A stretch of 64,000 nt of DNA from a virus. The translations under genes were made by a program, and so were the position numbers. Positions 1 through 64,000 of this stretch are shown piece by piece. The stretch covers positions 25,838-89,837 of the IMG/VR virus record IMGVR_UViG_3300013099_000002, one strand, 5' to 3'. Numbering within the stretch: the stretch's first letter is position 1; the number at the start of each line of letters is the position of its first letter. Under the pieces are notes generated by a model that worked only from the letters and a program-made list of their open reading frames with translations, was not told where the DNA came from and did no database searches.

Positions 1-199
1 TTTCATTTTCCTGACCGTGAATCATACCGAAGAACTCCCAATCCCCATCAGCCAATTCCCGACCTTCAAAAACAAACCAAGTATAATTGCTCCATGGTGT
101 AAAGAATTTAACTGCCACCTGTTTGTTGCATAATTCAATCTTATCAGTTGAATATAAAGCTGGTATGGTTTTTTTGATTGCTTTCGTTAATAACATCAT
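1..199 (-). CDS. DUF2958-like protein (partial, runs off window start)
   Basis: Hand translation MMLLTKAIKKTIPALYSTD...KFFTPWSNYTWFVFEG...FFGMIHG; the KFFTP..W.W and FFG motifs resemble DUF2958. Confidence 0.6.
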   Translation of the reverse strand, partial: MMLLTKAIKKTIPALYSTDKIELCNKQVAVKFFTPWSNYTWFVFEGRELADGDWEFFGMIHGQENE

Positions 200-224
200 T
201 TCAATTTACTCCGTTAAGTACCGT

Positions 225-533
225 TTATGCTTCTGTGTTAGATAAAGATTTTAATACACGGTTCATTGTATTAGCTTCAGATAATGAAGCCGCAACACGC
301 GCACCTGTTTCCAAACCACGTACCGATTGTTGAGTCTCATTAGTTACCCAAGAAACATAATCAGTTTTCTGTGCCAAGGTAGAATCACCATTCATCATTT
401 CTTGGTATTTTTTCATTTCACGAAGCTGACGTTCAGCATTATCAACCATTGATTGCATCCAATCAGAAGCATCAGATACCGCATGTTTAGTTAAGTATTT
501 TGCTTCAAGTTGTACATCGTTTAAGTTTGACAT
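225..533 (-). CDS. hypothetical protein (early-type, own promoter)
   Basis: 102-aa ORF preceded by AACGGATT leader and consensus promoter. Confidence 0.75.
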   Translation of the reverse strand: MSNLNDVQLEAKYLTKHAVSDASDWMQSMVDNAERQLREMKKYQEMMNGDSTLAQKTDYVSWVTNETQQSVRGLETGARVAASLSEANTMNRVLKSLSNTEA

Positions 534-565
534 TTTATTTAATCCGTTTGGTTAGTGTGAGTTCC

Positions 566-593
566 ATTATACATTGATAATTTTAATTGTCAA
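566..593 (-). promoter_or_regulatory. sigma70-type promoter
   Basis: TTGACA-16nt-TATAAT on minus strand. Confidence 0.85.
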
Positions 594-768
594 ATCTTTT
601 TCCATTTAATTTTTTTAGCTTATCAAATCGGTTATGAATTGCTTCAGCTATTCTATGGTAATAGGAATCTGCGAGGTATTCAGGATTATTCAGGACTTCA
701 TTCAATAATACCCACTCATCCATGTTAGCTATTAAGTAAAGATAATCCTCCGGTGTATCTGCACCCAT
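583..768 (-). CDS. hypothetical protein
   Basis: 61-aa ORF packed between neighbours. Confidence 0.6.
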   Translation of the reverse strand: MGADTPEDYLYLIANMDEWVLLNEVLNNPEYLADSYYHRIAEAIHNRFDKLKKLNGKRFDN

Positions 769-769
769 A

Positions 770-1006
770 TTAGGCTCCCAGTATTTTTACGTTGCGGTCA
801 ATTACTGATTCAGCTTTCGCCACCAACTTCTTAGCGTGAGCATTCAAATCACCTTCCAACATTTTAATCAATTCCAACCCAACTTTAGACAGGTACATTT
901 TCGCACGGTTGCGTTCCTTATCAGTTACGCAGGGCATTACATTACCTTGCGCCTGTTTAACTTGGTCGATTTTATCATTAAGTGTTGCCATTGATATTTT
1001 AGCCAT
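770..1006 (-). CDS. hypothetical protein
   Basis: 78-aa ORF with AGGGG RBS. Confidence 0.7.
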   Translation of the reverse strand: MAKISMATLNDKIDQVKQAQGNVMPCVTDKERNRAKMYLSKVGLELIKMLEGDLNAHAKKLVAKAESVIDRNVKILGA

Positions 1007-1017
1007 TTCTATTCCCC

Positions 1018-1179
1018 TTAATCAGTTAAGCCAACGTGTTTCATTGCCGCAAATCCTTGTGATTTTGCAATAGGACTGTAGTTTTTCCAGTCCCCAGATT
1101 TACGTGCCTTTTTAGATTTATACGCCAACAATGTTATTTGAGTAGAAGTTAATGAAGATAATAAAGTTGAAGTAGTCAT
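1018..1179 (-). CDS. small hypothetical protein (53 aa, not in ORF track)
   Basis: Hand translation MTTSTLLSSLTSTQITLLAYKSKKARKSGDWKNYSPIAKSQGFAAMKHVGLTD; same leader (AACGGATTAAATAAC-ATG) as 1464..1679. Confidence 0.7.
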   Translation of the reverse strand: MTTSTLLSSLTSTQITLLAYKSKKARKSGDWKNYSPIAKSQGFAAMKHVGLTD

Positions 1180-1212
1180 GTTATTTAATCCGTTTTCGTA
1201 AAGTGTAGGTTA

Positions 1213-1240
1213 ATTATACATGAATAATTTTAATTGTCAA
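1213..1240 (-). promoter_or_regulatory. sigma70-type promoter
   Basis: TTGACA-16nt-TATAAT. Confidence 0.85.
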
Positions 1241-1246
1241 ATTTAA

Positions 1247-1462
1247 TTAACTTGCCGTGATAATTGGGCACATTGAATAAGAGCCGCAAGGTTTTATTCT
1301 TTCAACACCATCATAAATACTAACCCTGTAGGTTTTTAATTCACCGTGGAATAATGCCTTAATAGTTTTGGCGGTTCGAGAAACAACTTTTATTTCAAAG
1401 ATGCAATTATGGTCACAAATTGACCGCGTAGAATATTTTGTTGCTGGTTTAAACATTGACAT
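1247..1462 (-). CDS. hypothetical protein
   Basis: Start reassigned to MSMFKP (AGGAG RBS); avoids overlap with 1464..1679. Confidence 0.7.
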   Translation of the reverse strand: MSMFKPATKYSTRSICDHNCIFEIKVVSRTAKTIKALFHGELKTYRVSIYDGVERIKPCGSYSMCPIITAS

Positions 1463-1463
1463 T

Positions 1464-1679
1464 TTATTCTCCTTGGAAATCAGAAGCCCAATCAACAAAG
1501 CGTTGAACTTCACCCCTTGATTCATCCGTATCAAATACCGACCAAACCGAAAAGGTAGACCAGAAATCACCCGATTCAACTTCCCAGTCTACGTTTTGAA
1601 ACAATTGCATCCCCAATGCATCAACAGATTCAGCTTCACCGTTTGCAACCGATACGTTCATTTGAGTTTGAGTAGTCAT
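1464..1679 (-). CDS. hypothetical acidic protein
   Basis: 71-aa ORF directly after promoter and leader. Confidence 0.75.
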   Translation of the reverse strand: MTTQTQMNVSVANGEAESVDALGMQLFQNVDWEVESGDFWSTFSVWSVFDTDESRGEVQRFVDWASDFQGE

Positions 1680-1712
1680 GTTATTTAATCCGTTTCGTTT
1701 ATGTTGAGTTCA

Positions 1713-1740
1713 ATTATACATGATAATTTTAAATTGTCAA
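1713..1740 (-). promoter_or_regulatory. sigma70-type promoter
   Basis: TTGACA-16nt-TATAAT. Confidence 0.85.
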
Positions 1741-1742
1741 AC

Positions 1743-1940
1743 TTATTTCACTTCTAAGTTTGCAATTGATTGCACTGGGATTCTATACTCACTGTAATAC
1801 TCTTCTGGGTATACTTCATACCCACCTAATTCATTGAGCTTGTTAAGTATGGCTTCGTTGTTATGGTACCGCATACCCAATATCAGTTTTAGGTCTACAC
1901 AAGCATAACACCGATTCTTATAAACAAGCTCATCTTGCAT
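1743..1940 (-). CDS. hypothetical protein
   Basis: 65-aa ORF coupled to terL stop (TAATG). Confidence 0.6.
   Translation of the reverse strand: MQDELVYKNRCYACVDLKLILGMRYHNNEAILNKLNELGGYEVYPEEYYSEYRIPVQSIANLEVK
1761..1774. repeat. 14-bp near-palindrome TGCAATTGATTGCA (copy 1 of 14)
   Basis: Exact match. Confidence 0.95.
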
Positions 1941-3832
1941 TATTGCCCCCCTTTCATGTTATCTGCCGCAGCTTGTGATTCCAACGCGCCTACAACCGAC
2001 TGAGGTACCTTATTGAATGAAATACCATGCTTAAACCAAAGTTCTTTACGGGTCGTTAATCCATACACTACCCCACCTAATGAATCTGATACATCTTTTG
2101 TAGATGTACTGGGGTGGTCAATCTTCCCCTTCTTCTGGTCAATCTCCAAAGACAATAATTCATGCTTCAGTTTAGGATGTTCCGGTGTAGTTAATCTGCC
2201 ATCATAAATACAAGTCTTGAGAATATTATAGGGCATCGTGGTTCTGTCTAATGAGATTAAACCCGTTTTATATCCCTTCACACGAAGTATCTGTAAAAAA
2301 TCTGACGACTGAAAACTATCCAAGCTTACCCATTTAATGATTACCCCATATTCCGATAGCTTATAGATTAGAGACCGCAACTTATGGAACTGAATCTCAT
2401 CCCCTTTCGGTGGTTCAATCTCCAAGGTGAAGTCCATCTTTATGTTCGGTAATATTTCGTTTTCTAGCTCCCCACGTTTTATAGATTTAAAGTTCTTTAT
2501 GTAGCCCATACTTATACCGGCACTATCTCCGGTCAATGCCAAATCTAAATGCACCCAGCGCGGTTCTTGTAAATCCCGAAAGCGGTCAGGATAAATAGCT
2601 AATTGAGTATCCTTGAAATCAACCAACTCCCTTGATAAGATGGATAAATGATTAGGTTGGAATGCTTCCGCAACTTTCTCAGTATTCACCATGAAAGGAT
2701 GTTTCGCCAAGGTACTGACACCAGCAATTTCCCTCAATGAGTTCATTATATCGGTCTCGAATTCCGTTCTGTATTCCACCGGCACAGATATTACTAATTC
2801 AAGTTCATCTTTGTGTCGTTTCAAGTCCTTTTCATTTTTAAGTATATAAGGCTTCTTGGATTCATCCCCAATAAATACATTGAATCTGCCACCTAAAAAT
2901 CTATCAGGCGGTATAACATCCCACGAACGCTTATCATAAACATAAATGGTAGTTTTGCCGTCTCTCTCAATCTCGGTTTCTGCTTCATCCATCTTAATAT
3001 CCGTAAACTGACCAGGATACCGTTTTGAAGAAACCAAACACAATACTCCAGGCAATGAGCCCTTGCTCATAAACCTAGATTTTCTTCTTCGTGCCAATGA
3101 GTTGTACAGGGCTACCGCTTGGTCGTATGTACCTCCATCTACACTGTTTTTAGACCGCTCAGTAACCGCCATGTAGTTTAATTCATCAATCACACCGCCT
3201 ATTACATTTTGCCCTATAGCGGCTGTCTCTTGCCCCGATACAGGTATCACTTCTATTCTGTTTGGAAACTTTAATTTCGATTCAAGATTCTTATCGAACA
3301 TAAAATGCTTAGTGAAATATTCACTGTTTTCAACCATGGCTTTAAATCGTGCAAAGTCAACCTGCTTGGCTAACCCTGCATTTATTGATTGGAAGATGAA
3401 TATTATCTCTGATGCTGGGTCAAGCCCGAACTGTTCGTGGGGGGTTCTTAGGCATGATAATAAATATAATTGATAAGCGGTAGTATACAAGGCTAACGTG
3501 GTCTTACCACAACCAATAGAGCCTGTAAGTACCGCTTCAGTATACTTACCGTTATTCAGTTCCAGCATACATTTCATTATTTCTGGATACAGAGCGTTTG
3601 GGGTTCCTAACAAGGTATCTTCCGCAATAAACACGTTTGCTGGTACCGGTAAGCGTTTATATTTCTTTTCTATTTCGGATACTATACCGTGGTGCCTTGC
3701 CTTCAATATCTCCAAGAAAAATTCTTTATGATATGGAGGTATTTCGGTATCAATTATCTGATTAATTCTATCATTTTTAATTTGCTGGTTCGACTTCTTC
3801 AAAGACACCACTATCTCCTTGTATAACTTCAA
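1940..3832 (-). CDS. terL: terminase large subunit
   Basis: Walker A LTGSIGCGKTT, Walker B GVIDE, RNase H-like nuclease VHLDLA..D and C-terminal IDHP...KDVSD. Confidence 0.9.
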   Translation of the reverse strand: MKLYKEIVVSLKKSNQQIKNDRINQIIDTEIPPYHKEFFLEILKARHHGIVSEIEKKYKRLPVPANVFIAEDTLLGTPNALYPEIMKCMLELNNGKYTEAVLTGSIGCGKTTLALYTTAYQLYLLSCLRTPHEQFGLDPASEIIFIFQSINAGLAKQVDFARFKAMVENSEYFTKHFMFDKNLESKLKFPNRIEVIPVSGQETAAIGQNVIGGVIDELNYMAVTERSKNSVDGGTYDQAVALYNSLARRRKSRFMSKGSLPGVLCLVSSKRYPGQFTDIKMDEAETEIERDGKTTIYVYDKRSWDVIPPDRFLGGRFNVFIGDESKKPYILKNEKDLKRHKDELELVISVPVEYRTEFETDIMNSLREIAGVSTLAKHPFMVNTEKVAEAFQPNHLSILSRELVDFKDTQLAIYPDRFRDLQEPRWVHLDLALTGDSAGISMGYIKNFKSIKRGELENEILPNIKMDFTLEIEPPKGDEIQFHKLRSLIYKLSEYGVIIKWVSLDSFQSSDFLQILRVKGYKTGLISLDRTTMPYNILKTCIYDGRLTTPEHPKLKHELLSLEIDQKKGKIDHPSTSTKDVSDSLGGVVYGLTTRKELWFKHGISFNKVPQSVVGALESQAAADNMKGGQ

Positions 3833-4388
3833 TTAAACTACCAATAACCGAATCGACCTTCCCGTAAGTTAGTTCAACTTTATTGTTTACTGGTTCCTGT
3901 AGTATTAACGTGGCATCATCCACCATACCTAGAGCCTTACGCTCATTCTCAACACCGAACCGCATAAAATCTAACGCTTCCCTAACAGATAATTTATCTG
4001 GGTCTACCTTATCAATCTTAGCCATTGCCTTCATCATAACTTTACGAGACAAAGCTAAATGCCGTTGCCGTACTGCAAGCTCATCATTGATATTTTTTGC
4101 TTGTAGTTTCGCTATTGCCTTCTTCTTATTCCCAAGCAGTAAAGCTTCATCCACCGCATCTTGTCCTTCGGCAAACATCCCATTTAATTCTTCATACCAT
4201 TTTTCTTTTGCCGCCCGATTCTGCAAAGTACCAATGTTTAGCTTATGTTTAGCCGCCAACTTCAAAAAGGTCATGCTGTTTTTCTTTTCAAGATTGCATT
4301 TAAAGAAATCAGCTTTTATATCATCCCATGGTATCTTTGCAGTATAGGCATTTTTTACCCTATTTTTTTTGATTATCTTTATAGGCAT
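3777..4388 (-). CDS. terS: terminase small subunit (putative)
   Basis: Immediately upstream of terL; W..IK..F, LAAKH.L..GTL..RA.KEKW HTH-like N-terminus and helical body. Confidence 0.7.
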   Translation of the reverse strand: MPIKIIKKNRVKNAYTAKIPWDDIKADFFKCNLEKKNSMTFLKLAAKHKLNIGTLQNRAAKEKWYEELNGMFAEGQDAVDEALLLGNKKKAIAKLQAKNINDELAVRQRHLALSRKVMMKAMAKIDKVDPDKLSVREALDFMRFGVENERKALGMVDDATLILQEPVNNKVELTYGKVDSVIGSLIEVIQGDSGVFEEVEPAN

Positions 4389-4398
4389 ATTATCCCCG

Positions 4399-5028
4399 TT
4401 AAGCGTTTTTGTCTTTTCTTAATCTAGTAATGGTTTTCTCTAATCTGGCTCGGTTCAGCTCATTACCAACGAAAGACATATTATTATCTATACACGCTTG
4501 AGCCGTGTATCCCATACCACAACATAAGTCCATACCTAGCCCTCCATCAGCCGGTCTAAGCAACTTAAATACTTCTCTTGTACATTTGTACCCTTTCAAG
4601 TGATAAATGGGCGTAGCATCCAATGGCATCTTCCCTTCGGTATGGAAGAATATAATCTCCATTGGTAAGTTTTGCCCAGAATATACGGTTTCAATCTGAG
4701 TACAATAAGTCAATCCTGCCTCTTCAGCAAAATCAATTACTTTTTGAATCCACCGCTTACCATATTCGATAACCACCCAACCTTCGGTTTTATCTGCGGC
4801 ATGAGACAACACTGTTTTAAGGAATACATCCACATCGAAATTACCAGTTGAAGTGTCTATATTGTTCATCTTCTTATTCATGGTGTCCCAGTATTTTAAG
4901 TTACCAGAACCCCACGGAGGGTCTGAGTAATAAATATCTGCTTTACGGTTCCCGACAAGTGTAGCTATACCCTTCTCATCGTGAATATCTCCGTGTCGTA
5001 TTCTGTGCTTGCCTATATTTTTAATCAT
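4399..5028 (-). CDS. amino-DNA methyltransferase-like protein (beta class)
   Basis: Motif IV SDPPW followed by motif I DLCCGMG and GNEL. Confidence 0.8.
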   Translation of the reverse strand: MIKNIGKHRIRHGDIHDEKGIATLVGNRKADIYYSDPPWGSGNLKYWDTMNKKMNNIDTSTGNFDVDVFLKTVLSHAADKTEGWVVIEYGKRWIQKVIDFAEEAGLTYCTQIETVYSGQNLPMEIIFFHTEGKMPLDATPIYHLKGYKCTREVFKLLRPADGGLGMDLCCGMGYTAQACIDNNMSFVGNELNRARLEKTITRLRKDKNA

Positions 5029-5753
5029 ACCTTTTTGCCTTTACGTTTAATAGTTACACCTTTAGAATTCTTCGGTGCAATTGATTGCAATTTTTCTGCT
5101 TCATTAAAGTTCTTTTTAATCTGCAGTTGTTTTTTGGTTTCCCACGCTTTTGCATAGTCAGTATCCTCAAACAATTTGGAGAAACCGGTTACATGTTTAA
5201 GCTTTAATAGTTCTTCGGGTTCCATGCCCAACTCATTACAAATTTGAGCATCCTCCCAACCATTATCAAGCATTTCAAATACCATGCTGGACATACCGTT
5301 TACAGAATGCTTCCCCCGTGCCCTATTATGGCGAACTGTTGAGGCCATTCTGTCATTGATGTTTGAGTTGATTACCACCACCGGTAACTTACCCAAATTC
5401 ATTTCAGTAATATCCTTATTATTAAGCATAGTGAAGTATCTGTGAAACCCATCAACAATCACATAGGTATCAGTTTCTTCATCGTGTATGGTCACTACAG
5501 GCTGTGTATAACCATCATGCTTGATAGATGTATGCAATAATTTTAATTCAACGGAAGCAACGCTATTAGGGTTGTAATCGTTTGGCTTAACTTTCGCAAT
5601 ATCCACCCACCGAATTAAATCTACCGGCTGATGTTTTCGTGGAGAAATACTGTTATGCAAATATTCACGCAACTCATAAAGAAATGCATCTTTATCTTTT
5701 GCTGAATCGTAAGCCTCTTTTATTTCTTCTTTTAAGTGTTTTTTTATGCTCAT
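5025..5753 (-). CDS. ParB/Srx-domain protein, IbrB-like
   Basis: PNDYNPN, SI..DGYTQPVV, IVDGFHR, STVRHNRARG, then a short HTH (EDAQICNELGM). Confidence 0.85.
   Translation of the reverse strand: MSIKKHLKEEIKEAYDSAKDKDAFLYELREYLHNSISPRKHQPVDLIRWVDIAKVKPNDYNPNSVASVELKLLHTSIKHDGYTQPVVTIHDEETDTYVIVDGFHRYFTMLNNKDITEMNLGKLPVVVINSNINDRMASTVRHNRARGKHSVNGMSSMVFEMLDNGWEDAQICNELGMEPEELLKLKHVTGFSKLFEDTDYAKAWETKKQLQIKKNFNEAEKLQSIAPKNSKGVTIKRKGKKV
5076..5089. repeat. 14-bp near-palindrome (copy 2)
   Basis: TGCAATTGATTGCA exact, within ParB C-terminal tail. Confidence 0.95.
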
Positions 5754-6909
5754 ATTCTTTTAAATCCAAGATGTATTTATTGTTTACGTTATTAGGTCTT
5801 TCAACCCCACGAATGAAAGCTCTATATTCACGAACATCAGATATAGTTTCAAAATTACCCAACTTTGCCCCTGTATCATTAGTCATTACTGCAACTATAT
5901 TAGAGCGCAAATACAGGTCTCTAATTAATGGAGACTGATAGTATTTATCATGCCCCTCAAAATATTTTTTAAACTTCCCACGCACCTCAGAATCAGTAAC
6001 TAAATGCTTAACCAAATAGTCTCGGTATTCCATCCAATCCTTAAACATATAAGGTAATTGTTTAGGTGGAGAAATGCTTTCCTTCTGTAAATGACCTGCG
6101 GTATTTATCCCTTGCAATCGCTTGGTTAGTTTTTCCCAAACCTTCGGGTCAATCTCTTGTAGGATATAAAGATTCTGTATAGCAGTTTCATGGTGTAAAT
6201 TAGAAACCCTCATATTATTTACTGTAATACCATATTGATACATCCTATCGTACAGCTCACAATACTCCCACTTATTATCATGTATAGCCTTCCAAACATC
6301 TTTATATCCCCAATCGTAAATAGGGTAAAAAGTGAAATGGTTTAGCTTCTTGGTTAGTATCTTTCCCCATGTAATAAATTTATAAGTAACCGCACCAGTT
6401 AAGCCTAAGTAGCGTGCTGGTGATTCTTGGGTTCTTACACCCCCCAAATTAGCCGTAGATTGCCCTTTAAATTCTTTTCGGATAATGGCATCAAATAATT
6501 CATAAAACCTGTCTGTGCCGTAAGTATTCTCTTTAATACTTATAGGGTCTTTTGGATGCACCCAGTTTTCTTCTTCACCTTCCTTCCAACAATACAACCA
6601 AGGGTCAGTTGTTGAAGTCGAATTAGTTATCTTTATCGGCATCTGGAACCAATAAGGTTTTATCCTTGGGTCATGCATTACCTTTTTCATATAGGTTTGC
6701 ACAAAGCTCCATTCCGCTTCTTGGTCTATAAATATTACATTTAGTGGTAATCGTTTTCTTTCTTCGGCAACAATTAAGGCCAACTGTAAACAAATTGTGC
6801 TATCTTTTCCCCCCGAAAAACTTACTGTTATGTTTTCAAATTCATCATACAAGTATCGAATTCTATCTAATGCCGCCTCGTATACACTCTTATTAGTAAA
6901 AATTTTCAT
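5692..6909 (-). CDS. PAPS-reductase-like (PP-loop) protein, IbrA/DUF3440-like
   Basis: SFSGGKDS PP-loop, FIDQEAE, GVRTQES..R, YPIYDW...DVW, MRVS..HH. Confidence 0.85.
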   Translation of the reverse strand: MKIFTNKSVYEAALDRIRYLYDEFENITVSFSGGKDSTICLQLALIVAEERKRLPLNVIFIDQEAEWSFVQTYMKKVMHDPRIKPYWFQMPIKITNSTSTTDPWLYCWKEGEEENWVHPKDPISIKENTYGTDRFYELFDAIIRKEFKGQSTANLGGVRTQESPARYLGLTGAVTYKFITWGKILTKKLNHFTFYPIYDWGYKDVWKAIHDNKWEYCELYDRMYQYGITVNNMRVSNLHHETAIQNLYILQEIDPKVWEKLTKRLQGINTAGHLQKESISPPKQLPYMFKDWMEYRDYLVKHLVTDSEVRGKFKKYFEGHDKYYQSPLIRDLYLRSNIVAVMTNDTGAKLGNFETISDVREYRAFIRGVERPNNVNNKYILDLKEYEHKKTLKRRNKRGLRFSKR

Positions 6910-7288
6910 ACACTACCTTGGTATTTTTATTCTTATACATCGCTATTATTTTTGCCCCTGCTTTCAAGTGTGAGTTTAATGCCATTGGTGTTACGCTTGA
7001 ATAAATAGTATCAATCGAATTATCCGCAGCAAAAGACTTTATCCTTATTAATGTTTTTGCTAAGGCACCCCGACCTCTATATCTTGTTGTGACAAAATTA
7101 TGCATGATATTTCCAGTGGTATTTGAATAAGAAAAACAACAAACACCAACCAAAGTATTGCTACTGAATACCCCAAGCCATAAATCCCTTTTCCTGTATT
7201 GGAATGTTTGAGGCATCCCTACGAAAACAGAATATTTTTCAGCCTCATCAATAGTAATACTTTTTATCCGTAAATACCCCCGTTTCAT
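6893..7288 (-). CDS. GNAT-family acetyltransferase
   Basis: LVG..., FV...YRGRG acetyl-CoA binding motif A. Confidence 0.65.
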   Translation of the reverse strand: MKRGYLRIKSITIDEAEKYSVFVGMPQTFQYRKRDLWLGVFSSNTLVGVCCFSYSNTTGNIMHNFVTTRYRGRGALAKTLIRIKSFAADNSIDTIYSSVTPMALNSHLKAGAKIIAMYKNKNTKVVYENFY

Positions 7289-7575
7289 TTCTCCTTAGCC
7301 TTATTTATAAGTCGGGTATATGGTGAGCCATCGGGTCTATTAAGTGGGCAGCCCATAGTCCAGTAACGGTACCCATCTATAATAAGTATAATATACTGGG
7401 TTTTGCCAAACATTACCTTTTTACCATTCTTTCTTATGTACATCACCACGGCACAAAATAAGGCATCATCCTCCCAATTTTTTCTTAAAGTATAATAGTG
7501 AGGATTCTTTGGCATAGACTTAGCGAACGTCCATTTTAATTTTTCAAATATTGCACCAACCTCTGGATTATCCAT
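7285..7575 (-). CDS. conserved hypothetical protein
   Basis: W.FAKSMP..PH.Y...YWTMG.P motif; coupled within operon. Confidence 0.7.
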   Translation of the reverse strand: MDNPEVGAIFEKLKWTFAKSMPKNPHYYTLRKNWEDDALFCAVVMYIRKNGKKVMFGKTQYIILIIDGYRYWTMGCPLNRPDGSPYTRLINKAKEK

Positions 7576-8180
7576 TAAACCCTCACATCGAAAGTTTCAG
7601 CGCAATGAGGGCAAATCACTTCTAAAGTTTCTTCCGTGTTATCTTTGAATTTATCATCCAACTCTTTAGCCGTTTTATCCATATCACCATCCTCAACTTC
7701 TGAGTAATTTTTTGAGGTAGGATTTATCTCCGGTGTAAAACCCGAACCATCCAATTCTGCGGCCTCAGATAGAGCTAATAATTCTTCTTCAATATCTGCC
7801 ATGTCTTGTTCACCAAAACCCATTATATTGAAATCAATTTCATCAGATTCTTGTAGTGCAACCAGCTCCGCATTTAAGGCTTCAACATCCCATTCAGAAT
7901 TCATAGCTAATTTATTATCAGCTAACATATAAGCACGTTTTTGGATGTCAGATAATCCTTCAATTATCACCACCCGTACCTTAGTTTTTTTCAGTAAAGT
8001 AAGGGCCTCAAATCGACAATGCCCTGCCAAAATCCCAAAGTTTTCATCCACTACGATAGGGTTTGTATATCCGAATTCTTCAATGCTCGCAATCACTTCA
8101 TTCACCTGTTCTTCGGTGTGAATTCGCACGTTATTTTCAGAAGGAATTAGTTGTTTTAGGGGTATAATTTTTGTTTTCAT
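7575..8180 (-). CDS. ParB N-terminal-domain protein with C-terminal CPxC ribbon
   Basis: N.R.H...QV..VIASIEEFGYTNPIVVD...ILAGH.R, ADNKLA..SEWD, terminal CPHC. Confidence 0.85.
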   Translation of the reverse strand: MKTKIIPLKQLIPSENNVRIHTEEQVNEVIASIEEFGYTNPIVVDENFGILAGHCRFEALTLLKKTKVRVVIIEGLSDIQKRAYMLADNKLAMNSEWDVEALNAELVALQESDEIDFNIMGFGEQDMADIEEELLALSEAAELDGSGFTPEINPTSKNYSEVEDGDMDKTAKELDDKFKDNTEETLEVICPHCAETFDVRV

Positions 8181-8441
8181 AAGGGTCTAATTGTTTTTAA
8201 TAAAATATTATTAACGCTACACACCGCATATACTGTGGTATACAGCATAACGTCTACAAATTAACGTAGAAATGTATCATTATTAGGGCTGTTTTTTATT
8301 CACATATTGAAATTATGATTATACACAATATTGATTAACATAGTTATTAAGATGTTCTCTCTATACTCTCTATAGTATTCTCTTTAGTTGTTACTTAGTA
8401 TTCAGAGCTTTTTCCCAACTTTTGAGAATTGGATAATGTTA

Positions 8442-8474
8442 AGAGCCGCCCCCCCGAATGTGAAGGCGGTTTTT
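8442..8474 (-). terminator. GC-rich hairpin, possible terminator
   Basis: ACCGCCTTC...GGGGGCGGC stem after 8494..8682. Confidence 0.5.
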
Positions 8475-8477
8475 CAG

Positions 8478-8491
8478 TGCAATTGATTGCA
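8478..8491. repeat. 14-bp near-palindrome (copy 3)
   Basis: TGCAATTGATTGCA exact, intergenic. Confidence 0.95.
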
Positions 8492-8493
8492 AA

Positions 8494-8682
8494 CTACCGT
8501 TGTTTTAATCTTTGGTAAGCATTATGTTTTGTTACTTTATCATCAGATAGTATCTTCCCATTATTGGAAGGTTTCATTCTTACTTTCGGGTCGTGGCATA
8601 CATGGCACCAATAACCTATATAACGATAAAGTTTTTCATTATCACCACCGGTAACTCCACACTCAGGGCAACAGTATTGCAT
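8494..8682 (-). CDS. small zinc-ribbon protein
   Basis: CPEC...CHVC. Confidence 0.6.
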   Translation of the reverse strand: MQYCCPECGVTGGDNEKLYRYIGYWCHVCHDPKVRMKPSNNGKILSDDKVTKHNAYQRLKQR

Positions 8683-9035
8683 TACCTTTTCCCACCATAA
8701 TAAGGCATGGCTAAATTCAAATCCAACATTTGCTCATTGAGATTTACATGGTCTACCATAAGGGTACCCAACAATCGACCATACTTACCAGAATCATCCT
8801 TTTCAGTTAGCAGTTCAAAATAACCACTACCATCAACTTTGATTCTGTTTTCCAACCATTCCTTTGATTCAATACCGTGTACTTTTTCTTCTTTATCCCG
8901 TGTACGAGTCTCGGGCGCGTCTATGCCCATTAATCGTATCCGCTTATGGATTGTAAGTTTAAATCCTAAATCAATAAAAGCATCCACGGTGTCCCCGTCA
9001 ACAACCCTATCTAGTTTACATTGATAATGATACAT
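8682..9035 (-). CDS. thermonuclease (SNase) family protein
   Basis: RVVDGDT, IRLMGIDAPE, GKYGRLL. Confidence 0.9.
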   Translation of the reverse strand: MYHYQCKLDRVVDGDTVDAFIDLGFKLTIHKRIRLMGIDAPETRTRDKEEKVHGIESKEWLENRIKVDGSGYFELLTEKDDSGKYGRLLGTLMVDHVNLNEQMLDLNLAMPYYGGKR

Positions 9036-9038
9036 TTT

Positions 9039-9251
9039 TTAATCCACCTCGTAAAAAGTCATAAATAACCCAACCCCAAAAAAATTAAAGCAACGTCTAC
9101 CTATCACCCCTGTGTATACCGTGTCTCTTGTTATATCTTTTTCTAAGCACACGGTAGTTACTTGAGTAATGCTTGTTCTATTTATAGCTATACGTTCATC
9201 AACAAATCTGGGAATAATTATATCCAACAATAATAGTATTGTCTTTTTCAT
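9039..9251 (-). CDS. hypothetical protein
   Basis: 70-aa ORF, coupled. Confidence 0.55.
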   Translation of the reverse strand: MKKTILLLLDIIIPRFVDERIAINRTSITQVTTVCLEKDITRDTVYTGVIGRRCFNFFGVGLFMTFYEVD

Positions 9252-9454
9252 TAGCCTTCTAAAGTTACGGTAGTGTCAACCACATCTGAATAATCAGCTT
9301 CAGTTATCCGTTCTACTTTTATTGGAAACCCTGACCGACCATCCTTAAAAAAATGGATAGGTTCTTGTGGTACAGGGAAGGTAGCGGCTTCAGATATTTC
9401 TGCCACCATTGCACCCGAATATTGCTCTAATACAGTAATTCTATATTTATTCAT
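9251..9454 (-). CDS. hypothetical protein
   Basis: 67-aa ORF with GAGG RBS. Confidence 0.65.
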   Translation of the reverse strand: MNKYRITVLEQYSGAMVAEISEAATFPVPQEPIHFFKDGRSGFPIKVERITEADYSDVVDTTVTLEG

Positions 9455-9469
9455 TAGTTCCTCTTATTT

Positions 9470-9631
9470 TTAATCACAAATTACATCACCTGTATAAATT
9501 ACTTTAGGTTGTTTTGGTTTCGACACCTCCGATTTTATTAATAAAGCCCCCAATAGCATCCCAGTAGTAATAAGAACCAAGCTAATGCATACCCACCAAC
9601 CTAACTCTTGTTTTCTGAAAGCAAGGCACAT
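9470..9631 (-). CDS. small membrane protein (53 aa, not in ORF track)
   Basis: Hand translation MCLAFRKQELGWWVCISLVLITTGMLLGALLIKSE...; TAATG coupling to dCMP deaminase. Confidence 0.6.
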   Translation of the reverse strand: MCLAFRKQELGWWVCISLVLITTGMLLGALLIKSEVSKPKQPKVIYTGDVICD

Positions 9632-10107
9632 TAAAAATCACCATCAACAATAGTGGTAGAAATCCCAGCATCATGGAATACACGTTTAGCTAATTGAGTG
9701 CTTTCTTTCCACCGGTCAATAAACTGCGGTTCAGGATGAATCCAAACCACCCGACTAATACCAGTTTGGGCAACCATAGCGGCACAACCAGCACAAGTAG
9801 GATGAGTAGAATAAATCGTAAAGCCGGTTAAATTTACATTAGCAAATAGTATTGCATTGGCTTCTGCATGAATAGTTAAAGGGTATTTTACGTTCCTATC
9901 CCCTAAAGATTCTTCATCATCAATAACCCCCCGTGGAAACCCGTTATAGCCGGTAGCAACAATTCTTTGATTAGTGTCAACAATTACCGCCCCAACTTTT
10001 GTTGAGGGGTCTTTGCTCCAAGTGCCAATAAGTTGAGCCATCATCAAAAATCGCTTGTCCCACTTATCAATCACCCTAGTATCTCTTTCATTCATAGAAT
10101 CACCCAC
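9631..10107 (-). CDS. dCMP deaminase
   Basis: SKDPSTKVGAVI, TGYNG.PRG, HAE.NA, PTC..C. Confidence 0.92.
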   Translation of the reverse strand: MGDSMNERDTRVIDKWDKRFLMMAQLIGTWSKDPSTKVGAVIVDTNQRIVATGYNGFPRGVIDDEESLGDRNVKYPLTIHAEANAILFANVNLTGFTIYSTHPTCAGCAAMVAQTGISRVVWIHPEPQFIDRWKESTQLAKRVFHDAGISTTIVDGDF

Positions 10108-10681
10108 ATTTGCTTTCTGTTAAAGCCCGTTCTAAAGGCCAACCTCTTTTTATTCTTGATTGTAGCCTCCCATAAGGCATGTTATATAATTCTGCTAAAG
10201 CTTTAATAGTGTATGTGCGTCCTGCGTGTTGTATATTAGTGCTTTTGTTTGAGGCTTGTTCTGCCGAAGTAGACCATTTGCAATTGGATACCTCGTAGTT
10301 ACCTTCATTATCAATCCTATCTAAAGTGGTACCTTCTGGCCTAACCCCCATATCATCAAAAAACTTTTCAAAAGAATCACGCCAATCAGAACAAATAGTA
10401 ATACCTCTACCACCATAATTAGAATAGCGGTCATTGTTTTTATTAAAGCACCGTTGCTTCATACTATCCCAAGAATTATATTCTCGTTTATGAAAAAAAC
10501 AACCACTCCTTTTAGACATACCATAACAGTATTTACATTTAGTTGAATTACCTTTCACTAAATGAGTAATAATTACAAATTTTTCTAAACCACAACTACA
10601 TTTAGCTAACCATCTTTTTTTATCAGGATAGTAATCTAATAGAGTCCACTGATTAAAAGTATCACCTTTTTTATATTTCAT
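10100..10681 (-). CDS. HNH homing endonuclease
   Basis: C.CG, W..MKQRC, YGGRGI.IC..W, TLDRIDNEGNY...NC.W. Confidence 0.88.
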   Translation of the reverse strand: MKYKKGDTFNQWTLLDYYPDKKRWLAKCSCGLEKFVIITHLVKGNSTKCKYCYGMSKRSGCFFHKREYNSWDSMKQRCFNKNNDRYSNYGGRGITICSDWRDSFEKFFDDMGVRPEGTTLDRIDNEGNYEVSNCKWSTSAEQASNKSTNIQHAGRTYTIKALAELYNMPYGRLQSRIKRGWPLERALTESKCG

Positions 10682-10712
10682 AAGTAATCATAACAACATT
10701 TAGATTCCTATG

Positions 10713-11390
10713 TCAATTGCAATGGGACTCACCGCAACTTAAACAAGTTTGGCACCCATCCATAAGGATAACAGCCTTAACGCTACACTTTGGGCATACA
10801 GTGGACTGTGGGGGGTATTCTGCTGTGTTATTATCGTCTGGGTTAGCTTTTTTGTACTCTTCACGCTTCTGAGCAATAAATTCTTCCGTGGCTTTATCTT
10901 TTTGAACTTCTATAATCCCAATAGCAATTAAATGTTTTTCAAGTATATGCCCAACTTCAGCAATTATAGAGGGCATAAATACCCCCCCTTTTTTGAAGTA
11001 ACCACCGGCAGGGTCAAATACGCTTTTTAGTTCATCTGCTAAAAAGACAACATCGCCACCTTTTCTAAATACTGCAGATATTACTCTGGTCAAAGCAAAT
11101 ACCCATTGTGCGCTCTCAGGGTCTTTACAGTTGATAAAAATTTCATACGGGTACAGATTACCGTTTATTTCTTTATCGTTCAAAGTAACGTAATAAGCGA
11201 AGTCTTTAACAGGATGTTTGAACTTGTATGTTCGTCCGTTTAGAATCTCATCCCGTTCTATTTCTTCATGCATCCCTGTTTGTTCACAAATCAACCCTTC
11301 TACTTCTTCAGGTTCATCTGTTAATACTTTAAAGCCAACAATTTTCTTGTCAATAACTGTAGGTGGTGGTTTCTTCTCTTCTTCAGCCAT
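10713..11390 (-). CDS. class II ribonucleotide reductase small/C-terminal subunit (NrdJb/TSCPD-like)
   Basis: YVTLND, PYEIFIN.K, ALTRVISAVFRKGGD, ELKSVFDP.GG, terminal CPKC...DGC.TCL.CG.S.C; start reassigned to MAEEEK (GGAG RBS). Confidence 0.85.
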   Translation of the reverse strand: MAEEEKKPPPTVIDKKIVGFKVLTDEPEEVEGLICEQTGMHEEIERDEILNGRTYKFKHPVKDFAYYVTLNDKEINGNLYPYEIFINCKDPESAQWVFALTRVISAVFRKGGDVVFLADELKSVFDPAGGYFKKGGVFMPSIIAEVGHILEKHLIAIGIIEVQKDKATEEFIAQKREEYKKANPDDNNTAEYPPQSTVCPKCSVKAVILMDGCQTCLSCGESHCN

Positions 11391-12009
11391 TATTATCTCC
11401 GGTGCCGGTAGAAATAGTAATGTTCCCCCGTTCATTTAAAAAAGCAATAATGTTTCTTATGCATACCAGCTCAATATCATGCACTTCAATATTGAAAGTC
11501 AGTTCTGCATCTTTTGGAAATTCGTATGAAGAACTAATGCCTGTAAAATCTTTTAATTTCCCAGACCGTGCCTTTGCATAATTTCCTTTTGCATCCACGC
11601 TTTCACAATATTCTAAAGATGCATTCATGTGAATTTCTATGAATTGGTTTTCTTCCACCGAATCCCTAACCATAGCCCTATCAATAAGAATAGGTGAAAC
11701 CAAAGACACCACTGCAAACATACCAGCGTCTACCAATAATTTTGCCACCTCCCCCACACGCGCCACATTTTCTGACCGGTCTTTTAAAGAAAAACCTAAA
11801 TCAGAACAAATACCTTTTCTTAATTCATCACCATCAAGGTTACATGCACCGTAACCCCTCACACGAAGTTCATCCACAATCTTTGTAGCCAACATTGACT
11901 TACCAGAACCACATAATCCAGTAAGCCAAATAATAGCTGGTTTAGGCTGTGTAATACTCCCAATCTGTTTTTCGCCTTCCAACACTTCTCTCCAATCGTT
12001 CGGCTTCAT
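11383..12009 (-). CDS. cysC: adenylyl-sulfate (APS) kinase
   Basis: IWLTGLCGSGKS, LDGDELR.G...DLGFS..DR.EN, EVAKLL.DAG, SP, KG.Y.KAR.G....FTGI...YE.P. Confidence 0.9.
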   Translation of the reverse strand: MKPNDWREVLEGEKQIGSITQPKPAIIWLTGLCGSGKSMLATKIVDELRVRGYGACNLDGDELRKGICSDLGFSLKDRSENVARVGEVAKLLVDAGMFAVVSLVSPILIDRAMVRDSVEENQFIEIHMNASLEYCESVDAKGNYAKARSGKLKDFTGISSSYEFPKDAELTFNIEVHDIELVCIRNIIAFLNERGNITISTGTGDNNG

Positions 12010-12208
12010 CCAGTTTGCTTTTTTCTACATACCACAAAATAACAGTAAAAGTAGCACCGGCATAAAACCCCAAATAAATAAAACTAAGAACTATCGTTAT
12101 CATTTCAATAAGAAACCGGATAGCATTACCCACGCCTACAAACAAGGGGGCTATATGTTGTGTTCGCCCCCTCCTATCTACAAGGCCGGTTCTTCTATTA
12201 ACCTGCAT
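11942..12208 (-). CDS. small membrane protein with N-terminal RRxxxxDRR motif
   Basis: Hydrophobic stretch of about 40 aa; NRRTGLVDRR at N-terminus. Confidence 0.6.
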   Translation of the reverse strand: MQVNRRTGLVDRRGRTQHIAPLFVGVGNAIRFLIEMITIVLSFIYLGFYAGATFTVILWYVEKSKLDEAERLERSVGRRKTDWEYYTA

Positions 12209-12761
12209 CTTCCATTGCCTTTCGTTCAGCTTCGGTATCCCGATTCAAAGCATCTTCTGTATTGAATTTTTCTGGGTACCGCGCCAGCAATTTATTGATA
12301 TTTTTATCCATGCATTCCTCAATAGATACACCAGCATCACGAAGTAAAATAGCATCGTACCAAAAGCCGTCCCCAACTTCTTCGATAGTATTTTTTACAT
12401 CATAGTTTTGTTTGTCTGAAGAAACAAAGGCAAATACATTTTCCATCACTTCCCCAGCTTCGGTTAATTTACCTAGTGCCGCGTGAAGCAAATCAACTTC
12501 CCGTGAATCAAACTTTTGCAAAGCTTCAAGTTCATCCGGTTCTAAGGCCATGGTATCGGCATCAGATAAAATTACCGCGCCATCAACCATAGGCTTACCG
12601 TAGTAAATATTCTTTTTTAATGCATCTAATTGCTGGCAAACATCAATAGCTTGTTTAATCACATTACCTAAAGATTTTGCTGTGTCACTTGATAGCCCTA
12701 AACCATCAGGAAATTTTGATAAGGTGCGTTCCGAATCAACTAAATATTGTTCTGGTGTCAT
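12198..12761 (-). CDS. MazG-like nucleotide pyrophosphohydrolase
   Basis: LHAALG..TEAGEV, EEVGD..WY, NI.KL..RYP..F. Confidence 0.85.
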   Translation of the reverse strand: MTPEQYLVDSERTLSKFPDGLGLSSDTAKSLGNVIKQAIDVCQQLDALKKNIYYGKPMVDGAVILSDADTMALEPDELEALQKFDSREVDLLHAALGKLTEAGEVMENVFAFVSSDKQNYDVKNTIEEVGDGFWYDAILLRDAGVSIEECMDKNINKLLARYPEKFNTEDALNRDTEAERKAMEDAG

Positions 12762-12787
12762 ACGTTGTACTCCTAGTTAAGTTAAAA

Positions 12788-13135
12788 TTAAAACCGGTTT
12801 GATTCCATAGGCATATCTTTACAGCCCCCAGTATGTCTTACTTCCTTTACTACTTTTGGTTTTAGCAGTTTTAGACGTGGCTCATCGAACTGCTGTCTTT
12901 CTTTTGGCTTACCATGAGGGTCTAATCCAGACGGTAATACCCCGTAAGCGTTGCAATTAGTTAGCCATTGCATACGGTATTCTATTACACCTTTAAAGCC
13001 GGTAATGTCATCTTTGACCTCATCACCAAGATTAAATTTAAAATCTGTATCGGTATTCGCATCTTTAACTACTTGTAGTTCAGCTATATCAGTTTTTGCC
13101 TTATTACCGAAGATATTTTTTATTGATTCAAACAT
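12788..13135 (-). CDS. conserved phage protein
   Basis: F.LGD.VKD.ITGFKGVI......L..C..Y.V.P...FDE.RL pattern. Confidence 0.7.
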   Translation of the reverse strand: MFESIKNIFGNKAKTDIAELQVVKDANTDTDFKFNLGDEVKDDITGFKGVIEYRMQWLTNCNAYGVLPSGLDPHGKPKERQQFDEPRLKLLKPKVVKEVRHTGGCKDMPMESNRF

Positions 13136-13155
13136 TTTGCTTTGTCCATTGGTTT

Positions 13156-13187
13156 AAAAAAAATGGTGAGGTTTTTACACCCCACCG
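13156..13187 (-). terminator. intrinsic terminator
   Basis: GGTGGGGT/ACCTCACC stem followed by a T tract. Confidence 0.7.
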
Positions 13188-13205
13188 AGTTACCACAGCG
13201 CTTGG

Positions 13206-14066
13206 TTAATCCACTTCTGCAGTTAAGGAAACATCAGGCCATAATTCTTCAAATATTTCTAGTACCTCTTCCCATGAAGAGCCTTTCATTGTATCTTTTA
13301 ATGATTTAGGTTTAGGTGCCTTCTTAGGTTTGTTACCAGACAAATATGCCAAACAAATAGATTCCATTGCCACGTTAGCAAATTCCGTGTCAGCATCATT
13401 TTTAGCCTTATCCACGGCATCATTGATGACCTCTTTTTGGTCATCATGCACCTTAAAGGTTAAGGTTGATAATTTAGTTGATTCTTCCATTGCATCTGGA
13501 GCATCTTCATCATCCTCGTCATCAGAGGCAGTCGAACCTTTTTGTTGTTCTTTGATGTAGGCTTGTAATTGAATCACGGTTAGCTCGGAAGCAATTTCCA
13601 CCCATTCATCAACATTTTCTTCATTGATAATATCGCACAGTTCTTTCAGTTTAGACCAACCCAAACCTTCAACCTTTTCCCATGGAATATTAGCTTCAAC
13701 CAAGCCGTTATAAATCCCAACCATATACATTGCTTTACGATAACCAAGCCCATATTCTTCTTCAACAAAAGATTTGAAATTATCAAAACCCTCATCAGTG
13801 TACCAACCATTTGATTGAATAACCGATAGAACCCCACCCAACTGAAAATATGAAAAGTCAATATCTTGAGCCAATTTTGAAACCATGGCATAAGCTTTCA
13901 CCTTGGTTAAATTTTCAAGTTTGTGAGCGGTATCGACAATTAAATCAGATTTTGCTTTGGTAGCAGTTTTTGGTTTTACTGCTGTGGTAGTTTTTGGTTT
14001 CGCAGTTGTTGTTTTTTTACCTGCCGCAACTTTCGCAGCAGTTGTTGTTTTTTTAGCTTCAGCCAT
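13206..14066 (-). CDS. hypothetical protein with Lys/Thr/Ala-rich N-terminus
   Basis: Long ORF; start reassigned to MAEAKK (GGAG RBS). Confidence 0.8.
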   Translation of the reverse strand: MAEAKKTTTAAKVAAGKKTTTAKPKTTTAVKPKTATKAKSDLIVDTAHKLENLTKVKAYAMVSKLAQDIDFSYFQLGGVLSVIQSNGWYTDEGFDNFKSFVEEEYGLGYRKAMYMVGIYNGLVEANIPWEKVEGLGWSKLKELCDIINEENVDEWVEIASELTVIQLQAYIKEQQKGSTASDDEDDEDAPDAMEESTKLSTLTFKVHDDQKEVINDAVDKAKNDADTEFANVAMESICLAYLSGNKPKKAPKPKSLKDTMKGSSWEEVLEIFEELWPDVSLTAEVD

Positions 14067-14114
14067 TTTTGTATCTCCAATAATAAAATAAACCATCCAT
14101 GGTATAAAGTTTTC

Positions 14115-14243
14115 CTAGTACCCAGTAATTTCAAACACCCAACTGCCGTTTAATTTGTGGCAATTAAAAGCCGCCCCTTTTTCAGTTAAGGACATTGCAA
14201 TTTCAGTCATTTCCAATAAATCGTCAGTTGTGATAGTTTTCAT
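14115..14243 (-). CDS. small hypothetical protein (42 aa, not in ORF track)
   Basis: Hand translation MKTITTDDLLEMTEIAMSLTEKGAAFNCHKLNGSWVFEITGY after the conserved promoter and AACGGATT leader. Confidence 0.65.
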   Translation of the reverse strand: MKTITTDDLLEMTEIAMSLTEKGAAFNCHKLNGSWVFEITGY

Positions 14244-14275
14244 TTTTTTAATCCGTTTCGTTTAATGTGAGCTTC

Positions 14276-14303
14276 ATTATACGCATATAATTTTAATTGT
14301 CAA
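14276..14303 (-). promoter_or_regulatory. sigma70-type promoter
   Basis: TTGACA-16nt-TATAAT. Confidence 0.85.
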
Positions 14304-14315
14304 ATTTAATTTTAA

Positions 14316-14876
14316 TCATATTTCACTATTTGCAATCAATTGCAATTTTTCTATATCTTTAGGATGTTTCTTAGCCCACTCTGTTAAAGCGGTTGCATTA
14401 ACTTTAGGGACTTTTACATACCCCAATAAACCCAAACCAAATTGAGCTAAACAAAAAGCATCGACCTCATTATCAGTCCCTTCTAGGTGCCAACGCTTGT
14501 AAGTTTCCAACATCATAACATCTTTCTTTACATTACCTTTACCAGAAACGAACTTTTTTAATGAAGTTGGGGGTATATCTAAAATAAGCACTCGGTATAA
14601 ATGCAACGTGTATTTAATCACTGTACCCACTTCAACCAGCGTTACCAGTGTGTGCTTATTAGCGAACCCGTAGCCCTCAATTATGCAAACATCAGGCTCA
14701 TACTTATCCAGTAATTCATAAAGCCTGTCTGCGAATGCTTTTAATCGTGGCATCCCTTTTAGTGTTGGAAAGTTCCATTCCTGCTTATACAGTAAATTTA
14801 TTTTTTCTTCCCCGTGTTTCAATTCCAAGATAACCACGCCTGTTTTAGTTGAAGTATCCAACCCTAAAACAATCAT
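14316..14876 (-). CDS. RuvC-like Holliday junction resolvase
   Basis: VLGLDTS..TG, IIEGY, P...LKKFVSGKGN..K, DNEVDA. Confidence 0.88.
   Translation of the reverse strand: MIVLGLDTSTKTGVVILELKHGEEKINLLYKQEWNFPTLKGMPRLKAFADRLYELLDKYEPDVCIIEGYGFANKHTLVTLVEVGTVIKYTLHLYRVLILDIPPTSLKKFVSGKGNVKKDVMMLETYKRWHLEGTDNEVDAFCLAQFGLGLLGYVKVPKVNATALTEWAKKHPKDIEKLQLIANSEI
14331..14344. repeat. 14-bp near-palindrome (copy 4)
   Basis: TGCAATCAATTGCA exact, in RuvC C-terminal tail. Confidence 0.95.
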
Positions 14877-15343
14877 GTTAAGTACTTCCATTTAGTGATA
14901 TGTTCTGCTTCCACAAAATCACCCCCACCAATAATGGCATTAGTATAAAATCCAAATTCATGCTCATCATGGTTAAATACTCCAAGATAAACACAATCCC
15001 CATATTGAAATAGTACAGGTCTTTCTGAGTCCGGCAAATTAACCAGCCTACCTTCAACACTATCAACCAGTGCCCATTCAGATTGCTCAGTAATATACCC
15101 CTCTTCAAAAGATTCTGCTGGTGAAAAGGATTTATACCCACCCTCATAAACAACATAATACCCACCGGCTTCAGGTTTATGTTTATTTACATAATCCATG
15201 CTTAGTTGTATCGGTGTAAATCTGTCATCGGTGGCCTTAAAAAATACAGCATCACCTTCATGGAATATTTCTTTTATTTTCAAAGCCCACACTTTTTTAA
15301 TGCATTGGTACTTTGGTAGTTCGCACATTGAGCCATCAGTCAT
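14873..15343 (-). CDS. conserved phage protein (GYYVVY.GGY.SFSP domain)
   Basis: LPKY.C.K.V.ALKI ... GGYYVVYEGGYKSFSPAESFEEGY. Confidence 0.7.
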   Translation of the reverse strand: MTDGSMCELPKYQCIKKVWALKIKEIFHEGDAVFFKATDDRFTPIQLSMDYVNKHKPEAGGYYVVYEGGYKSFSPAESFEEGYITEQSEWALVDSVEGRLVNLPDSERPVLFQYGDCVYLGVFNHDEHEFGFYTNAIIGGGDFVEAEHITKWKYLT

Positions 15344-15354
15344 ATTAAGTCCTC

Positions 15355-16281
15355 TTATGTTTCTTTTTTATTCCACGTTATTTGAGCTGGGTATTTTCCA
15401 GAAAAACACTCAGATACAACTGGGCAGGTTTTTGCCCGTTTACAAAATGAAGTATTACATACACCATCAGGCATCTTGCCGTTACCCCGAAACTTTTTAA
15501 TCAGCTTCGCCTTCCGTGTAAATATTAAGGTAGTTGAATCATCCCTATGAACAGTGAATTCTTTGAAAGGTGAAAAGGCCGCATCTTTCAACCCCATCAG
15601 TTTTAATGATTCATCTTTACAACCAAACCCTTTACACACGTAAAGAATATTAGCCACCTCAGTATTTACCCTATCGTGAAGCTCTGTGGTGTCCTCAGCG
15701 ACTAAACGCATATAAAGGTTTGTCCTTATCCGATGTTCGGCTAAAGGGGCTACTAACGCTTTAAATGCATCCGAAGCCATGGTCTTAATTTCATAGATTC
15801 GATATTTAGGTTCTCCGGTAATAATCAAGGCATCAATGCCGCCTGATATTCCAGATATTTTTGATAAGGGTCTTGGTTCCTCATACTGCCAATTATGGTC
15901 AATACCAGATTTAGTAAAGCAATGGCCTTTTGTTGGTTTCCTACATAACTGCTTTATTTCACCACAATTTCTGCATACCCAATTACCCACCATAATATCT
16001 TCAAGATAAACCTCATTGATTCGTCTTTGTAAATCCTCCCCATGGTGGAATGTGGTTCTAAGTGAAGTCCCAATAAATTCATCCCTTCGTTTTTTGCCGG
16101 TAATATCTACTAAGCAATATTCCCTTGGGCAAAATTCCTTATCCCCTTTAGTCACATCAGAAGCGTGAATATTATGCATAGGTCTTGCTTCTTGAACACC
16201 TGCAATTTTTTCATGCAAAATCTTCTTTAAACTAAATGCATTTTTGTTTTTTAGTTTCTTAGTTATTTTTAATGGCATCAA
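15355..16281 (-). CDS. Cas4-like PD-(D/E)XK exonuclease
   Basis: HAS...CPR, G...H, GGID.L, YEIKT, C-terminal Cys cluster. Confidence 0.75.
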   Translation of the reverse strand: MMPLKITKKLKNKNAFSLKKILHEKIAGVQEARPMHNIHASDVTKGDKEFCPREYCLVDITGKKRRDEFIGTSLRTTFHHGEDLQRRINEVYLEDIMVGNWVCRNCGEIKQLCRKPTKGHCFTKSGIDHNWQYEEPRPLSKISGISGGIDALIITGEPKYRIYEIKTMASDAFKALVAPLAEHRIRTNLYMRLVAEDTTELHDRVNTEVANILYVCKGFGCKDESLKLMGLKDAAFSPFKEFTVHRDDSTTLIFTRKAKLIKKFRGNGKMPDGVCNTSFCKRAKTCPVVSECFSGKYPAQITWNKKET

Positions 16282-16294
16282 TCCTCCAACCGGC

Positions 16295-16546
16295 CTAATT
16301 GCCGTGATAGTTCCATATACTTTTCAACCTTGATTTTCTTTTCTTTTCTTCCATAATATCAAATAAATTTAAAAGACAAGGTATTGTTTCATCTTGTGTA
16401 AGCATTTTGCTAACCGCCATGGCTTCGGCAAATTCCTGTGCAATATCACCTACTTTAGTTCTTTTAGCCAAGGCTATCAATCTAACAAAAACACCGGTTT
16501 TTGAATCATAATGCAAATGTTTTTTTAGTTTATCTTGAGTAATCAT
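16295..16546 (-). pseudogene. truncated HNH endonuclease remnant or chimera
   Basis: N-terminus MITQDKLKKHLHYD.KTG.F...GDIA typical of HNH-AP2 endonucleases, but no HNH core follows. Confidence 0.55.
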
Positions 16547-16914
16547 AAATCCCCTATGTTTATATTTTCTATTAGTTGAGAAAAAACATCTTCAGGAACC
16601 ATTACCCATCGACCTCTTTTTAAGGAAGTGCCTTGAGAATCCACAAATTGAATAGATAAGGCAGGTGTTTTTCCAACTTCAAGAGCTTCTTGTGATACCT
16701 TAAGCAACCAATCCAAATCCAGTTTCATACTTCTATGAATAGTCGCTTTGTTTTCAATCTTGAATTCCTTTACAGTAAAATCTGCTTTTACCCCCATGTT
16801 GCCACTACCAGCATGAAGTTTACCCCCCATCCTTCTAGCGGCCTTAACTTCTGCTTTTCGCCCGTGGTCGTTTTTCTTCCCTGTATGTTTTTTCATCCAC
16901 GGGTTATCACTCAC
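16543..16914 (-). CDS. PD-(D/E)XK resolvase-like nuclease
   Basis: G...E...A...GG....GSG...K.D......IENK. Confidence 0.7.
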   Translation of the reverse strand: MSDNPWMKKHTGKKNDHGRKAEVKAARRMGGKLHAGSGNMGVKADFTVKEFKIENKATIHRSMKLDLDWLLKVSQEALEVGKTPALSIQFVDSQGTSLKRGRWVMVPEDVFSQLIENINIGDL

Positions 16915-17096
16915 GCCAACCCCTCCTTTGTAGCAAACCATAATGATACTTCTATGGTAGCTTCTTCTCCTTCACCATATTCTTCAGCATCAGTAATCTG
17001 GGATTTAGGTATCCAATGTTCTTCCCCATCATCTACCAAAAAAGCCTTTGGTGTTTCTCGTATAACAACAACACTCATTTCTATAGTTTCGCTCAT
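16911..17096 (-). CDS. small conserved phage protein
   Basis: RETPKAFLV...E.WIPKSQI...W.A...GL. Confidence 0.75.
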   Translation of the reverse strand: MSETIEMSVVVIRETPKAFLVDDGEEHWIPKSQITDAEEYGEGEEATIEVSLWFATKEGLA

Positions 17097-17098
17097 AA

Positions 17099-18154
17099 CT
17101 ATTCCTCTGTTTCGGCATCCTCATTATCCTCTTCATCATCACCTAACGCAGTTTCAAATACCAATTCACGTAAGGCTAAATTAAGAGACTCATCTTCATC
17201 AATATGCTTTCTTATTGATGAAATAGTTTTAAATTCCTGCTCCCCCAAAAACCAACTACCGGCTTTTTCTCCTTTTCTGATTATCCCAAAATCCTGCATA
17301 TACTTCTTAAAAGTATTCCAATCATCCACATCACCGATAGCAAAACCAGTATTTTTGTTGATTGACATTCTGAACTCAAAGGACTTTGAAAAAATCGGTA
17401 TCTTATATTTCTTTACGATACCGGAACATATTTTCCATGAAGGTAAGGTAGCATTTATTTTCTTATCAATTTCATCTTTACCATAAAGACGAAGAATCAA
17501 AGCCGCACCGTACCTAAAAGCATTTCCTCCAGGCATTGTTTCAGGGTCGCCATACATAACCCCAATTTTAAAACGTATCTGATTAATACATATCAAAGTC
17601 GGGTATCTTTCTTTTCTAATAGCGGTTGATATAGCCATAACAGCTTTACGGTAAAATCGCCCGATAACCAAACCGGAACCACCCACCACGGCCTTCTCAG
17701 CACTACTGTTTAGCTCATTTGCCGTTACCATTGCCGCTAATGAATCAACTACAACCACTCCGCAATCATCAGCGTATAAAATCCCTTCAATCAAATCTAC
17801 TGCCATTTCAGCATAAGTGGGTCGCAATAACTTTAATTTTTCAGTTTGCACCCCTAACTTTATTGCCCAGTCTTTATCATAACTAGCTTCAATATCCACA
17901 AACACACAAGTCTTGTCTGGATTAGTTCGTTGGTACTGAGCAATAGCTTTTAATGCCACCGTTGTTTTAAGGCTAGACTCAGGCCCGTATATTATGCTCA
18001 TTTTACCGACTGGAAAACCCCCACCTATTGCTAAATCAATAGGAAACATCCCTGTGTCAGCTCTGGTATATTCTGGTTGGTCGTGCCCATTACCTACAAC
18101 AGCATCACCATACTGCTTATCCATTTCTTTTAATAGTTCATCAACAGAACTCAT
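17099..18154 (-). CDS. recA: RecA recombinase
   Basis: TG...IDLAIGGG.P.G, GPESSLKTT, FVDIE, VVVDSLAA, INQIR.KIGVMYGDPET.PGG.A. Confidence 0.93.
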   Translation of the reverse strand: MSSVDELLKEMDKQYGDAVVGNGHDQPEYTRADTGMFPIDLAIGGGFPVGKMSIIYGPESSLKTTVALKAIAQYQRTNPDKTCVFVDIEASYDKDWAIKLGVQTEKLKLLRPTYAEMAVDLIEGILYADDCGVVVVDSLAAMVTANELNSSAEKAVVGGSGLVIGRFYRKAVMAISTAIRKERYPTLICINQIRFKIGVMYGDPETMPGGNAFRYGAALILRLYGKDEIDKKINATLPSWKICSGIVKKYKIPIFSKSFEFRMSINKNTGFAIGDVDDWNTFKKYMQDFGIIRKGEKAGSWFLGEQEFKTISSIRKHIDEDESLNLALRELVFETALGDDEEDNEDAETEE

Positions 18155-18168
18155 TACCTATCCCCCAT

Positions 18169-18182
18169 TGCAATTGATTGCA
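18169..18182. repeat. 14-bp near-palindrome (copy 5)
   Basis: TGCAATTGATTGCA exact, just upstream of recA RBS. Confidence 0.95.
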
Positions 18183-18183
18183 C

Positions 18184-18660
18184 TTATTCTTTGTGAGTTG
18201 ATATTTCTGATTGTAGCTCTTCAATCTTGTCATCCACCCACGTTTTTGCAAATTCGTAAGTATCTTCAATTTCCTCATGTGAGCAAGGTACATGAAGCGA
18301 TACTTGCGCCTTTACATTTTCATAATTGCCGATATTAACGGTAAGCCCCAAACTTATACCCACATTTACTGTAGGCCCTACATAGTTTGAGGCATTGGCT
18401 AATTTAATCTGAATATTCTTCGTGGTGCCATCTGGATACTCAAGACTTACATTCCCAGTTGGTTCCTTCATGTTGAATATTTCGCCATCAGAAACTTCAT
18501 CACCATCAACCAACAATTTAGTTTCCTTAGATTGTTTAGCAATATCTTTGGTTTCTGGTTTCTTTGCAACGGTTTTTTTCGCTACAGGTTTTTGTTTTGC
18601 TTTTTTCGGTGCTTCTTCTTCTTCCGTGGCGGTACTTTTCTTTTTTATTTTTACTGGCAT
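18184..18660 (-). CDS. hypothetical protein
   Basis: V.ISLG.T.NIGNYEN.K..V motif; MPVKIKKK N-terminus. Confidence 0.75.
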   Translation of the reverse strand: MPVKIKKKSTATEEEEAPKKAKQKPVAKKTVAKKPETKDIAKQSKETKLLVDGDEVSDGEIFNMKEPTGNVSLEYPDGTTKNIQIKLANASNYVGPTVNVGISLGLTVNIGNYENVKAQVSLHVPCSHEEIEDTYEFAKTWVDDKIEELQSEISTHKE

Positions 18661-19146
18661 TTATTTCTCCCAATTATGGAACACAATTTTTGAGGCTTCT
18701 TTTAAATCCTGCTCGGCATCTAATTTAGCCCCACTCAATCCTCTCCTAATATCGGCAAAGGTACATAATAATTTTACTTGATTAACAGTGTAGTATTTAT
18801 TCCGTTTATCATCTTGAATAAAACCGGTAGGAATATCTTTATTTTTTATCCACAACCGGATAGTTTGTAGACCTCTACCAATTAAAGTACAGGCATCTTT
18901 TATGGAATAACATTCAAGGGTTTTTCTGCCGTGTAAATTTAATGTCACCACTTCAAAAGAATCAAACGGTTTTCTTGGTTTGGGTTTCCGTTTTGACTTC
19001 TTGGCATTTTCAAGGCGTACCTTTTCCCTATAATTTGGGTCGTTTTTATATCGTTCCCTTCGTTGCTCATTGAAATCCGCTTTATTGTCATCGTACCACT
19101 TTTTAAAGGGTTTCTTTTTTGGTCGTTTCTTAATTTTAACTGGCAT
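18661..19146 (-). CDS. MerR-like HTH DNA-binding protein
   Basis: YSIKDAC.LIGR..QTIR.W.....IP......R.YT..QV. Confidence 0.65.
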   Translation of the reverse strand: MPVKIKKRPKKKPFKKWYDDNKADFNEQRRERYKNDPNYREKVRLENAKKSKRKPKPRKPFDSFEVVTLNLHGRKTLECYSIKDACTLIGRGLQTIRLWIKNKDIPTGFIQDDKRNKYYTVNQVKLLCTFADIRRGLSGAKLDAEQDLKEASKIVFHNWEK

Positions 19147-19180
19147 TGTTTATCTCCTTAACCTTATTTCAGTTTTGACA

Positions 19181-19209
19181 ATTATAATTTATTTAAGGCT
19201 AGAAGTCAA
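19181..19209 (-). promoter_or_regulatory. sigma70-type promoter
   Basis: TTGACT-17nt-TATAAT. Confidence 0.75.
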
Positions 19210-20549
19210 TTCTTTATCTTCACGGTGCAACCAATATCAGCATACCATTTTCTCCGGTTGTTATAGTATCCTGTTAGTACGTTGCTACACCTGTCAACTA
19301 CATCAAAGACTATCGGCTCTTTTTTGTCTGGGTATTCCCGTAAAATTCTCCCGACTATTTGAACCACATCTGACCGAGGTGTTCCCAAAACTGCCGTATC
19401 CAACCATGGAATATCTGTGGCCTCTGAAGTCATGGCATAAGTTGCAAAAATCACTGGTTTTACTTTCGCCCGTTCTCTATCCTTTTTTGATAAACCCCCC
19501 ACGTAGAAAGACATATCTTTCTGAGGAATAGCATTCATCACACAAATCTCATAAAGCCTATCAAGATGCGCTTTCATATCTGAAAATACAATAATATTTC
19601 GACCTTTGGAATAAGCAGTTTTTATGAAGGTGCCTATCATTTTGTTTCTGGCAACGCTTTTGATTAAATATTTATTTACCCCTTGGATTCGCCCTGGAGT
19701 ATGCGGTAATGGAACCTGTTTAAATCGACCATTTACTTTTCTAGGTACCATTGGAAGCTTGAACGTGGAATTAACTACCAGTATCTTTGGTATCATTTTC
19801 ATTTGTTCGGTAGCAACTCTTACTTTACCGATATGAGCCGCTATAACAACGTCCTTACCGTCTTTTCGTTCTGGGGTTGCCGATAACCCCATTCTTAATT
19901 TTGCAGGCAATAGCCATGCGCTATTGCTGAAATGGTCAGCCGCCACCCTATGCACTTCATCCCAAATAACAAAACCAAAATCAGCCCATGTACTAGGTGC
20001 GTATTTTCCGGCCTTCGATAAAGATTGAATCATACCTATGCAGAACTTCTTGCCTTTGGTATTGCATGAATCACCTTGGATAATTCCAATTTCAGAATTT
20101 TTTAGTCCAAGTATCATTTTTGCGGCATCTATCCACTGGTCACGTATATCTTCTTTGGTCACAACTATTAAGGTTTTACGCCCAACATTGTGAATCATCT
20201 GCATAGCACAAATTGTTTTTCCGAAACCAGTTGGAGCCCTAACAACAAAAGACTGTCCATCCAACAATAAAGTTGAAGCTTCATTTACCACTCTTGCTTG
20301 TTCATCACTTCTGGGTTCAAATATTGAAGTAAATTTTACCGGTACCCCAGAAACTCTTTTATCGACACCCATAGGGCATACTTGTCTGGGTAGTAAAATT
20401 CGGTGTTGAGTGCCTTCTCCTATTTCCCTGAAAAGGGTTATCGGTTCTTCATACCGACTCATTAAGGAAAACTTCTTTTTTAGTAAAGGGGAGTATGGGT
20501 ATACAGCCGCCTCTTTTGTAATCAATGGAACTTTATTAGTCCAAGTCAT
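19206..20549 (-). CDS. superfamily II (DExH) helicase
   Basis: APTGFGKT, DEVH, LSATP.R.DG, Q.VGRILR. Confidence 0.92.
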   Translation of the reverse strand: MTWTNKVPLITKEAAVYPYSPLLKKKFSLMSRYEEPITLFREIGEGTQHRILLPRQVCPMGVDKRVSGVPVKFTSIFEPRSDEQARVVNEASTLLLDGQSFVVRAPTGFGKTICAMQMIHNVGRKTLIVVTKEDIRDQWIDAAKMILGLKNSEIGIIQGDSCNTKGKKFCIGMIQSLSKAGKYAPSTWADFGFVIWDEVHRVAADHFSNSAWLLPAKLRMGLSATPERKDGKDVVIAAHIGKVRVATEQMKMIPKILVVNSTFKLPMVPRKVNGRFKQVPLPHTPGRIQGVNKYLIKSVARNKMIGTFIKTAYSKGRNIIVFSDMKAHLDRLYEICVMNAIPQKDMSFYVGGLSKKDRERAKVKPVIFATYAMTSEATDIPWLDTAVLGTPRSDVVQIVGRILREYPDKKEPIVFDVVDRCSNVLTGYYNNRRKWYADIGCTVKIKN

Positions 20550-20640
20550 TTCTATCTCCGTAAAATGATTAGGGAACCCTCAATACCTGCAAAGGTGTGA
20601 TGAGCTAATACCAAGAATCCCCAAATCAAAACCTTAAAGC

Positions 20641-21327
20641 TTATACGTCATCATCATATTGAGCTTCTTCATCATCATCATCAACATCCGGCTCCGCGCC
20701 AACAGTTAAGGAACCAAAGCCCTCATCACGAAGTTCTTGGGCTGTTTTGTAAGTCAAAATTTCTTGGTAATCATAAGGCATAGCTTCCTTATATTTTTTA
20801 CCCAAAACAGATAATGTTTTCTTCTGTACGAAGTCGAACATATCGCCAACACTTGCCGCTTTTTCACCGATACGCGAAACTTCAAAAGTACAACCAAGTA
20901 AACCTTTACGCTTGGTAGCAATTTTTTGAAGCTGTTTCAGTGTTTGACGTTTGGCTACAAAAAGTCGTCTTTCGTCTTTATGTACTGAGCCGTCTTTTTT
21001 GGAAGTCCATTCTGAGTGGTCAATAACCGTAAATACGCCAACTAATGAAGGTGTATCTCCACCCTCACAAATAGGGCAAGGTTCATCCTCACTGGTACAT
21101 GCATACCAATTTTGCCACGAACCGTTTAGATTTAATTGATGTTCCAGAAATGTAGTGTTGTCTAGCAGTCCATCTGGTAATAATTTACCGTCAAGAAATG
21201 TGATAGTTGTTTCAGCATCTTTTGGCATCCAGAATCTACGAATAAACCCCTCTTCCATTTGTTTTGCTTTTTCATCCGCAGCCGCCATTTGTTTTTGACT
21301 GGCCTTGCCTTTCTTCAAAAAACCCAT
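20641..21327 (-). CDS. single-stranded DNA-binding protein (gp32-like)
   Basis: RRFW, H......W....C......CPIC, acidic C-terminal tail; start reassigned to MGFLKK (AGGAG RBS). Confidence 0.75.
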   Translation of the reverse strand: MGFLKKGKASQKQMAAADEKAKQMEEGFIRRFWMPKDAETTITFLDGKLLPDGLLDNTTFLEHQLNLNGSWQNWYACTSEDEPCPICEGGDTPSLVGVFTVIDHSEWTSKKDGSVHKDERRLFVAKRQTLKQLQKIATKRKGLLGCTFEVSRIGEKAASVGDMFDFVQKKTLSVLGKKYKEAMPYDYQEILTYKTAQELRDEGFGSLTVGAEPDVDDDDEEAQYDDDV

Positions 21328-21398
21328 TGTACTTCTCCTAATATTACACCTGACCGGTGTTTGATTAAATAAAGCTAAACTTATCGTTAGCTCATACA

Positions 21399-21426
21399 AT
21401 TATACATATAAATTATCTATTGTCAA
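21399..21426 (-). promoter_or_regulatory. sigma70-type promoter
   Basis: TTGACA-16nt-TATAAT upstream of ssb. Confidence 0.85.
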
Positions 21427-21427
21427 A

Positions 21428-21664
21428 TTAGTTCATTACGTGCTGTTCTATCTGTATGCCTGTGTAAAGTTTGTTGGAAAAAATATCATGCTCAGTACAA
21501 AGGTTGACAATTAAATGGCCTACAAGGTCTGTTGCAGAACCACCATCAACTTTTAAGGTTACTAATTGCTCCGGTTCAATTTGTGCAAGAAACCAAATCA
21601 ACCGATTTAATCTAATTCCTTCAGTCACGTTCAAAGTGCTGAAAGGTTCTTCTTGTTCGCTCAT
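21428..21664 (-). CDS. hypothetical protein
   Basis: 78-aa ORF coupled to primase. Confidence 0.6.
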   Translation of the reverse strand: MSEQEEPFSTLNVTEGIRLNRLIWFLAQIEPEQLVTLKVDGGSATDLVGHLIVNLCTEHDIFSNKLYTGIQIEQHVMN

Positions 21665-22635
21665 TTCTCATCCAGTGTTAAGTAGGGTTCAAGTGCTTCG
21701 TATATTTCCAGCTCGGTCATGTTTCCGGCATCATCCTGTTCTTCTGTTGGTATTAAGTGAATTATTGCAGAGTTCTTTAAAAACTTATCTAAGCCCTCTC
21801 TTGCCATGTTTCCTCCTTTACCATAGTCGTACAAGGTAATAACATCTAACGCGCCTCTAATACGCTCTATTTTCTGCTTACCCATACCGCAGGATAAACT
21901 GCACATCACATTTTTATAGACTTTTCGTATCTGAATAAAATCGAATACCGACTCACATAAAACTACGGTCATTTCGAGGTCTACCCATTCTTCTCCAAGC
22001 CACGGTAATTTATTCCAATGATTATTGTATTTATAGGCATTATACGAAGGCGTGGTGCCTTTTAAGATTGCTCGCCCATGCAATCCCATCAACTTCCCAT
22101 CAAAGTCTCTTAAAGGTATGCATACGCGCTTATATTTTGAATCGAACCTGAAATCAAGTTCGTGTATTTCTAGTGGTGTTAATCCACGGCTTTCTAGGTA
22201 TAACAAACCATCCTTGAAGAACTTTGCTTTCTTAAAGGACTCCAAGAATGATTCGGCAAATATCTTGGTTACAACTTTAGGTTTCACAGTCCCATTCTCA
22301 TAGTCTGGAATATCAAGTTCGGCATTTTCATTTTCGTCAGCAATCAGTTGCAAAGCCGTAGAAAAATCATAACCCTCATCTGAGGTTGCCCCTTCATGTT
22401 TTAAGTCGATAACCATATCCATTAAATCACCATGGGAGTTACAGCTAAAACAGTAAAATCTTGATTGTTCATTAGGTTTCTTTTCCACCCCGAATGAAGG
22501 GTGGTTGTCTACACCGCCTTCATGGAACCAAGGTGCAAAAACACAAGTGGCTAACACCCAATCATCCCTGTTTTGATTTTCGCATGGCTCAGAGCCTAAT
22601 GCTTTTAAAAATTTATGTATACGTTGCTCATCCAT
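21661..22635 (-). CDS. DNA primase (Zn finger + TOPRIM)
   Basis: C....H..G.D..PSF...CFSC, YL.SRG, VLCES.FD, YDY...G, DAG. Confidence 0.85.
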   Translation of the reverse strand: MDEQRIHKFLKALGSEPCENQNRDDWVLATCVFAPWFHEGGVDNHPSFGVEKKPNEQSRFYCFSCNSHGDLMDMVIDLKHEGATSDEGYDFSTALQLIADENENAELDIPDYENGTVKPKVVTKIFAESFLESFKKAKFFKDGLLYLESRGLTPLEIHELDFRFDSKYKRVCIPLRDFDGKLMGLHGRAILKGTTPSYNAYKYNNHWNKLPWLGEEWVDLEMTVVLCESVFDFIQIRKVYKNVMCSLSCGMGKQKIERIRGALDVITLYDYGKGGNMAREGLDKFLKNSAIIHLIPTEEQDDAGNMTELEIYEALEPYLTLDEK

Positions 22636-23053
22636 AACCGTTAGATATTCTCCATACAGTTGTTTTTCCTACACCTAATTTAGATGCAATAGCTCTAGTG
22701 GTTTTTCCCTCCTCTAATAATTTTTTTACTTCTGATTTTATTTTAGAAGTTTTGTATTTAGTTCTGGTGTAAGGTCTACGATTGTATGTTTGCTGACTAG
22801 GTGTAGCCCAGCGACAATTATCTTTTGAGTAGCCCTTACTGTTATCCCGTCTATCAAGAGATAACCCTTTTGGGCAGGTACCCATATCTTCAAAGTAATT
22901 GGAAAAAATCAACCACCTATTGCAGACAGCTATACCTCGCCCACCATAATCTTTATCATTTTTATCAGCACACCTAGCTTTCATTTTTTGCCATCTTGAA
23001 TATTCAGGGTTACGTTTACCATTTAACCTTGACATACCGTGTGTTTTTTTCAT
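22628..23053 (-). CDS. HNH homing endonuclease with C-terminal HTH
   Basis: THG.S, W..MKARC, YGGRGI.VC.RW, SLDRRDNSKGY..DNCRWAT, terminal HTH. Confidence 0.88.
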   Translation of the reverse strand: MKKTHGMSRLNGKRNPEYSRWQKMKARCADKNDKDYGGRGIAVCNRWLIFSNYFEDMGTCPKGLSLDRRDNSKGYSKDNCRWATPSQQTYNRRPYTRTKYKTSKIKSEVKKLLEEGKTTRAIASKLGVGKTTVWRISNGYG

Positions 23054-23166
23054 AATAACTCCAAAAAAAAAGGACAAGTTGCCAGTACCCACTCATCCCG
23101 ATTCTGAACATCACACGGTTCAGAACCGAGAGCTTGCAGGAATTTTACAATCCGTTGTTCATCCAT
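23050..23166 (-). pseudogene. truncated duplicate of primase N-terminus (38 aa)
   Basis: Hand translation MDEQRIVKFLQALGSEPCDVQNRDEWVLATCPFFLELL* versus primase MDEQRIHKFLKALGSEPCENQNRDDWVLATCVF. Confidence 0.9.
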
Positions 23167-23642
23167 TATGCAAGGGCATTAACCTTCACAGTTCTGGCAT
23201 TAAGTCGCTCAATTTGTGTGACTGCTTTTATTTCATTTGGTGTCAGGTATTGTTTTAATTCAGTCAATTTAAAAGAAATCAGTTTGAGTACCAATGCTTC
23301 ATCAATATTATCCAGCAAATCAATAATTCTTGACTTATCAGTAATCGTGGTTTTATTTCCCTTCATCCCAATATCAGCTAAATAATCATCAGTGGTTATC
23401 ACCGCTTTTTTATCAGCATCATATTGCTCATCAGCCAACACCAATAATTCTGCCTTAGCAGTTGAATAAGTTTCCTGTAATGGCATTAAGGCTTGAGCGT
23501 GGCGTTCCATTGCTTTTTGAGTTACGCCCATCACATCCACCAATTCTTTGATAGCATCAGATTGTATTGCCGCTTTTGCTTTTGAAGCAAGTTTCTTTTT
23601 AGATGTGGTTTTTGTTTTCTTCTTATTAATTGTTACTGGCAT
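23166..23642 (-). CDS. hypothetical protein
   Basis: 158-aa ORF after promoter; MPVTINKKK N-terminus. Confidence 0.8.
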   Translation of the reverse strand: MPVTINKKKTKTTSKKKLASKAKAAIQSDAIKELVDVMGVTQKAMERHAQALMPLQETYSTAKAELLVLADEQYDADKKAVITTDDYLADIGMKGNKTTITDKSRIIDLLDNIDEALVLKLISFKLTELKQYLTPNEIKAVTQIERLNARTVKVNALA

Positions 23643-23700
23643 TTTTGTTACCCCATTGGTTTAAGCCTCATTCCCGAAGTAGGAATGATAGCGTAGGTTA

Positions 23701-23728
23701 ATTATACATACATAATTTTAATTGTCAA
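23701..23728 (-). promoter_or_regulatory. sigma70-type promoter
   Basis: TTGACA-16nt-TATAAT. Confidence 0.85.
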
Positions 23729-23740
23729 ATAATTATTTAT

Positions 23741-23754
23741 TGCAATCAATTGCA
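23741..23754. repeat. 14-bp near-palindrome (copy 6)
   Basis: TGCAATCAATTGCA exact, 12 bp upstream of a -35 box. Confidence 0.95.
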
Positions 23755-25101
23755 TTAATATTGCAAGTCCTCCACGTTTTCTTCCATTTGCGGTAGCTCT
23801 TCTTCATCACCAAAATCCATTTCAGCGTGTCCGGCCTTATCGTCCTTGTCGTGGTATTTTTCTGTATTGAGTTCCGAGAAATCCATATAAGGCCATGTAG
23901 AAAATTTCCAGTTAATTTTAAATGAACCGGTTTCTCCGTTCCGACCTTTCAATACTTCAATTATTTTTACGTGGTCATGGAAGGATGGAAGGGAGGGGTC
24001 ATTTTCGCCCGATACCCCCAGTACTACCGAAGCAATCTGACCAATGGCATCTGAGCCACCAATATGCTGAACTCCAGTTTTGCCTTTTTCTGCCGCCTTG
24101 GTTTGTTCCCGATTGAACTGGTAACTTGCCACAACAGGAATATCTAAAGTACCGGCTATTTTTTCTTTTAGCCCTTGTATTGAATCTGCTATCTGTTCGT
24201 GTTTTGCAAATCCCGATTCTGACTTCAACATATACGCCCCATCAACATAAACACAATCTGGTTTTAATTGATGACAAAGTAATGCAATATCATTTACTGA
24301 AGCTGTTAAGTTTCCATCCACAATCCAGAAAGGAGGTTTCCCTTCATCTTCGGCATTTTCGGATAGTACATTGAATACTTTATCTTTGAACTTGGGAGGA
24401 ATATCCCCAGTTTTAATGTAGTTTGCTGGTACATTTGCTTGCATTGCCGCAATACGTTGTGACAGTGCTAGTGGGTTCATTTCCATAGACACCACAAGCG
24501 GTACTTTACCTTGTAGCCATGGATGCATTGCCATGTGCAAAAGGTTGTAGGTTTTGCCGGTTCCTGGCCTTCCGACAATAACCAGAACATCCCCACCCAA
24601 TAAACCACCCGTTAAGCGGTCTAAATAAGGCCAACCAACGTGAATACCATCTTCCCCCAGCCATTGTTGCATATAATTATCTTTAATCAACTTATAGGCT
24701 TCTGTAGTGTAATTCACCATTTTTTGTCGGTTACGTTTTAAGGTTAAATTAACCACCTCATCTTGTAACAGTTCTAAGGCCGCTTTCGGTTGTTTCTTTT
24801 TTAACGAACCTTGAGCTTCCAACATTATTTTCTTTAACCGTTGTTGGAAGTACCGGTTTTCAAAATGCTCCAGATAATAGGTTGCCGGTTCCGTCACCGT
24901 AGGCAATTCCACATCTATCTGTTCTTCTATTGTATCGGCATGAGGGAACACCCCATGAGCTTGTACGTGGTCATCCACGAAAGTAAATAGGTCATCTTCA
25001 ATACCTAAGAACAATTCTTTGCTTAACCCCATTTGTAAATAGTCTGATAATTCCCCCTCAATTATTAGACTTGATATAAGTTTCGCACCAACTGACTGCA
25101 T
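23755..25101 (-). CDS. dnaB: replicative DnaB-like helicase
   Basis: LDRLTGGL, GRPGTGKT, SMEM, VDG.Y, QFNR, IG.SDAI.Q, K.RNGE.G. Confidence 0.9.
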   Translation of the reverse strand: MQSVGAKLISSLIIEGELSDYLQMGLSKELFLGIEDDLFTFVDDHVQAHGVFPHADTIEEQIDVELPTVTEPATYYLEHFENRYFQQRLKKIMLEAQGSLKKKQPKAALELLQDEVVNLTLKRNRQKMVNYTTEAYKLIKDNYMQQWLGEDGIHVGWPYLDRLTGGLLGGDVLVIVGRPGTGKTYNLLHMAMHPWLQGKVPLVVSMEMNPLALSQRIAAMQANVPANYIKTGDIPPKFKDKVFNVLSENAEDEGKPPFWIVDGNLTASVNDIALLCHQLKPDCVYVDGAYMLKSESGFAKHEQIADSIQGLKEKIAGTLDIPVVASYQFNREQTKAAEKGKTGVQHIGGSDAIGQIASVVLGVSGENDPSLPSFHDHVKIIEVLKGRNGETGSFKINWKFSTWPYMDFSELNTEKYHDKDDKAGHAEMDFGDEEELPQMEENVEDLQY

Positions 25102-25165
25102 AGACTACTCCATATTTTTGAGACAAAGATACCCCCACCGGTCTCAGTTCCGGCTAAGGTGTCTT

Positions 25166-25735
25166 TTATAAAAAAGTGTAATGACTGTTTAAATGGTCAT
25201 ACATTGCCTTACCGTAGGCTAATTTCAACTGCTCCATATCCTCAACATAAAGTATGGTTAAATTGCTGGAACATAGGCGTTTAATTAACAAGCCTTGAAG
25301 GTTATTAATCTGCCAGTCAGGTACGGTAATACCTTTCTTTGGAATAAAGAAGTTTGGAATAAGTAAAACATCTGACTCATCTTTATCCCCATCCTTCATT
25401 TCATCCAATAAATCTTGAACAATAACAAGCCTCGCATCAATAAAGTTACGAATCAACTTACCAGCCATCAACATCATTTTTGCTTCAGGTGAATGAAGCT
25501 GTGTTGAGTTGTTTGTGATAACCAGCCCAGCACTACCCTCAAACCGGTATTTCCTGCATTGAATAATGTATTTCCATTCTTTACGAGAACAGACTTGGTT
25601 ATCATCCTCAGACCAAATAAATTTTTTAGGCACACCTGTAGCCAGTGAAATCTTATCTAAATTTTTCACTAAGCTCATGTGAATATCTTTATGAAGCACG
25701 TTCGATTTAAAGGCTTCTTCTACCATAGTGGTCAT
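25166..25735 (-). CDS. possible degenerate helicase loader (DnaC-like)
   Basis: Between initiator and DnaB; DVLLI and L..R....L.TI pattern but no intact Walker A. Confidence 0.45.
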   Translation of the reverse strand: MTTMVEEAFKSNVLHKDIHMSLVKNLDKISLATGVPKKFIWSEDDNQVCSRKEWKYIIQCRKYRFEGSAGLVITNNSTQLHSPEAKMMLMAGKLIRNFIDARLVIVQDLLDEMKDGDKDESDVLLIPNFFIPKKGITVPDWQINNLQGLLIKRLCSSNLTILYVEDMEQLKLAYGKAMYDHLNSHYTFL

Positions 25736-25804
25736 AATTACTCCCCCTATCTCCTGTATGTTTTTTATAAATGGTATTACTACCGGCTTATTATTGCAAC
25801 TTAG

Positions 25805-26791
25805 TTATTCATCATCCTCTTCCCAGTCAAACTTCTTACCATAGTTCTTGTTAGTTGCAATGGTTTCTTCCGTCACCGAAAAGCTTGGAATTGCCATCTT
25901 AAATTTAAGTAAGTATGGAATCATCGGAGTAACAGGTGAATTGAAGGCTGCAAAGCCGTTCTCGCAGTGCTGAGTGAATTCATACCATTTTCCGATAAGG
26001 ATACCAAGGGTCTTGTATTTATCCTCTTCTATCGTCACCATAAGCGTATCCAGCATTTTCTTTTCAACACCTATTACAGTCGGCACCGTTTTTAACTTAT
26101 CCTTGTAGCATACGGTCATGCATTTTCTCCAATAATCAGAAACCCTTTTCGGGTTATATTCTGTTTCGGAAAATTCTTCAATCAGTTGGTCAATAGTATA
26201 ATCTTCGGATGAATCAACAAAGTCTTTATATAATTCATTAACCGTATAATTGCTTTTAGGTTTTACTATTGTTTTAGTTTCTTTTATTTTTCCTTTATTT
26301 AGTTTATTTCCCGAATCAGCTTTAATTTTCGGAAATGTCTTTAATTGATTCTCCGAAGGTGAATCCATGTTTATCTTATCTGTTTTCTTATTTGTAGTTA
26401 TAACTGGTATAGGTTGTTGCGTTTCAACTTTTGCATTGTTGCTTTTGCCACTATCCATTGTTGCATTTCCAACAATGGTGAATTCCGTGTAATAGGTATC
26501 TGAAAACGAGTACCAAAGTGTCCGGTCATAAGTGTGTTTGTTGTAGTTTCCGGTTATCAATACCTCTTGTTTTTTTAAGCTGGCTAGTATCCTCTTAACC
26601 TGTTCATACGTCCAAAAGTGATACAGTACCGCATAGTATTTTTTTGAGTTATATGTCCAAGCTTTCCCTTCATGTATATTCTTATTATCTGCTTTATTTT
26701 TTATTATCCAGAATTTAAAGTTTTCCAACATGATAGCTTCATTAACCCCGAATCTTGCCGCAAGGTCTGTATTAAACAATAAGCAATCCAT
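25805..26791 (-). CDS. replication initiator / replisome organiser
   Basis: F...LA..FGVNEAI.L....FW...N......G..W.YNS...F.....L..L.....L..GNYN...DRT.WY winged-helix N-terminus. Confidence 0.75.
   Translation of the reverse strand: MDCLLFNTDLAARFGVNEAIMLENFKFWIIKNKADNKNIHEGKAWTYNSKKYYAVLYHFWTYEQVKRILASLKKQEVLITGNYNKHTYDRTLWYSFSDTYYTEFTIVGNATMDSGKSNNAKVETQQPIPVITTNKKTDKINMDSPSENQLKTFPKIKADSGNKLNKGKIKETKTIVKPKSNYTVNELYKDFVDSSEDYTIDQLIEEFSETEYNPKRVSDYWRKCMTVCYKDKLKTVPTVIGVEKKMLDTLMVTIEEDKYKTLGILIGKWYEFTQHCENGFAAFNSPVTPMIPYLLKFKMAIPSFSVTEETIATNKNYGKKFDWEEDDE
26414..26478. repeat. candidate origin iterons
   Basis: TTGTTGC at 26414, 26436 and 26458 (22-bp period); perfect 9-bp inverted repeat 26455-26478. 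Confidence 0.5.
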
Positions 26792-27339
26792 TAAGTATCC
26801 TCTTCAATATAGTCAATATCAGTCGGGTTTAATTTCTCCTTATAGTCACCCAAGCTGACCACCGAATTAGTAGCATTAAGTTTCGGTAGCGGCATTGGTT
26901 TTATATACTCCTTATTTAGTTTCAATAAATAAAAATCTTTAAGCAATTTACGGTTATCAAAAGGGTCAAGAAAAAACATATCTTTAACCTTATCCAGTAA
27001 TACATTAACTATGTTTTTTTCCCGAAACCATTTGTGTAAAGCTTCTGGGTGGTTGTAAGGAATATTAACCACGCATCCACCCACCAACGAAAGCCGTGTA
27101 TCATTTTTTTGTTGCCAAGGTATATGAGGAAAATAAGAAAGCATTTGTTCTTTTGGTTTGAATGCCAACACACTTGTTTCATGGTTTTTAGGTACCAGTC
27201 GAATCCGCATACCCACAAAAGTTTGAGGCCCCTGAGAATCAAACAAAGGTTTCAATCCTATTTGATAATCCTCAGATTCCAACACCACCGCATAATCAAA
27301 ATTTTTACCAGTGCCTTGCATCTTCTTTAATTCTTGCAT
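26791..27339 (-). CDS. hypothetical protein
   Basis: 182-aa ORF, GGAG RBS, coupled to initiator. Confidence 0.8.
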   Translation of the reverse strand: MQELKKMQGTGKNFDYAVVLESEDYQIGLKPLFDSQGPQTFVGMRIRLVPKNHETSVLAFKPKEQMLSYFPHIPWQQKNDTRLSLVGGCVVNIPYNHPEALHKWFREKNIVNVLLDKVKDMFFLDPFDNRKLLKDFYLLKLNKEYIKPMPLPKLNATNSVVSLGDYKEKLNPTDIDYIEEDT

Positions 27340-27368
27340 TGTATTACTCCGTTTTGGTTTGAGTGCTT

Positions 27369-27397
27369 ATATTACCGTATAATCTTTAAATTGTCAA
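27369..27397 (-). promoter_or_regulatory. sigma70-type promoter
   Basis: TTGACA-17nt-TAATAT. Confidence 0.65.
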
Positions 27398-28647
27398 ATT
27401 GTTACTAGATATTGTTTCACCGCTTTATAAACCATACTTGTCAGGTCAGCATGGCTTACGGCAGGATAATAAACTGTTAGCTCTTCATCGGTTTCTGTTT
27501 TCGGGAACTTATCCAACTCAATAATATTCTCCCAAATAACATCAAAAGGTTTTCCTTCAATGCAATCAATTTCATATTCCACATAACCGAAGTTTTCAAG
27601 TATACCTACCATTAACTCATTAGCAGATTCACAGCTTGTTATTCCATTAAAATCAAATATGTCATCAATCCTTCCAGCCCTGTACAGCTCTTTAGGGAGT
27701 ATTTCGGCATCATTGGTGGTCATTATGGTAAGAACTCTTGAATCACGTTCCTGAAGCCACCACAGGACTGCAGATAGCATTCGTGAACTAACCCCCGAAT
27801 CATCCCCAGCTTTAATTGATTTTTCAATCTCATCAAACAACAATACGCATGGCTGGCAGTTATCGACAATAGCTAATGCATTGGCAAGGTTTTCTTCTGA
27901 TTCACCTACATATTTTCCCATCAATGCCCCAAGGTCAATTCTGTAAAGTGGAACACCTAATTGATTAGCCAAATATTTAGCTCCCAAAGTTTTACCAGCT
28001 CCAGGAATACCATCAAATAATAAGCCTTTTGGAACCAGTACCGGCTCAACACCATAATCAACAAATATTTTTCCTTCAATTGCCAACCATTTCTTTAAAA
28101 ATGAAGGTGGTTTGTAATAATCGTACTTAGTTGAAACTTGTTGTATACCTTGCAATCGCCCAACGTAAATTCTACGGGTTTCCATTATCGCCCGTGGAGT
28201 CAATTCCTTAAATTTAGTTTGGGCTAACCGGCATATTTCCCCAACATCTTTTAAACACAATCCGCTTAGTGTTGCCGCCAAGGGTTGTACAGTTTCCTCA
28301 TCAGTTAAATTAGATAAAAAATCAAGTAACATACCTTGAGGTAGTTGCACCACACCGGCATCAAACATTAAGGGGCTAGAATCGCTTGGATTGATTACTA
28401 TGAGGGTTTTTTCTGAGTCAACCATACATTCATAAGCCATATAGTAATTTACGTTCTCAGGATGCAATAAATAGAAATACTGGGTTTCGGGTTCAAAGTC
28501 CTCTTGTTTGATTTTTTTAATATGGTTTTCGTCAATAAGCATAACCGATTCATCTACAATGTAAGATAAAACATCCCCTACATTTACAGTGTCATCGGTT
28601 GTTACCTTGATAAGTGGAAGTCCTGATTTTAATGATAGTTCAAGCAT
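27394..28647 (-). CDS. AAA+ ATPase (Ycf46-like)
   Basis: GLLFDGIPGAGKT, L.RIDLG.L.GKYVGESE, LLFDEIEK, TTN....LP.EL.RAGR.D. Confidence 0.88.
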   Translation of the reverse strand: MLELSLKSGLPLIKVTTDDTVNVGDVLSYIVDESVMLIDENHIKKIKQEDFEPETQYFYLLHPENVNYYMAYECMVDSEKTLIVINPSDSSPLMFDAGVVQLPQGMLLDFLSNLTDEETVQPLAATLSGLCLKDVGEICRLAQTKFKELTPRAIMETRRIYVGRLQGIQQVSTKYDYYKPPSFLKKWLAIEGKIFVDYGVEPVLVPKGLLFDGIPGAGKTLGAKYLANQLGVPLYRIDLGALMGKYVGESEENLANALAIVDNCQPCVLLFDEIEKSIKAGDDSGVSSRMLSAVLWWLQERDSRVLTIMTTNDAEILPKELYRAGRIDDIFDFNGITSCESANELMVGILENFGYVEYEIDCIEGKPFDVIWENIIELDKFPKTETDEELTVYYPAVSHADLTSMVYKAVKQYLVTI

Positions 28648-28662
28648 AAATTATCCAGTTGT

Positions 28663-28914
28663 TTATATTCTTTCAGTTATAGGCAATAAAGCATAATGAG
28701 TAACCCTATGCTTATTTAGTATTGGAAATTTCCAGAAAATTCTCCAGTCATAAGAAACCAATAATTCATTTGCACCAACATACTTATCAGTATATTTAGT
28801 TATAAGTTGGTATTTAGTTTCATCGAATACAGGCTGGGTTCCTTTATTCATTACCCACACAGGGTTGTATTTTTTATTTATTTCAGATAGCAGTCGTATA
28901 CTCATTATTATCAC
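28663..28914 (-). CDS. hypothetical protein
   Basis: 83-aa ORF. Confidence 0.55.
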   Translation of the reverse strand: MIIMSIRLLSEINKKYNPVWVMNKGTQPVFDETKYQLITKYTDKYVGANELLVSYDWRIFWKFPILNKHRVTHYALLPITERI

Positions 28915-29210
28915 TCCTTTAGTTTGTGGTGGTTTATACAGTCGGTTTGATTATCGAACACTAATTCCCGACCAGATAAATTAAGTGGTATCCCCATTCG
29001 ATTAGCTAAATTAACGAAATCATTTTGATGCCCCATTAAAAGCATGTGACCGGCACATTGAAGCGTGGTTTCTTTGTGGCATACAAAACTACCAGCCATT
29101 AAAATTTCAATCATACGTTCTTTACCAAGCCACCCAAGTAAACTGTCTTTACGAAAAGGACAAGCACCACAAGGTTTCTTTACGTTAGGTAATTTCATTG
29201 GTTTTTGCAA
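28911..29210 (-). CDS. Cys-rich conserved phage protein
   Basis: KPC..CPFRKD...GWLG, F.CH, QCAG; true start may be ATG at 29198. Confidence 0.7.
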   Translation of the reverse strand: MQKPMKLPNVKKPCGACPFRKDSLLGWLGKERMIEILMAGSFVCHKETTLQCAGHMLLMGHQNDFVNLANRMGIPLNLSGRELVFDNQTDCINHHKLKE

Positions 29211-29219
29211 TTGATTGCA
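29206..29219. repeat. 14-bp near-palindrome (copy 7)
   Basis: TGCAATTGATTGCA exact, downstream of a promoter at the translation start region. Confidence 0.95.
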
Positions 29220-29249
29220 CCGCTATTTAATCCGTTTATTTGAGTCCTA

Positions 29250-29277
29250 ATTATACATAATAATTTAGAATTGTCAA
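29250..29277 (-). promoter_or_regulatory. sigma70-type promoter
   Basis: TTGACA-16nt-TATAAT followed by AACGGATT leader. Confidence 0.85.
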
Positions 29278-29296
29278 ATTTATTTCCACTAGGCAT

Positions 29297-29344
29297 AAAA
29301 AAACCCCCAACTTACGATAATACCTGAGCGGTAAGTTAAGGGTT
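29297..29344 (-). terminator. intrinsic terminator closing the late/lysis operon
   Basis: 14-bp stem AACCCTTAACTTAC/GTAAGTTGGGGGTT followed by T tract. Confidence 0.8.
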
Positions 29345-29443
29345 CTCTAATTTTCGTACCAAACCAATGGAGTAACTTAGCAAAGCAACCAAGTTGAACT
29401 AAAGTTTACATTACCCCATCGGCTATGTAAAGCACTATTTCTA

Positions 29444-29818
29444 TCACTTAGTAAGAATATTGAACATCTGTCCAGCTTTGGAAGGTAGATTGTTTGCTTT
29501 CAAATCTTCTAAAGTTGCGTGGTCTTGCATATTCTGTAAATGTATACTTCGGGTTTTCAATACTCTATTAGATTCTTTCAAATCATTAATAGTTACTGAA
29601 TCCCTCTTAGTCACAGGTACCCTTAATTCTCTCCGTAAATCATTACGAATCTGAATTTGTTGCATGTAATTAAGACTTTGCTCAATAGACCAGTTTTGTA
29701 TTTGCGATTTAGTTTTAACCCGTTGTAAATCTTGAGCATGAGCGAAGTACGAATCCATAAAAAACCAAGATGAGAATAATAGTGAAACAACGGTTAAAGT
29801 AGTTTTACTTATATTCAT
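29444..29818 (-). CDS. membrane-anchored coiled-coil protein (lysis cassette; possible i-spanin)
   Basis: N-terminal TM then helical region; start reassigned to MNISK. Confidence 0.55.
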   Translation of the reverse strand: MNISKTTLTVVSLLFSSWFFMDSYFAHAQDLQRVKTKSQIQNWSIEQSLNYMQQIQIRNDLRRELRVPVTKRDSVTINDLKESNRVLKTRSIHLQNMQDHATLEDLKANNLPSKAGQMFNILTK

Positions 29819-30393
29819 GTAGCCTCCAAGTATTGTTTTACTCCTTCGGCAATGGCAACACAAGCACTATCTTCATATTTCCAGATATTATTTAATTGAG
29901 AAATAAATTCCGGTTCCAGTATCAATGCAGGGCAAGCTGTTTTCCGAAGAAAATAATCAGCTATTTCATCCCCCTCTTTGTCTCCAGGGTAATCTTCAAA
30001 GTCAGGTCTATCCATTTTATACCAACCTTCCTTGATACCACGGTCTTTACAATGCATTTCTGGGGCATATAAAGCGTGTACAGTGGTCGCAAAAGCTTTA
30101 CCCTTTACCGAATTGGGACAATAAAGCGTTTCCACTCCTGATACGTTTCTTGAGGCCGCACCATTAAAATGAATTTCTATAGCAACATCAGAATCATGCT
30201 CATTAACGTAGTTCACTTTATTGCGTAAACCCCCGATAGGTGCAATTGCTACACTGATTCCCAATAACTCCAATTGATTACGAAGATTCTTAGTCCAAAC
30301 TTCTGAAACTTCATGCTCATGTATGCCATTAAAGCCAGCACCTGATTTTGCAGGAAAATGTGCAATACTTAATGTAACTATTTTTCTATTCAT
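29815..30393 (-). CDS. endolysin, N-acetylmuramoyl-L-alanine amidase (Amidase_3)
   Basis: AH.....GA......E, IEIHFN, SGVETLY, FLR.T..PALILE..FIS; start reassigned to MNRKIV (GGAG RBS). Confidence 0.85.
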   Translation of the reverse strand: MNRKIVTLSIAHFPAKSGAGFNGIHEHEVSEVWTKNLRNQLELLGISVAIAPIGGLRNKVNYVNEHDSDVAIEIHFNGAASRNVSGVETLYCPNSVKGKAFATTVHALYAPEMHCKDRGIKEGWYKMDRPDFEDYPGDKEGDEIADYFLRKTACPALILEPEFISQLNNIWKYEDSACVAIAEGVKQYLEAT

Positions 30394-30703
30394 TTTGTTG
30401 GACTCCTTCAGTATCTCCTCCATCACTATTGGGTTCTGCGGCTGCGACTGCTGCGGCTCCAAGTTCGGTACAGATTCCTTCGGCTGGGTAGTAAGGGAGG
30501 TCTTTTCTAATGGCTGCGATTGCCAAGTCTTTAGCCAAGCTATCAGTTGTTTTATCACAATACGTCCTCCGGTGTTCAGCCAAGGTGGTGATAGTTTCGC
30601 ACCCTGTAATAAATGTAATCAGTGCTAAAAACAATACCAGAATTAGTGCTGGTACCGCATGGATTAAACCAGTAATAGGTTTCTTGTATGTTGTTGCCAC
30701 CAT
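30386..30703 (-). CDS. lipoprotein (possible o-spanin)
   Basis: Hydrophobic signal ending in lipobox ITG-C. Confidence 0.6.
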   Translation of the reverse strand: MVATTYKKPITGLIHAVPALILVLFLALITFITGCETITTLAEHRRTYCDKTTDSLAKDLAIAAIRKDLPYYPAEGICTELGAAAVAAAEPNSDGGDTEGVQQNE

Positions 30704-30733
30704 AGTTTACTCCTAAGTCATTCCTAATAGTAG

Positions 30734-30747
30734 TGCAATCAATTGCA
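30734..30747. repeat. 14-bp near-palindrome (copy 8)
   Basis: TGCAATCAATTGCA exact, intergenic. Confidence 0.95.
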
Positions 30748-30748
30748 A

Positions 30749-31171
30749 TTATTTTAATTTTACTGCAGTTGAACCGTGAATAATGAATTCATCTTTTGGC
30801 AATAGTTCCATATTACCTTTCTCAATAGAAAAGAATGCATCGTCACCTAATTCATGTACAGCATCATAATAAGTTACAGCTCTATATCTTCGTGGTACCG
30901 CCAACCAACCACCATTAAAGTTAATAAATCTAATAAGGTTAATAAGCATTGAAATATCAGCCCTACATTTATCTTCATAGGTTCTACCTACATGATAAGC
31001 ATAATCGTGTAAATCAAATACTTGAGTACAATCCAACCCCCATAAAGTATTAGGAATTAAAGCACTTCTCCAATCACTAGATGCACCAGCACCGTTACAA
31101 ATTTTAGCTTTCTCTTCAGGCGTTAATTCATTAAATCCTGCTTCTGCTATCAGTTCGTGGTTATGCTTCAT
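30749..31171 (-). CDS. phospholipase A2-like / DUF1353-like protein
   Basis: CNG.G...IP....G......LHD..Y..G....K..AD. Confidence 0.5.
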   Translation of the reverse strand: MKHNHELIAEAGFNELTPEEKAKICNGAGASSDWRSALIPNTLWGLDCTQVFDLHDYAYHVGRTYEDKCRADISMLINLIRFINFNGGWLAVPRRYRAVTYYDAVHELGDDAFFSIEKGNMELLPKDEFIIHGSTAVKLK

Positions 31172-31652
31172 CGGTATCCTCCACTTTTGGTTTTATTGTA
31201 TAGGCAGGACAGGACTGACCATCTATTCTTTCCAGACAATCCCGTACTCGTCTTGAATCTTCCGTGTTTTGTGTTACAACTACTACCAGCTGTTCGATAG
31301 ACTTCTGCAAAGAAATCATATTTTTACTAACAAAACTTTTAAACTCTACCCCTTCCGAAATAGAACTCTGTAATGTTATTTGCTGGTTTAAAAGTACAGA
31401 CTTATGTTCTTGTAGTGTAACTTGTACGTGTGCTTCAATCATAGGTTCTAACTCCAAAAATATCCTCTTACTTCGTTCATTTTCCCTACTCTTAAAAAAA
31501 GCATCAATATTATCAACCATGGGTTTTATACAAGTTCGGTAAATAATATTTTTAGCCTTTATAAAGGCAAACCACAATGAAACTATTGCGGCTAGTATCC
31601 CGAAGATTGCATTCCATATTGGTAAGTCAGATGCTATTAGTTCGTCTATCAT
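31161..31652 (-). CDS. single-TM protein (possible holin/antiholin)
   Basis: N-terminal TM IWNAIFGILAAIVSLWFAFI; located in lysis cassette. Confidence 0.5.
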   Translation of the reverse strand: MIDELIASDLPIWNAIFGILAAIVSLWFAFIKAKNIIYRTCIKPMVDNIDAFFKSRENERSKRIFLELEPMIEAHVQVTLQEHKSVLLNQQITLQSSISEGVEFKSFVSKNMISLQKSIEQLVVVVTQNTEDSRRVRDCLERIDGQSCPAYTIKPKVEDTDEA

Positions 31653-32133
31653 GGTGCCTCCGTTCACTTGCTTGCCTGCCCTCAGACTTATCTCTAAATC
31701 TCCAAACAGGTTGTGGTTGATGAAGCCAGATATTAACCACCTGATTCATCATAATGTCGTACTCCTTTGCAGTTCTAGGTTTCACTAGATAAGCATTAAC
31801 TCCAAGCCTATACAGCTTCGTAATAAGCCCCCCACTCCCTAAACACGCGCCTAAAACTACCACCGGTACAGGTGGGTAATTTTTGTACAATTCCTCAGCA
31901 ACCGTAAGTCCATTTACCGCACCTAAAAGAAAGTCCAAAATGATAACCGAAGGTACCGTTTTGGTTTCTAATAGCCTATCAAAAGTATTATATAATTCAT
32001 CTGGTGTTTCGGATTCATAAATAGCTATATTAGCATTAGAATTAGACACTAAAGATTTAGTAATAAACTTGCGCTCAAATCTACTATCATCAGTAACCAA
32101 TACAATGTGCTTTTGTTCTAATTCTGGAATCAT
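31627..32133 (-). CDS. CheY-like response regulator receiver with Arg-rich tail
   Basis: VLVTDD, IILD (phosphoacceptor), NG, PVVVL, G.NAYLVKP. Confidence 0.8.
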   Translation of the reverse strand: MIPELEQKHIVLVTDDSRFERKFITKSLVSNSNANIAIYESETPDELYNTFDRLLETKTVPSVIILDFLLGAVNGLTVAEELYKNYPPVPVVVLGACLGSGGLITKLYRLGVNAYLVKPRTAKEYDIMMNQVVNIWLHQPQPVWRFRDKSEGRQASERRHHDRRTNSI

Positions 32134-32732
32134 ATCGCCTCCAACAGCGTTACAGACACGAAACGAAATTTGCTTGACGTTGAACCGTTCTTATCGGCTT
32201 CAAGGCGTATAGTGGATTCTCCGACTCTTGGAAGGGCTGAATTATACAAAGTAAACTTCTCCCAAGCACCCTCGGTATCATCACATATAAAAGGGGCTGG
32301 TGTAAGCATGGAAGCAACACCATCTTGCTCTTCCATAACCTTTAGTTTTGCACCACCACCTGTACAATAATATTCGCCAACAACTTTAGCAACAATCCTT
32401 GTTAAATCTTCTACAAAAAAACTCATATTGGTTATCACGCCCCCAATAAGCTCCCATTCCCCACCGGCAAGCGTTATTTCAACTTCACCCTCAATCATTT
32501 TTGATGAAGCATGATACTTATACTCTTGAATAACATCACCACTATGAGCATTAATAACATTAGCTAAATCAATATCATCAGGCTCCGAAGAAAAATCAAT
32601 AGATAAATTACCTTTATTTTCCATACTACCTGTAACCGGTATTGATTGCGCCTCAAGCTCCAACCATAAAGTATCCAAATTAACTTTACCTGAAGGAATA
32701 TCAGTGGAGACTGTATACGTTTTTGTTACCAT
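32130..32732 (-). CDS. putative virion structural protein
   Basis: 200-aa ORF in coupled late block. Confidence 0.6.
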   Translation of the reverse strand: MVTKTYTVSTDIPSGKVNLDTLWLELEAQSIPVTGSMENKGNLSIDFSSEPDDIDLANVINAHSGDVIQEYKYHASSKMIEGEVEITLAGGEWELIGGVITNMSFFVEDLTRIVAKVVGEYYCTGGGAKLKVMEEQDGVASMLTPAPFICDDTEGAWEKFTLYNSALPRVGESTIRLEADKNGSTSSKFRFVSVTLLEAI

Positions 32733-33322
32733 TACTGAATCCTTCTTAAATCAATTAAAGCTGAAAACATACTTGCCGTTTTACCAGCTTTCGTTGACCT
32801 AAAATTCAAATCAATCGTCAATACCCCAGAATGATTTTCCAACAAAAAAGCTCTTGATAGAAAATGAGTATCTGTAGAATCAGTTGGTTTTTGGCTATGT
32901 ACTTCTTGGCTAACACCATCCAACACTACTTCACTTTCAAAAGAAAACGAAGTGTTAGAAAATTGCCAACCATACTGAATTTGAATCCGATAATTAGCCG
33001 CTGTTAAATCAGATGAAACTAATTGCAACTTCGATATAAAGGTACTACTGTTTGTTGAAGTTACAGTTTGGTCTTGTATAAATTCATAAAGTGGGTTAAA
33101 TGTTGCGCCTTGTTCCCAATCTCCAGCCAATGAACCATTACCGCCACCAGCATTAGTTAATCTGTAGACCTCTCCAGTACTCCGATAATACATGGAATAC
33201 ATAGGGGCATCAGGCACCGCTATATGAGGCAAAACCCCACCGGAAAAAATCCCGATAAGGTTAGGCTCAGAGCCTACGATAAGTGATTCCACTTCGTAGG
33301 CGTTTTCCACATCAGTAGACAT
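32732..33322 (-). CDS. putative virion structural protein
   Basis: P.....AP..S.Y.R..G..Y pattern shared with N-terminus of 33322..34755. Confidence 0.6.
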   Translation of the reverse strand: MSTDVENAYEVESLIVGSEPNLIGIFSGGVLPHIAVPDAPMYSMYYRSTGEVYRLTNAGGGNGSLAGDWEQGATFNPLYEFIQDQTVTSTNSSTFISKLQLVSSDLTAANYRIQIQYGWQFSNTSFSFESEVVLDGVSQEVHSQKPTDSTDTHFLSRAFLLENHSGVLTIDLNFRSTKAGKTASMFSALIDLRRIQ

Positions 33323-34755
33323 TAGACTATTGATAACCTTGAGCTAGAAGATACAACCGCACTTGTGGCCTCAACAGTAAGTTCCATTGTTTGCGCTCCG
33401 GCAGAACCTTGGATTCTTACATTGATAACAATGCCAACAATATTGCCGTTCATTTTCAAACGAGCATACTTAGTGAAATCAGTTGCAGTTGCATCACTTG
33501 ATGGAGTGCCATCATGCGTTGCATCAATCTCATAAGTAATTACTTTCGTACCTTGTTGAGCATGTACTAACCAACGAACAGCCTTCACATCATCAACTAA
33601 TACTGAATCAACAACCTGTAAAGTCGTAATACCAGAAATAGCTACAGGGTGGTTAGTTTGGTCTGCAAAAGCATCCAATTTACCAATCGCAACTTCAAGA
33701 TTATCATTATCTGCAACTACATTGTTTGTAGTGTAATCCGGTAATTCAGCACCGGTTGCAGATTTACCCATGAACAGATTTTGGTCTGTATCATCGTTAG
33801 ATATTAAACCAATAGCATCGGCATTGGCTTTAATCTGAGTATCTAAATCAGTTAAATCTTCTGATACTGAACCATTACTATCAATGTAGTTTGTGGTACT
33901 GAAAGCAACATAATCACCATTACCATCAATAACCGCACCCATGGCAGTTTCAATCGCATCAACTTCAGTTTGAACATTGCCAATTGAAGTAGCATTGGTA
34001 CCAATATCAGTATCATTGCTACCAACAGCCGCATCCAATTTACCTAAAGCAACTTCCAAAGTATCGTTATTAGCGATATGGTTTGTTGAAGTGTATCCTG
34101 GGAGTTCAGAACCAGCCGCATCTTTTCCAATAAAGGCGCGTAAAAATCCAAGCTCATCTAGGCTTGTTTGATTAGAACGCACCCATGAATCTGAAGTAGC
34201 ATTATAATTAAATTGATTACCGGCAAAAGAACCATCATCAATAATTATTGCATCATTATTAGTTTCAGCATTAACATCTTCAACTAAGGTTGCACCGGCT
34301 CCAGGGGTTCCAGTAACTATAAATACGTTTTTAGCTTCACCAGTGATTGCCGTAAGTAAAATACGGTCATTTTCTGATAGTGCAACACCGTCAATGGTAC
34401 CTGTATTAACAGCAACTTCAGCCGCAGCCAAGTTTGCATAAACCGTGTCATCTTTTACAAGTGCAGGTTCTCTCCAAGACTCAGTTCCACTTGATGCAGT
34501 AATATCATCAGCATCAGCTAAACGTACCCACTTATCCGTACCTGAACCAGCAGTCTTTTTGCGGTACTCAAAACCACTTGTTGAATCCAATGCTTTAGAG
34601 CCAACAGGTGCATTATTGGATAATGTTTGTTCTGCGGCTGGTAAGCCCCCGTCTCCAGGTAATCCTGTGGTTACAAATTGCTCATATACTGGAGAACCAG
34701 TTGTTTCGTTTTCGATTGCAAAGCCTAAACTCGCACCGAATAATTGTTCTGACAT
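33322..34755 (-). CDS. fibre/whisker-like structural protein with internal repeats
   Basis: Two copies of F.GK.A.G.ELP.YT..N..A.ND.LEVA.GKLDA plus coiled-coil segments. Confidence 0.65.
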   Translation of the reverse strand: MSEQLFGASLGFAIENETTGSPVYEQFVTTGLPGDGGLPAAEQTLSNNAPVGSKALDSTSGFEYRKKTAGSGTDKWVRLADADDITASSGTESWREPALVKDDTVYANLAAAEVAVNTGTIDGVALSENDRILLTAITGEAKNVFIVTGTPGAGATLVEDVNAETNNDAIIIDDGSFAGNQFNYNATSDSWVRSNQTSLDELGFLRAFIGKDAAGSELPGYTSTNHIANNDTLEVALGKLDAAVGSNDTDIGTNATSIGNVQTEVDAIETAMGAVIDGNGDYVAFSTTNYIDSNGSVSEDLTDLDTQIKANADAIGLISNDDTDQNLFMGKSATGAELPDYTTNNVVADNDNLEVAIGKLDAFADQTNHPVAISGITTLQVVDSVLVDDVKAVRWLVHAQQGTKVITYEIDATHDGTPSSDATATDFTKYARLKMNGNIVGIVINVRIQGSAGAQTMELTVEATSAVVSSSSRLSIV

Positions 34756-34764
34756 ATCAGACTC

Positions 34765-34959
34765 CTATCTAATTAGTTTTCGTAAATTAATTAATTCCGT
34801 GTCGTGTCTATGACAGCACGAATTCAAATATTCAACTTCCCATTCTGATTCTGTTTTTTCAGAGTCAAATGCGAACTTCCCAGAAGCCACTTCAATTAAC
34901 TTGCCATTGTTCATTTTAATAAAAGCCGCTAACCCTAATTTTCTTGTTTCAATTCTCAT
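34765..34959 (-). CDS. small hypothetical protein
   Basis: 64 aa, LGLAAFI motif. Confidence 0.65.
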   Translation of the reverse strand: MRIETRKLGLAAFIKMNNGKLIEVASGKFAFDSEKTESEWEVEYLNSCCHRHDTELINLRKLIR

Positions 34960-35417
34960 ATCACTCTACTCTCTATTTTGTGGTACTTAACTTTGCCTGC
35001 CAAGTAAGCACTTGAGGCTAATTTTTCTGAATTATAACAACCCAAACTAATACGTTTACCATGCAACACAATTCTAGCTTCAAAGGAACCATTATTAACC
35101 ATAGAATAACCTTTTACATTACTACGGTTAAATTGTTGCTCACTATGAGTAAGTAAACGTAAATTAGAAATATCATTACTATTTCTAATTCTATTAAAAT
35201 GGTCTACTTCAAACCCTTCCGGTATAGCACCATAATGATATACCCAAATAAGATTATGCGCCTTGTGCTGGATACCATCAACCCGTACACAAACATAGCC
35301 ATAAGAATTAACACCAGTTACGGCATCGCCTAATCTAGCTCTACCTTTATCAACTAGCCAGAATAAAGTACCATCTTTGTATGTAAATAAAGATTTTATT
35401 TCCTCAACAGTAATCAT
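34956..35417 (-). CDS. HNH-AP2 homing endonuclease
   Basis: Y..G.L.W, GY, AH.LIW...YG.IP....VDH.N..R..N.I.NLR, AP2-like tail. Confidence 0.88.
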   Translation of the reverse strand: MITVEEIKSLFTYKDGTLFWLVDKGRARLGDAVTGVNSYGYVCVRVDGIQHKAHNLIWVYHYGAIPEGFEVDHFNRIRNSNDISNLRLLTHSEQQFNRSNVKGYSMVNNGSFEARIVLHGKRISLGCYNSEKLASSAYLAGKVKYHKIESRVI

Positions 35418-35959
35418 ATTACTGTACTCAATCTCAACACTTTGAGGTCTAAAACCTCAGAGTGATTATTAGTTAATTCCAATTGGAAAAAAAGCCCACC
35501 CGAAATAAATACATCTATTGAGTATGGAACTAAATCACCAGTTATTCCGTAATGAGTATGTTTTGCTACAGTACCATTATGGATTGCTACAACTTCACTA
35601 ATTCTTCGTTTATTGCCCACTGCATCAAGAGCCGTAATTATCCACTTTGAAGATGGATTTAAGGCCACTGACAGACTATCAACAATAACACTTGCACCAA
35701 CACCAACAGAAGCATTTATTTGCTGTGCCGCTGTCCCATCGTTACCTTTAGGCCCTATTGCACCTTGAGTACAGGATTCTAAAATTTCAGTAACATTGGC
35801 TACAGATAATATTTCAGTCTCTTCCACCGATTCAATAATTTCAGTAACATCTGCCACATCATCAATGTAGGTAATGTTATCAACAGATAATAATTCTGTA
35901 ACTTGGTCTTGTGTAACCAACTCACAAACTGTTTCTGTTTCTGTAATTATAGAAGTCAT
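35414..35959 (-). CDS. putative virion structural protein
   Basis: Short Gly-X-Y stretch; C-terminal domain resembles that of 33322..34755. Confidence 0.6.
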   Translation of the reverse strand: MTSIITETETVCELVTQDQVTELLSVDNITYIDDVADVTEIIESVEETEILSVANVTEILESCTQGAIGPKGNDGTAAQQINASVGVGASVIVDSLSVALNPSSKWIITALDAVGNKRRISEVVAIHNGTVAKHTHYGITGDLVPYSIDVFISGGLFFQLELTNNHSEVLDLKVLRLSTVI

Positions 35960-36321
35960 GGTCTTGTTACTTCAGGGTCAACAGTGAAACCACCCTTAAC
36001 AATACGAATAACATTTTCTGGGTCTGCGGTTTCTACAAGTTCTAAATCGTAAACACCCGATACCCAAACCATTGCTTCAGTATCCGTTGCCCCAACATAT
36101 AAATCTATACGTCCAGTTTCCGAACCAGCTTCAATAGTTATTCTACCGTTAGCAGTTGTGAATTCCTCCAATACTGTATCAGAATCAATAGATTCACGAA
36201 TCTGCATTCTAGCTTCATAACCGGCTAAAGAAATCGCCACCTTATCAGCGTCACGCCTAAAAAACGTGTGCCTAAACGTAGCCCCTTGTTCTATCAATAA
36301 GTCTTTTTCGACTGCCGCCAT
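35956..36321 (-). CDS. fibre-attachment beta-sandwich protein (LtfC/BppU-like)
   Basis: IEQGATF, L.GY.ARMQIR, GVYDLEL, G...V.PEVT. Confidence 0.65.
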   Translation of the reverse strand: MAAVEKDLLIEQGATFRHTFFRRDADKVAISLAGYEARMQIRESIDSDTVLEEFTTANGRITIEAGSETGRIDLYVGATDTEAMVWVSGVYDLELVETADPENVIRIVKGGFTVDPEVTRP

Positions 36322-36338
36322 AATTCACCTCCACTCGT

Positions 36339-36352
36339 TGCAATCAATTGCA
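36339..36352. repeat. 14-bp near-palindrome (copy 9)
   Basis: TGCAATCAATTGCA exact, intergenic. Confidence 0.95.
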
Positions 36353-36356
36353 AAAA

Positions 36357-36674
36357 TTAAGTTTGAGCAAATGCTTTAATATCTTGGGCACCAGTTCGGA
36401 CTAACTTAACGAAATTCCAACGTGGGTCAAATACATGAAACTGGTCAGGGTTTGTTGCCCCATCAAGATTCACAATTTCCTGAAAAGTTGAAGTTGGGTC
36501 AACTGCTACTTGAATTGAGATAGTGGTTCCAGCCGCCATGTTTTCAACCGTAATAATCCTTGGTACTCTGGATATTTTTGATTCATTGGCATTGGCACCT
36601 TGAATTGAGTTAGCTGGGTCGTAAATTAAACTAACTGGGAAGTGCGGTGCAACCGCTACTGTTATGTTTGGCAT
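36357..36674 (-). CDS. hypothetical structural protein
   Basis: 105-aa ORF, GAGG RBS. Confidence 0.65.
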   Translation of the reverse strand: MPNITVAVAPHFPVSLIYDPANSIQGANANESKISRVPRIITVENMAAGTTISIQVAVDPTSTFQEIVNLDGATNPDQFHVFDPRWNFVKLVRTGAQDIKAFAQT

Positions 36675-36722
36675 CGTTCGTAGCCTCTTAATTTATTTAA
36701 TATAAAAATCATACAACCTCTA

Positions 36723-36959
36723 CTACACAAAGTATACAGGTATTGTTTCTTCACTTGATACTTTGCCTAATAAATTGTTGCCATCTAATACAACCTTATC
36801 ACCAACCAAAAATTGAACATCAGTTTGGTTCTCAATAACCTTTAATCCAGATGGAGAAGATACAGATACAACTACCCCATCTACTTTAGCCACCACACCT
36901 GTAACTTCACCCTTACCTTTAAAAAGTAATTTTCTTAATTGAACTAAACCTTGACTCAT
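36723..36959 (-). CDS. small tail-tip protein
   Basis: OB-like G.V......V.V pattern; coupled. Confidence 0.55.
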   Translation of the reverse strand: MSQGLVQLRKLLFKGKGEVTGVVAKVDGVVVSVSSPSGLKVIENQTDVQFLVGDKVVLDGNNLLGKVSSEETIPVYFV

Positions 36960-37261
36960 GTTGGTCTCCGTAAAGTAAGAGTAGTAAGTAATGTGCCGTT
37001 TCGGGCTACATGGTTAATGCCTATAATTTTGCCAACCCAAGAAACACCTTGTAAAGAATCATGTACTTCAGTTAATTGGCCTAATAATACCCCTGACCTA
37101 AATACGGTGGTCATGGTTACTTGTTGTAAGTTTTCGCCATTCTCATCAATTTCTGCTTGGCCTCTTGATAGTCCAACAGGCACAGAATTTATCAAAGGGT
37201 CGATAATATCCACCCCTTGTTTATCCCCTGACCCTCGTTGAACAATCATAGAAAATGACAT
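36956..37261 (-). CDS. tail-tip protein
   Basis: I.DPL....V...RG.AEID; coupled. Confidence 0.6.
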   Translation of the reverse strand: MSFSMIVQRGSGDKQGVDIIDPLINSVPVGLSRGQAEIDENGENLQQVTMTTVFRSGVLLGQLTEVHDSLQGVSWVGKIIGINHVARNGTLLTTLTLRRPT

Positions 37262-37761
37262 TAGATAATCCCGATTAAAACTACTAATATTCTAAAATCA
37301 GCTTCACCGTTTATTGTAGTTGGTGCTGTTAATTTATAAATAGTGTAATTAGTGGTGTATGTTATTTTAGCAACCGCTGTACCTGAAATAGCCGCACGAA
37401 CCTTACCCCCACCCAAATAAGCAACCGCACCTAAATCAGTACCAAACCATTGAATTGATAACCCCCCTGCCGGTGGAAATTGTAATGCAGCTTCATCAAT
37501 ATTAACGAAGTCTACAAATTCCTCTATTGTTCTGGTGCCGGAACCTGTGGATACTAAAGTACCTGCGGAAACTAAACTTTGAATACTAGCTAAACCTTCT
37601 TGGTAAGCTAAAATAAATACCGAGTCACCGCCTATAAAAGAAGTGGAAGTATTTAATCCACCCTCGGACTCTTCCCTTGAATCTACCTCAGCTACTAACT
37701 GAGCGTTGCTTTCAGAATCCAGTCCTTTGAATTCCACAACTATTGAAGCTGAAATAGCCAT
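37261..37761 (-). CDS. tail-tip protein
   Basis: Resembles 45385..46290 and C-terminus of 37761..40301 (E...F.....L.FP motif). Confidence 0.6.
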   Translation of the reverse strand: MAISASIVVEFKGLDSESNAQLVAEVDSREESEGGLNTSTSFIGGDSVFILAYQEGLASIQSLVSAGTLVSTGSGTRTIEEFVDFVNIDEAALQFPPAGGLSIQWFGTDLGAVAYLGGGKVRAAISGTAVAKITYTTNYTIYKLTAPTTINGEADFRILVVLIGII

Positions 37762-40301
37762 TATGCTGTCTCCATTAAAAATTGAATTTGTCTATCACTT
37801 ATCGCGTATTGGGCCTCGTAATTTATGCTTTTAGTTTCATAAACTATTTCAAGTAACCCAAATCTATCTACCAAGCTTGTTGATTTTACCTGCTTACCGG
37901 AAAATGTGATTCCACCTAAATTAGTATCAAGCCAAGATATTGATACCACGGACTCTATAGGATACTTAACCGAACCACTACCATCAAATATCTCTATTAT
38001 CTCAGTTTCGGTTCTGGTTATCTCACCTAGTTTAGATAACAACACCCCTACAGGCCCCGTATGAGTGATATTAATATCTCTGAATGGGCTTGGGTACGCC
38101 TTTAAAATTCCGGCTGTAGAATCATCTTCCTTAACTATAAATTCTATAGTATCGGCATCCGTTGAATTAACACTTTGGTCTCGTATAGCAATCTTATTAA
38201 GTTCTTTGGAGAAACCCTGACCTTCAACAACCGAAATATTGTCATCTGAATCAGTATAAGTTTGGTCTATTATAGAAATACCGTAATCAGGTACTTTTAT
38301 CTTATGTCTAGGTCTTACCAACAAACTACCATCTGGTTTTGTTTCCACAACACCGCCTGCTGATTTTGCAATCAATTGCACAAGTTCTATTGGAGTAATA
38401 TCACTTACCCCTAAAGCAAAGGCTGGGATAGTCCAATTAACTAATTGCCAATCAATCACCTCACCACCTAAGAACTCTTCTGCGGCATCTTTAGCTAAAA
38501 CCGGTGTATCCCATAATTTAGATATGCTTTCGCCTCGTGGTGAAGCTAATAAGGCCGTTGGTGATAATCCTGACACTGATAAACCAACCTCCGAAGGATT
38601 AGACCTATTTAAGCCTTTAGAATCCACAATTAACTCGAATAATTCCCCGAATAAATTAACAGTGAATGCATCCCCGTTAGTAAATTTTTGGTAGTCCTCA
38701 ATTTTTGCCAAGATCACAACACCTAACCATGCATAACCATCTTCATCTTGAGAAAGACTGGCATCAATAATTTCTATTAATTCGCCATTCAATTCGACAA
38801 AAGGAACATCAGTAATATTAACAATAGTTGTTGCCCCTACATTGTAAATATTCTTATGCTGATTAATTACGAAATCACGTTGTTTTAATTCCCACCCTGC
38901 TTCATTTTGCTGGGCTAATAAAGTCGTCATGCTCCAATTAGATTCATTGGAACTAACAATAAAACTTCTGGAAGAATAAGTTTGTTTATTGCTGTTAGAA
39001 ACCTTTAATAAATCCCCTGCTTCATGTTGGTTGCGAACACTAGCTAATAATTTAACTGCATAAGGTAATTCTTGTTCCGCAACAACCTTAACTTTAATTG
39101 AATAGCCATTAGCGTTGTCATTGGTAACTCTAAGTAAACTAGAAGCCTCATGCTGGGTTGTTACTTCACCTAGTAATTTAATGTCATAAGAAAATTCGTT
39201 ACTTGAATTTTCCACAATCCGAAGTGAATAAGTATCTTCAAAAGAATTGGAAACTTTTAATAAGCTTGGTGCTTCATGTTGAGCTACAACAGGGTCATGT
39301 AAATTAATGTCATAAGTAATCTCTGAAGCATTAACTGTTCTGCCTCTAACAGCGTAATTAATCTCAGTTATATTTTGAACTTTTAATAAGCTTGGTGCTT
39401 CATGTTGATTACTAACCGTAACCAATGCCTTATTATCATAGTCATAAGTAAACTGATTAGGTATTCTAGTATTTAAGGAATAATCCACCGTATGCCCAGC
39501 AGAGACAGTAAATAAGCTTTGTGCATTAAATTGGTAAGAAACTTTAACGCCATGTACCGCTTCAAACTGCTTATGAATTCTAAAAGATGAAGGTGCTACA
39601 TGTTGGTTAAAGGTATACTTGGTTAAATAATAAACCGCATCATTGGAGCTTCTAACCCTTGTTTCACCAAAAACATAACCGGCTTCGTGTCCTTCTTTCG
39701 GAAAGATACCTGAATCAAATACAGACTTATGTTGTGCCCCAACCTGTATAGAAAATGGGGTTAAATGAGAATTGGAAACACGTAAACTTTGTACCGCTTC
39801 ATGCTGGACAGAAACTTTAATACCATAAGCACTTGAATTCTGACTATCAACATTATCTTCAAAGATATGAAAGTTTGTTGAGTGTTGTTCAACACTATAA
39901 AATCTAGCAGTGTAAATAAGTGAATGTTGATTTTTTACAAATAATAAATCTTGAAAAGAAGCTTCATGTTGATTTTGTTGTCTAGGTTTATCTTCAAAAC
40001 CTGCTTCATGTTGAGCATGTATTTTCCCATCCCCAACAATGGTACCAACAACCTCAGTAATCTGTGAATTTATTAAACCGAAATTAACAACAGAGCTATT
40101 AACAGTACCGGATACGCCTTCAACAGTAACGGTGGTTTCACCGGTTCCTTCAATTATTGAATTAGCACCAACTAACCCAAAATTCACTGTTGAGCTGTTT
40201 ACCGTACCGGATATAATAACATCGGGCACTACAATGCCTTCAGCTTCCGTTACCGCACCGCCTACAAGTATCTCATTAATAGCACTGTCATTAATTGCCA
40301 T
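37761..40301 (-). CDS. large tail protein with QHEA repeats and hub-like C-terminus
   Basis: More than 10 QH(E/S)A-type repeats; C-terminal TPIE....IA...GG.V...PDG.L.V. Confidence 0.65.
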   Translation of the reverse strand: MAINDSAINEILVGGAVTEAEGIVVPDVIISGTVNSSTVNFGLVGANSIIEGTGETTVTVEGVSGTVNSSVVNFGLINSQITEVVGTIVGDGKIHAQHEAGFEDKPRQQNQHEASFQDLLFVKNQHSLIYTARFYSVEQHSTNFHIFEDNVDSQNSSAYGIKVSVQHEAVQSLRVSNSHLTPFSIQVGAQHKSVFDSGIFPKEGHEAGYVFGETRVRSSNDAVYYLTKYTFNQHVAPSSFRIHKQFEAVHGVKVSYQFNAQSLFTVSAGHTVDYSLNTRIPNQFTYDYDNKALVTVSNQHEAPSLLKVQNITEINYAVRGRTVNASEITYDINLHDPVVAQHEAPSLLKVSNSFEDTYSLRIVENSSNEFSYDIKLLGEVTTQHEASSLLRVTNDNANGYSIKVKVVAEQELPYAVKLLASVRNQHEAGDLLKVSNSNKQTYSSRSFIVSSNESNWSMTTLLAQQNEAGWELKQRDFVINQHKNIYNVGATTIVNITDVPFVELNGELIEIIDASLSQDEDGYAWLGVVILAKIEDYQKFTNGDAFTVNLFGELFELIVDSKGLNRSNPSEVGLSVSGLSPTALLASPRGESISKLWDTPVLAKDAAEEFLGGEVIDWQLVNWTIPAFALGVSDITPIELVQLIAKSAGGVVETKPDGSLLVRPRHKIKVPDYGISIIDQTYTDSDDNISVVEGQGFSKELNKIAIRDQSVNSTDADTIEFIVKEDDSTAGILKAYPSPFRDINITHTGPVGVLLSKLGEITRTETEIIEIFDGSGSVKYPIESVVSISWLDTNLGGITFSGKQVKSTSLVDRFGLLEIVYETKSINYEAQYAISDRQIQFLMETA
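38367..38380. repeat. 14-bp near-palindrome (copy 10)
   Basis: TGCAATCAATTGCA exact, intragenic (VQLIA). Confidence 0.95.
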
Positions 40302-40303
40302 GG

Positions 40304-41125
40304 TTAGCCTTCTGTTTGCAACAACTCAGGGTAAAAAGTTTCGTAATACCACCTATTAGCTTTAACAATATCATTGGCTATCTCTGCGCCAAGAATCTCA
40401 TTCCAATCTTCAGGTAGTGGTCTTATTGCCCCCTCACCACATTGGTGGTCTCCGAAAGGTAAATGGATTGCATCATGCTCATGTATAGTTTGCTCAATGT
40501 TTATGAAATCATGTTCATAGTTTTCAAGCCCCAAAAACTTATACATTTTTTCAGTCCACAGCTTAGGGTTTCGACAATAATCTTCCATTCTTACAAATAG
40601 AATTTTATTAGCATACCCCCGCGAAACTGATTCCCTGATATTATTTAAGGAAGTACCTAATGGGTTATTGTTAAACCAGTTAGTTAATCTAACCCCAATA
40701 TTGTTTTGTTCAACACTGGAAGCCATCATGTAAACCGGTCTTTTACGAATCAGTTTCTCCATACTGGATGCAACACCTCTAAGGTCACGAATTGGAGCAA
40801 TAATCTTCCAACCTTCAGGATATAACTTATCCATGAATTCACCCTTACCAAGCCAATAGCGGCCTTTATCTATTGCAATGTCATGGTTACGGTACCATCC
40901 ATCAATTGCGCCCCTACAAGCCCCGTAGATACGTTCTTGTTGCTCTTCAGTATCAAGAGCCGCCTTCATATCAGGGCTGTTAGTATAAACAGCCGTAATT
41001 TGATGTATCAACTCAGCCAAAGGCGAAGTTGGTGAAACATGAAGGTTTGGGTTCTGGTCTAAAACATTACTAATTTTAGTCGAACCGGCTCTTGGTAATC
41101 CACCCAAAAAGAAAACTTTACTCAT
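40304..41125 (-). CDS. sulfotransferase (Sulfotransfer_3-like)
   Basis: 5'-PSB loop GLPRAGST, IDK.R.W, 3'-PB motif IRD......S, VR.ED....P. Confidence 0.85.
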   Translation of the reverse strand: MSKVFFLGGLPRAGSTKISNVLDQNPNLHVSPTSPLAELIHQITAVYTNSPDMKAALDTEEQQERIYGACRGAIDGWYRNHDIAIDKGRYWLGKGEFMDKLYPEGWKIIAPIRDLRGVASSMEKLIRKRPVYMMASSVEQNNIGVRLTNWFNNNPLGTSLNNIRESVSRGYANKILFVRMEDYCRNPKLWTEKMYKFLGLENYEHDFINIEQTIHEHDAIHLPFGDHQCGEGAIRPLPEDWNEILGAEIANDIVKANRWYYETFYPELLQTEG

Positions 41126-41162
41126 CTTTACTCTCCTACTCGTCTACTCAAAAAAACCAACT

Positions 41163-41453
41163 TTACGCTGGGTCTACATAATCAATTGCAGTTGCAAATT
41201 CCGGCAATGTTTTTAATTTACTATAAGCTTCAGCAACCCCATTTTCTGTAGGTATTGTTAGTATATCGAACTCAAATCTACCTGATTTAATAACACCTTT
41301 ATTTGCATCAGCATTAGCCTTGTTTAAAAAATACCCGACTTGATAAAAGGCTTTTTTACTATTATTGTTTAATCTAATAAACAATACTTTAATGTACCCG
41401 TCTATTATTGCTTCACCATTTCTAGGACTGGTGAATGTCATTTGTAAAGCCAT
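41163..41453 (-). CDS. tail fibre assembly-like protein
   Basis: Directly after fibre; C-terminal AY..LKTLPEF..A.D. Confidence 0.6.
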   Translation of the reverse strand: MALQMTFTSPRNGEAIIDGYIKVLFIRLNNNSKKAFYQVGYFLNKANADANKGVIKSGRFEFDILTIPTENGVAEAYSKLKTLPEFATAIDYVDPA

Positions 41454-41467
41454 GTTAAATCTCCTGA

Positions 41468-44400
41468 TTAGAATTCAATTACAGTACCGATAAAAATAGG
41501 TCTGATAGTTAATGTGGTTGCAGTGCCGCCTGTTATTACCGAGAACCTAAGACTATCTACTGCTTGGTTACTGTTTACAAAAGGTGCTTCAAACGCTTGA
41601 TATTTCCCCACCGCATCCAACCCAGTACACTGAACAGACGAAACCATATCTAAGTTTGGTGAATCAGATTTAAACTCTATAAACGGTTGTACCGTTACAG
41701 TATCAGCCGCTACAACAATTACTATTAATCGTTGTGGGATAAATTTAAACCCAGTTGGTAGATTGACTGATTCGGCAACACCGCCTGCGGTTCCATCCAT
41801 TGCATCAAAAGATAAAATAGCTTGAGAGCCAGAAAGAGACTTCAATTCACTACCAGAAAAACCATTAATAGTATTAGCTTGTCGTATGGAAGGAATACCT
41901 GCCATATTAATAATATTATCTTGTGAAGCAACGGCATTATAGCCAATAGCAATAGATTCCGCACCGGTAGCCGCAGCACTTCTACCTATACTAACTGAGA
42001 AATTACCATCAGCATTAGCTACGGTGCCTATAGCTAGAGCATCAATAGCTGACACCCCAGAAGCGTTACCGATAACAATGGCATTATTCTTATCAGTCGT
42101 AATACTACAATTAGAACCAATCAGAATATTGTTTTGACCTCCACCATTAGTATGATTAGTTCCTAGAAATATACCCCGATAAACCTCTTCTGTTGGAACA
42201 ATATCGCTCCCAATAAAAATAGCATTATCCGAAGCACCACTAAAATCATTTAAGTCGTTTCCGATTAAAATACTTTCAGAGCCAGCGGCAACAATGCTTT
42301 TACCGATACCAATAGCATGATAACCACTAAGAGTTAAGAAAACACCAAACCCTTTAGTTTGCCCCCCAGAAAGAGTATTACCTTGTCCAAAGGCCATACT
42401 GTTTTGAGAAGTAACATTATTACCGGCACCGATTGCTACTGAGCCGAAGTTACTGGTAGTAATACTGTTGTTCTTCCCAATAAGGATAGTGTCATCAGCG
42501 GCATTAGTATTATTTACACCTACAACCGTAGAACTAGCAGAGGTTCCAGTGGTGTCATTGTTGTAACCGATTGCAATATTTCTACTACCTGTAGAACTTG
42601 AACTTTTGTTGCCTATAACAACACTATCAGCACCATAAACTGAAGTATCACCAATAGCTATTGACCTAGCCGCAGCCGCATCAACAAAAGCACTATAACC
42701 AAATGCCGCAGATTTAGAACCTCTTGCTTGACATTGATACCCTACCGAGGTTCCATATTCGCCATTACAATCACCAAGATAACCTATGCGTACCCCATGC
42801 CTCCCTTGGCAATCACCATAATCACCTATCAGTATGCCCCTATAACCACTACAAGTTGCATAAGTACCAATCACCCTAGAATGATACCCATAAGCAAAAG
42901 CACCATTACCGATTGCTATACCGTAACTGGTATTAGCCACACCGTACTCACCTGTTTTACAATTTTTACCAATAGCTATTCCAGGGTCATAAGGTGAACC
43001 ACCCCAACATCTATTGGATAAACCTATAGCTATTTGAACATCACCATAAGCATAATTTTCTTTACCTATGGTTACTGATGAAGAAGATAAGCTATTAGAG
43101 TGGTGTAAATTGTAATGCCCGATACACACAGCTTGATACCCTTGTACTTCATTTTTTGTACCAATGGCAACAGCTCTATTAGAAAAAACGAACTGGTCAA
43201 AACCAATAATTACTGACGACCTTGGAGAACCAGAAAAGGCATTATTACCAGCAAAAAAAGAGTTACCAGTGTTACTAATTCGTTCCGAAAGTCCATGTTC
43301 GCCTTGAGCGGTAGGCTCTACCCCAAAACCGGAAACATTCCTATTTTCTATAATAGAAGAAGCATTATTGCTTAACTGATTATCTTGGGGTCTTGATACC
43401 ATCGAACGCAGTGCTTCATCAGTCAGTCTATTTTCTAAAGTCCCAGCCAACCAAGTTACCGCAATTGTATCTTCTAAAGCTCTTCTTAAAATTAACCCAG
43501 TGCTTGTGATTCTATAAACTTCAAAAACCTCTGTTACGCCATCCCCATCATCCAAAGTAAATCTTAAGGAATCAAACGCACCAAGCAAAGGCAAATCTAG
43601 TAATTGTTGGGTCGTTAAAGGTATTACTGGATACTTAACAGAAGCATCAATAGCTGGGCAAGGCAAAGTGTAACTGTTTTTGTAAATGAATCTACCAGCG
43701 TTAGGTTTTGCATAAGCGTGTCCGTGAATTGTAGACAAGTTTACTAGACTTAATGGTGCGCTAAGTGACCAAACTCTAGGAGCAGTAATTCTTACTTCAG
43801 AATTATTGTTTCCAACGGTTGATAACAACCCTGAATCTGTCGTGCCAGTAGAACCTAATTTAACTAATTTGAATGCTGATGTTAAAGGAGTAGCAAGTTT
43901 AACCCTTAATACATAATCGCCTCGATAATTAGCCCTACGCATAACTATTTTTATGTTGGTGTCATCCTCAACATACATAGTTAGTAACCCATTACTAAGG
44001 CCTCTGGCATTATCAATACCTAGTACAAAAAACACTTCTTCGGCACCACCATCTTTAACAAGTAAACGAATACTACCGCTTCTATGTTCAAGAACAATGT
44101 AGTTTAAAGTTGTGGCATCCTCTAATCTGCAAATACCGAAATCATCTAAATTAGTAAAAACCCGTGAATTATCTACAGTGGAATACACCGTAAATTGCAT
44201 CAACCAATTAGTAGTTAGTTCCGCTAAATTAGCAGAAGCAGAAGATTCAAGCTCCCCTGTTGTTTGCAATGTAAGAAAATCACGACTATCAGAAGTTAAA
44301 GAGCCGTCCGTATAATTACTATTAGTGACAGCACTATTAGTATACAACCATGCGTCACCACTAATTAATTCAGAAGCTTGTCTTGTTGTAGGGTTTGCAC

Positions 44401-45328
44401 CCCTGTTAGGCAAAACTGGAGACAACTTAAAATCATAAACTAAAGTACCACCTAACTTAGATAAAACTTGAGTAGCTACATCGAAATCTACGGCAGACCT
44501 ATGACCTCCTAAGATAGCAAGGGCGTGTTCAGTTCCTTGTATATTTTGCACAGGGGCATAAGAAGTTTGATATAACGCTATAGAGCTAAGAGTACCAGCA
44601 AGGCTTTCAGTAACGACACCAGAACCGAAGTCTGCATTATGTTCACCAAAAACACTTATATCCATATCCACGCCCCAAGAACTACCTACAGAGGCCGGAG
44701 TTGTGAAGTTCTTAGAGTAACTAAATCTTTGCTTTAACTCTGCATTAAGAGAAATTACACCAAAGTCAATATCGCCATTACTCTTTGAAAAGCCAAAAGT
44801 CATGTGATAGTGTTGCCCAGCTACTAAAGATAAATAATCTTCGTGGGAAGAATCATCAGCATCCACTGTGTAGGTGCTGGCACCATCAAAATGTACTACC
44901 TTGATAACGCCATCCGTATCTATATAAACCCCTACAGTAGCCCCAGAGGTACCCACAACAGATACTAATGGTTGCACTGAAAGTAAATCATCAACCTTAA
45001 CAATGAAACTACAAAGTTGGTACTGATTTACTGAGGCTTGTACTGGAAAGGTAATATCTAGTTTAGTCCCTGTAACCCCATCCAAAATAACTTCATTACC
45101 TAACAATAATTCAGAACCAGCAGAATTTAATAGACTTCTAGTAACACCGCCAGAAGCAGTCAAATAATCTTGCCCATCGGTATCAAAAGAAGGTACGGTA
45201 TTTATAGCATTAAATACCCCAGAAGATTCAGATAATGGAAAAAATGACAGAGTGTAAGCATTTCCACGCATACCCCCTACACTATACATATCTAAAAATT
45301 GAAAAAAACTTTTTTTGTCTAAAGCCAT
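41468..45328 (-). CDS. tail fibre / receptor-binding protein
   Basis: 1286 aa; N-terminal lectin/LamG-like region; about 450 aa of 14-residue (A/S)IAIG YadA-head-like repeats. Confidence 0.8.
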   Translation of the reverse strand: MALDKKSFFQFLDMYSVGGMRGNAYTLSFFPLSESSGVFNAINTVPSFDTDGQDYLTASGGVTRSLLNSAGSELLLGNEVILDGVTGTKLDITFPVQASVNQYQLCSFIVKVDDLLSVQPLVSVVGTSGATVGVYIDTDGVIKVVHFDGASTYTVDADDSSHEDYLSLVAGQHYHMTFGFSKSNGDIDFGVISLNAELKQRFSYSKNFTTPASVGSSWGVDMDISVFGEHNADFGSGVVTESLAGTLSSIALYQTSYAPVQNIQGTEHALAILGGHRSAVDFDVATQVLSKLGGTLVYDFKLSPVLPNRGANPTTRQASELISGDAWLYTNSAVTNSNYTDGSLTSDSRDFLTLQTTGELESSASANLAELTTNWLMQFTVYSTVDNSRVFTNLDDFGICRLEDATTLNYIVLEHRSGSIRLLVKDGGAEEVFFVLGIDNARGLSNGLLTMYVEDDTNIKIVMRRANYRGDYVLRVKLATPLTSAFKLVKLGSTGTTDSGLLSTVGNNNSEVRITAPRVWSLSAPLSLVNLSTIHGHAYAKPNAGRFIYKNSYTLPCPAIDASVKYPVIPLTTQQLLDLPLLGAFDSLRFTLDDGDGVTEVFEVYRITSTGLILRRALEDTIAVTWLAGTLENRLTDEALRSMVSRPQDNQLSNNASSIIENRNVSGFGVEPTAQGEHGLSERISNTGNSFFAGNNAFSGSPRSSVIIGFDQFVFSNRAVAIGTKNEVQGYQAVCIGHYNLHHSNSLSSSSVTIGKENYAYGDVQIAIGLSNRCWGGSPYDPGIAIGKNCKTGEYGVANTSYGIAIGNGAFAYGYHSRVIGTYATCSGYRGILIGDYGDCQGRHGVRIGYLGDCNGEYGTSVGYQCQARGSKSAAFGYSAFVDAAAARSIAIGDTSVYGADSVVIGNKSSSSTGSRNIAIGYNNDTTGTSASSTVVGVNNTNAADDTILIGKNNSITTSNFGSVAIGAGNNVTSQNSMAFGQGNTLSGGQTKGFGVFLTLSGYHAIGIGKSIVAAGSESILIGNDLNDFSGASDNAIFIGSDIVPTEEVYRGIFLGTNHTNGGGQNNILIGSNCSITTDKNNAIVIGNASGVSAIDALAIGTVANADGNFSVSIGRSAAATGAESIAIGYNAVASQDNIINMAGIPSIRQANTINGFSGSELKSLSGSQAILSFDAMDGTAGGVAESVNLPTGFKFIPQRLIVIVVAADTVTVQPFIEFKSDSPNLDMVSSVQCTGLDAVGKYQAFEAPFVNSNQAVDSLRFSVITGGTATTLTIRPIFIGTVIEF

Positions 45329-45384
45329 TATGCTTCTCCTAAAATTTGTTAATTACTATACAACTACCGCAGGGTATTTACTAA

Positions 45385-46290
45385 TCAAAGTGGGTTATTA
45401 AAAACCAATACTACTTTAGCTGAAGGGGCATCGAACGTAACTCTTGTCATGCGAGCTATATCCACACCACTTACACTTACTACTTCTTCGGTTCTTGAAT
45501 CTTCTGTCCAAGTAACGGTAGGTTTAGGGCCTATACCATCGTAAGGTGTTATGGAAGAAACGTGAGAATCGAATACCGTGGCATAAGTCTCTTCTTCTAT
45601 ATCAGTAATATCTTCACACCCTGCTATAGCACCCCCCACATCACACACTTCAGGAGTAAAATTGACATTAGCTGAAGCCGCAGCTCCCCAAGGTCTATAA
45701 ATTGCGATAATCAGGGCATCCAATGATTCCCCCGTTGGTGTAACTTTCAATTCTATAATATTATAATTACTGGAATAAGTTACAAAAACTAAGCCATATC
45801 CTTCTTCAGAAGCCCTTACTTTTCTATTACCATCAAACGTGAAATTAACTACAGTAATATCCCCGTTTTCATCGTAAAAAACTTGCTCACCAAAAGTCAT
45901 GGATTGAGCTGGAAATTTTAAAGAAACTTCATCAGTTCCAGAAAATTGTAGAACTTCACTTACATTATCACCACCAACACCTAACCTTGTAACCGTACCT
46001 AATGTAGTCCTAAGTTCGGGTAGGATGTTAGCAGGATAAAGTCTTAATCTTCTTGTTCCCCAAGCGGCTAAATCATCAAGGCATAATTGAACAGCTAAAG
46101 CATTACTGGCCTCTTCCGCCTCTTTAGTAATACAAACCCCAGTTGCAATTCCTTCTGCAATCTGTGATTCCCTGTACAATACCGAAGGCATTTTATTATC
46201 ACTAGCCCTTTCTTCTAAAAAAAGAGTATTCGCTTCCAGTCCACTATCTGAATCTTCAAAAGCTATTTGTACTGATTGCGAAATACTCAT
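45385..46290 (-). CDS. tail-tip protein
   Basis: 301-aa ORF in tail module. Confidence 0.65.
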   Translation of the reverse strand: MSISQSVQIAFEDSDSGLEANTLFLEERASDNKMPSVLYRESQIAEGIATGVCITKEAEEASNALAVQLCLDDLAAWGTRRLRLYPANILPELRTTLGTVTRLGVGGDNVSEVLQFSGTDEVSLKFPAQSMTFGEQVFYDENGDITVVNFTFDGNRKVRASEEGYGLVFVTYSSNYNIIELKVTPTGESLDALIIAIYRPWGAAASANVNFTPEVCDVGGAIAGCEDITDIEEETYATVFDSHVSSITPYDGIGPKPTVTWTEDSRTEEVVSVSGVDIARMTRVTFDAPSAKVVLVFNNPL

Positions 46291-46292
46291 AG

Positions 46293-47294
46293 TTATGCAC
46301 TCTCTCCGTCAATAGCAACAATCACCTTATTACCTGCAAAAGAATTTGCACCCACTGGAACAATACGCTTATACCAAACCGGTACAGCCGCAGGATGAAT
46401 AGTGAAAGTAATACTATCAGAAATAGCAAAAGTACCACCGAAACCAGCAAAGTGTAAGGTGAAATAAGGCTTACTAAAAGTGGCATTGTTTGGTGAAAAG
46501 TTAGAACTGATATTACCGGAACCCAAAGCCCCCAAAGTATCACCAGTAACATCATAGGCTGTTGGTGAAGTAAATGTAAAAGTAATATCTTCGTCAACAG
46601 TAGAAATGTTATCCAGCACTATTGGATTAGTGACTTCATCAAATGTACCTGATACTGAAGAAACAACGAATGAGTCAAAACTTGCAAAAACATCACCTTG
46701 CTCAATTACTGAAGCAACTCTTGATAATGAAGCCGTTGTATAAGCATTAACAAGTGCCGGTGTGAATGTTATAGTCGCAACATCCCCTGCGTAAACAGGT
46801 GCCCCTGAAATAGTAACAAATTCTTCGTTACCTGAAATATCATTCACATCTGTTTTATCAGATATTCTGATTAAATCACCATTTTGGAACATATCAAAAG
46901 CTACACCTTCGGTAAGAACATCCATTTCTGTTGCCGAGGCAATAACATTAGAATTTAATCCACCAGAACCATACAACCTCTCTGAGCCTGTAATAGTGTT
47001 TTGTGTATCCCGTTGGGTACCTATAAAAATAGCAATACTATCATCAGCAGGTGTATAGGTTTCAACATAAACCCTTCCATCAAACAATGTGAAGTCATCA
47101 TCATTGGCAACTTTAATAAAAGCCTTACGATATTTTGTTGAACCAGCCGCACGTTCAGCTTGAGAAACATCAGGCCAAATATTGTTCTTTACTCCAGAAG
47201 TTGAAACAACCCCTGTCATTCTTCCACCATTAGCGGTAGTGTCATCATTCACTGCGGCTTTAAACCATTGCAGTTCGTTTTGTGTAATACTCAT
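46293..47294 (-). CDS. tail/baseplate protein
   Basis: NGGRM......SGVKNNIWPDV...ER..G.T.YRK.F, P.W.KR.VP. Confidence 0.7.
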   Translation of the reverse strand: MSITQNELQWFKAAVNDDTTANGGRMTGVVSTSGVKNNIWPDVSQAERAAGSTKYRKAFIKVANDDDFTLFDGRVYVETYTPADDSIAIFIGTQRDTQNTITGSERLYGSGGLNSNVIASATEMDVLTEGVAFDMFQNGDLIRISDKTDVNDISGNEEFVTISGAPVYAGDVATITFTPALVNAYTTASLSRVASVIEQGDVFASFDSFVVSSVSGTFDEVTNPIVLDNISTVDEDITFTFTSPTAYDVTGDTLGALGSGNISSNFSPNNATFSKPYFTLHFAGFGGTFAISDSITFTIHPAAVPVWYKRIVPVGANSFAGNKVIVAIDGESA

Positions 47295-47311
47295 TTATGT
47301 TCTCCTAATTT

Positions 47312-47325
47312 TGCAATTGATTGCA
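47312..47325. repeat. 14-bp near-palindrome (copy 11)
   Basis: TGCAATTGATTGCA exact, intergenic. Confidence 0.95.
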
Positions 47326-47718
47326 TTAAACTGTGGTCAACTTAATGACACCTATTAAATAATCATCGTTACCAGAGTTTAATCTTGGTATTAATGGATT
47401 AAATGCTACCGCTGGTGGTTCTTCATGTCTAAAAACAACAGCAATGATAGTCCCATCTACGTTTAGCTGATACACGGCACCTACTACAGTAGCTAATGCC
47501 AACACTTGGTCAACTTGTGTTTTAGTCAACCACCCTGTTTTATCAGTAGCTTCCAATAGTATAGATTCCCCTAAAGATAATCCTTGAGAGAATATAATAG
47601 AACTACCTGCTAATGTTCGCAACGTGGTTTGTGCTACTTGTTGAGAAACATACCGGTCTCTCCAAATCATATTAGGGTTTAAATCCACCCCACCTAAATT
47701 AAATACTATTGCCGCCAT
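47326..47718 (-). CDS. distal tail-like protein
   Basis: L...M.W.D......V.Q...RTL.G, G..I.L, W.T...V pattern. Confidence 0.6.
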   Translation of the reverse strand: MAAIVFNLGGVDLNPNMIWRDRYVSQQVAQTTLRTLAGSSIIFSQGLSLGESILLEATDKTGWLTKTQVDQVLALATVVGAVYQLNVDGTIIAVVFRHEEPPAVAFNPLIPRLNSGNDDYLIGVIKLTTV

Positions 47719-47720
47719 AA

Positions 47721-48722
47721 TTAGTTACCCCCAAATCGTGTAATATTGTTTGCAGTCCAAGAACCAAAAGACGAAGGTATATTGGCTAAATCAGAAGGAA
47801 TTTCACCCTTTTCATAAGTAACCTGAAAATGTCTACCGGTTAATGTTACCGGTTGTGGTGCTTGGTAAGTTACTGACATGTGGAGCCTATGTAATTCTTG
47901 GTCAAACTCATGGTGTACTACTTCCTTTAGGTAACAAGTATCTGCCGTATTAGGCCCAGAACAAATATAAAGGTATTGGTCTATTGACCTTGCCAACCTA
48001 CCACTAAAAGTATAAAGACCAGAATGGGCAAGCTCATACCTTAACCCGTGCCCTATTTGGTCAATTGCTATTAACCCAGTAATAGGATGCACTTGGTCAT
48101 CTTCTGGGCTTGGGTCAGTGAAATACTGCTTACCTGTTTGGAACGCCTCATGGTCTGCTTGCCACCCAAAAAAACTATTCCCTAATGCTGGGGTCAACCT
48201 AGAAGAAGTACCATCTATCGGTCTTTGTTCTGACTGAACTACAAAGTCCTGAACTACAACGGTCAATTCCGTAACTAAATTAGCATCCAAACCGTTCGGT
48301 AAATTTATAAAGGCCAACCCAACACTAACTCTATTGAAAGATACAATTTCTAATCTATCCCCACTACCTCCATATAAGAAATCGTACCTTTCAGTGTTGT
48401 ACCTATTAGTATCTATAGGAGATATAATTTCAGTACCGATTACAGGTAAGTTGAAATCTACCACTACGTCTGCGGCACCATAATCTGCTATTTCTTGTAA
48501 GGTAGGCGCTCTAGTTTCGTAATTTTTTCTTCTTACTTCTACAAGCCACTCGACACCCAAACTACTAGGTGCCATTTCCAACGCAGAAGATGCAGACACT
48601 TTATTCCATGAAAAGCCTGGGATACCTTGGTCTAAAATCAAAGGTATTATAGGATTATCTTCAGTAGTGCTATCGCCATTAGCAACCAGTATTCTTTGAA
48701 AAGGCCCCTCAGAAATCGCCAT
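47721..48722 (-). CDS. hypothetical tail-region protein
   Basis: 333-aa ORF after tape measure. Confidence 0.7.
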   Translation of the reverse strand: MAISEGPFQRILVANGDSTTEDNPIIPLILDQGIPGFSWNKVSASSALEMAPSSLGVEWLVEVRRKNYETRAPTLQEIADYGAADVVVDFNLPVIGTEIISPIDTNRYNTERYDFLYGGSGDRLEIVSFNRVSVGLAFINLPNGLDANLVTELTVVVQDFVVQSEQRPIDGTSSRLTPALGNSFFGWQADHEAFQTGKQYFTDPSPEDDQVHPITGLIAIDQIGHGLRYELAHSGLYTFSGRLARSIDQYLYICSGPNTADTCYLKEVVHHEFDQELHRLHMSVTYQAPQPVTLTGRHFQVTYEKGEIPSDLANIPSSFGSWTANNITRFGGN

Positions 48723-48724
48723 TA

Positions 48725-51700
48725 CTAACCCCCTGCTACGCCACGTTGAATATCTTGCAAGGCATTAACTATTAAGCCAACTGAATCACGGCTACCTGTT
48801 AAGGTAGAGTTACGCCCCCCATTGAAACTTAAATTAAGTGTTGTGGTTGCACCGTTTTGATTACTTACTGGAACAGCCGCAGGTAAATTAGGAATACCAA
48901 CGCCACCACCACCTGCAAAGGCCGGTAAATTATTTTTGTTAAATCTCATTGAATTAAGACCTTGAAACAATGATTGCCCATACCGTTTTACTGCTTGAGC
49001 TTTTATAACAAATTCACCATTTGATAATTTAGCAAGTATGCTATCAGAAGTACCTGAACCAGCCCCTCGCACGTTTCCTTGTATCGCCCTTGCCGTTCCT
49101 TCGGCAAATTTAGGTATCGCTGAACTAGCCCGTCTTACGGCTCCAATTAGGCCACCTACTGCCCGTTGCTCAATAACTTTAACAATATGGGTGGAGTATG
49201 TAGTTCTTCGTAAACTATTAATAGCATTTTGTGCTGAACTTGTATTTGCATTCACCGTATGAGGTGAAGTAGTTGGTCGAACAATAACACTTATTGCATT
49301 CTCTACTGAAGCCGTATCTGGAACAATCCTATGTTGGGAAGAAGTATCCGTAGTAATATCATTAATAGCCGTTATCGCATCAATAACATCAGCAACAATT
49401 TTATGCTTAGATTCAGTATCACGGGTCACGTCAGCAATATCATCTTTTAAGGATAAGTTATCCAGAATCATAGTGTGTGTAGATTCAGTTGGTGTCCTTA
49501 ACTGTTCTATAGCCGCTTCAACTTCTGCGGTTTCTGCAGTAAATTCAACATCCTTAACTAATGCTTCTTCAAGAATACGCGCCTTAACAATATTGAATTT
49601 TGTTTCAACCGGTATAAGTTCAACATCCACTCCCGTTCCAGCCAAAGCCGCTTCAACTTCATCCAACGCCTTAAAAAATGAATCTGGGTCTGAGGCCGCA
49701 CGAACCAATACATCAATCTCTTCTTGACTAAAAAAACCAGTGATAGTTGATTTAGTCGTGTTTAGTGACTCTTCATTAGGAAGGGTGCTGATTGCAATAG
49801 CAGTTTCAGGACTTGCACTAATTTCATCCACCACACGTTTTACTTCACGTTGTACTTGAGAAGTTTCTGGTGCTTTAAAGGTAGATTCAAATTCAATTTT
49901 CTCACCGGCTAATTTTCTTAACGTAATATCCAACTTATTTAAAGTCTGAGTTAAACTTTCAAACAATTCTTTTTCAGCATTTTTTGCATCATCAACAACT
50001 TGTTTTTCTGCTTTAAGTGCTTCAACTAATCTACGTTGTGCTTGCTCAGTACCACCTATTGCCGCTTGAACAGATGCTTCTTTTGAAAGTTGTACCTGCT
50101 CACCTTTTTTTATCTCGCCAACCAACTGACCGGATAATGAAATCTGGCGGTTTGCTAATTGTTTTGCAAGTTCAAAATCACCACTAGCTAAAGCCTGATT
50201 AAATTTACTGGTAAGTTCCGCAATCTCCTTTTTCTTATCATTGTAAGATTGAATATCAGTAAGCCCTTGTCTACGCAATTCACGTATTCTTTGCTCACCG
50301 GAAAGTTCTGCATCCGAAATCTGTTTAGCTAATCCAATAGATTGCTGTGTTAATGATTTTAGTCTATTAAAAGACTCATTTCTTAATGTATCAATCTTAG
50401 AAAATTTATCACGCTCAATCTGTAATATTTTTTCATTGGTTGCTCTTGCAAGTTCCGCTTCATATCGTGCAAATTCAGCAGTTTTTTGTGCCCCTGCTTC
50501 TAAGCCGTCAGATTCGATTGCTAATAATTGTGCTTGTTCTTGTTTAGCAATCTGCTTTAATTCATTCGCATTCTGTTCAGCTAAAAAAGCCACCGTTATA
50601 TAGTGAGATTTAAAAACCTCTGTTATTGCCGGTAAATCTTGTTCAACTTCCAATACAGCCAATTGTGCTGTTCTTACTCTTTCAAGTTGCTCAACATTTT
50701 GGTCAAAGCGAACATTGGATGCTTCTCTTTGTGCATCGGCTAATGCTTGGGCATCTTTGGCAGTTTTTTGTAGAACTAATGAAGCACGAAATGCTGCCTC
50801 TTCTTCAGCACGTAATAATCTAGCCGCCTTTTCAGCTTCCCTATTAAAATTCTTTTCAGCTTCTACAGTTTGTTTAATGTCATCCGTTACTTCATTAATT
50901 CCATTCTGCATTGCTTCAATAAGTTTTGGAGCTTGGCCTTGAATAGCTGCTAATTGTTTTTCTGCTTCAAGTAATTTTAATTTACCTAAAAGTTGGTCTT
51001 GAAGTGCATCAATTTCTTTTTTACTTAAGGAGGCTAATAATTCTGCACTTGCAATTTCCACATCACGGGAACCAGCGGCTTCTTGTTTTTTAATCGTATC
51101 AAGTAAATCTTGTTTGATTTTATCAAGTGCCGCTTCTGCTTCTGCTAATTCTTTAGTGGCTTTAGTAAATTCATCAATCCTGAATATGGCATTTCCAAGA
51201 TAATTTGCAAAGTCCACAATCGAACTATCTTTAAAGAAATCAAGTATTGCCTCAAATAAAGGTTTCAATACACCGAACGCACCAACAATAGCTAAAATAC
51301 CCCCTACAATAGCTCCTAAAGCCGGTAGTAAGGCGGTTGCTCCAACACCGGCAAGAACGCCCATGGCTGAAGTTATCGCTCCAATAGCAATCGCTAACGT
51401 GCCACCTATAACTAAAATAGCTGATATTGCCGTAACAACCAATCCTAATGTTTTAGATAATACTGGATTAGCTTGTGCCCATTTATTGAATCCATCAATA
51501 ACAGAGGTAATAGATTGCACAATTGACCGAATAGTTGGAGCTAATGCTTCACCTAATGTAATAGCTACACCGGCAACTGCAGAATTGAATATGTCAATAT
51601 CACCGGATAATGTATCAAGTAAAATTGCTTGAACAGAAGCCGCAAACCCATCAGCATTATTTCTAATTGCTTCACGTAAACTATTAATTTGTGTGGTTGC

Positions 51701-52807
51701 TCTGGAAGCACTTACACCAGCACCGGCTGTAAATAATCCAAATACTTGTGCAGATTGTGCCGCATCTAAATTTGCTTCACCAAGGTCTGCAAGTATTGGT
51801 CTAAGACCTCTAAATTTACCCTCAGCATCAGTCGTGGCTACACCAAGTTCTTCTAATGCTACTCTTGCTCGTTTTGTTGGATTCTGCAATCTCAACAACA
51901 TGTTACGAACAGCGGTACCACCTTCCGCACCCTTAATACCAACATTGGCTAACGAAGCCAACACAGCCGCCATATCTTCCAGCTCTTCACCAGAAGCCGT
52001 AGCAATGGCACCAACAACCTTAACACCGTTACCTAATTCAGAAACACTGGTATTCGCATTGGAAGCGGTAAAAGCTAATACATCATTAACCCTACTTAGT
52101 TCTTCAACACCCAACCCGAATGAAGCTAATACATTGGTTGCTAAATCTGCGGCTTCGGCTAATTCAAATCCACCTGCGGTTGCTAGTTGCAAAACTCCAG
52201 GCAATGCCGCCATGGATTCTGTGGCAGTTAATCCTGCTTGGGATAAAAATATTAAACCTTCTGCCGCTTGTTGTGCAGTAAATTCCGTAGTCGCGCCTAA
52301 CTCCTTGGCAACTTCGGTCATTTCTTTAAATTCGTTTTCGGTAATTCCAGAAGTAACCGCCTTTACCCTTGCCATTGTTTTTTCAAAGTTAACAAATTGC
52401 TTAATGGCACCAACAATAGGTAAAGCCATTGCTACCCCAAAAGCGGCAGCAGCGACACCAGCACTACGAATACCCTGACCAACAGTTCTCATTCTAGTAG
52501 CTAACTGTTGAGACTGGGCACCGGCTTCTCTCATCCGGTTTCGTAGTTGAGTAAATTGATTAGATAGAGCCGTTATTTTGGTTCTAGCTAAAGTGGAGAT
52601 ACGTGTGACTAATTGACGTAAGGAAGTGCTGGTTGATTTTACGCGCTCAGAAGTGGTACGCAATCCATTATTCAAACGGTCTACGCGAGCATTACCTAAT
52701 TTATTTGCGGCCTCACTAGCCTTCTTAAAATCATCATTTAATTTAGTAATGACTTTTGAAGCGGTATTCTTCGCCTTGATGAGTATTTCTAACGTTGTAT
52801 CAGCCAT
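48725..52807 (-). CDS. tape measure protein
   Basis: 1360 aa, Ala-rich helical; TP901-type core (ELGATTEFTAQQAAEG..FL.QAG); C-terminal G.G.GTSDSI.A.LSNGEFV. Confidence 0.92.
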   Translation of the reverse strand: MADTTLEILIKAKNTASKVITKLNDDFKKASEAANKLGNARVDRLNNGLRTTSERVKSTSTSLRQLVTRISTLARTKITALSNQFTQLRNRMREAGAQSQQLATRMRTVGQGIRSAGVAAAAFGVAMALPIVGAIKQFVNFEKTMARVKAVTSGITENEFKEMTEVAKELGATTEFTAQQAAEGLIFLSQAGLTATESMAALPGVLQLATAGGFELAEAADLATNVLASFGLGVEELSRVNDVLAFTASNANTSVSELGNGVKVVGAIATASGEELEDMAAVLASLANVGIKGAEGGTAVRNMLLRLQNPTKRARVALEELGVATTDAEGKFRGLRPILADLGEANLDAAQSAQVFGLFTAGAGVSASRATTQINSLREAIRNNADGFAASVQAILLDTLSGDIDIFNSAVAGVAITLGEALAPTIRSIVQSITSVIDGFNKWAQANPVLSKTLGLVVTAISAILVIGGTLAIAIGAITSAMGVLAGVGATALLPALGAIVGGILAIVGAFGVLKPLFEAILDFFKDSSIVDFANYLGNAIFRIDEFTKATKELAEAEAALDKIKQDLLDTIKKQEAAGSRDVEIASAELLASLSKKEIDALQDQLLGKLKLLEAEKQLAAIQGQAPKLIEAMQNGINEVTDDIKQTVEAEKNFNREAEKAARLLRAEEEAAFRASLVLQKTAKDAQALADAQREASNVRFDQNVEQLERVRTAQLAVLEVEQDLPAITEVFKSHYITVAFLAEQNANELKQIAKQEQAQLLAIESDGLEAGAQKTAEFARYEAELARATNEKILQIERDKFSKIDTLRNESFNRLKSLTQQSIGLAKQISDAELSGEQRIRELRRQGLTDIQSYNDKKKEIAELTSKFNQALASGDFELAKQLANRQISLSGQLVGEIKKGEQVQLSKEASVQAAIGGTEQAQRRLVEALKAEKQVVDDAKNAEKELFESLTQTLNKLDITLRKLAGEKIEFESTFKAPETSQVQREVKRVVDEISASPETAIAISTLPNEESLNTTKSTITGFFSQEEIDVLVRAASDPDSFFKALDEVEAALAGTGVDVELIPVETKFNIVKARILEEALVKDVEFTAETAEVEAAIEQLRTPTESTHTMILDNLSLKDDIADVTRDTESKHKIVADVIDAITAINDITTDTSSQHRIVPDTASVENAISVIVRPTTSPHTVNANTSSAQNAINSLRRTTYSTHIVKVIEQRAVGGLIGAVRRASSAIPKFAEGTARAIQGNVRGAGSGTSDSILAKLSNGEFVIKAQAVKRYGQSLFQGLNSMRFNKNNLPAFAGGGGVGIPNLPAAVPVSNQNGATTTLNLSFNGGRNSTLTGSRDSVGLIVNALQDIQRGVAGG

Positions 52808-53425
52808 TATCCTTTTCCATTTTCTTTGCGAGTTTCAAAAATTCTTTATGCTCAGAATGATACGCCAAACGCATGTGCATCATGTTAGTAAACTGTTCTG
52901 AGGATTGTCGTTTTTTTGCAAGGCTGAAAAATCCGTAAAGCTGTTTTATCGGGTATGTGAATACTTTATCAATAGCATGTCCATTAGCTATTAAATATTC
53001 CGCAGCTACCTCAAGTTCCGAAAGCCAATCATCGAAGATTATTTCTTCGTTGCTGGTGCCGGTAGGTCGAGGTTTTCCATCCCCTCTGTGAGACTGCGTA
53101 TCATGTTTCCCAATTCAGCAGTATCTACCGCTGTTAGTTCCCAGATTTTTTGCAATGCAATCAATTGCACTCCAAAAGGTAATGATTTTACATTATCAAT
53201 ATGTTCTGGTTCCCCTGCTGAGTAAGCTATGAGCTTCGCTACGAGTACAGGTGATTCCTTTAACAATTCAGTAAAATCCAGCTTACCATCAAACAAAGAA
53301 GCTATTTCCTTTGTATGCTCTTTTAACAGTCCGGCTAACGCCTCCAGTGTCAAGCCTTGAACCTCAAAATCCCCGTGAGGACTCTCTATCTTCTCTTTAA
53401 TAGCAACTAAATCTGCTAAACTCAT
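52800..53425 (-). CDS. tail assembly chaperone, -1 frameshift extended form (gpGT-like)
   Basis: Slippery G GGA AAC at 53105-53111; -1 frame open to TGA at 52800, overlapping the tape measure start. Confidence 0.8.
53039..53425 (-). CDS. tail assembly chaperone (gpG-like)
   Basis: Between major tail protein and tape measure. Confidence 0.8.
   Translation of the reverse strand: MSLADLVAIKEKIESPHGDFEVQGLTLEALAGLLKEHTKEIASLFDGKLDFTELLKESPVLVAKLIAYSAGEPEHIDNVKSLPFGVQLIALQKIWELTAVDTAELGNMIRSLTEGMENLDLPAPATKK
53156..53169. repeat. 14-bp near-palindrome (copy 12)
   Basis: TGCAATCAATTGCA exact, intragenic (VQLIA). Confidence 0.95.
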
Positions 53426-53443
53426 TTCTCTTCTCCACTACGC

Positions 53444-53479
53444 AAAAAAAAGAGAGGGAGGTTTTTATTTCTCCCCCTC
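53444..53479 (-). terminator. intrinsic terminator after major tail gene
   Basis: GAGGGGGAG/CTCCCTCTC stem followed by T tract. Confidence 0.75.
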
Positions 53480-53516
53480 GTGTCACCCACCCAACAATTA
53501 TCCTATGAGGATTTTG

Positions 53517-54281
53517 TTAAGCTACTTTACGAACTCTGAAATATTTACTACCAGATGTTTTTAATGCATCCGATAATAGTTTACTTTCAATTTCCATTTG
53601 TGCAACTTCATCTTGAATCAATGCTAACTCAGCCAGTGGTTGCATTGAAGCTTTATAAATATCAATTACCACAGGTTTGTTAGTATCAGCAGTATTTAAA
53701 CCCTCAAAACGTACCACTTTAATAGGTGGTGTTCCGGTAGTTACCGCTTCAATATTTTCTTGTGTTACGAAAGTATAATCAACTTCAAGCAATTCGCCAT
53801 CAGTGATTGAACCTGTACTTAATACCTTAATAGTACCGGATACTGAATTAACTACATAATCGGTATTTTCCACAAAAGTTGTTGAGGCACCAACATCAGT
53901 TACCACTACTGCAGAAACTTGAATATTAGCTAATGGAGACCATAAATCATGGTACCCCAACACAGCCTCATCAGATACAGTAGCTCCGGCAACTTCATTT
54001 GAAGTACCATACAATGCCAATGCTAGGTTTTCCTTAAATAAGGATTCCATTGTCATTGTCATAGTGGCATTAATTTCTTGAACAATCTCAAGGTCAATAC
54101 CACGAACACCAGTACATGAATCTTTGTGTTCAAAAGTTGTTGTTTCTACACCCAGAGTCAAGGCAGATACGTTACCAACTGGACGTAAACCCAGTGGCAA
54201 GCCAGTTACCGCATCACGGTCTCCAACTAGAATCGCCCCTTGACCTGAGAAGTATTGATTTTCTACGCAAGCATCAGCCAT
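53517..54281 (-). CDS. major tail protein
   Basis: YFSGQG, VGNVS.L.L, ENLALALYG, RFEGLNTA. Confidence 0.85.
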   Translation of the reverse strand: MADACVENQYFSGQGAILVGDRDAVTGLPLGLRPVGNVSALTLGVETTTFEHKDSCTGVRGIDLEIVQEINATMTMTMESLFKENLALALYGTSNEVAGATVSDEAVLGYHDLWSPLANIQVSAVVVTDVGASTTFVENTDYVVNSVSGTIKVLSTGSITDGELLEVDYTFVTQENIEAVTTGTPPIKVVRFEGLNTADTNKPVVIDIYKASMQPLAELALIQDEVAQMEIESKLLSDALKTSGSKYFRVRKVA

Positions 54282-54324
54282 TAGAACTTCTCCGAATAAA
54301 ATTTAATAAGTGTTTCATCAGGGG

Positions 54325-54531
54325 CTATCCCTGACTATCTTCGCTCGACTCTGAAACCTTGACTCGAAAGCCAATACGGTTTTCCTCTAATTTTTCTGCT
54401 TGTAAAAGAGTAACTGCTATTGTTTCCCCTTTCACGCATAAATCCCCTTTATGGTAATGTTCCTTTTCAAGAACAATATCAACTTTTTTTGCTTTCACAA
54501 CATCCTTTTGTTTCTGTTTATTCTTTTTCAT
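54325..54531 (-). CDS. small hypothetical protein
   Basis: 68 aa, GGTGG RBS. Confidence 0.6.
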   Translation of the reverse strand: MKKNKQKQKDVVKAKKVDIVLEKEHYHKGDLCVKGETIAVTLLQAEKLEENRIGFRVKVSESSEDSQG

Positions 54532-54575
54532 ATTCCACCTAATATAGTTAAGAGTACAACTACTTTACAAAGTAA

Positions 54576-55016
54576 TCAACTGGTAAGTAACACAACCGTT
54601 TTCCAACGCTGAACATAGCCCAAAACCGCAGGACTTATTTCAGTTGGAGACTCTGCAACAAATTGCCATTTTCTTTGTGCCCCAGCTCTTACAAGTTTAG
54701 TACAAGCAATTTCCCTTCTCATTTCATCAAGTAATAATGTTGAGCCGGATTTTAAATCACCTATCTTATCCTTGCATTGTTCCCCACCTATCAAATAAAT
54801 ATCACAAACTAAGGTTGCCGCTAACCCAGTTCTACTTGAATCATTATTCCCTTGCATACCAACATAAACCACCCCAACCGCAGGGAACCCTATTTTCTTT
54901 TTGGCATCAAGTAAATCATCTTGGTCATAAAGGTAAACAGTTTTCTTGGCAATAGATGAAATCAATTGCAATTTAGACGTTAAATCTGCCACCGCATCTG
55001 AAACTATGTCAGCCAT
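54576..55016 (-). CDS. tail terminator-like protein
   Basis: Position before major tail gene; PAVGVVY.G and Y.Q.W motifs. Confidence 0.6.
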   Translation of the reverse strand: MADIVSDAVADLTSKLQLISSIAKKTVYLYDQDDLLDAKKKIGFPAVGVVYVGMQGNNDSSRTGLAATLVCDIYLIGGEQCKDKIGDLKSGSTLLLDEMRREIACTKLVRAGAQRKWQFVAESPTEISPAVLGYVQRWKTVVLLTS

Positions 55017-55458
55017 TTTTTGCCTTCTCTATTCTGTTTATAAGTAATTGCTGTATTATGGTTTCATCTTCATCATTGAAACCCAAGAACACCCGTTTCA
55101 CATTCCCATTAAGACCTTTTTGGTGTACAGGTGCATACTTAACATCGGTACCAATAGCCCTTACATCGTTACCTCGCTTAAATAATTGTATGCTATGGAA
55201 CAATACCCCAGTATCAAACAATGTAGCGAAACTTTTACCCTTACGGCCTTTACCTTTACCGGCTATTGCCGCTGGTGAGCGTACCCATTTTCTACCATCA
55301 GGGTCGGTCTCATCTAAAAACCGTGTCCTGATTCTATTCAATAATATTGCACCGGCTTCATCTACAACATCTTCCTCAATAAGTGATTGTTCAACCCGTG
55401 AAAAGGTATTGATTAAATCACCTATCCCAAGAATATCGACTTGAAGCAAATCTGCCAT
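55009..55458 (-). CDS. virion morphogenesis / tail completion protein (Mu gpG-like)
   Basis: RF..E.DPDG..W, L.DTG.L..SI, GT.V.YA..HQ.G, R.FLG. Confidence 0.85.
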   Translation of the reverse strand: MADLLQVDILGIGDLINTFSRVEQSLIEEDVVDEAGAILLNRIRTRFLDETDPDGRKWVRSPAAIAGKGKGRKGKSFATLFDTGVLFHSIQLFKRGNDVRAIGTDVKYAPVHQKGLNGNVKRVFLGFNDEDETIIQQLLINRIEKAKNG

Positions 55459-56132
55459 TACTGAATAGGTTTTCTTGCCGAAGGATAATACCTAATGTAT
55501 CGCTCTACAAGAGCCACTACATTATTTTGTGCAATGTTTACCGCACCACTATCTTTTACCTTCTCACCATCACCACAATCAGAATTAAAGGCTATCATGG
55601 CTTGAAGTAGAGCCGCCTCTTCTAACCAATCTGGAACCAATTTATAATTTTTTCCAAACTTATTAGTTGAAGATTCAAAACCGCAAGTGTAGGTAGCTTG
55701 AATATAAAACTGATTAAACCGTCTAAACCTTGGTAAGCTAATATTGCTTTCAGGGTCATCGGTTATCATCACCAAGCCTTTATTTAATTCCTTAATTAAA
55801 ATCGTGTCGGGAACAATATCAGATACAGCTAAATCACCTATAAATTCTGATAACCGAAGTTCCACAATTATAGGGTCAGGCAAAGCACCGGCATCTTCAA
55901 AAACAAAACCGTTGGTTAAATAAATTTCAAAAAAGTTTCCCCTCCAAGGTTCTTGTTCAGGGTCTATCCAATATTTATCTACAACGGTTTGTCTTTCAAA
56001 TCTAGTTCTAAGAAGCGAAGATAAATGTATCGTGGCAGATTCTAATGCCGCAGATGCCCGAAGATTAACGTCATCTATATCACCAAGATTCAGTCTTATT
56101 CTTAACGCTTCTACGGTTGCTAATTTTGCCAT
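55458..56132 (-). CDS. head-tail adaptor
   Basis: LA.V..L..RL, Y..GF, VP.WL.EA. Confidence 0.65.
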   Translation of the reverse strand: MAKLATVEALRIRLNLGDIDDVNLRASAALESATIHLSSLLRTRFERQTVVDKYWIDPEQEPWRGNFFEIYLTNGFVFEDAGALPDPIIVELRLSEFIGDLAVSDIVPDTILIKELNKGLVMITDDPESNISLPRFRRFNQFYIQATYTCGFESSTNKFGKNYKLVPDWLEEAALLQAMIAFNSDCGDGEKVKDSGAVNIAQNNVVALVERYIRYYPSARKPIQ

Positions 56133-56144
56133 GATACTTACCTA

Positions 56145-56534
56145 TTAAACTTGAACAGTTTTTTCTTTCTTGCCAGTCTTACGTGTAGTTTTTTTCGCAT
56201 CAACTACAGGTTTTTCTGGGGCATCCGGTGCATCAACTTCCGCATCATCACCTTCAGGGTCTACCAAATCTTCACCAGCTTCTTCACCAGCTTCTTCAGC
56301 ATCGCCTTCACCAGCATCTTCTTCGCCTACACCAGTATCCGCATCTGTTCCTTCCTCAGAAAAATCAACTTCTTCTGCCTCAACAGCTAATACAAAGTAA
56401 GATAAATCACGGGTATCTTTAACGCTTAAAAGGTAATTACCTACCGAATCTGAAACAGCGTAGTTTTTGCCTTTTTCGTATTTCTTACCACCAGCAATAT
56501 AGTTATTGCCGATATTTAATTTAATTTTTTTCAT
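56145..56534 (-). CDS. hypothetical protein with acidic low-complexity tail
   Basis: 129 aa after capsid genes. Confidence 0.7.
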   Translation of the reverse strand: MKKIKLNIGNNYIAGGKKYEKGKNYAVSDSVGNYLLSVKDTRDLSYFVLAVEAEEVDFSEEGTDADTGVGEEDAGEGDAEEAGEEAGEDLVDPEGDDAEVDAPDAPEKPVVDAKKTTRKTGKKEKTVQV

Positions 56535-56552
56535 TTCTCTATCCCCTATACT

Positions 56553-56586
56553 AAAAAAAGAAATGAGGGCCTAAACCCCCATTTTC
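56553..56586 (-). terminator. intrinsic terminator
   Basis: AAATGGGGG/CCCTCATTT stem followed by T tract. Confidence 0.7.
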
Positions 56587-56597
56587 ATTTGTATCTC

Positions 56598-56840
56598 TTA
56601 GAATGCTATTACAGTAACAACATCAGTATCAACCCAATCAACTGAACCAGCGTTATTGATTGTAACGGCACCTGAATTAGAAACAGATACCGCACCATCC
56701 CATGCCTTTGTGACACCAGCCGCAGTTCGTACTTGAACCACCGCACCACCACCACTTGTTTCATTGGCAAAATTTAGAACAATAGCACCAGCAGAAACAT
56801 CTGCAGAAGTAACTAAATGCTCTCGACCTTTACACTTCAT
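56598..56840 (-). CDS. possible capsid decoration protein
   Basis: Small beta-rich ORF after MCP; start reassigned to MKCKG (GGAG RBS). Confidence 0.6.
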   Translation of the reverse strand: MKCKGREHLVTSADVSAGAIVLNFANETSGGGAVVQVRTAAGVTKAWDGAVSVSNSGAVTINNAGSVDWVDTDVVTVIAF

Positions 56841-56932
56841 ATCATATACTCCAAAAAGTAAAAAACAATGCTCCACATGGAACAATCGAAGTTTTATCTA
56901 CGACTGCTCCATACAAAACGTACCAGAAAAAA

Positions 56933-57874
56933 TTAGACGTTTAGGTATTTTACAACCGCATCTTCTTCTTCAAGTTTGAAATCAACTCTTGCAGTCAGAA
57001 CAATAATGTAAACACGTTCCGAAATATCTTTATCAGTTTCAATATGAATCTGACGCTGAATACCAAAAATCAAGTTCAAGGCATTGGTAAGTAAACCGTT
57101 TGCAGAAGGCATCAAAGAAGCCGCTTCAACAGGAACACCGAAACCAAATACAGGTGAAGTGCCTTGAATAACAGAATCACCTAAACCAGTTTCGCGGTTA
57201 GATAGTGAATCACGGTACTCAATTTCATTATCAACAGATACCCAATGGCGTAAGCTATTAAGGTTACGAAGATACTGGTCAGGCATTGCTTGTAAACCAG
57301 ATTTGAACATAGATTTACCGATACCTGCGCTCAAGTTATCAACTGTATTAGTTGTAGCTTGTTTCAAGTAACCATCCACCAATGCTAAATATGCATCACC
57401 AGAACCAGTGTCCCCTAATAGAGCTAACTCTTCTAAGTCTAATGCCGCACGTTCCGCAATCAAAGTCATAATAGTGTCTTTGATACCGCCAGAAGTAGGC
57501 GAACCACCTGTGTCAGTTTGAGCCCCAATATTTCCACGCTCAATGTTATCTTCAATAACATCATAAGGTAATCGAATTTCAGCGATTACTTCTTTAGTAC
57601 TCAATTGAACTTGCTCTGTAATAGGTTTGCTTCTGTCACCTACTGAAAGAGCTGTACCTGAAACCCCAGGGCGTAAGATACGTGAAGCAAATTGAATCTT
57701 ATTGATATTACGTTGAGGGCTGTTCATTGTTACTGAACGAGCTTGACGTAAAATCGTTGGTTGTACCAAAAGCTTACGGATAAAGCTGTTTGATTGTTCA
57801 GCAGTTAAAAGGCCGCCAGTTGATAAATCACCAACTGCCCAGTCTGCTTTCTTCATTAGTTCTGCGTTGTCCAT
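56933..57874 (-). CDS. major capsid protein (HK97 fold)
   Basis: DL..GGLL..EQ...FI, YDV.EDNIE, DLEEL.L.GD, DG.LK, T.R.D...EE.DA.V. Confidence 0.9.
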   Translation of the reverse strand: MDNAELMKKADWAVGDLSTGGLLTAEQSNSFIRKLLVQPTILRQARSVTMNSPQRNINKIQFASRILRPGVSGTALSVGDRSKPITEQVQLSTKEVIAEIRLPYDVIEDNIERGNIGAQTDTGGSPTSGGIKDTIMTLIAERAALDLEELALLGDTGSGDAYLALVDGYLKQATTNTVDNLSAGIGKSMFKSGLQAMPDQYLRNLNSLRHWVSVDNEIEYRDSLSNRETGLGDSVIQGTSPVFGFGVPVEAASLMPSANGLLTNALNLIFGIQRQIHIETDKDISERVYIIVLTARVDFKLEEEDAVVKYLNV

Positions 57875-57933
57875 TATTGAACTCCTATTTATAAAATTTA
57901 TTAAAAAAACAAAGGTTGATTACTGATTACTTA

Positions 57934-59259
57934 TTAGTGCCCAACAATGCTATCTAATGAAGTGCCTTCCCATAGAGAATCATCAGCATCATTTTTCTTC
58001 ATTGTGCGAGATTGATTGCCCAAGCTTTCACTGTGTACAACATCACTACCAACAACAACAGTACCATTAACAGCTTCATCAGCAGACTTAGCCACTTTTT
58101 CTACTGCACTTATTCTGGTCGTTAATTCTTCGTTCGATTTTTCAACCGCAACTAAAGAAGTTTTTACACCAGATAATCCATCTTCAATCTGTGTCTGCAT
58201 TGACTTCAATAAAGTCATCAATTCAGAGTTAGAATCGTCCTTGCTCACGGTTTCATCTTTATCAGTATCCGTAGATTCTGTTTCAGATTCACCACTCTCA
58301 TCACCTTCACCCTTCGTTACGTTTGGGTTCAAAATGTCTTGGTCAATATCCCCAGCAACAGCTTCATTGATTGCAGATGCTTCCTCAGCGGCTACATCAG
58401 CTTCACTTTTTTGGGTTGTTTCTTCCGTACCTGCATCTTCAGTTGCGGCTGTATCAGCTACTTCATCTTGCGCGGTTTCGGTTGTTTGTGAAGATTCTTC
58501 ACTGGTTTGTTCGGCATCAGCGGTTGCTTCATCACTATTAGCTTCATCAGCAGAAGTTTCATCTTCAGTAGTTTCGGCAACAGTTTCAGTTTCACCTTCT
58601 TCTTTAGCAATCAAATTACCTTCGAGTTTAAAAACCACTTCCGGTAAATCTGTAGCTAATGCCGTCACGAATGACCCAAATTCGCCAATAGCTTTAGCCA
58701 TATCCGCACGAACATCAGTCGAGTTATCAGCTTTGCGTAGGATATTATGGAAAGTATCCATCAATGCATCGGTAGCAGTAAATACTCCAGGCATGAATCC
58801 CGCACCAGCAATATTTTCTGCAAAAGAAATACTGTCTGTATAAGGTTGGAATGATTTTTGTACATTGCTAACCATAGCTACAACGTCATCACTCATTTTA
58901 AAAGCCATAACTTCATCTTCATTGAAGTCATCTACTTGTTTCAAAATCAAAGCATCTTCACGCTCGATTGTATTATCAGTTTTAAAACCTTTCTCAACAA
59001 GAATCGGTAAAAGCTTATCAGCATCTTCTTTACGAATAGCTAATGCCGTAACCGTAGGCACTTGTTTTGAAGGCTCGCCATCACGTTTAAAAACGCTGCT
59101 CAAATTGAACATAGGTAAACTCCCATCTTTTGAATTATCATTATCGGACTTCGTTATTCTAAACGGTATCCGGTTTGCTGGTCTAGTGACCAAAGAAATA
59201 AAAGATACTTTCGCATCCTCCAACTCCTTAGCGTTCATCTTAATTTTAGGCAACTTCAA
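57934..59259 (-). CDS. scaffold protein with N-terminal XkdF-like ISLV..PAN segment
   Basis: ELEDAKVSFISLVTRPAN, long acidic linker, coiled-coil C-terminus; precedes MCP. Confidence 0.7.
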   Translation of the reverse strand: MKLPKIKMNAKELEDAKVSFISLVTRPANRIPFRITKSDNDNSKDGSLPMFNLSSVFKRDGEPSKQVPTVTALAIRKEDADKLLPILVEKGFKTDNTIEREDALILKQVDDFNEDEVMAFKMSDDVVAMVSNVQKSFQPYTDSISFAENIAGAGFMPGVFTATDALMDTFHNILRKADNSTDVRADMAKAIGEFGSFVTALATDLPEVVFKLEGNLIAKEEGETETVAETTEDETSADEANSDEATADAEQTSEESSQTTETAQDEVADTAATEDAGTEETTQKSEADVAAEEASAINEAVAGDIDQDILNPNVTKGEGDESGESETESTDTDKDETVSKDDSNSELMTLLKSMQTQIEDGLSGVKTSLVAVEKSNEELTTRISAVEKVAKSADEAVNGTVVVGSDVVHSESLGNQSRTMKKNDADDSLWEGTSLDSIVGH

Positions 59260-59836
59260 ATCCCTCCATACTTTCTACGATAGAAAATTTATGGGTATGC
59301 CCTTCAGCTTCCCCAGTAACCGTAGCTTTAGAAATGGTGTGAACATGTCCATTGACTATGTTTGTACTCCCACCAAGAAAATTTCCCTGCTCATCAAACT
59401 TAACTGTAAATTCGTGCGTGTGTTCAGTGTTATCAGATAGGGTTTCACCGATAATAGTATCTGGCACTTCCAATTCAATAACCTTGGATGTTGCCTTTAC
59501 CAGTGCTTCCATAGAAAAGCCGTTTAATTCGCCATTCTTAATCAGTGCCCAAATCTCTGGGTCTGGAACGTGAACCCCAACAACCCAAGCACCATCTACA
59601 AAGATAGGGTCATCGGCATTGGTTATATAAGACTCTACTACAATAGAACCTGTTTCTTCATTATCGTGATTAGTATCAATCGCTGTAAGAGAGCCGTGTT
59701 TCATAAACTCATGTGCCATTTTTACGACTTCTTTTTCAGTCATAAAATCGCCCTGAGAATCTGGCACGTTTGGAGCATAAACTTCCCCATACACCACTTG
59801 CAATTCGTCATCTAATTTTTTCAGAAGCATTATCAT
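59246..59836 (-). CDS. XkdF-like prohead serine protease
   Basis: Q.VYGEVYAP...DSQGDFM, ID.NH, VVESYI, GAWV.G, W..IK.GE.NGFS. Confidence 0.85.
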   Translation of the reverse strand: MIMLLKKLDDELQVVYGEVYAPNVPDSQGDFMTEKEVVKMAHEFMKHGSLTAIDTNHDNEETGSIVVESYITNADDPIFVDGAWVVGVHVPDPEIWALIKNGELNGFSMEALVKATSKVIELEVPDTIIGETLSDNTEHTHEFTVKFDEQGNFLGGSTNIVNGHVHTISKATVTGEAEGHTHKFSIVESMEGFEVA

Positions 59837-59866
59837 GGTTTAAATTTACTACCTCTTTTTAGTTAT

Positions 59867-59880
59867 TGCAATCAATTGCA
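59867..59880. repeat. 14-bp near-palindrome (copy 13)
   Basis: TGCAATCAATTGCA exact, intergenic. Confidence 0.95.
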
Positions 59881-59914
59881 CAAAGTTTTTTAATTTAATT
59901 TAAAGTAAATATTA

Positions 59915-60076
59915 TTATTCAGTGCTAATTCTATTTTTTAAATCTTTTTTTGCATCCTTTATTGCCTTTATAACTTCAGTGGTTTCTTCTTTGGATTCTA
60001 ATTCAGCAATCCATTCAATAATTTCCTCTTCTGAAGAATACCTAGTTACAGGTGAATCTATTAAAAGAATATCCAT
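59915..60076 (-). CDS. small acidic protein coupled to MuF gene (53 aa, not in ORF track)
   Basis: Hand translation MDILLIDSPVTRYSSEEEIIEWIAELESKEETTEVIKAIKDAKKDLKNRISTE; TAATG overlap, GGGG RBS. Confidence 0.7.
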   Translation of the reverse strand: MDILLIDSPVTRYSSEEEIIEWIAELESKEETTEVIKAIKDAKKDLKNRISTE

Positions 60077-61584
60077 TACAATATACCCCCTCTATTTATT
60101 TCCTCTACTATCTCTTTCATCCCATTCAAGTAATGACTTGACGGCTGGGTTGCTAAAATAGCCTCATACTCAACTACACCTAAATCACGAAGAACTAAAT
60201 TAACCCCGTGCCAATGATTACTTTGTGCTTCTGCTACGGTTATTTTCCCTTTCAATAAAGTATCCGCTTTTTTATAAACCAAATCGGAAATTTTATCTGT
60301 TTTTTCTATGAATCCTTTGGGTTGTAACATCCTACCTAAGTATTCATTCCCTTGATTGCTTGCAGCAACAATAGTCCCATTTATATTACCTGCTATGCTG
60401 AAATCAGCAGGTGATAATGATTGTGAGCTGGGGTGGTTGTGAACCAACACCACATCCTCTGCTTCCTTCATAGCAGTCATTTCTTCAGGACTAAAAGCAA
60501 CTGCGTTTTTCTCACCACGTTTAGCTATTATAGCAGAGCCATTTTTATCATAAACCCAAGCATACTCAATGCTACCTGCTTGTTCTCTTATACCATTACT
60601 GGTAACAAATTCCCTACCCTTATCATAAAAACCAGTATCCGCTACGTCAAGTAAAGGTACCACTTCTCTAACAGTTTGTGCTTCTACTGCTTCAGTCGCA
60701 ATAGGTAATGGAATAGTTGGTACAGATAATGGAGCCTCTTTATCAGTTCTTCTTAATACGCCTCGGCATCTTGGATGATAAGGAGGGGTATCCCAGCCAG
60801 CATTTATAAGTTCACCGTCTGACATACTTTGGAGTTTTTTAATGCCCTGCTTTGATTGATTAGGCCACGGTGCCATAGACTTTAATTGTTCTGGGTCAGT
60901 AACATCTAATACCCCCTCTAATCTTAATTTAGCAGTATCTACTGGGAACACTTTTCCATTCATTGCACTGCAAACAGGACAAGTCCTACCATCCATTACT
61001 TCTGAAACCATAAAAGAAGTGTGTCCTAGTAATGATGCTTCAGTAGTAAATCCCCAACTTGCTAATCTGGAGGTGTGCAAACTGGAACCAATATCTATCA
61101 TGCTTTTACCGTTGCTACTCACATTTGAAGTAAAGCTACGGACAAAACCACTTGTTGCTCCTTTTTGAGTAACAAACTCTGATTCTTTTTGAGCCACCTC
61201 TTCTAAATCTAAAAGCCTGTGGGCACTTTTCTTAATCAATTCGGTAGTGTTCAACACAATCATTCTAATAATCGTGTCAGTGGCCTTTTTAAGCTGTTCT
61301 GGTGGTGGTTTTCCTGCAAAACCAGTGTCCTTTGCCGCAGAAAAATCCCGTGCCCCGAATAAAATAGCCTGCATCCCTATCAATTCAATAAACTGTCTTT
61401 GAGCTATAACAGCCTTGGTAAGATTGATGCTATTTATTTCATCACGGGCATTATTGAAATCACCTTTACGAGCCGCACTAGCCGCCCGTTTTACTTTAGG
61501 TAAATATTCTTTCTTGGTCGCGGTGTCCAATTTCTTTGCTAATGAGAACTCCAAAACCAAGAATGCTTCATTCTTGATTGCCAT
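60076..61584 (-). CDS. MuF-like minor head protein with C-terminal JAB/MPN-like domain
   Basis: D.RTCPVC..M.G, PPYHPRCR (MuF); then E...(x)n...HNHPS..SLS..D. Confidence 0.78.
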   Translation of the reverse strand: MAIKNEAFLVLEFSLAKKLDTATKKEYLPKVKRAASAARKGDFNNARDEINSINLTKAVIAQRQFIELIGMQAILFGARDFSAAKDTGFAGKPPPEQLKKATDTIIRMIVLNTTELIKKSAHRLLDLEEVAQKESEFVTQKGATSGFVRSFTSNVSSNGKSMIDIGSSLHTSRLASWGFTTEASLLGHTSFMVSEVMDGRTCPVCSAMNGKVFPVDTAKLRLEGVLDVTDPEQLKSMAPWPNQSKQGIKKLQSMSDGELINAGWDTPPYHPRCRGVLRRTDKEAPLSVPTIPLPIATEAVEAQTVREVVPLLDVADTGFYDKGREFVTSNGIREQAGSIEYAWVYDKNGSAIIAKRGEKNAVAFSPEEMTAMKEAEDVVLVHNHPSSQSLSPADFSIAGNINGTIVAASNQGNEYLGRMLQPKGFIEKTDKISDLVYKKADTLLKGKITVAEAQSNHWHGVNLVLRDLGVVEYEAILATQPSSHYLNGMKEIVEEINRGGIL

Positions 61585-61587
61585 TTT

Positions 61588-63414
61588 TTAAGTCCCGTGA
61601 TCTTGGTCGCAGCATTCATGTTTCATCATTAAAATATCTGTAGCCGCACCCATCAATTCAGTTGCACCTTCAGGGTCATTATCAAAACCTGACATTAATT
61701 TAATGGAAACGTAAGCATCAAATAAAGTTCTTTGGTCATCAGGCATTGACTTTATAACTTCATAAAGTGGTAGGGGGTCAATTTTAGTATCAGCCCCAGA
61801 ACTATAAGCCGCCCAAGTTCCGGCAAGCTCAATCATTTCCATAGGGTCAATCTTAGAAACCTTCTGTGTTCCTTGTGGGGTTGATTGTCTACCCAATGCA
61901 TTGATTATATCAGCGTTATCTTCTTCCCCCTCTACCGGCTCCTCAGTGGGCTTAACAACCGGTTCACTTGCCACACCTTCGGGTATTTTAAGATTCATGT
62001 TCGTTACTTCATTAATAGCCTTAATAAATCCTTCTTTATCTAATGCATCTTTTGAAAGTTCAATTCCTTTCAGTTGTTGTGTGGCATCACGAACTGCTAA
62101 CGGTAATGAGCGGAAAGTAAATCCTGGAGCTATATGCTTCATAATAGTGTTGTTCATTATCTCATCGAATTCAGACCGTTCTGGTTGAAATACTTGAGCT
62201 TCTGCAACAGTGTAAGAAGCGAAGGCGGTAGCAAAAGAATAATCATCTGCTTTACCTACGAACATTGGAGGTAATCGAAAACTAGACCTTACCCGTTTTT
62301 CACAACGAGAATCATAATTCTCAAACATCGAGTCTTGTTGTCGTTCCGCACCGAACCTTTCTACGGTCATCCGAACATTACCAGCAGAATCTAATGAGCC
62401 ACCGGTTGATTGAACTTCAATAATAGCGGCTCTATGCTTGCTTGCCCCTTTACCAGATAAGTAAGTGTTTAATTGTTTTCTTACAGGTTCCGTTAATTCG
62501 CCACCTTGGATAGCAATAATAGCTGGAGGTAATCCACCGGCATTAAAGAAATCGAGATTTAATTCTTCGGCTTTTCTGGAACCCAATATTGAAGGTATCT
62601 GATTAATCCATCTTGGTAAACCATAAGGACTTGTAACATCACGAATAGGGTAAAAATGTATAACTTCCGTAGCTCTATCTTCTACTGGTAATTTCTGACC
62701 TTGTTCAGCCCAAATACCAGTCCATTTATTTAAGTCCCGACTTGCATTAAATTCTTTAAAGAAAATACTTTTATCACCAATCTTTTGAACAAATCTACGT
62801 TCCCGTTTAATGATAGTTACGTTTTGTTCAGAACCGAACCTCATAATAGTTACGGAAACTGGAACAGGGTCATCCAATTTAAGCAGTCTCATACTTACCG
62901 ATTCTAAAGCTTTGGCAAAAACAATATCACCACTAATAGACCGCAATACTTCCAAATAAGAATTACCAGAAGCTTCTTGGTCTCTACGGAGTTCTCTGCG
63001 AACAGTAATAAATGATTTAGTTGGAAAAATCTCATCAAAGAATTCAGTGATTCCTTCCGCTTCTTTTTTCTCAGCATCCGTTTGTTCTTCGCCACCATTT
63101 GAAGCAGTAACTTCATACCCAGTGCCATCAATGTTTACTTCCATTGCCGCAATACACTGACCAAGTGCATTATTTTCTTGGCAAAAAGATGATAAGGTAC
63201 TTGGATTAAATGGAGGTTTTAATACTTTGGCATTAGGGCTTGATTCAGCATCAAAATAATCTAAAGAAAAAATATCATCAATCAATAATGCATTAGATTG
63301 AAGAACATCACCTTCAGCTTTAGATACTTTTTTGGCTTTAACTAATGTGACAGATGACTGAGTGCCCATGGCATTGCCAACCTCATCATCCTTCTTTTTA
63401 ATTGTGACAGGCAT
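61588..63414 (-). CDS. portal protein (PBSX-like)
   Basis: GN.YLEV.R, EVIHF, YGLPRW, N..FF..GG.P, FRLPP..VG. Confidence 0.88.
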   Translation of the reverse strand: MPVTIKKKDDEVGNAMGTQSSVTLVKAKKVSKAEGDVLQSNALLIDDIFSLDYFDAESSPNAKVLKPPFNPSTLSSFCQENNALGQCIAAMEVNIDGTGYEVTASNGGEEQTDAEKKEAEGITEFFDEIFPTKSFITVRRELRRDQEASGNSYLEVLRSISGDIVFAKALESVSMRLLKLDDPVPVSVTIMRFGSEQNVTIIKRERRFVQKIGDKSIFFKEFNASRDLNKWTGIWAEQGQKLPVEDRATEVIHFYPIRDVTSPYGLPRWINQIPSILGSRKAEELNLDFFNAGGLPPAIIAIQGGELTEPVRKQLNTYLSGKGASKHRAAIIEVQSTGGSLDSAGNVRMTVERFGAERQQDSMFENYDSRCEKRVRSSFRLPPMFVGKADDYSFATAFASYTVAEAQVFQPERSEFDEIMNNTIMKHIAPGFTFRSLPLAVRDATQQLKGIELSKDALDKEGFIKAINEVTNMNLKIPEGVASEPVVKPTEEPVEGEEDNADIINALGRQSTPQGTQKVSKIDPMEMIELAGTWAAYSSGADTKIDPLPLYEVIKSMPDDQRTLFDAYVSIKLMSGFDNDPEGATELMGAATDILMMKHECCDQDHGT

Positions 63415-63425
63415 ATTTTCCTCAT

Positions 63426-63439
63426 TGCAATTGATTGCA
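63426..63439. repeat. 14-bp near-palindrome (copy 14)
   Basis: TGCAATTGATTGCA exact, just upstream of portal RBS. Confidence 0.95.
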
Positions 63440-63469
63440 TTAAGGAAGAAGCATACAACCTCTAATACT

Positions 63470-63506
63470 AAAAAACCAGTCCTTTTGAGTAAAAAAGAAC
63501 CGGTTT
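63470..63506 (-). terminator. intrinsic terminator before the head operon
   Basis: AAACCGGTTCTTTT/AAAAGGACTGGTTT stem followed by T tract. Confidence 0.65.
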
Positions 63507-63541
63507 ATTAGATTTTTTGGTGGTTTTTTACCAATTATTTA

Positions 63542-63817
63542 TTAAAGGTAAACAACCATACATGTTTGATTCCGTGAATTAGTGCCCGTAGTAATTAAAA
63601 AACCAGCTTGAGATAATATGTTTTCAAAATCCCAATTTGCAAATCTCCAGCCCTTAGTTTTTATATGGGTTTGTAAATAGGATATTGCTTGGCCGGTTAC
63701 AGATTCGCCTTCCACAGAATAACCATCGAATAATAACTCCATAATATCATCAGAGAATTTTTCAGGGGTATCAAATTCGTCAGTAATTTCGTCACGTTGT
63801 ATTGAGATAGTTTTCAT
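63542..63817 (-). CDS. hypothetical protein (early-type)
   Basis: 91 aa after promoter and AACGGATT leader. Confidence 0.75.
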   Translation of the reverse strand: MKTISIQRDEITDEFDTPEKFSDDIMELLFDGYSVEGESVTGQAISYLQTHIKTKGWRFANWDFENILSQAGFLITTGTNSRNQTCMVVYL

Positions 63818-63851
63818 TTTTTAATCCGTTTTGTTTTTTGAGTGTAGGTTA

Positions 63852-63879
63852 ATTATACATGAATAATTTTAATTGTGAA
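63852..63879 (-). promoter_or_regulatory. sigma70-type promoter (variant -35)
   Basis: TTCACA-16nt-TATAAT; spacer and flank match the 1213 promoter. Confidence 0.75.
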
Positions 63880-63892
63880 ATAAATATTTAAT

Positions 63893-64000
63893 TTATTTTA
63901 ATTGTTCTGAACCAGTTTTATACATCAATGTTACGCGGTCATAAGTATTCAACAAATTAGCTTCATCAGTTTTTGACCATTTATTTCTTCTTGAATCAAC
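63893..64000 (-). CDS. 3' end of a gene (partial)
   Basis: Open frame VDSRRNKW...EQLK* running in from the window end. Confidence 0.5.
   Translation of the reverse strand, partial: VDSRRNKWSKTDEANLLNTYDRVTLMYKTGSEQLK

Follow-up and report, generated by a model that had tools for sequence, protein, structure and literature searches.

Why would a phage genome carry the same 14-bp near-palindrome, TGCAAT(CA/TG)ATTGCA, over and over along its length, and what reads it? The question arose from a first-pass annotation of a 64,000-nt stretch of viral DNA (hereafter the window), which had noted 14 exact copies and suggested that they were protein docking sites on DNA, indifferent to early and late regions, rather than classical operators. 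As far as can be judged from the DNA, that general idea appears to hold, although the reader that we propose is a different protein from those named at the time.

A regularly spaced near-palindrome

A recount recovered all 14 exact copies, with TGCAATCAATTGCA on the plus strand at seven sites and on the minus strand at the other seven, as well as both of the one-mismatch copies previously listed:

1761..1774, minus strand: exact site, within the tail of a 65-aa ORF; an early sigma70 promoter (-35 TTGACA) lies 20 nt downstream
5076..5089, minus strand: exact site, within the ParB_N gene 5025-5753 at its 3′ end; the relative G001 carries TGCAACCAATTGCA at this position
8478..8491, minus strand: exact site, with a stop codon 2 nt before it and an intrinsic-terminator-like hairpin after it
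14331..14344, plus strand: exact site, in the last codons of a RuvC-like gene, 27 nt upstream of the promoter preceding g065
18169..18182, minus strand: exact site, between p158 and a RecA-like gene, 1 nt from the stop of the former and 14 nt from the start of the latter; junction kept in 6 genomes
23741..23754, plus strand: exact site, abutting a DnaB-like stop; a consensus promoter (TTGACA-17-TATAAT) lies 12 nt downstream
27561..27574, plus strand: one-mismatch copy TGCAATCAATTTCA, intragenic
29206..29219, minus strand: exact site, in a leader between genes, with a -10-like box ~30 nt upstream of it
30734..30747, plus strand: exact site, with a stop codon 1 nt before it and the next Shine-Dalgarno sequence after it
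36339..36352, plus strand: exact site, with a stop 4 nt before it and the next start 17 nt after it; TGAAATTGATTGCA here in G001
38367..38380, plus strand: exact site, deep within an 846-aa tail gene, read VQLIA
47312..47325, minus strand: exact site, directly adjoining a stop codon; the next start follows 17 nt later
53156..53169, plus strand: exact site, inside a 128-aa gene; same position in G001
54957..54970, plus strand: one-mismatch copy TGAAATCAATTGCA
59867..59880, plus strand: exact site, 30 nt upstream of the prohead protease gene
63426..63439, minus strand: exact site, 11 nt upstream of the portal start; junction kept in 6 genomes

The composition of the window predicts 0.0008 exact copies, which bears out the earlier chance figure of ~0.001, and allowing up to two mismatches gave 33 copies compared with a mean of 1.1 in 100 dinucleotide shuffles. 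The five intragenic copies were also as described, with the reading xTG-CAA-(TCA/TTG)-ATT-GCA giving (V/L)Q(S/L)IA and three of the five falling at C-terminal tails, 12–48 nt before a stop. The set of sites thus stood as counted, whereas its scope had to be widened: the virus record from which the window comes is 89,837 bp long, and the motif is common to a phage family. The complete genome (G000) contains 21 exact copies, 10 in one orientation and 11 in the other, of which 11 are fully non-coding (compared with a 10% background, P=1.6e-6). When the k-mer count was compared with a shuffled null and the spacing with random placement, both came out non-random; over the whole genome the coefficient of variation of the spacing was 0.43 (P=1.5e-4 versus uniform placement and <5e-5 versus random gene junctions), and spacing was regular at P<=0.005 in 7 of 8 genomes.

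With respect to transcription signals, a site lies just upstream of the -35 element at a fifth to a half of the recognisable early promoters, ~75% of sites are away from any recognisable promoter, and many fall between a stop codon or terminator and the next gene. No partner element at a fixed distance from the sites, and no composite promoter next to them, was found. Sigma-54 promoters and IHF, FNR/CRP and LacI-family (cre-like) sites were dropped after comparison of consensus or spacing by eye, as were serine-recombinase crossover sites; with 29 direct repeats to act on, a recombinase would excise the genome.

Conservation across a phage family

The lattice is conserved in both sequence and position and changes in concert between lineages. 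Related phage genomes, which had been suggested as a place to look for the site, contained the identical 14-mer even when distant, with 18–50 copies in each of G001–G010, 26 in the cultured Stenotrophomonas phage Summit and 5 in RcZahn, in genomes ranging in GC content from 0.38 to 0.62. The family comprises ~80–110-kb siphoviruses with unidirectional genomes and a core identity of ~40%; a megablast search of 20 kb of the genome against cultured phages returned no match, and the portal is at most 46% identical to those of cultured phages. An exact-string literature search for the 14-mer returned no match, and the papers describing DLP3 and RcZahn do not mention the motif.

Sister motifs occur in TM16, G011, Vibrio phage MS03 and many IMG/VR loci, and those of other branches occupy the same gene junctions. 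The natural variants include GGCAA arms, TCCAA arms, a TA or CG centre and, in TM16, a CATA centre. Information content is limited to 18–20 bp, within which the outer base pair is palindromic and lineage-specific, and the CA/TG centre is always asymmetric in lineages with the exact motif. Orientation, which is unbiased in G000, is skewed along the genome in several lineages, namely G007 (29:1), RcZahn and MS03.

Between G000 and G001, 16–17 of the 21 positions were kept, and the seeming losses were single-nucleotide variants in place. The same junctions remained occupied over deep divergence, even by the TM16 variant motif: the junction just upstream of the g065 gene (14331..14344) carries a site in 8 of 10 genomes, and that of the prohead protease (59867..59880) in 8–9, including TM16. 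Within a PPDK-like gene, a site at the same codon in five genomes dictates either AINC or AIDC, an indication that intragenic sites can set the local protein sequence. Taken across genomes, these comparisons show that selection acts on the site DNA itself.

A candidate reader with a predicted ParB-like DNA-binding domain

Unbiased clustering and profile searches of the family genomes found no universal protein with a DNA-binding fold other than the product of g065:

13206..14066, minus strand: candidate reader gene g065, 286 aa; phrog_17202, no Pfam domain

The g065 protein was present in 12 of 12 genomes and is restricted to the family, with 236 homologues on 80–111-kb contigs; the Summit orthologue is gp66 (QZI85722.1). 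It comprises a Lys-rich, disordered N-terminal tail, an HTH domain (residues ~51–178) and a C-terminal helical domain. In its AF2 model (pLDDT 82.7) the HTH domain resembles those of ParB, Noc and KorB, with a recognition helix (residues 109–125) that bears R110, K111, A112 and Y114. For an all-helical domain the fold match is moderate, and the Raf1 alpha-domain scored as high as ParB. Foldseek against the PDB gave a best E of 0.36, a BFVD structure search yielded weak Spo0J-like and DUF3102 matches and otherwise nothing but uncharacterised viral proteins, and PDB sequence searches with the g065 profile and with ParB242 returned nothing meaningful. The protein has no Pfam ParB_N match, and its N terminus is the disordered tail rather than a CTPase domain.

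The case for g065 as the reader draws on its universality and predicted fold, on the site just upstream of its gene and on co-variation with the motif. R110, K111, A112 and Y114 were constant in all ~30–40 g065 sequences from canonical-motif genomes, the most divergent included, and were altered in L265 (TCCAA arms), L310/L311 (GGCAA arms), TM16, G011 and L267; in L265, L310/L311, G011 and L267 they were the sole or nearly sole near-invariant residues altered. Three g065 columns associated with motif class at P<0.005, compared with a best value of 0.019 among 142 control columns from four neighbouring proteins of the same loci, in statistics that ignore phylogeny and cover ~5 independent lineages. 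The same four residues were retained in loci in which the inner arm had changed to TGACA (L278), TGAAA (L334), TGCAG (L326/L329) or TGCAC (L320), and therefore cannot account for all of the specificity. Several g065-encoding loci had few or no sites within 20 kb.

Other candidates fared less well. A scan for specificity-type columns in 21 core proteins found nothing convincing under a strict criterion. The TerS-like p203 and methyltransferase-like p209 were set aside because they are not conserved beyond G001, or at all; g067 because it is a MazG-like pyrophosphatase, although its presence pattern matched the exact-motif genomes; and p158, g048 and g046 because, although universal, they had no DNA-reading features that we could see.

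Alternative readers and alternative signals

The strongest alternative, which we nonetheless regard as unlikely, is that another protein reads the sites, either a small, fast-evolving phage regulator missed by BLAST/HMM clustering or a host factor, in which case the co-variation of g065 would reflect shared ancestry. The incomplete and phylogeny-blind nature of that co-variation, the g065-bearing loci without obvious sites, and the many small ORFs without detectable relatives beyond G001 all speak for such a reader. However, a motif frozen across so wide a range of GC content and at ~40% core identity demands a conserved reader, no second universal candidate emerged from the clustering and profile searches, and the control proteins from the same loci associated with the motif more weakly than did g065. 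A host factor also seems unlikely, since it would have to be shared by hosts that differ so much in composition and yet not be the same in Vibrio and Rhizobium.

The first-pass annotation had favoured parS-like loading sites for one of two ParB_N proteins, 5025..5753 or 7575..8180. One element of this idea persists, in that g065 is predicted to have a DNA-binding fold of the ParB/Noc/KorB type, but g065 lacks a CTPase domain and the two proteins named fare poorly in genome comparisons; loading by either is now very improbable. Some ParB_N ORF is indeed present in all 10 genomes with TGCAA-N4-TTGCA and in neither G011 nor MS03, and in both G000 and Summit the ParB gene located upstream of terS has a site within its 3′ end. 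Nevertheless, genomes with the identical motif do not share an orthologous ParB_N protein (~25–36% identity, over the ParB_N domain only), and MS03 and G011 have analogous lattices of sister motifs without a ParB_N protein. Moreover, 34 independent loci encoding a ParB 56–79% identical to 5025..5753 had no site within ±10 kb. The window proteins also have DGFHR in place of the CTP-binding GERRxR motif and sit in an IbrA/IbrB-like module of PAPS reductase and methyltransferase. No ParA-like partner was found among the annotated or universal genes, and the sites are evenly dispersed instead of clustering near parAB as parS sites do.

Equally remote is a Chi-like self-marking signal, read by the helicase, the Cas4/RecB-family exonuclease, the RecA-like protein or RuvC, that would spare phage DNA or channel recombination-dependent replication. 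Regular spacing that is indifferent to gene identity, the orientation skews in G007, RcZahn and MS03, a recombination module universal in the family, and a helicase with the most specificity-type columns among core enzymes are all consistent with such a signal. The helicase columns, however, are conservative substitutions, and the palindromic arms, whose outer base pairs co-vary, suggest duplex DNA bound by a dimer and not a single-strand signal.

Of the other proteins first suggested as binders, TerS was not conserved past the nearest relative, and the HTH protein 18661..19146 ('MerR-like', a weak HTH_17 match), for which the sites would be stoperators, has an even slimmer chance of being the reader. 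It is the sole annotated transcription-regulator-like protein of the replication module (phrog_19880) and is found in most family members, but it is missing from the lattice-bearing RcZahn and TM16, in which p158 and the helicase gene lie directly side by side. Among genomes that share the identical motif the HTH region is free to vary, with no special break in G011, and the protein contributes a single weak specificity-type column.

Least probable of all is an RNA or single-strand DNA hairpin serving as a processing site, stability element or REP-like element: although the palindrome often directly follows stop codons and precedes Shine-Dalgarno sequences, and the portal-upstream copy forms part of a stable extended hairpin, the site hairpin is weak (~ -3.3 kcal/mol, z ~ -0.7) and no better than shuffles at 5 of 6 sites, natural variants break the pairing without compensation while the sequence stays exact across the GC range, many copies are placed between a terminator and a promoter, processing at the conserved copies within long genes would sever essential mRNAs, and Rfam matched 0 families (with 0 tRNAs). 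The weak hairpin and the pairing-disrupting variants instead imply that duplex DNA is what is read.

What the lattice may do

We consider it probable that the 14-mer lattice consists of duplex-DNA docking sites for g065, with transcription partitioning as the favoured role. The 14-mer would be the core of a 16–18-bp near-palindromic duplex-DNA site, and its copies would form a regular lattice, mostly in short intergenic gaps, along the unidirectional siphovirus genome. As judged from its modelled fold, g065 may bind these sites as a dimer through its ParB/Noc/KorB-type HTH domain and, having no CTPase domain, would stay on its sites rather than slide away. More speculatively, the bound lattice might partition transcription genome-wide, with its sites serving as roadblocks, insulators or repressors much as stoperators or KorB operators do; this transcriptional role is conjecture, favoured by the promoter-proximal sites and by those between a stop codon or terminator and the next gene. 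A simple symmetric dimer does not explain the asymmetric CA/TG centre of the exact-motif lineages, nor why orientation is strongly biased in some genomes, such as G007, and not in G000.

By analogy with Noc, a role in organising or marking the phage chromosome would be nearly as likely as transcription partitioning. A more specific form of this idea, which we advance tentatively and think less probable than the docking model as a whole, is that the lattice and its CTPase-less, ParB-fold reader constitute a core housekeeping system for chromosome marking, neither an immunity nor a partition device. Evenly spaced dimers would then mark or organise phage DNA for replication, recombination or packaging, or set it apart from host DNA, and the frozen specificity would follow from the need for one protein and dozens of sites to alter at the same time. 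If true, the ParB DNA-binding fold would have been put to a new use, in a phage system that parallels Noc/NBS.

Whatever its role, the motif is a deeply conserved, regularly spaced cis-element, and the phages that share it form a large family that is widespread in the environment. DLP3, DLP5 and Summit, isolates investigated for the treatment of Stenotrophomonas maltophilia, belong to it. Its natural specificity variants provide a ready-made specificity-swap comparison for g065. Were g065 confirmed as the reader, it would extend the ParB/Noc/KorB family by a branch that lacks the CTPase, offer a tractable model for the co-evolution of one protein with dozens of sites, and raise the question of why a phage needs evenly spaced chromosome marks.

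Comparison with known systems

Phage P1, a ~90-kb plasmid-prophage phage, has ~17–20 operators for its C1 repressor dispersed over the genome. The present lattice is similar in having many sites dispersed over a phage genome of comparable size; in P1, though, each operator is an asymmetric 17-mer overlapping a promoter, and the fold of C1 is different. Unlike the proteins of the Noc-NBS and ParB-parS systems (6y93, 4umk, 6t1f), g065 has neither a CTPase domain nor a membrane-targeting N terminus and no detectable sequence similarity to them, and the genome that it would bind is that of a phage. KorB of plasmid RK2, which controls the KorB-OB global regulon, has an N-terminal CTPase domain and acts as a sliding clamp locked by KorA (PMC11790492), whereas g065 has only a disordered Lys-rich tail before its DNA-binding domain, no protein resembling KorA was noticed, and the site sequences are unrelated.

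Cluster A mycobacteriophages have dozens of near-identical 13–14-bp stoperators genome-wide, bound by an immunity repressor of the L5 gp71 type; these sites are asymmetric, monomer-bound and oriented with transcription (PMC6550527, PMC9283540). In contrast, the sites here are near-palindromic and randomly oriented in G000 (10:11), though not in G007 (29:1), their spacing is regular, their specificity is frozen across very distant phages instead of diversifying, and the fold of the candidate reader is ParB-type, not repressor-type. Some members of the family are temperate without an integrase, DLP5 being a phagemid (PMC5834331), and both DLP3 and DLP5 have been reported as temperate. As with stoperators, the sites occur genome-wide, mostly in short intergenic gaps and mostly off promoters with a promoter-proximal minority; one lies upstream of the gene for the candidate binder itself; and the consensus shifts between lineages in step with that candidate.

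Motif copies in the genome

A motif scan of the window recovered 14 exact copies of the near-palindrome TGCAAT(CA/TG)ATTGCA, seven in each orientation, together with two one-mismatch copies, all where the first-pass annotation had placed them. The claim that so many copies would be rare by chance was borne out (0.0008 exact copies expected in the window from base composition), and when two or fewer mismatches were allowed, 33 copies were observed versus 1.1 in dinucleotide shuffles. Also as reported, five copies in the window are intragenic, and each is read in the frame xTG-CAA-(TCA/TTG)-ATT-GCA to give (V/L)Q(S/L)IA.

The source IMG/VR virus record (G000; 89,837 bp with a 123-bp terminal repeat, GC 0.379), of which the window covers bases 25838-89837 and in which all long ORFs are on the minus strand, contains 21 exact copies. 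Read along transcription, eight start 0–4 nt past a stop codon, about eight lie 7–17 nt upstream of the following start, before the Shine-Dalgarno sequence, four precede the −35 box of a recurrent early promoter (aaatTTGACAATTAAAATTAT..GTATAAT) by 7–27 nt, and about five are deep within genes. Non-coding sequence makes up 10% of the genome but holds 11 of the 21 copies in full (P = 1.6e-6). Spacing across G000 is regular, as the annotation's even spread implied (CV 0.43; P = 1.5e-4 against uniform placement, P < 5e-5 against randomly chosen gene junctions). Doublets also occur: at G000:C1:8850-8910, outside the window, TGCAATCTTAATTGCA, a variant whose spacer is 4 nt, lies 6 nt beyond an exact site, and at G001:C1:56238-56261, in a related phage, a pair of exact sites overlaps at a 10-bp offset.

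Conservation across a phage family

Scanning IMG/VR for the exact 14-mer and then counting over whole records identified related phages whose core proteins are only ~35–55% identical to those of G000. Among cultured phages, 26 exact copies are present in Stenotrophomonas phage Summit (Delepquintavirus) and 5, plus variants, in Rhodobacter phage RcZahn.

Exact motif copies in related IMG/VR genomes
G001: 18 copies, GC 0.376
G007: 30 copies, GC 0.469
G002: 39 copies, GC 0.548
G003: 47 copies, GC 0.554
G006: 22 copies, GC 0.606
G004: 50 copies, GC 0.624

Spacing was regular in seven of eight genomes. The information content of aligned sites is limited to 18–20 bp, with a lineage-specific palindromic outer base pair (C..G, T..A or G..C), a 3′ flank that is always somewhat more conserved than the 5′ flank, and a CA/TG centre that is obligatory in exact-motif lineages. 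Orientation bias is strong in G007, RcZahn and Vibrio phage MS03 and absent in G000, G001 and G006. Other relatives carry sister motifs.

Sister motifs
TM16: GTGCAA-CATA-TTGCAC
G011: TTTGAT-CTTAGT-ATCAAA
MS03: TG-N3-T-TAATTGCAAA
80 further loci: TA or CG centres; GGCAA, TCCAA, TGACA, TGAAA, GGAAA, TGCAC or TGCAG arms

By far the densest lattice seen was in a relative (L307, IMGVR_UViG_3300025572_000001:66906-87616), where TGCAATTAATTGCA occurs as a perfect palindrome 27 times, and its 11-mer core 56 times, in 20.7 kb (~1 per 0.4–0.8 kb). A literature search for the sequence string returned no match to the motif, which is unmentioned in the papers on the cultured relatives DLP3 and RcZahn.

Selection on the sequence of the sites

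Between G000 and G001, 16–17 of 21 site positions are retained, and the apparent losses are in-place single-base variants (e.g., TGCAACCAATTGCA, three times). Even in deeply diverged genomes, sites are found at the same junctions: upstream of portal, upstream of the prohead protease gene (8–9 genomes, among them TM16, which uses its own motif), downstream of capsid, and at the p158|RecA-like and RuvC|g065 junctions. In a PPDK-like gene, five genomes have a site at the identical codon, whereas homologues that lack the site have unrelated residues there, which implies that the motif dictates protein sequence. The CA form encodes AINC and the TG form AIDC at this position, indicating that site orientation flipped in place.

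As RNA, the site folds into a weak hairpin (−3.3 kcal/mol; z about −0.7), natural variants disrupt its pairing, and in GC-rich relatives many sites fall between a terminator and the following promoter. We therefore conclude that duplex DNA, not RNA, is recognised. The portal-upstream site lies inside a longer hairpin (window 63416-63449, minus strand; −12.6 kcal/mol, z −4.75), in the outer stem of which UCCUUAA is base-paired to the Shine-Dalgarno region of portal, suggesting possible translational control of this gene.

Candidate readers of the sites

The proposal that a protein binds these sites held up, and we consider a binding-site lattice very likely; the binders that had been named for it did not find support. 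Unbiased clustering provided another candidate, g065.

Gene regions discussed (window coordinates)
4399-8180, minus strand: IbrA/IbrB-like module (ParB_N, small ORF, GNAT, PAPS-reductase/DUF3440, ParB_N (DGFHR), methyltransferase-like protein), continuing into terS/terL
13206-14066, minus strand: g065, a universal protein of unknown function
15355-16278 and 19206-20549, minus strand: universal recombination module, including a Cas4/RecB-family exonuclease (phrog_2506), near the g065 gene

The g065 family (236 members, on contigs of 80–111 kb) has no Pfam domain. Its AF2 model (58 sequences, pLDDT 82.7) comprises a Lys-rich disordered tail and two helical domains, one modelled with confidence (residues ~42–175) and one C-terminal; Foldseek returned no significant match, but DNA complexes of ParB, Noc and Spo0J came up repeatedly among its weak ones. 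Among 79 distinct sequences, R110, K111, A112 and Y114, which lie where the second HTH helix begins, are invariant wherever the motif is canonical, and loci L338/L339 keep all four though 17 of 37 near-invariant residues are lost.

Changes at near-invariant g065 residues (the only ones, except as listed for TM16)
L265, TCCAA arms: R110S, Y114H
L310/L311, GGCAA arms: K111T, A112I
G011, TGATC... motif: A112C, K139I
L267, TGAAAT..ATTTCA (?): K111N
TM16, CATA centre: K111T, W129Y, G136P; elsewhere G78A, K172R

In tests that ignore phylogeny, motif class was associated with columns V101, K141 and I237 (P < 0.005) and with the four-residue patch (P = 0.012); the best of 142 columns from four neighbouring control proteins of the same loci reached P = 0.019. 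Arm variants TGACA, TGAAA, TGCAG and TGCAC occur without a matching change in the patch, and some g065-bearing loci have few sites. On balance g065 is probably the reader, and the best-supported reading is a lattice of putative sites for a new CTPase-less ParB-fold protein. Three universal replication-module proteins of unknown function, all on the minus strand, have Lys/Ala/Thr/Pro-rich disordered N-terminal tails (g065; g048, 23166-23531; p158, 18184-18660), and several proteins begin with MPVKIKKK-like peptides.

The ParB_N proteins proposed earlier fare less well. Some ParB_N ORF is present in 10 of 10 genomes with TGCAA-type motifs, but these ORFs are heterogeneous: Summit, G002, G003, RcZahn and TM16 share one type, to which those of G000/G001, G004, G006 and G007 are similar in the ParB_N domain alone (~25–36%). 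Moreover, the suggested co-occurrence with ParB failed at 34 independent loci, which encode ParB 56–79% identical to that of G000 and have zero sites, and the MS03 and G011 lattices exist without any ParB. In G000 the ParB_N proteins are encoded within the module that also includes PAPS-reductase, GNAT and methyltransferase genes. Homologues of the 242-aa ParB (60–75% identity) number at least 8000 in unrelated phage contigs; an unrelated contig that encodes a close homologue (L199, IMGVR_UViG_3300024240_000005:15347-35988) carries a dispersed 12-mer of its own, GCGCAGACCTTA, with 12 copies in 20 kb. RcZahn and TM16 lack the HTH_17 protein, also named previously, and genomes with the identical motif differ in its HTH region.

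Possible role of the lattice

Sites ending 4–27 nt upstream of −35 boxes are far above chance, almost none lie just downstream of promoters, and many fall between a stop codon or terminator and the following gene. Such placement would be consistent with partitioning of transcription by a bound protein.

Promoters preceded by a site
G000: 4 of 22
G003: 3 of 5
G004: 6 of 13
MS03: 4 of 15

G000 carries ~12 copies of an early promoter cassette that is highly conserved, aaatTTGACAATTAAAATTATnnnnGTATAAT (window 1700-1760, 14270-14330, 23690-23740 and ~9 others), and a stricter-to-looser scan of G000 gave 22 promoter-like sites on the coding strand versus 3 on the other.

A housekeeping function, with the lattice marking or organising the phage chromosome, fits about as well as transcription partitioning: specificity is frozen across distant phages, g065 is encoded in the universal replication-recombination module, and spacing is regular. 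These same points argue against a role in immunity. Two relatives, DLP3 and DLP5, are reportedly temperate, DLP5 as a phagemid, and g065 relatives are present on large bacterial contigs. We split the odds roughly into thirds among a transcriptional role, an organising role and something else.

In Cluster A mycobacteriophages, a Cas4-family gene is kept beside the stoperator repressor (PMC6550527), and here one lies near the candidate g065, a likeness that may be coincidence. Under the transcriptional role, the bound protein would partition transcription along the genome in the manner of stoperators (PMC6550527) or of KorB at its operators (PMC11790492).

Follow-up and report, generated by a model that had tools for sequence, protein, structure and literature searches.

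The window examined here, a 64,000-nucleotide stretch of an 89.8-kb phage genome, contains six genes whose products begin with sequences of the form MP[VIL][KT]I.K[KR], all of them located on the minus strand and each preceded by a Shine-Dalgarno-like site (Table 1). A first-pass annotation of this DNA had reported a peptide shared by six unrelated proteins, and all six copies are present at the starts given there. A seventh carrier with the N-terminus MPVIIKRRKK is found outside the window, at position 19851 of the genome. The seven carriers are the portal, TerS, a Cas4-like nuclease, an HTH protein, a protein with a ligase-Ia domain, and two proteins referred to here as p23642 and p18660. 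A candidate gp32-like single-stranded DNA-binding protein (SSB) and a tandem AAA ATPase are also encoded in the window.

Table 1. Tagged genes of the window and other genes discussed in the text.
Feature	Length (aa)	Coordinates	Strand	N-terminus	Match or context
Putative TerS	203	3777..4388	-	MPIKIIKK	Weak TerS PHROG match (E 7e-4) and gene order, directly upstream of TerL
Cas4/RecB-like exonuclease	307	15355..16278	-	MPLKITKK	phrog_2506 exonuclease, E 1.4e-43
p18660	158	18184..18660	-	MPVKIKKK	phrog_25619; adjoins RecA/UvsX-like recombinase
HTH DNA-binding protein	161	18661..19146	-	MPVKIKKR	phrog_19880 transcriptional regulator, E 7e-19
gp32-like SSB candidate	228	20641..21327	-	MGFLKKGKAS	phrog_14578 SSB, E 4.5e-6
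p23642	158	23166..23642	-	MPVTINKK	Between DnaB and primase
Tandem AAA ATPase	417	27394..28647	-		PF00004, E 1e-25; p97/Cdc48 D2, E 5e-28
Scaffold-like head protein		57934..59259	-	MPKIKMN if started at TTG 59253	Possible degenerate copy
Portal	608	61588..63414	-	MPVTIKKK (encoded 63391-63414)	PHROG portal match, E 1.6e-19

Based upon position-specific residue frequencies, only 0.006 carriers are expected in the genome, as compared with the seven observed, and when the columns were shuffled no more than two carriers were obtained in any of 20,000 shuffles. The core [VIL][KT]I.K[KR] occurs seven times across the six reading frames of the window and in six of these cases it stands directly behind Met-Pro at the start of a gene, while in the enrichment test on proteins the proline-containing motif had no internal occurrence. 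The tag is real and its enrichment, which the first-pass annotation had proposed to check, lies far above what a bias for A-rich gene starts would give; the observation is stronger than first stated.

Two further copies suggested earlier are more doubtful. The scaffold-like protein had been read as MPKIK from the TTG at 59253, and this start is plausible because a GGAGG is located 9 nt upstream of it, whereas the TTG at 59259 is separated from this GGAGG by no more than 3 nt; however, this sequence has no hydrophobic residue at position 3 and for this reason it is counted only as a possible degenerate copy. The orthologue of this protein in the related genome G001 shows identity over MKLPKIKMNAKEL. 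The VTIKRK described at the end of a ParB-like protein is indeed present, but it ends four residues before the C-terminus (...GVTIKRKGKKV-stop) and is not terminal. For the nuclease, a TTG at 16281 would place one further Met before the start at 16278.

In G001 the tag is kept in all of the orthologues and the residues that follow it have diverged. The starts in this genome are MPVTIKQK for the portal, MPLKIIKK for the nuclease, MPVKVKKI for the HTH protein and MPVTIVQK for TerS, the last in a protein with 50% overall identity. The portal of L002 begins with MSVTITKK and those of distant clades with MAETTKLKT and MGVKIGATK; a distant clade of the nuclease has MVTKFKK or MKAKFKK, and the PG28 protein at the TerS position starts with MALRVLGVPKVK. 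Orthologues of the HTH protein from other lineages are untagged (tag in 1/19), and a query of the genome collection with the nuclease revealed no prophage relatives.

The codons of the tag comprise 21 identical, 15 synonymous and 13 non-synonymous cases, as compared with 11, 5 and 33, respectively, for the seven codons after it (Fisher p 1e-4). Selection therefore acts upon the peptide and not upon the DNA or A-rich codons. Among the seven copies, codon identity is 78% at positions 1 and 2 and 43% at position 3, and the DNA upstream of the tags shows no conservation. Additionally, relatives with 58–62% GC still start with MPVNIKKK, MPVSLKKH, MPLKISTKK or MGVKIG. A DNA or RNA cassette, such as an operator, a recombination boundary or a RegA-like translational operator, was rejected upon these grounds, viz. 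the unconserved upstream DNA, the free third positions and the different codons of the GC-rich relatives. A bias for A-rich start codons was rejected upon the same evidence together with the shuffle expectation. The earlier proposal that the peptide is selected, rather than a copied DNA cassette, is thus borne out by the differing codons, the upstream DNA and the contrast in synonymous changes, as is the retention of the motif in orthologues. Judged from these sequence comparisons, the tag is selected on the protein level across a large group of phages.

This group consists of about 75 related siphovirus lineages (genomes of 70–130 kb, 38–66% GC) of the Vibrio SIO-2/PG28, Stenotrophomonas DLP5 and Rhodobacter RcZahn types, in which three unrelated families of the replication module are tagged. 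In a single register their consensus is M-[APG]-[LVI]-[KT]-[IFL]-x-K-K. The p23642 family is tagged in 43 of 52 members across lineages, and for the p18660 family all whole genomes examined have the tag, as do 13 of 18 locus members; a word-index search for p18660 homologues recovered five proteins only. The AAA ATPase, DnaB and primase are outside the consensus across these lineages, with the tag found in 0/78 AAA proteins and in 2/55 members of another untagged family. The overall tag frequency of 3.8% versus 0.35% in unrelated viral contigs corresponds to an approximately 10-fold enrichment. The tag also switches families by lineage, being present on a RecA-like protein in G006, on the portal, TerS and nuclease in this phage (G000) and G001, and on the portal in DLP5. 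The ancestral carriers are the three replication/recombination-module families, with portal and TerS as lineage-specific additions, and in this phage the tag has spread to portal, TerS, the Cas4-like nuclease, the HTH protein and the ligase-Ia-domain protein. The carriers are also not specifically packaging and DNA-processing proteins, as the first-pass annotation had supposed.

Pfam and PDB sequence searches with the three universal families found nothing, and no published description of the motif was found in the literature. A DNA-pattern scan of the whole collection revealed no further multi-copy genomes, most of its 119 matches being internal to one conserved protein or due to chance; only two unrelated families had a true MPV[KT]I start.

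The fixed register from the start codon and the likeness of K-I-K after Met to the SKIK tag raise the possibility that the tag is an enhancer of early elongation, acting through the nascent chain like the artificial MSKIK and helping ribosomes to begin on genes whose Lys-rich 5' regions are difficult. For the synthetic tag, three reports describe an effect that depends upon the peptide and not upon its codons (PMC10192921, PMC11669330, PMC12551147). However, the most abundant proteins of the phage (major capsid and tail) are untagged and low-copy proteins are tagged; the tag is specific for certain families over long distances, as the above counts indicate; Thr, Asn and Gln variants lack K-I-K; and GC-rich relatives keep the tag without A-rich codons. 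A role in translation is thus highly improbable.

All seven carriers are, by annotation, DNA-transaction proteins. The Lys plus Arg fraction of their tails is 0.24, as compared with 0.11 in other proteins (p 1e-4), and the tag is located at the tip of these basic, disorder-prone tails; in regard to position, this is what is expected of the linear docking signal that was initially proposed. Behind its tag, p23642 has a linker rich in Lys and Thr and then a C-terminal domain that is helical; no Pfam or PHROG match was found for this protein, and its atlas leads were DUF7173 and Mu Gam-like proteins. In p18660 it is followed by a long charged linker and a conserved C-terminal domain of about 60 aa.

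The Lys-rich tails and the fact that every carrier binds or processes DNA would also suit a tag that works within each protein, with no common reader, as a nucleic-acid-binding arm or one for self-association by beta-strand pairing, the likeness among families then reflecting the same physical solution reached repeatedly. The breadth of the consensus, which is not sharply lineage-specific, points in the same direction, as does the equivalent peptide of gp32, which serves homotypic binding. Strong lineage-specific "concerted" tags were suggested by nine genomes, but the effect was modest in 56 lineage clusters and position 2 was not concerted within genomes, which also suits independent functions. 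The tags of p23642-like and SSB-like proteins match better within genomes than between them (p 0.0006), although this effect is small, and no within-genome matching was seen for SSB-like versus p18660-like tags. However, a generic DNA-binding tail needs neither a fixed register from Met1, nor a small residue at position 2, nor two alternating hydrophobic residues, and independent functions would be expected neither to yield seven nearly identical tags within a single genome nor to transfer the tag to further families, e.g. portal and TerS. We consider a function confined to each protein to be unlikely, and one shared partner probably recognizes all of the tagged proteins through the peptide.

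One of the tagged families looks like an SSB of the T4 gp32 type that carries the tag at the place of the gp32 cooperativity peptide. Members of this family are about 230–270 aa long, with a start consensus of M-A-[LVI]-[KTS]-[FW]-x-K-K-G-A, of which the N-terminus in this phage is a shortened form, and with the invariant residues H63, C77, C84 and C87. When compared with residues 31–91 of T4 gp32 by hhalign, the H/C/C/C positions were aligned with those of the gp32 zinc-finger core, with an E value of 0.0016 and a probability of only 16%. About 30 N-terminal residues precede the core, as in gp32, and no Pfam or PDB sequence match was found for the SSB-like protein. In T4, the N-terminal KRKST of gp32 (LAST motif, residues 3–7) docks on the adjacent core, and heterotypic partners bind the acidic C-terminal domain and not the N-peptide site (PMC12893549). 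The (Lys/Arg)3(Ser/Thr)2 sequence near residue 3 of gp32 was not found in the SSB-like family.

The explanation that we tentatively favour, with a probability of about one in three, is that the tag is a trans-acting docking peptide whose first-choice partner is the core of the gp32-like SSB. As the residue at position 2 is small, removal of Met is predicted, and this would leave a free N-terminus with a small residue (Pro in this phage) followed by hydrophobic-x-hydrophobic-x-Lys-Lys on a flexible basic tail. Through this peptide, otherwise unrelated proteins would be bound by a shared partner of replication, recombination and packaging, for which the SSB core is suggested by its own N-peptide sitting where that of gp32 does. 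Accessory proteins that copy the peptide may become incorporated into, or be brought to, DNA coated with the SSB. This would apply to p23642, encoded beside DnaB, and to p18660, encoded beside the recombinase; in this lineage the portal, TerS, the nuclease and the HTH and ligase-Ia proteins would be added to them. We infer the action in trans and the identity of the reader from features that are directly observable, viz. the motif, the peptide-level selection, the distribution among families and the position on basic tails.

Several observations run against the SSB as the reader. The SSB of this genome begins with MGFLKKGK, which is unlike MPV[KT]IKKK; its relationship to gp32 is weak; the partners of gp32 in T4 use the acidic C-terminal domain; and the within-genome matching of tags described above is small or, with p18660-like proteins, absent. 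In our best guess, the SSB core ranks first among possible readers and the AAA unfoldase second.

The ATPase, which the first-pass annotation had named as a possible hub, is a genuine candidate for a Cdc48-like polypeptide translocase. Its residues 1–195 form a degenerate D1-like AAA+ module without Walker A, which is followed by a classical AAA module predicted to be active. The latter contains GIPGAGKT (Walker A), LLFDEIE (Walker B), GKYVGESE (aromatic pore loop 1) and YRAGRID (SRH arginines), all invariant or nearly so in 62 homologues. In Foldseek searches with the AF2 model (pLDDT 92), the whole protein matched Rix7, Cdc48 and Drg1, with about 530 columns aligned to tandem AAA proteins, and the N-domain alone matched AAA+ modules only (Z 6–8.6, E down to 2e-4). 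Features of classical-clade AAA translocases and a tandem D1-D2 architecture are thus both found.

It is conceivable that the tag is an engagement signal for this ATPase, the free N-peptide and flexible tail entering its axial pore so that DNA-bound proteins are extracted, unfolded or recycled without ubiquitin. The intact motifs, the alignment to substrate-threading tandem unfoldases and the layout of tag plus unstructured tail, which unfoldases need, are in keeping with this, as is the absence of the tag from the AAA proteins themselves. A precedent is provided by the N-terminal degron of lambda O, TNTAKILNFGR, for which the open axial channel of ClpX is the binding site (PMC12723719). The ATPase gene also belongs to the same module in all lineages that have the tag, and the p18660 family and the full-length AAA protein are found in the same set of cultured phages. 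However, common descent fully confounds this co-occurrence, and among the relatives searched none was found that lacks the ATPase. A protease that could act as partner is not evident, the pore loop, being invariant, provides no handle for co-variation, and no direct link connects the ATPase with its supposed substrates. We regard the ATPase as a rather doubtful reader.

The tag could alternatively be an N-terminal degron for a host AAA+ protease such as ClpXP (N-motif type), by which turnover of its carriers would be timed. ClpX reads three classes of N-terminal degron, of which the archetype is the phage replication protein lambda O, and a consensus kept in phages of different hosts would be in keeping with a reader that is conserved among those hosts. 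ClpX N-motifs require a free N-terminus on a disordered segment, and this is seen here in the fixed register from Met1, the small residue at position 2 and the basic disorder-prone tails. The arrangement small/hydrophobic-hydrophobic-Lys-hydrophobic loosely resembles TAKI of lambda O in PVKI, AIKL and GVKI. However, Thr, Asn, Gln or Ser often occupies the basic position (MPVTI, MPVNI, MGVQI), so that PVTI, PVNI and GVQI lack the Lys, and degradation of portal, TerS and SSB would have no obvious logic. This alternative is very unlikely.

Short terminal peptides such as SSB tails, clamp-binding motifs and degrons organize much of cellular DNA metabolism, and tags of this kind on multiple phage proteins are known from few model systems only. 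The present tag is statistically solid, with a defined consensus, cultured relatives (Vibrio SIO-2 and PG28, Stenotrophomonas DLP5, Rhodobacter RcZahn) and two candidate readers, the SSB-like protein and the AAA ATPase, encoded beside the tagged genes. Should the tag prove to be read in trans, this would account for the coupling of replication and recombination to packaging in a large, poorly studied group of phages, provide a first function for a phage Cdc48-like ATPase or for the N-terminus of a gp32-like SSB, and constitute a compact, transferable recruitment tag. A still wider proposal, which we think quite improbable, is that across these widespread 70–130 kb siphoviruses a portable N-terminal address peptide connects proteins of replication and recombination, and in this lineage also those of packaging, with a single hub; in its boldest version the Cdc48-like tandem AAA would be a ubiquitin-free, tag-directed segregase that takes hold of the N-termini of tagged proteins, the gp32-like SSB among them, and pulls these proteins from the DNA, with the SSB cooperativity peptide doubling as the handle.

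The tag may be compared with several known systems. A T4-type capsid targeting sequence, an N-terminal peptide that the prohead protease removes from proteins packaged into the head, is less suited to a set in which most carriers act in replication or recombination. The SKIK tag is similarly a K-I-K peptide of four to five residues directly after Met, with an effect at the peptide level, but it is a synthetic sequence with its effect on the ribosome, whereas the phage tag is specific for certain families, has no K-I-K in many copies and does not occur in the highest-expressed genes. With lambda O, which is read in the axial channel of an AAA+ unfoldase, it has in common the N-terminus of a phage replication protein in which hydrophobic residues and Lys near the free end are followed by an unstructured stretch. 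However, binding or degradation is a proposal only for the present tag; many of its copies lack the basic residue; the phage's own AAA protein is classical-clade and Cdc48-like, not of the ClpX type; and the tag is common to a defined set of families. Among the genes annotated here, none was identified as a sliding clamp. The clamp-binding tails shared by T4 gp43, gp33 and gp55 and the C-terminal tips of SSBs are alike in that one short terminal peptide connects unrelated phage proteins with a DNA-bound hub, but they are C-terminal and acidic or aromatic, whereas the tag is N-terminal. The N-terminal cooperativity (B) domain of T4 gp32 likewise places a basic peptide at the very start of a phage SSB, followed by a flexible segment and a Zn-containing ssDNA-binding core, and it docks in trans on the core of another protein, as is proposed here. 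It differs in having (K/R)3(S/T)2 in place of a small residue followed by phi-x-phi-x-K-K, and in that the peptide of the present group also occurs on two or more further unrelated families and, within this phage, on seven proteins including portal and TerS.

The phage genome is an IMG/VR virus record of 89,837 bp, of which the window takes up positions 25838-89837. It has a GC content of 38% and direct terminal repeats, and the minus strand carries essentially all of the genes. It is a siphovirus-type genome, and its distant kin, as seen through the TerL, portal and replication genes, are Vibrio phages of the SIO-2, VHS1 and PG28 type, Stenotrophomonas phage DLP5 and Rhodobacter phage RcZahn. 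For the large terminase, no PHROG match at E 1e-3 was found from the chosen start, but blastn matches it at 65% nucleotide identity to genes annotated as TerL in Vibrio and Stenotrophomonas phages. The six N-termini of the form MP[VIL][KT]I.K[KR] (the tag) reported in the first-pass annotation were all confirmed, each with a Shine-Dalgarno-like (SD) site upstream, and a seventh carrier was located outside the window. The functions of the carriers were assigned from Pfam and PHROGs. The enrichment suspected at N-termini was borne out, as seven carriers are observed against 0.006 expected from position-specific residue frequencies, and more than two carriers appeared in none of 20,000 column shuffles. 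A six-frame search of the window gives seven occurrences of the core motif, six of these immediately after Met-Pro at a gene start, and the Pro-containing motif was never found inside proteins. The 131-aa protein outside the window consists of a stand-alone NAD-ligase Ia domain, to which the ligase catalytic domain is not attached.

Tag carriers and other features of the phage (window numbering unless stated), with the starts of the carrier orthologues in the closest relative, G001
Feature	Position	Strand	Match	N-terminus	G001 orthologue
Portal	start 63414	-		MPVTIKKK	MPVTIKQK
p23642, 158-aa protein	start 23642	-		MPVTINKK	MPVTITKKK
HTH protein	start 19146	-		MPVKIKKR	MPVKVKKI
p18660, second 158-aa protein	start 18660	-		MPVKIKKK	MPVTIKKK
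Cas4/RecB-like exonuclease	ATG at 16278	-		MPLKITKK	MPLKIIKK
Putative TerS	start 4388	-		MPIKIIKK	MPVTIVQK
NAD-ligase Ia-domain protein, 131 aa	genome 19459-19851 (L278), outside window		Pfam Nlig-Ia, E 2e-23	MPVIIKRRKK	MPVTIVRKKK
SSB-like protein (~260-aa tagged family)	20641-21327	-		MGFLKKGK	
AAA ATPase	27394-28647	-	classical-clade AAA, PF00004, E 1e-25		
Large terminase	1940-3811				
ORF of ~140-154 aa	22628-23092				

The earlier claim that selection acts on the peptide is supported by a comparison of each carrier with its orthologue in G001 (a 79.7-kb contig with 50-84% protein identity). Between the two phages, codons 2-8, which encode the tag, comprise 21 identical, 15 synonymous and 13 non-synonymous codons, whereas codons 9-15 comprise 11 identical, 5 synonymous and 33 non-synonymous (Fisher p 1e-4). 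The tag itself, whose conservation in orthologues had been in question, is present on every G001 counterpart (7/7). When the seven tags are compared with one another, identity is 78% at codon positions 1 and 2 but only 43% at position 3, and the DNA upstream of the different copies is unrelated. The peptide has been held while the underlying DNA has drifted. Residues 9-40 of the seven carriers are rich in Lys and Arg (0.24 versus 0.11 in the other proteins of the phage, p 1e-4) and contain more disorder-promoting and fewer hydrophobic residues than those proteins, and members of the p23642 family have, between the tag and a conserved domain, a linker of highly variable length. Judged from composition and alignment, the predicted layout of the carriers is that of a linear motif at the N-terminal tip of a flexible tether.

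The distribution of the tag was examined in 80 loci centred on the AAA ATPase of this phage group (56 clusters at 70% identity; 38-71% GC), all proteins of which were clustered into families. Gene starts in the relatives came from a simple custom caller; for the key starts, orthologue alignments and SD sites served as a check. The tag is found in 43 of 52 members of the p23642-like family, 13 of 18 of the p18660-like family and 19 of 43 of the SSB-like family, which also has many near-matches, in comparison to 0/78 AAA ATPases, 2/55 primases and 6/69 DnaB proteins in the control families. The three tagged families have one common consensus in one register, M-[A/P/G]-[L/V/I]-[K/T]-[I/F/L]-x-K-K, with a small residue at position 2 in 87-100% of members. 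Methionine aminopeptidase removes Met before a small second residue, and therefore its removal is predicted here. With the same gene caller, the pattern has a frequency of 3.8% in the group loci versus 0.35% in 118 unrelated viral contigs (~10x, p 9e-14). The tag is thus a property of a large phage group, and since no other genome examined has as many strict-pattern carriers as our phage (nine), its version is an expanded and unusually uniform form of an old feature. A co-translational effect, like that of the synthetic SKIK tag, fits the fixed register, but it is very improbable, as it is at odds with the family specificity, the lack of the tag on the most abundant proteins, and the variants with Thr, Asn and Gln.

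The form of the tag differs among the relatives. In G002 and G003, which form a distant clade with a portal of 42% identity, MAIKLKT, MGIKLKT and MALKLNK are present on three unrelated proteins, the portal starts MAETTKLKT, the nuclease MVTKFKK or MKAKFKK, and the p18660 orthologue MPVKKLSIKK. Of the 114 annotated proteins of Vibrio phage PG28 (48% GC), at least 11 start MA[LI]x[IV]. Several SIO-2 proteins start MG[VL][NQ]I, and in DLP5 (58% GC) four proteins, among them the portal and the p18660 orthologue, start MGVK[IML]. RcZahn (61% GC) has MPLKISTKK, MAVKVKSK and MAIIIKKK, and an uncultured relative (G006, 61.5% GC) has MPVNIKKK, MPVKLIQK, MPVNLKLR and, on a RecA-like protein, MPVSLKKH. 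Ahead of the p18660 orthologue of G006 (locus L194; ATG 6464, MPVNIKKKSE), ~180 codons (~6464-7007) are open in frame without a stop, which may mean that a gene overlaps from upstream or may be no more than a consequence of GC-rich sequence. A degron for a host protease is quite unlikely, as the basic residue is absent in many tag copies. Judging by the whole genomes, each phage seemed to use a tag version of its own. In the larger sample this lineage-specificity is real, but the effect is small: p23642-like and SSB-like tags of one genome have 1.69 of six residues in common versus 1.19 with genomes shuffled (p 0.0006), and p23642-like and p18660-like tags 1.92 versus 1.39 (p 0.04). For SSB-like and p18660-like tags no significant matching within genomes was seen, and position 2 showed no concerted change within genomes.

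Similar starts were also noted elsewhere. A family of ~45-70 aa proteins from seven loci on unrelated viral contigs starts MPV[KT]I.KKG.Y.V.TP.G.K, downstream of good SD sites; in these, a small folded protein seems to begin with the peptide as its first strand. A ~660-aa family from ten loci on unrelated contigs (36-45% GC) starts MPVKIDKKKD/R. At seven loci, arrays of 2-4 paralogues of ~350-370 aa upstream of the AAA gene all start MALLFMDSFDH, and a second paralogue set beside them starts MAITLRTFASG. These last two were rejected as tag copies, being homologous N-terminal modules instead.

The first-pass annotation had proposed a signal recruiting packaging and DNA-processing proteins to a common hub. 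This reading is supported in part: a selected peptide-level signal, on tethers and on DNA-handling proteins, stands, and the shared reader remains a candidate; no published description of the motif was found in literature searches. One possible reader, placed second and in our view doubtful, is the phage AAA ATPase. Among solved structures, p97/Cdc48 D2 domains are closest to it in sequence (E 5e-28), and its Walker A, Walker B, KYVG pore loop and SRH arginines are intact. Because its AlphaFold2 model (pLDDT 92) aligns over the full length with the tandem-ring unfoldases Rix7, Cdc48 D1-D2 and Drg1, and its first 195 residues, modelled alone (pLDDT 92), match only AAA+ modules and lack a Walker A, it is predicted to be a polypeptide-threading type of machine with a pseudo-D1 and an active D2. 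The ATPase is found in every tagged lineage, and its full-length form is distributed among cultured phages just as the p18660 family is, but this is expected from common descent alone. That an AAA+ pore can read the extreme N-terminus of a phage protein is shown by the lambda O degron TNTAKILNFGR, which binds the open axial channel of ClpX (PMC12723719).

The candidate that we place first, with a probability of about one in three, is the core of the SSB-like protein. This family has invariant His63, Cys77, Cys84 and Cys87, it is weakly matched by an SSB family of PHROGs, and its distant homologues are annotated ssDNA-binding proteins. No Pfam model or PDB sequence match was found for the family (~230-270 aa in our alignment); it may represent gp32-like SSBs that are typical of the group but divergent and unannotated. 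In a profile comparison with T4 gp32, drawn from a phage collection, residues ~30-88 aligned weakly with gp32 residues 31-91 (E 0.0016, probability 16%), and this same weak alignment pairs the His and three Cys with residues of the gp32 block ...NHGFKKNGKW...C...CPVCQ that we take to be the gp32 zinc ligands. The genes of the other universal carriers adjoin DnaB and primase (p23642) and a RecA/UvsX-like recombinase (p18660), where factors working on SSB-coated DNA are expected. Between p23642 and the primase there is also an ORF without a counterpart in G001. A serious rival, though one we consider unlikely, is that the tag is a cis-acting DNA-binding or self-association arm; this explains the DNA-related carriers and the broad consensus, but it accounts less readily for the near-identity of seven tags within one genome and for the spread to new families. 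If the SSB core is the reader, the tag would be its docking peptide, accessory proteins would copy it to join SSB-DNA complexes, and in the lineage of this phage the copying would have extended to the nuclease, ligase-domain protein, HTH protein, TerS and portal. In T4, gp32 has a buried zinc finger in its core, cooperativity arises when the N-terminal domain, which includes the essential KRKST, docks on the core of the neighbouring gp32 molecule on ssDNA, and the C-terminal domain binds other replication proteins (PMC12893549). We prefer the SSB core as the candidate reader because the two other universal carriers are encoded beside replication and recombination genes and because the tag of the SSB-like family appears to sit exactly where gp32 has its N-terminal docking domain.

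Follow-up and report, generated by a model that had tools for sequence, protein, structure and literature searches.

The 64,000-nucleotide stretch analyzed here (hereafter, the window) spans positions 25,838 to 89,837 of the IMG/VR record IMGVR_UViG_3300013099_000002, a complete, siphovirus-like phage genome of 89,837 bp (~90 kb) originating from sediment. It encodes an APS kinase (CysC), a PAPS-type sulfotransferase (ST) and a further gene at 5692..6909, all three reading frames being verified on the minus strand at the coordinates collected in Table 1. CysC and ST are separated by 28 kb and belong to different modules. CysC is surrounded by MazG-like, TSCPD-domain, HNH, dCMP deaminase, RuvC-like and exonuclease genes; the gene overlapping its 3' end encodes the TSCPD-domain protein, not a nucleotidyltransferase. 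ST is found downstream of the tape-measure gene, preceded by the fibre and the 96-aa ORF, and followed by the 846-aa protein and the 166-aa ORF. Pfam is silent for most of the tail genes, and a sequence search of the PDB gave nothing for the 846-aa protein. Promoter-like and terminator-like matches occur at or below chance level; overlapping the stop codon of the 96-aa ORF there is a weak hairpin with a T-run, likewise not above background. Megablast of the CysC and ST regions against the phage collection returned zero matches, and a single-protein search of viral contigs with TerL gave one further relative only, a 17-kb fragment.

Table 1. Features discussed in the text (positions are those of the window; ORF, open reading frame).
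Feature	Position	Strand	Length and basis or remarks
CysC (APS kinase)	11383..12009	-	208 aa; Pfam/NCBIfam scores, motif alignment
Sulfotransferase (ST), PAPS-type, viral Sulfotransfer_3 subfamily	40304..41125	-	273 aa; Pfam, motifs, AF2 fold
Trimeric-adhesin-like tail fibre with YadA-head repeats	41468..45328	-	1286 aa; conserved upstream partner of ST
Small ORF between fibre and ST	41163..41453	-	96 aa; found at this position in 4 lineages
Tail protein, phrog_6079	37761..40301	-	846 aa; translationally coupled to ST
ORF matching phrog_24905	37261..37761	-	166 aa; conserved in two relatives
Tape-measure protein	48725..52807	-	marks the region as distal tail module
IbrA-like PP-loop ATPase, PAPS_reduct + DUF3440	5692..6909	-	judged outside the sulfation route

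Regarding other genes of sulfate activation, the first-pass annotation had reported no ATP sulfurylase in the window, and this holds for the whole 89,837-bp genome, where PF01747 has no match; likewise, PF01467 (adenylyltransferase) has no match in the phage genome or in its close relative. The only PF01507 protein of the genome is the product of 5692..6909, to which the same annotation had suggested that PAPS or APS might be fed as to a PAPS reductase. This suggestion is not supported: the CysH equivalog NF002537 reaches 19.2 bits against a cut-off of 154, the catalytic ECG[LI]H (ECGLH-type) cysteine motif is absent from the translation, and the architecture is IbrA-like, so that a CysH-type PAPS reductase is rejected. 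The protein combines a canonical ATP PP-loop (SFSGGKDS) with DUF3440 and is encoded beside a ParB-like gene, an arrangement matching that of IbrA/IbrB-type pairs. As such, it does not use up any PAPS that CysC may provide.

The assignment of CysC relies on PF01583 (176.5 bits, cut-off 21.1; E 4.6e-52), aligned over positions 2-150 of the 152 of the domain, and on NF003013 (205.5 bits, cut-off 163) and TIGR00455 (183.7 bits, cut-off 138.7); this coverage and the neighbour genes agree with its initial description as a full-length enzyme encoded among nucleotide-metabolism genes. All 40 invariant columns are kept, including the P-loop (G31-x4-G36 K37 S38) and the LDGD motif (L58 D59 G60 D61), and by spacing they map to Asp478/480, Arg483, Arg497, Phe492, Phe576, Lys562 and Cys556 of the Mtb enzyme, the roles of these residues in APS contacts, catalysis (Asp) and the lid being taken from the literature (PMC4373884). 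The complete APS-binding set is present, with two arginines on the phosphosulfate (R64 and R78), the phenylalanine sandwich on the adenine (F73 and F155) and the lid lysine (K141), spaced as Arg483/Arg497, Phe492/Phe576 and Lys562 in Mtb; likewise intact are the Asp of catalysis, the Lys of the transition state and the Cys of the lid. The motif deviations noticed earlier (VDAKGNY and ENVAR) are real, and the caution attached to them can be narrowed mainly to V138, which replaces the lid Arg (Mtb Arg559) that stacks on the adenine of ATP and is described as a conserved enzyme-substrate contact required for nucleotide binding (PMC4373884). This Arg is present in 118 of the 120 best CysC homologues and in 68 of 70 other viral CysCs, the two exceptions among the latter carrying Leu. 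A83 replaces the first Arg of ENxRR, and V138 and A83 are both shared with the phage relative only.

Since V138 coincides with a long tree branch (2.54 substitutions per site), the activity of CysC or its specificity for the phosphate donor may differ from those of its homologues. In an extreme form, the enzyme would be repurposed or weakly active, acting with another phosphate donor or on another substrate and perhaps not making PAPS from ATP; the loss of two arginines, the near-invariant one of the lid and the first in ENxRR, together with the branch length, would fit such a change. We find this very unlikely, as every APS-contacting and catalytic residue listed above is kept, the scores exceed the equivalog cut-off, the gene is under purifying selection (dN/dS of 0.23 versus the relative), and the Leu of two viral CysCs suggests that a hydrophobic residue may be tolerated at this position. 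CysC is probably catalytically active (APS to PAPS) despite V138.

ST is recognized by PF13469 (43.4 bits, cut-off 27) and PF00685 (26.3 bits, cut-off 22). In an alignment of 20 sequences of its family, the 5'-PSB loop (P11 R12 x G14 S15 T16) and the 3'-PB segment (R113 D114 x R116 ... S121) are invariant, confirming, along with Pfam, that both PAPS-binding motifs claimed for 40304..41125 are there. The protein has no signal peptide or membrane anchor, and its gene has its own RBS. Its AF2 model (pLDDT 88.9) was compared with known structures: all 50 matches listed are sulfotransferases (Z 11.5-19.5), among which the tyrosylprotein type, TPST1/2, is the top fold (Z 19.5, rmsd 3.6 A, ~243/273 residues), leading the next class by 3.5 Z; Z is at most 16 for polyketide sulfotransferase domains and ~14.5 for glycan sulfotransferases. 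The best PDB sequence match is also a TPST (E 5e-6). Nonetheless, the catalytic base of TPST2, Glu99 (GEETR), aligns with Thr33 of ST (VSPTSP), near-invariant in the ST family, so the chemistry of tyrosine sulfation should not be assumed for ST. NCBIfam gives a weak NoeE-like match. The family itself is almost purely viral: the nearest Atlas clusters are 97-100% viral, and the family profile finds 73 viral loci versus 7 MAG loci (185,579 species genomes). Among phage records, 10 of 50,697 match ST. With respect to the relative, ST is 83% identical with a dN/dS of 0.095, the flanking fibres being 37-58% identical and the adjacent fibre having a dN/dS of 0.41.

The placement of ST among tail-fibre genes, already pointed out in the first-pass annotation, is strengthened by comparison across lineages, as a YadA-like fibre gene is located immediately upstream of ST, on the same strand, in 9 of 18 ST lineages versus 1 of 71 control loci. 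The fibre family occurs near ST in 11 of the 18 lineages and is the sole widely recurring neighbour family, although the YadA-type repeats account for much of its likeness from one lineage to another. On the downstream side, the ST stop codon and the ATG of the 846-aa gene are 2 nt apart (TAA-CC-ATG), implying translational coupling of both genes. The tail context originally described for ST thus stands, but the chaperone proposed within it finds no support, the 166-aa ORF matching phrog_24905, of unknown function. Tail-fibre regions also host receptor-modifying morons and, for this reason, adjacency with ST does not prove the fibre to be its substrate. A peptide substrate was looked for as well. 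RaxST is a bacterial TPST analogue that sulfates RaxX, and the 96-aa ORF was considered as a RaxX-like peptide; it is poorly conserved across its 4 lineages and shows no conserved acidic-Tyr site, so this candidate was rejected. No invariant Tyr was found in the shared C-terminal domain of the fibres.

The route from CysC through PAPS to ST, as formulated initially, draws support from other viruses. IMG/VR holds 214 viral contigs with APS kinase, and 18 of 78 CysC-bearing viral records (23%) also carry a Sulfotransfer_3 gene, at 215-261 bp from CysC in five of the records and within 8 kb in eight more. Eight other IMG/VR contigs, from two lineages, encode members of the ST family of the window (210-282 bits with its family HMM), the nearest full CysC lying 215 bp to 2.8 kb away, and in a third lineage ST is paired with an APS-kinase-like fusion protein. 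This recurrent proximity elsewhere supports the proposed route. Furthermore, the close relative (n = 1) keeps CysC and ST, both under purifying selection, at the same positions. In the CysC tree, the enzyme of the window falls outside the viral clade of the ST-linked contigs, which suggests a separate acquisition; from this topology, CysC and ST seem to have come together independently in the lineage of the window. Most ST-bearing relatives lack a phage CysC, among them a genome that is 91% complete and another that has terminal repeats. In this sense, co-occurrence of the two genes, which had been put forward as a check of the route, is recurrent but not general, and CysC is better seen as an optional booster of ST than as an obligate partner.

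These figures also bear on whether both genes are connected at all. CysC could be an auxiliary metabolic gene (AMG) serving the assimilatory sulfate reduction and cysteine supply of the host, with ST using host PAPS independently. Published reports on viral cysC read the gene in this assimilatory manner (PMC10914622, PMC9529941), CysC resides among nucleotide-metabolism genes 28 kb away from ST, and the majority of ST-bearing phages do without it. However, a true CysH, which would draw PAPS toward sulfite, is absent from the phage, Sulfotransfer_3 genes accompany 23% of the CysC-bearing records, in many cases in adjacency and from the ST family, while ST is as rare in phage records at large as described above, and the pairing seems to have been acquired anew in this lineage. 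Independence of the two genes is, in our opinion, rather unlikely, and we infer that CysC and ST of the window act in one pathway.

Concerning the acceptor, the main competitor of a tail protein is a glycan of the host envelope (LPS O-unit, or capsule or EPS precursor, at the cytoplasmic face), modified by ST with CysC-made PAPS. Such a change of the fibre receptor would result in superinfection exclusion, or in progeny not stuck to debris. Bacterial cytoplasmic sulfotransferases acting on glycolipid or glycan precursors are established (NodH, LpsS, Stf0), and receptor-modifying genes frequently adjoin fibre genes; the NoeE-like match of ST, the Z of ~14.5 still reached by glycan sulfotransferases and a distant cyanophage homologue adjoining a glycosyltransferase and a sugar epimerase point in the same direction. 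Yet the Pfam scan of 20 neighbouring proteins revealed no glycosyltransferase or sugar-pathway gene, ST is translationally coupled within a late structural operon, which is late for remodelling a receptor, the protein-modifying TPST class is closer in fold by 3.5-5 Z units, and the ST family is almost entirely viral. We thus regard modification of a host glycan as unlikely, and the fibre or another tail protein as the most likely acceptor, the 1286-aa YadA-like fibre being the leading candidate.

The reading that we put forward is a two-enzyme, PAPS-dependent sulfation system relying on host APS, whose target is tied to the fibre, the fibre itself or a distal tail protein being the likeliest; we give it an even chance of being correct. 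CysC would be expressed together with the DNA-metabolism genes and convert host-made APS into PAPS, raising or securing the donor pool. ST, predicted to be a soluble cytoplasmic enzyme produced from the late tail operon, would then move sulfate from PAPS to the fibre-tied target, and the fibre or other distal tail protein would be modified before assembly. The additional fixed negative charges would alter fibre adhesion, whether the partner is the host surface or a polyanion of the environment. A broader extension seems possible, although we would sooner doubt than assert it: tailed phages might sulfate their own virions, a virus-specific, TPST-like ST encoded just behind a YadA-like fibre gene modifying that fibre, or a tail protein next to it, after translation. 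Several lineages would have separately added CysC to assure the donor, and some of them also a small adenylyltransferase, in which case many viral cysC genes labelled as assimilatory would be donor-supply genes for the sulfation of virions or surfaces.

The observation is real and partly novel; phage virion sulfation was not found described in a literature search. Should the acceptor turn out to be the fibre, this would represent a new post-translational modification for phage receptor-binding proteins, bearing on host range, adsorption and the behaviour of particles in polyanion-rich sediments. Whatever the acceptor, recurrent CysC-ST cassettes challenge the routine label of assimilatory sulfate reduction given to cysC in viromes. 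Besides, the system is small, comprising two soluble enzymes and one candidate substrate, and can be tested by heterologous expression with no need of a phage isolate.

Several known systems resemble parts of this one. Cyanophage sulfotransferases (S-SCSM1, S-SKS1, S-SRM01) belong to the same Pfam family as ST, with 25-30% identity, but they are situated beside replication genes or in a glycosyltransferase/epimerase island, with neither an adjacent fibre gene nor CysC; these contexts are heterogeneous and uninformative for the ST subfamily. With TPST1/2 (PDB 5WRI, 3AP1), ST shares the PRxG[ST]T loop and the RDxR...S motif, R12 and K87 being the equivalents of Arg78 and Lys158 of TPST2; it differs in Thr33, in the lack of a membrane anchor and in an identity of 14-20%, and no conserved acidic-Tyr site was found in the 96-aa ORF or in the C-terminal domain common to the fibres. 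Compared with bacterial and plant APS kinases (CysC/APK; PF01583, TIGR00455; 3UIE, 4BZP), the phage CysC is ~50% identical to bacterial CysC and retains the P-loop and LDGD along with both APS-binding Arg, the sandwiching Phe residues and, in the lid, Lys and Cys, whereas Val in place of the lid Arg, Ala in ENxRR, the long branch and the lack of a partner ATP sulfurylase set it apart. Finally, the viral cysC genes of freshwater and hadal viromes have been interpreted as assimilatory sulfate reduction, sulfotransferases being unmentioned (PMC10914622, PMC9529941); as in this phage, the APS kinase that they encode is not accompanied by the complete pathway of assimilation, while the partner of CysC in this phage, and on at least eight further viral contigs, is an ST from a single viral family.

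The window forms the final 64 kb of one 89,837-bp IMG/VR virus record that carries direct terminal repeats and has a CheckV-estimated completeness of 100%, from a phage whose DNA has been found in sediment metagenomes. The minus strand carries nearly every gene. The three ORFs named by the first-pass annotation, namely a predicted APS kinase (CysC), a predicted PAPS-type sulfotransferase (ST) and a PAPS-reductase-like gene, were recovered with exactly the same boundaries.

Features of the window, and of other viral contigs (L-numbers) where so prefixed
Feature	Position	Strand	Description
Large terminase	1940..3832		50-54% identity to the terminases of 80-100 kb siphoviruses of Stenotrophomonas, Vibrio, Rhizobium and Rhodobacter
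IbrA-like gene	5692..6909	-	PAPS_reduct and DUF3440 domains
ParB-like gene	7575..8180	-	Two genes upstream of the IbrA-like gene in transcription
HNH endonuclease	10100..10681	-	
TSCPD-domain protein	10713..11435	-	Stand-alone; 240 aa (158 aa in the relative)
CysC	11383..12009	-	208 aa
HNH endonuclease	34956..35417	-	
166-aa ORF	37261..37761	-	
846-aa "tail protein"	37761..40301	-	
ST	40304..41125	-	273 aa
Hairpin	41157..41171	-	5-bp, GC-poor, then T7
96-aa ORF	41163..41453	-	
Fibre	41468..45328	-	1286 aa, YadA-like
Tape measure	48725..52807		
Fibre array	L020:356-9949; also L021		136-kb and 95-kb contigs; five tandem paralogous ORFs of ~600-635 aa directly upstream of an ST homologue
Fused APS-kinase half	L082:7984-8739		Truncated; joined to archaeal-NMNAT-like adenylyltransferase domain
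Fused CysC	L117:9932-10981		349 aa; joined to the same type of small domain
TPR-Sulfotransfer_3 protein	L132:8370-9932 (contig G117)		520 aa, N-terminal TPR repeats; 261 bp from CysC
Adenylyltransferases	L161:10536-10994; L168:10537-10998		Archaeal-NMNAT-like, 152-153 aa; immediately after CysC
ST operon	L161:13374-18144		385-kb contig, jumbo-virus lineage; ST is the last gene

In the order of transcription, the tape measure gene is followed by four tail genes, the fibre (residues ~700-1140 being YadA/CbpF-type trimeric adhesin head repeats), the 96-aa ORF, ST with its own RBS, the 846-aa gene, whose ATG lies 2 nt after the ST stop, and the 166-aa ORF. This order is identical in one close relative, IMGVR_UViG_3300013101_000007 (79.7 kb), to which identity is 83% for ST, 58% for the 846-aa protein, 40% for the 96-aa ORF and 37% for the fibre; dN/dS is 0.095 for ST and 0.41 for the fibre. 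The receptor-binding module evolves fast, and ST is a conserved component of it. The hairpin overlaps the 96-aa ORF at its stop codon and shortly precedes the ST RBS, and terminator-like matches around the 96-aa ORF and ST do not exceed chance level. Neither of the two HNH genes, one lying two genes downstream of CysC, is matched at the corresponding syntenic site of the relative, and both look like mobile insertions.

The association of fibre and ST extends to other viruses. When 77 viral loci with an ST family member were grouped into 18 lineages at 70% identity and clustering was applied to the 935 proteins whose genes lie no more than 6 kb from ST, the only widely recurring neighbour was the family of the window's fibre (in 11 of the 18 lineages; no other family in more than 3), its similarity between lineages being partly repeat-driven. 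The fibre gene lies directly upstream of ST on the same strand in nine lineages (separated by -10 to 345 bp, with a ~90-aa ORF in the wider gaps), two of these nine immediate neighbours being short proteins; the lineages include 40-45 kb phages whose other tail genes are unrelated to those of this phage. As a control, a fibre family member occurred in 1 of 71 viral loci not chosen for ST (1.2 Mb). This conserved fibre-ST module is a new comparative finding. Several of the tandem ORFs in L020 and L021 also belong to the YadA-like fibre family, and the array resembles a cassette of multiple fibre genes closed by a single ST.

ST scores above the PF13469 and PF00685 cut-offs, and its 5'-PSB loop, its 3'-PB motif and residues K87, E123, E181, E216, D218 and H227 are invariant in a 20-member family alignment. 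The family is essentially viral: 73 of the loci matching its profile lie in viral contigs versus 7 in 185,579 species genomes, all 7 in MAGs, and Uroviricota make up 97-100% of the closest ESM Atlas clusters. AlphaFold models the structure with confidence (pLDDT 88.9, pTM 0.88), and its nearest solved folds are tyrosylprotein sulfotransferases (Z 19.5; rmsd 3.6 A over ~243 of 273 residues), followed by CurM/olefin-synthase sulfotransferase domains (Z 16), heparan-sulfate 3-OST/NST (Z ~14.5) and cytosolic SULTs (Z ~12). Arg78 and Lys158 of TPST2 have conserved equivalents (R12 and K87), but the position of the catalytic base Glu99 is occupied in the alignment by Thr33, found family-wide, so ST has a TPST-like architecture and cannot be shown to be a TPST. 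Since the PAPS loop begins at residue 8, the enzyme lacks a signal peptide and a membrane anchor and works in the cytoplasm. A ~130-residue C-terminal domain is common to the fibres of six lineages, and no invariant Tyr was found in it. Beside these observations stands the alternative that the CysC-ST route operates on a host envelope glycan precursor; we regard it as rather unlikely.

CysC is full length (PF01583, E 4.6e-52), exceeds the curated cut-offs (NF003013, 205.5 bits vs 163; TIGR00455, 183.7 vs 138.7), shares ~50% identity with bacterial CysC and has Arabidopsis APK1 as its best solved relative (E 3e-40). In an alignment of 19 sequences, it keeps each of the 40 invariant columns. Mapping through the residue roles of M. 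tuberculosis CysC (PMC4373884) and motif spacing, the Mg-water and catalytic Asp (Asp478/480; window D59/D61), the Arg pair on the APS phosphosulfate (Arg483/497; R64/R78), the Phe sandwich on the APS adenine (Phe492/576; F73/F155), the transition-state Lys (Lys562; K141) and the lid Cys (Cys556; C135) are retained, and the lid Arg stacking on the ATP adenine (Arg559) is lost (V138). The earlier caveat that CysC motifs deviate from consensus was right, and acquires here a structural meaning. Of the 120 best homologues, 118 have Arg at the lid position, the exceptions being this phage and its relative, as do 68 of 70 other viral CysCs; loss of the first Arg of ENxRR is restricted to the same two phages, whose CysCs share a branch of 2.5 substitutions per site in a tree. 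That CysC is repurposed or inactive could be argued from this divergence; with the active site otherwise kept and dN/dS at 0.23 between the two phages (approximate, dS ~1), we hold it to be improbable. On sequence grounds, we read CysC as an APS-specific, presumably active kinase that remains under selection and whose nucleotide-donor lid is altered. The TSCPD gene overlaps the CysC 3' end by 53 nt; class II ribonucleotide reductases carry this domain at their C-terminus, and the PHROGs label of the gene is "ribonucleotide reductase".

No ATP sulfurylase was found in the whole phage genome, nor a CTP_transf_like adenylyltransferase in it or in the relative, so APS must come from the host. A full CysC is absent from all 72 other ST-bearing records, among them five complete jumbo genomes, a genome of 40.6 kb that is 91% complete and one of 45 kb that has terminal repeats, and thus ST does not need phage CysC; in three contigs, an APS-kinase-like half fused to a nucleotidyltransferase lies ~600 bp from ST. 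That CysC and ST act independently is compatible with this distribution, and we judge it unlikely in view of their recurrent pairing. CysC is encoded by 214 IMG/VR contigs, and 18 of the 78 searched carry a Sulfotransfer_3 gene above cut-off, the two genes being 215-261 bp apart in five cases, 0.9-2.8 kb in another four and 4-7.5 kb in a further four; by comparison, ST has matches in only 10 of 50,697 phage records and CysC in 5. Eight of the linked sulfotransferases score 210-282 bits on the HMM of the window ST's own family (31-34% identity to it). These recurrent cassettes are also a new finding. The ST-linked CysCs form their own clade, and since the window CysC falls outside it, the tree suggests that the pairing arose at least twice; a functional route finds its strongest support here.

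The small adenylyltransferases of L082, L117, L161 and L168, all scoring below family cut-offs, could be a minimal APS-forming enzyme or belong to unrelated NAD metabolism; in the former case, those cassettes would represent a complete sulfate-to-product route. The L161 ST operon, abutted by the convergent CysC-adenylyltransferase operon, also includes genes for a 762-aa protein with collagen repeats and an 829-aa lectin-like protein of the Laminin_G_3 type.

The ORFs, the enzyme identities and the gene linkages behind the proposed sulfation are shown by these data, and the activity of CysC, its coupling to ST in one pathway of this phage and the acceptor are inferred; the interpretation is partly supported and now extended by the fibre-ST module and the CysC-ST cassettes. 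In the leading reading, to which we give about an even chance, CysC would top up PAPS from host APS, and the late, cytoplasmic, TPST-like ST would act before assembly to sulfate the fibre encoded next to it or some other protein of the distal tail. The system is testable by heterologous expression. Viral cysC has been read in the literature as assimilatory sulfate reduction, with sulfotransferases not mentioned, and our search turned up no publication dealing with sulfotransferases in phage tail modules or with sulfation of virions.

On the other hand, we see no reason to connect PAPS with the gene at 5692..6909, which it had been suggested to feed: its scores fall well short of the thresholds for CysH and CysD, the catalytic Cys motif of CysH is missing, and its assignment as a PAPS reductase was rejected. 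It combines a canonical PP-loop (SFSGGKDS) with DUF3440, and both it and its ParB-like partner are 70-73% conserved in the relative. In domains and neighbour the pair resembles IbrA/IbrB, and it is probably a DNA-directed PP-loop system rather than part of sulfur metabolism.
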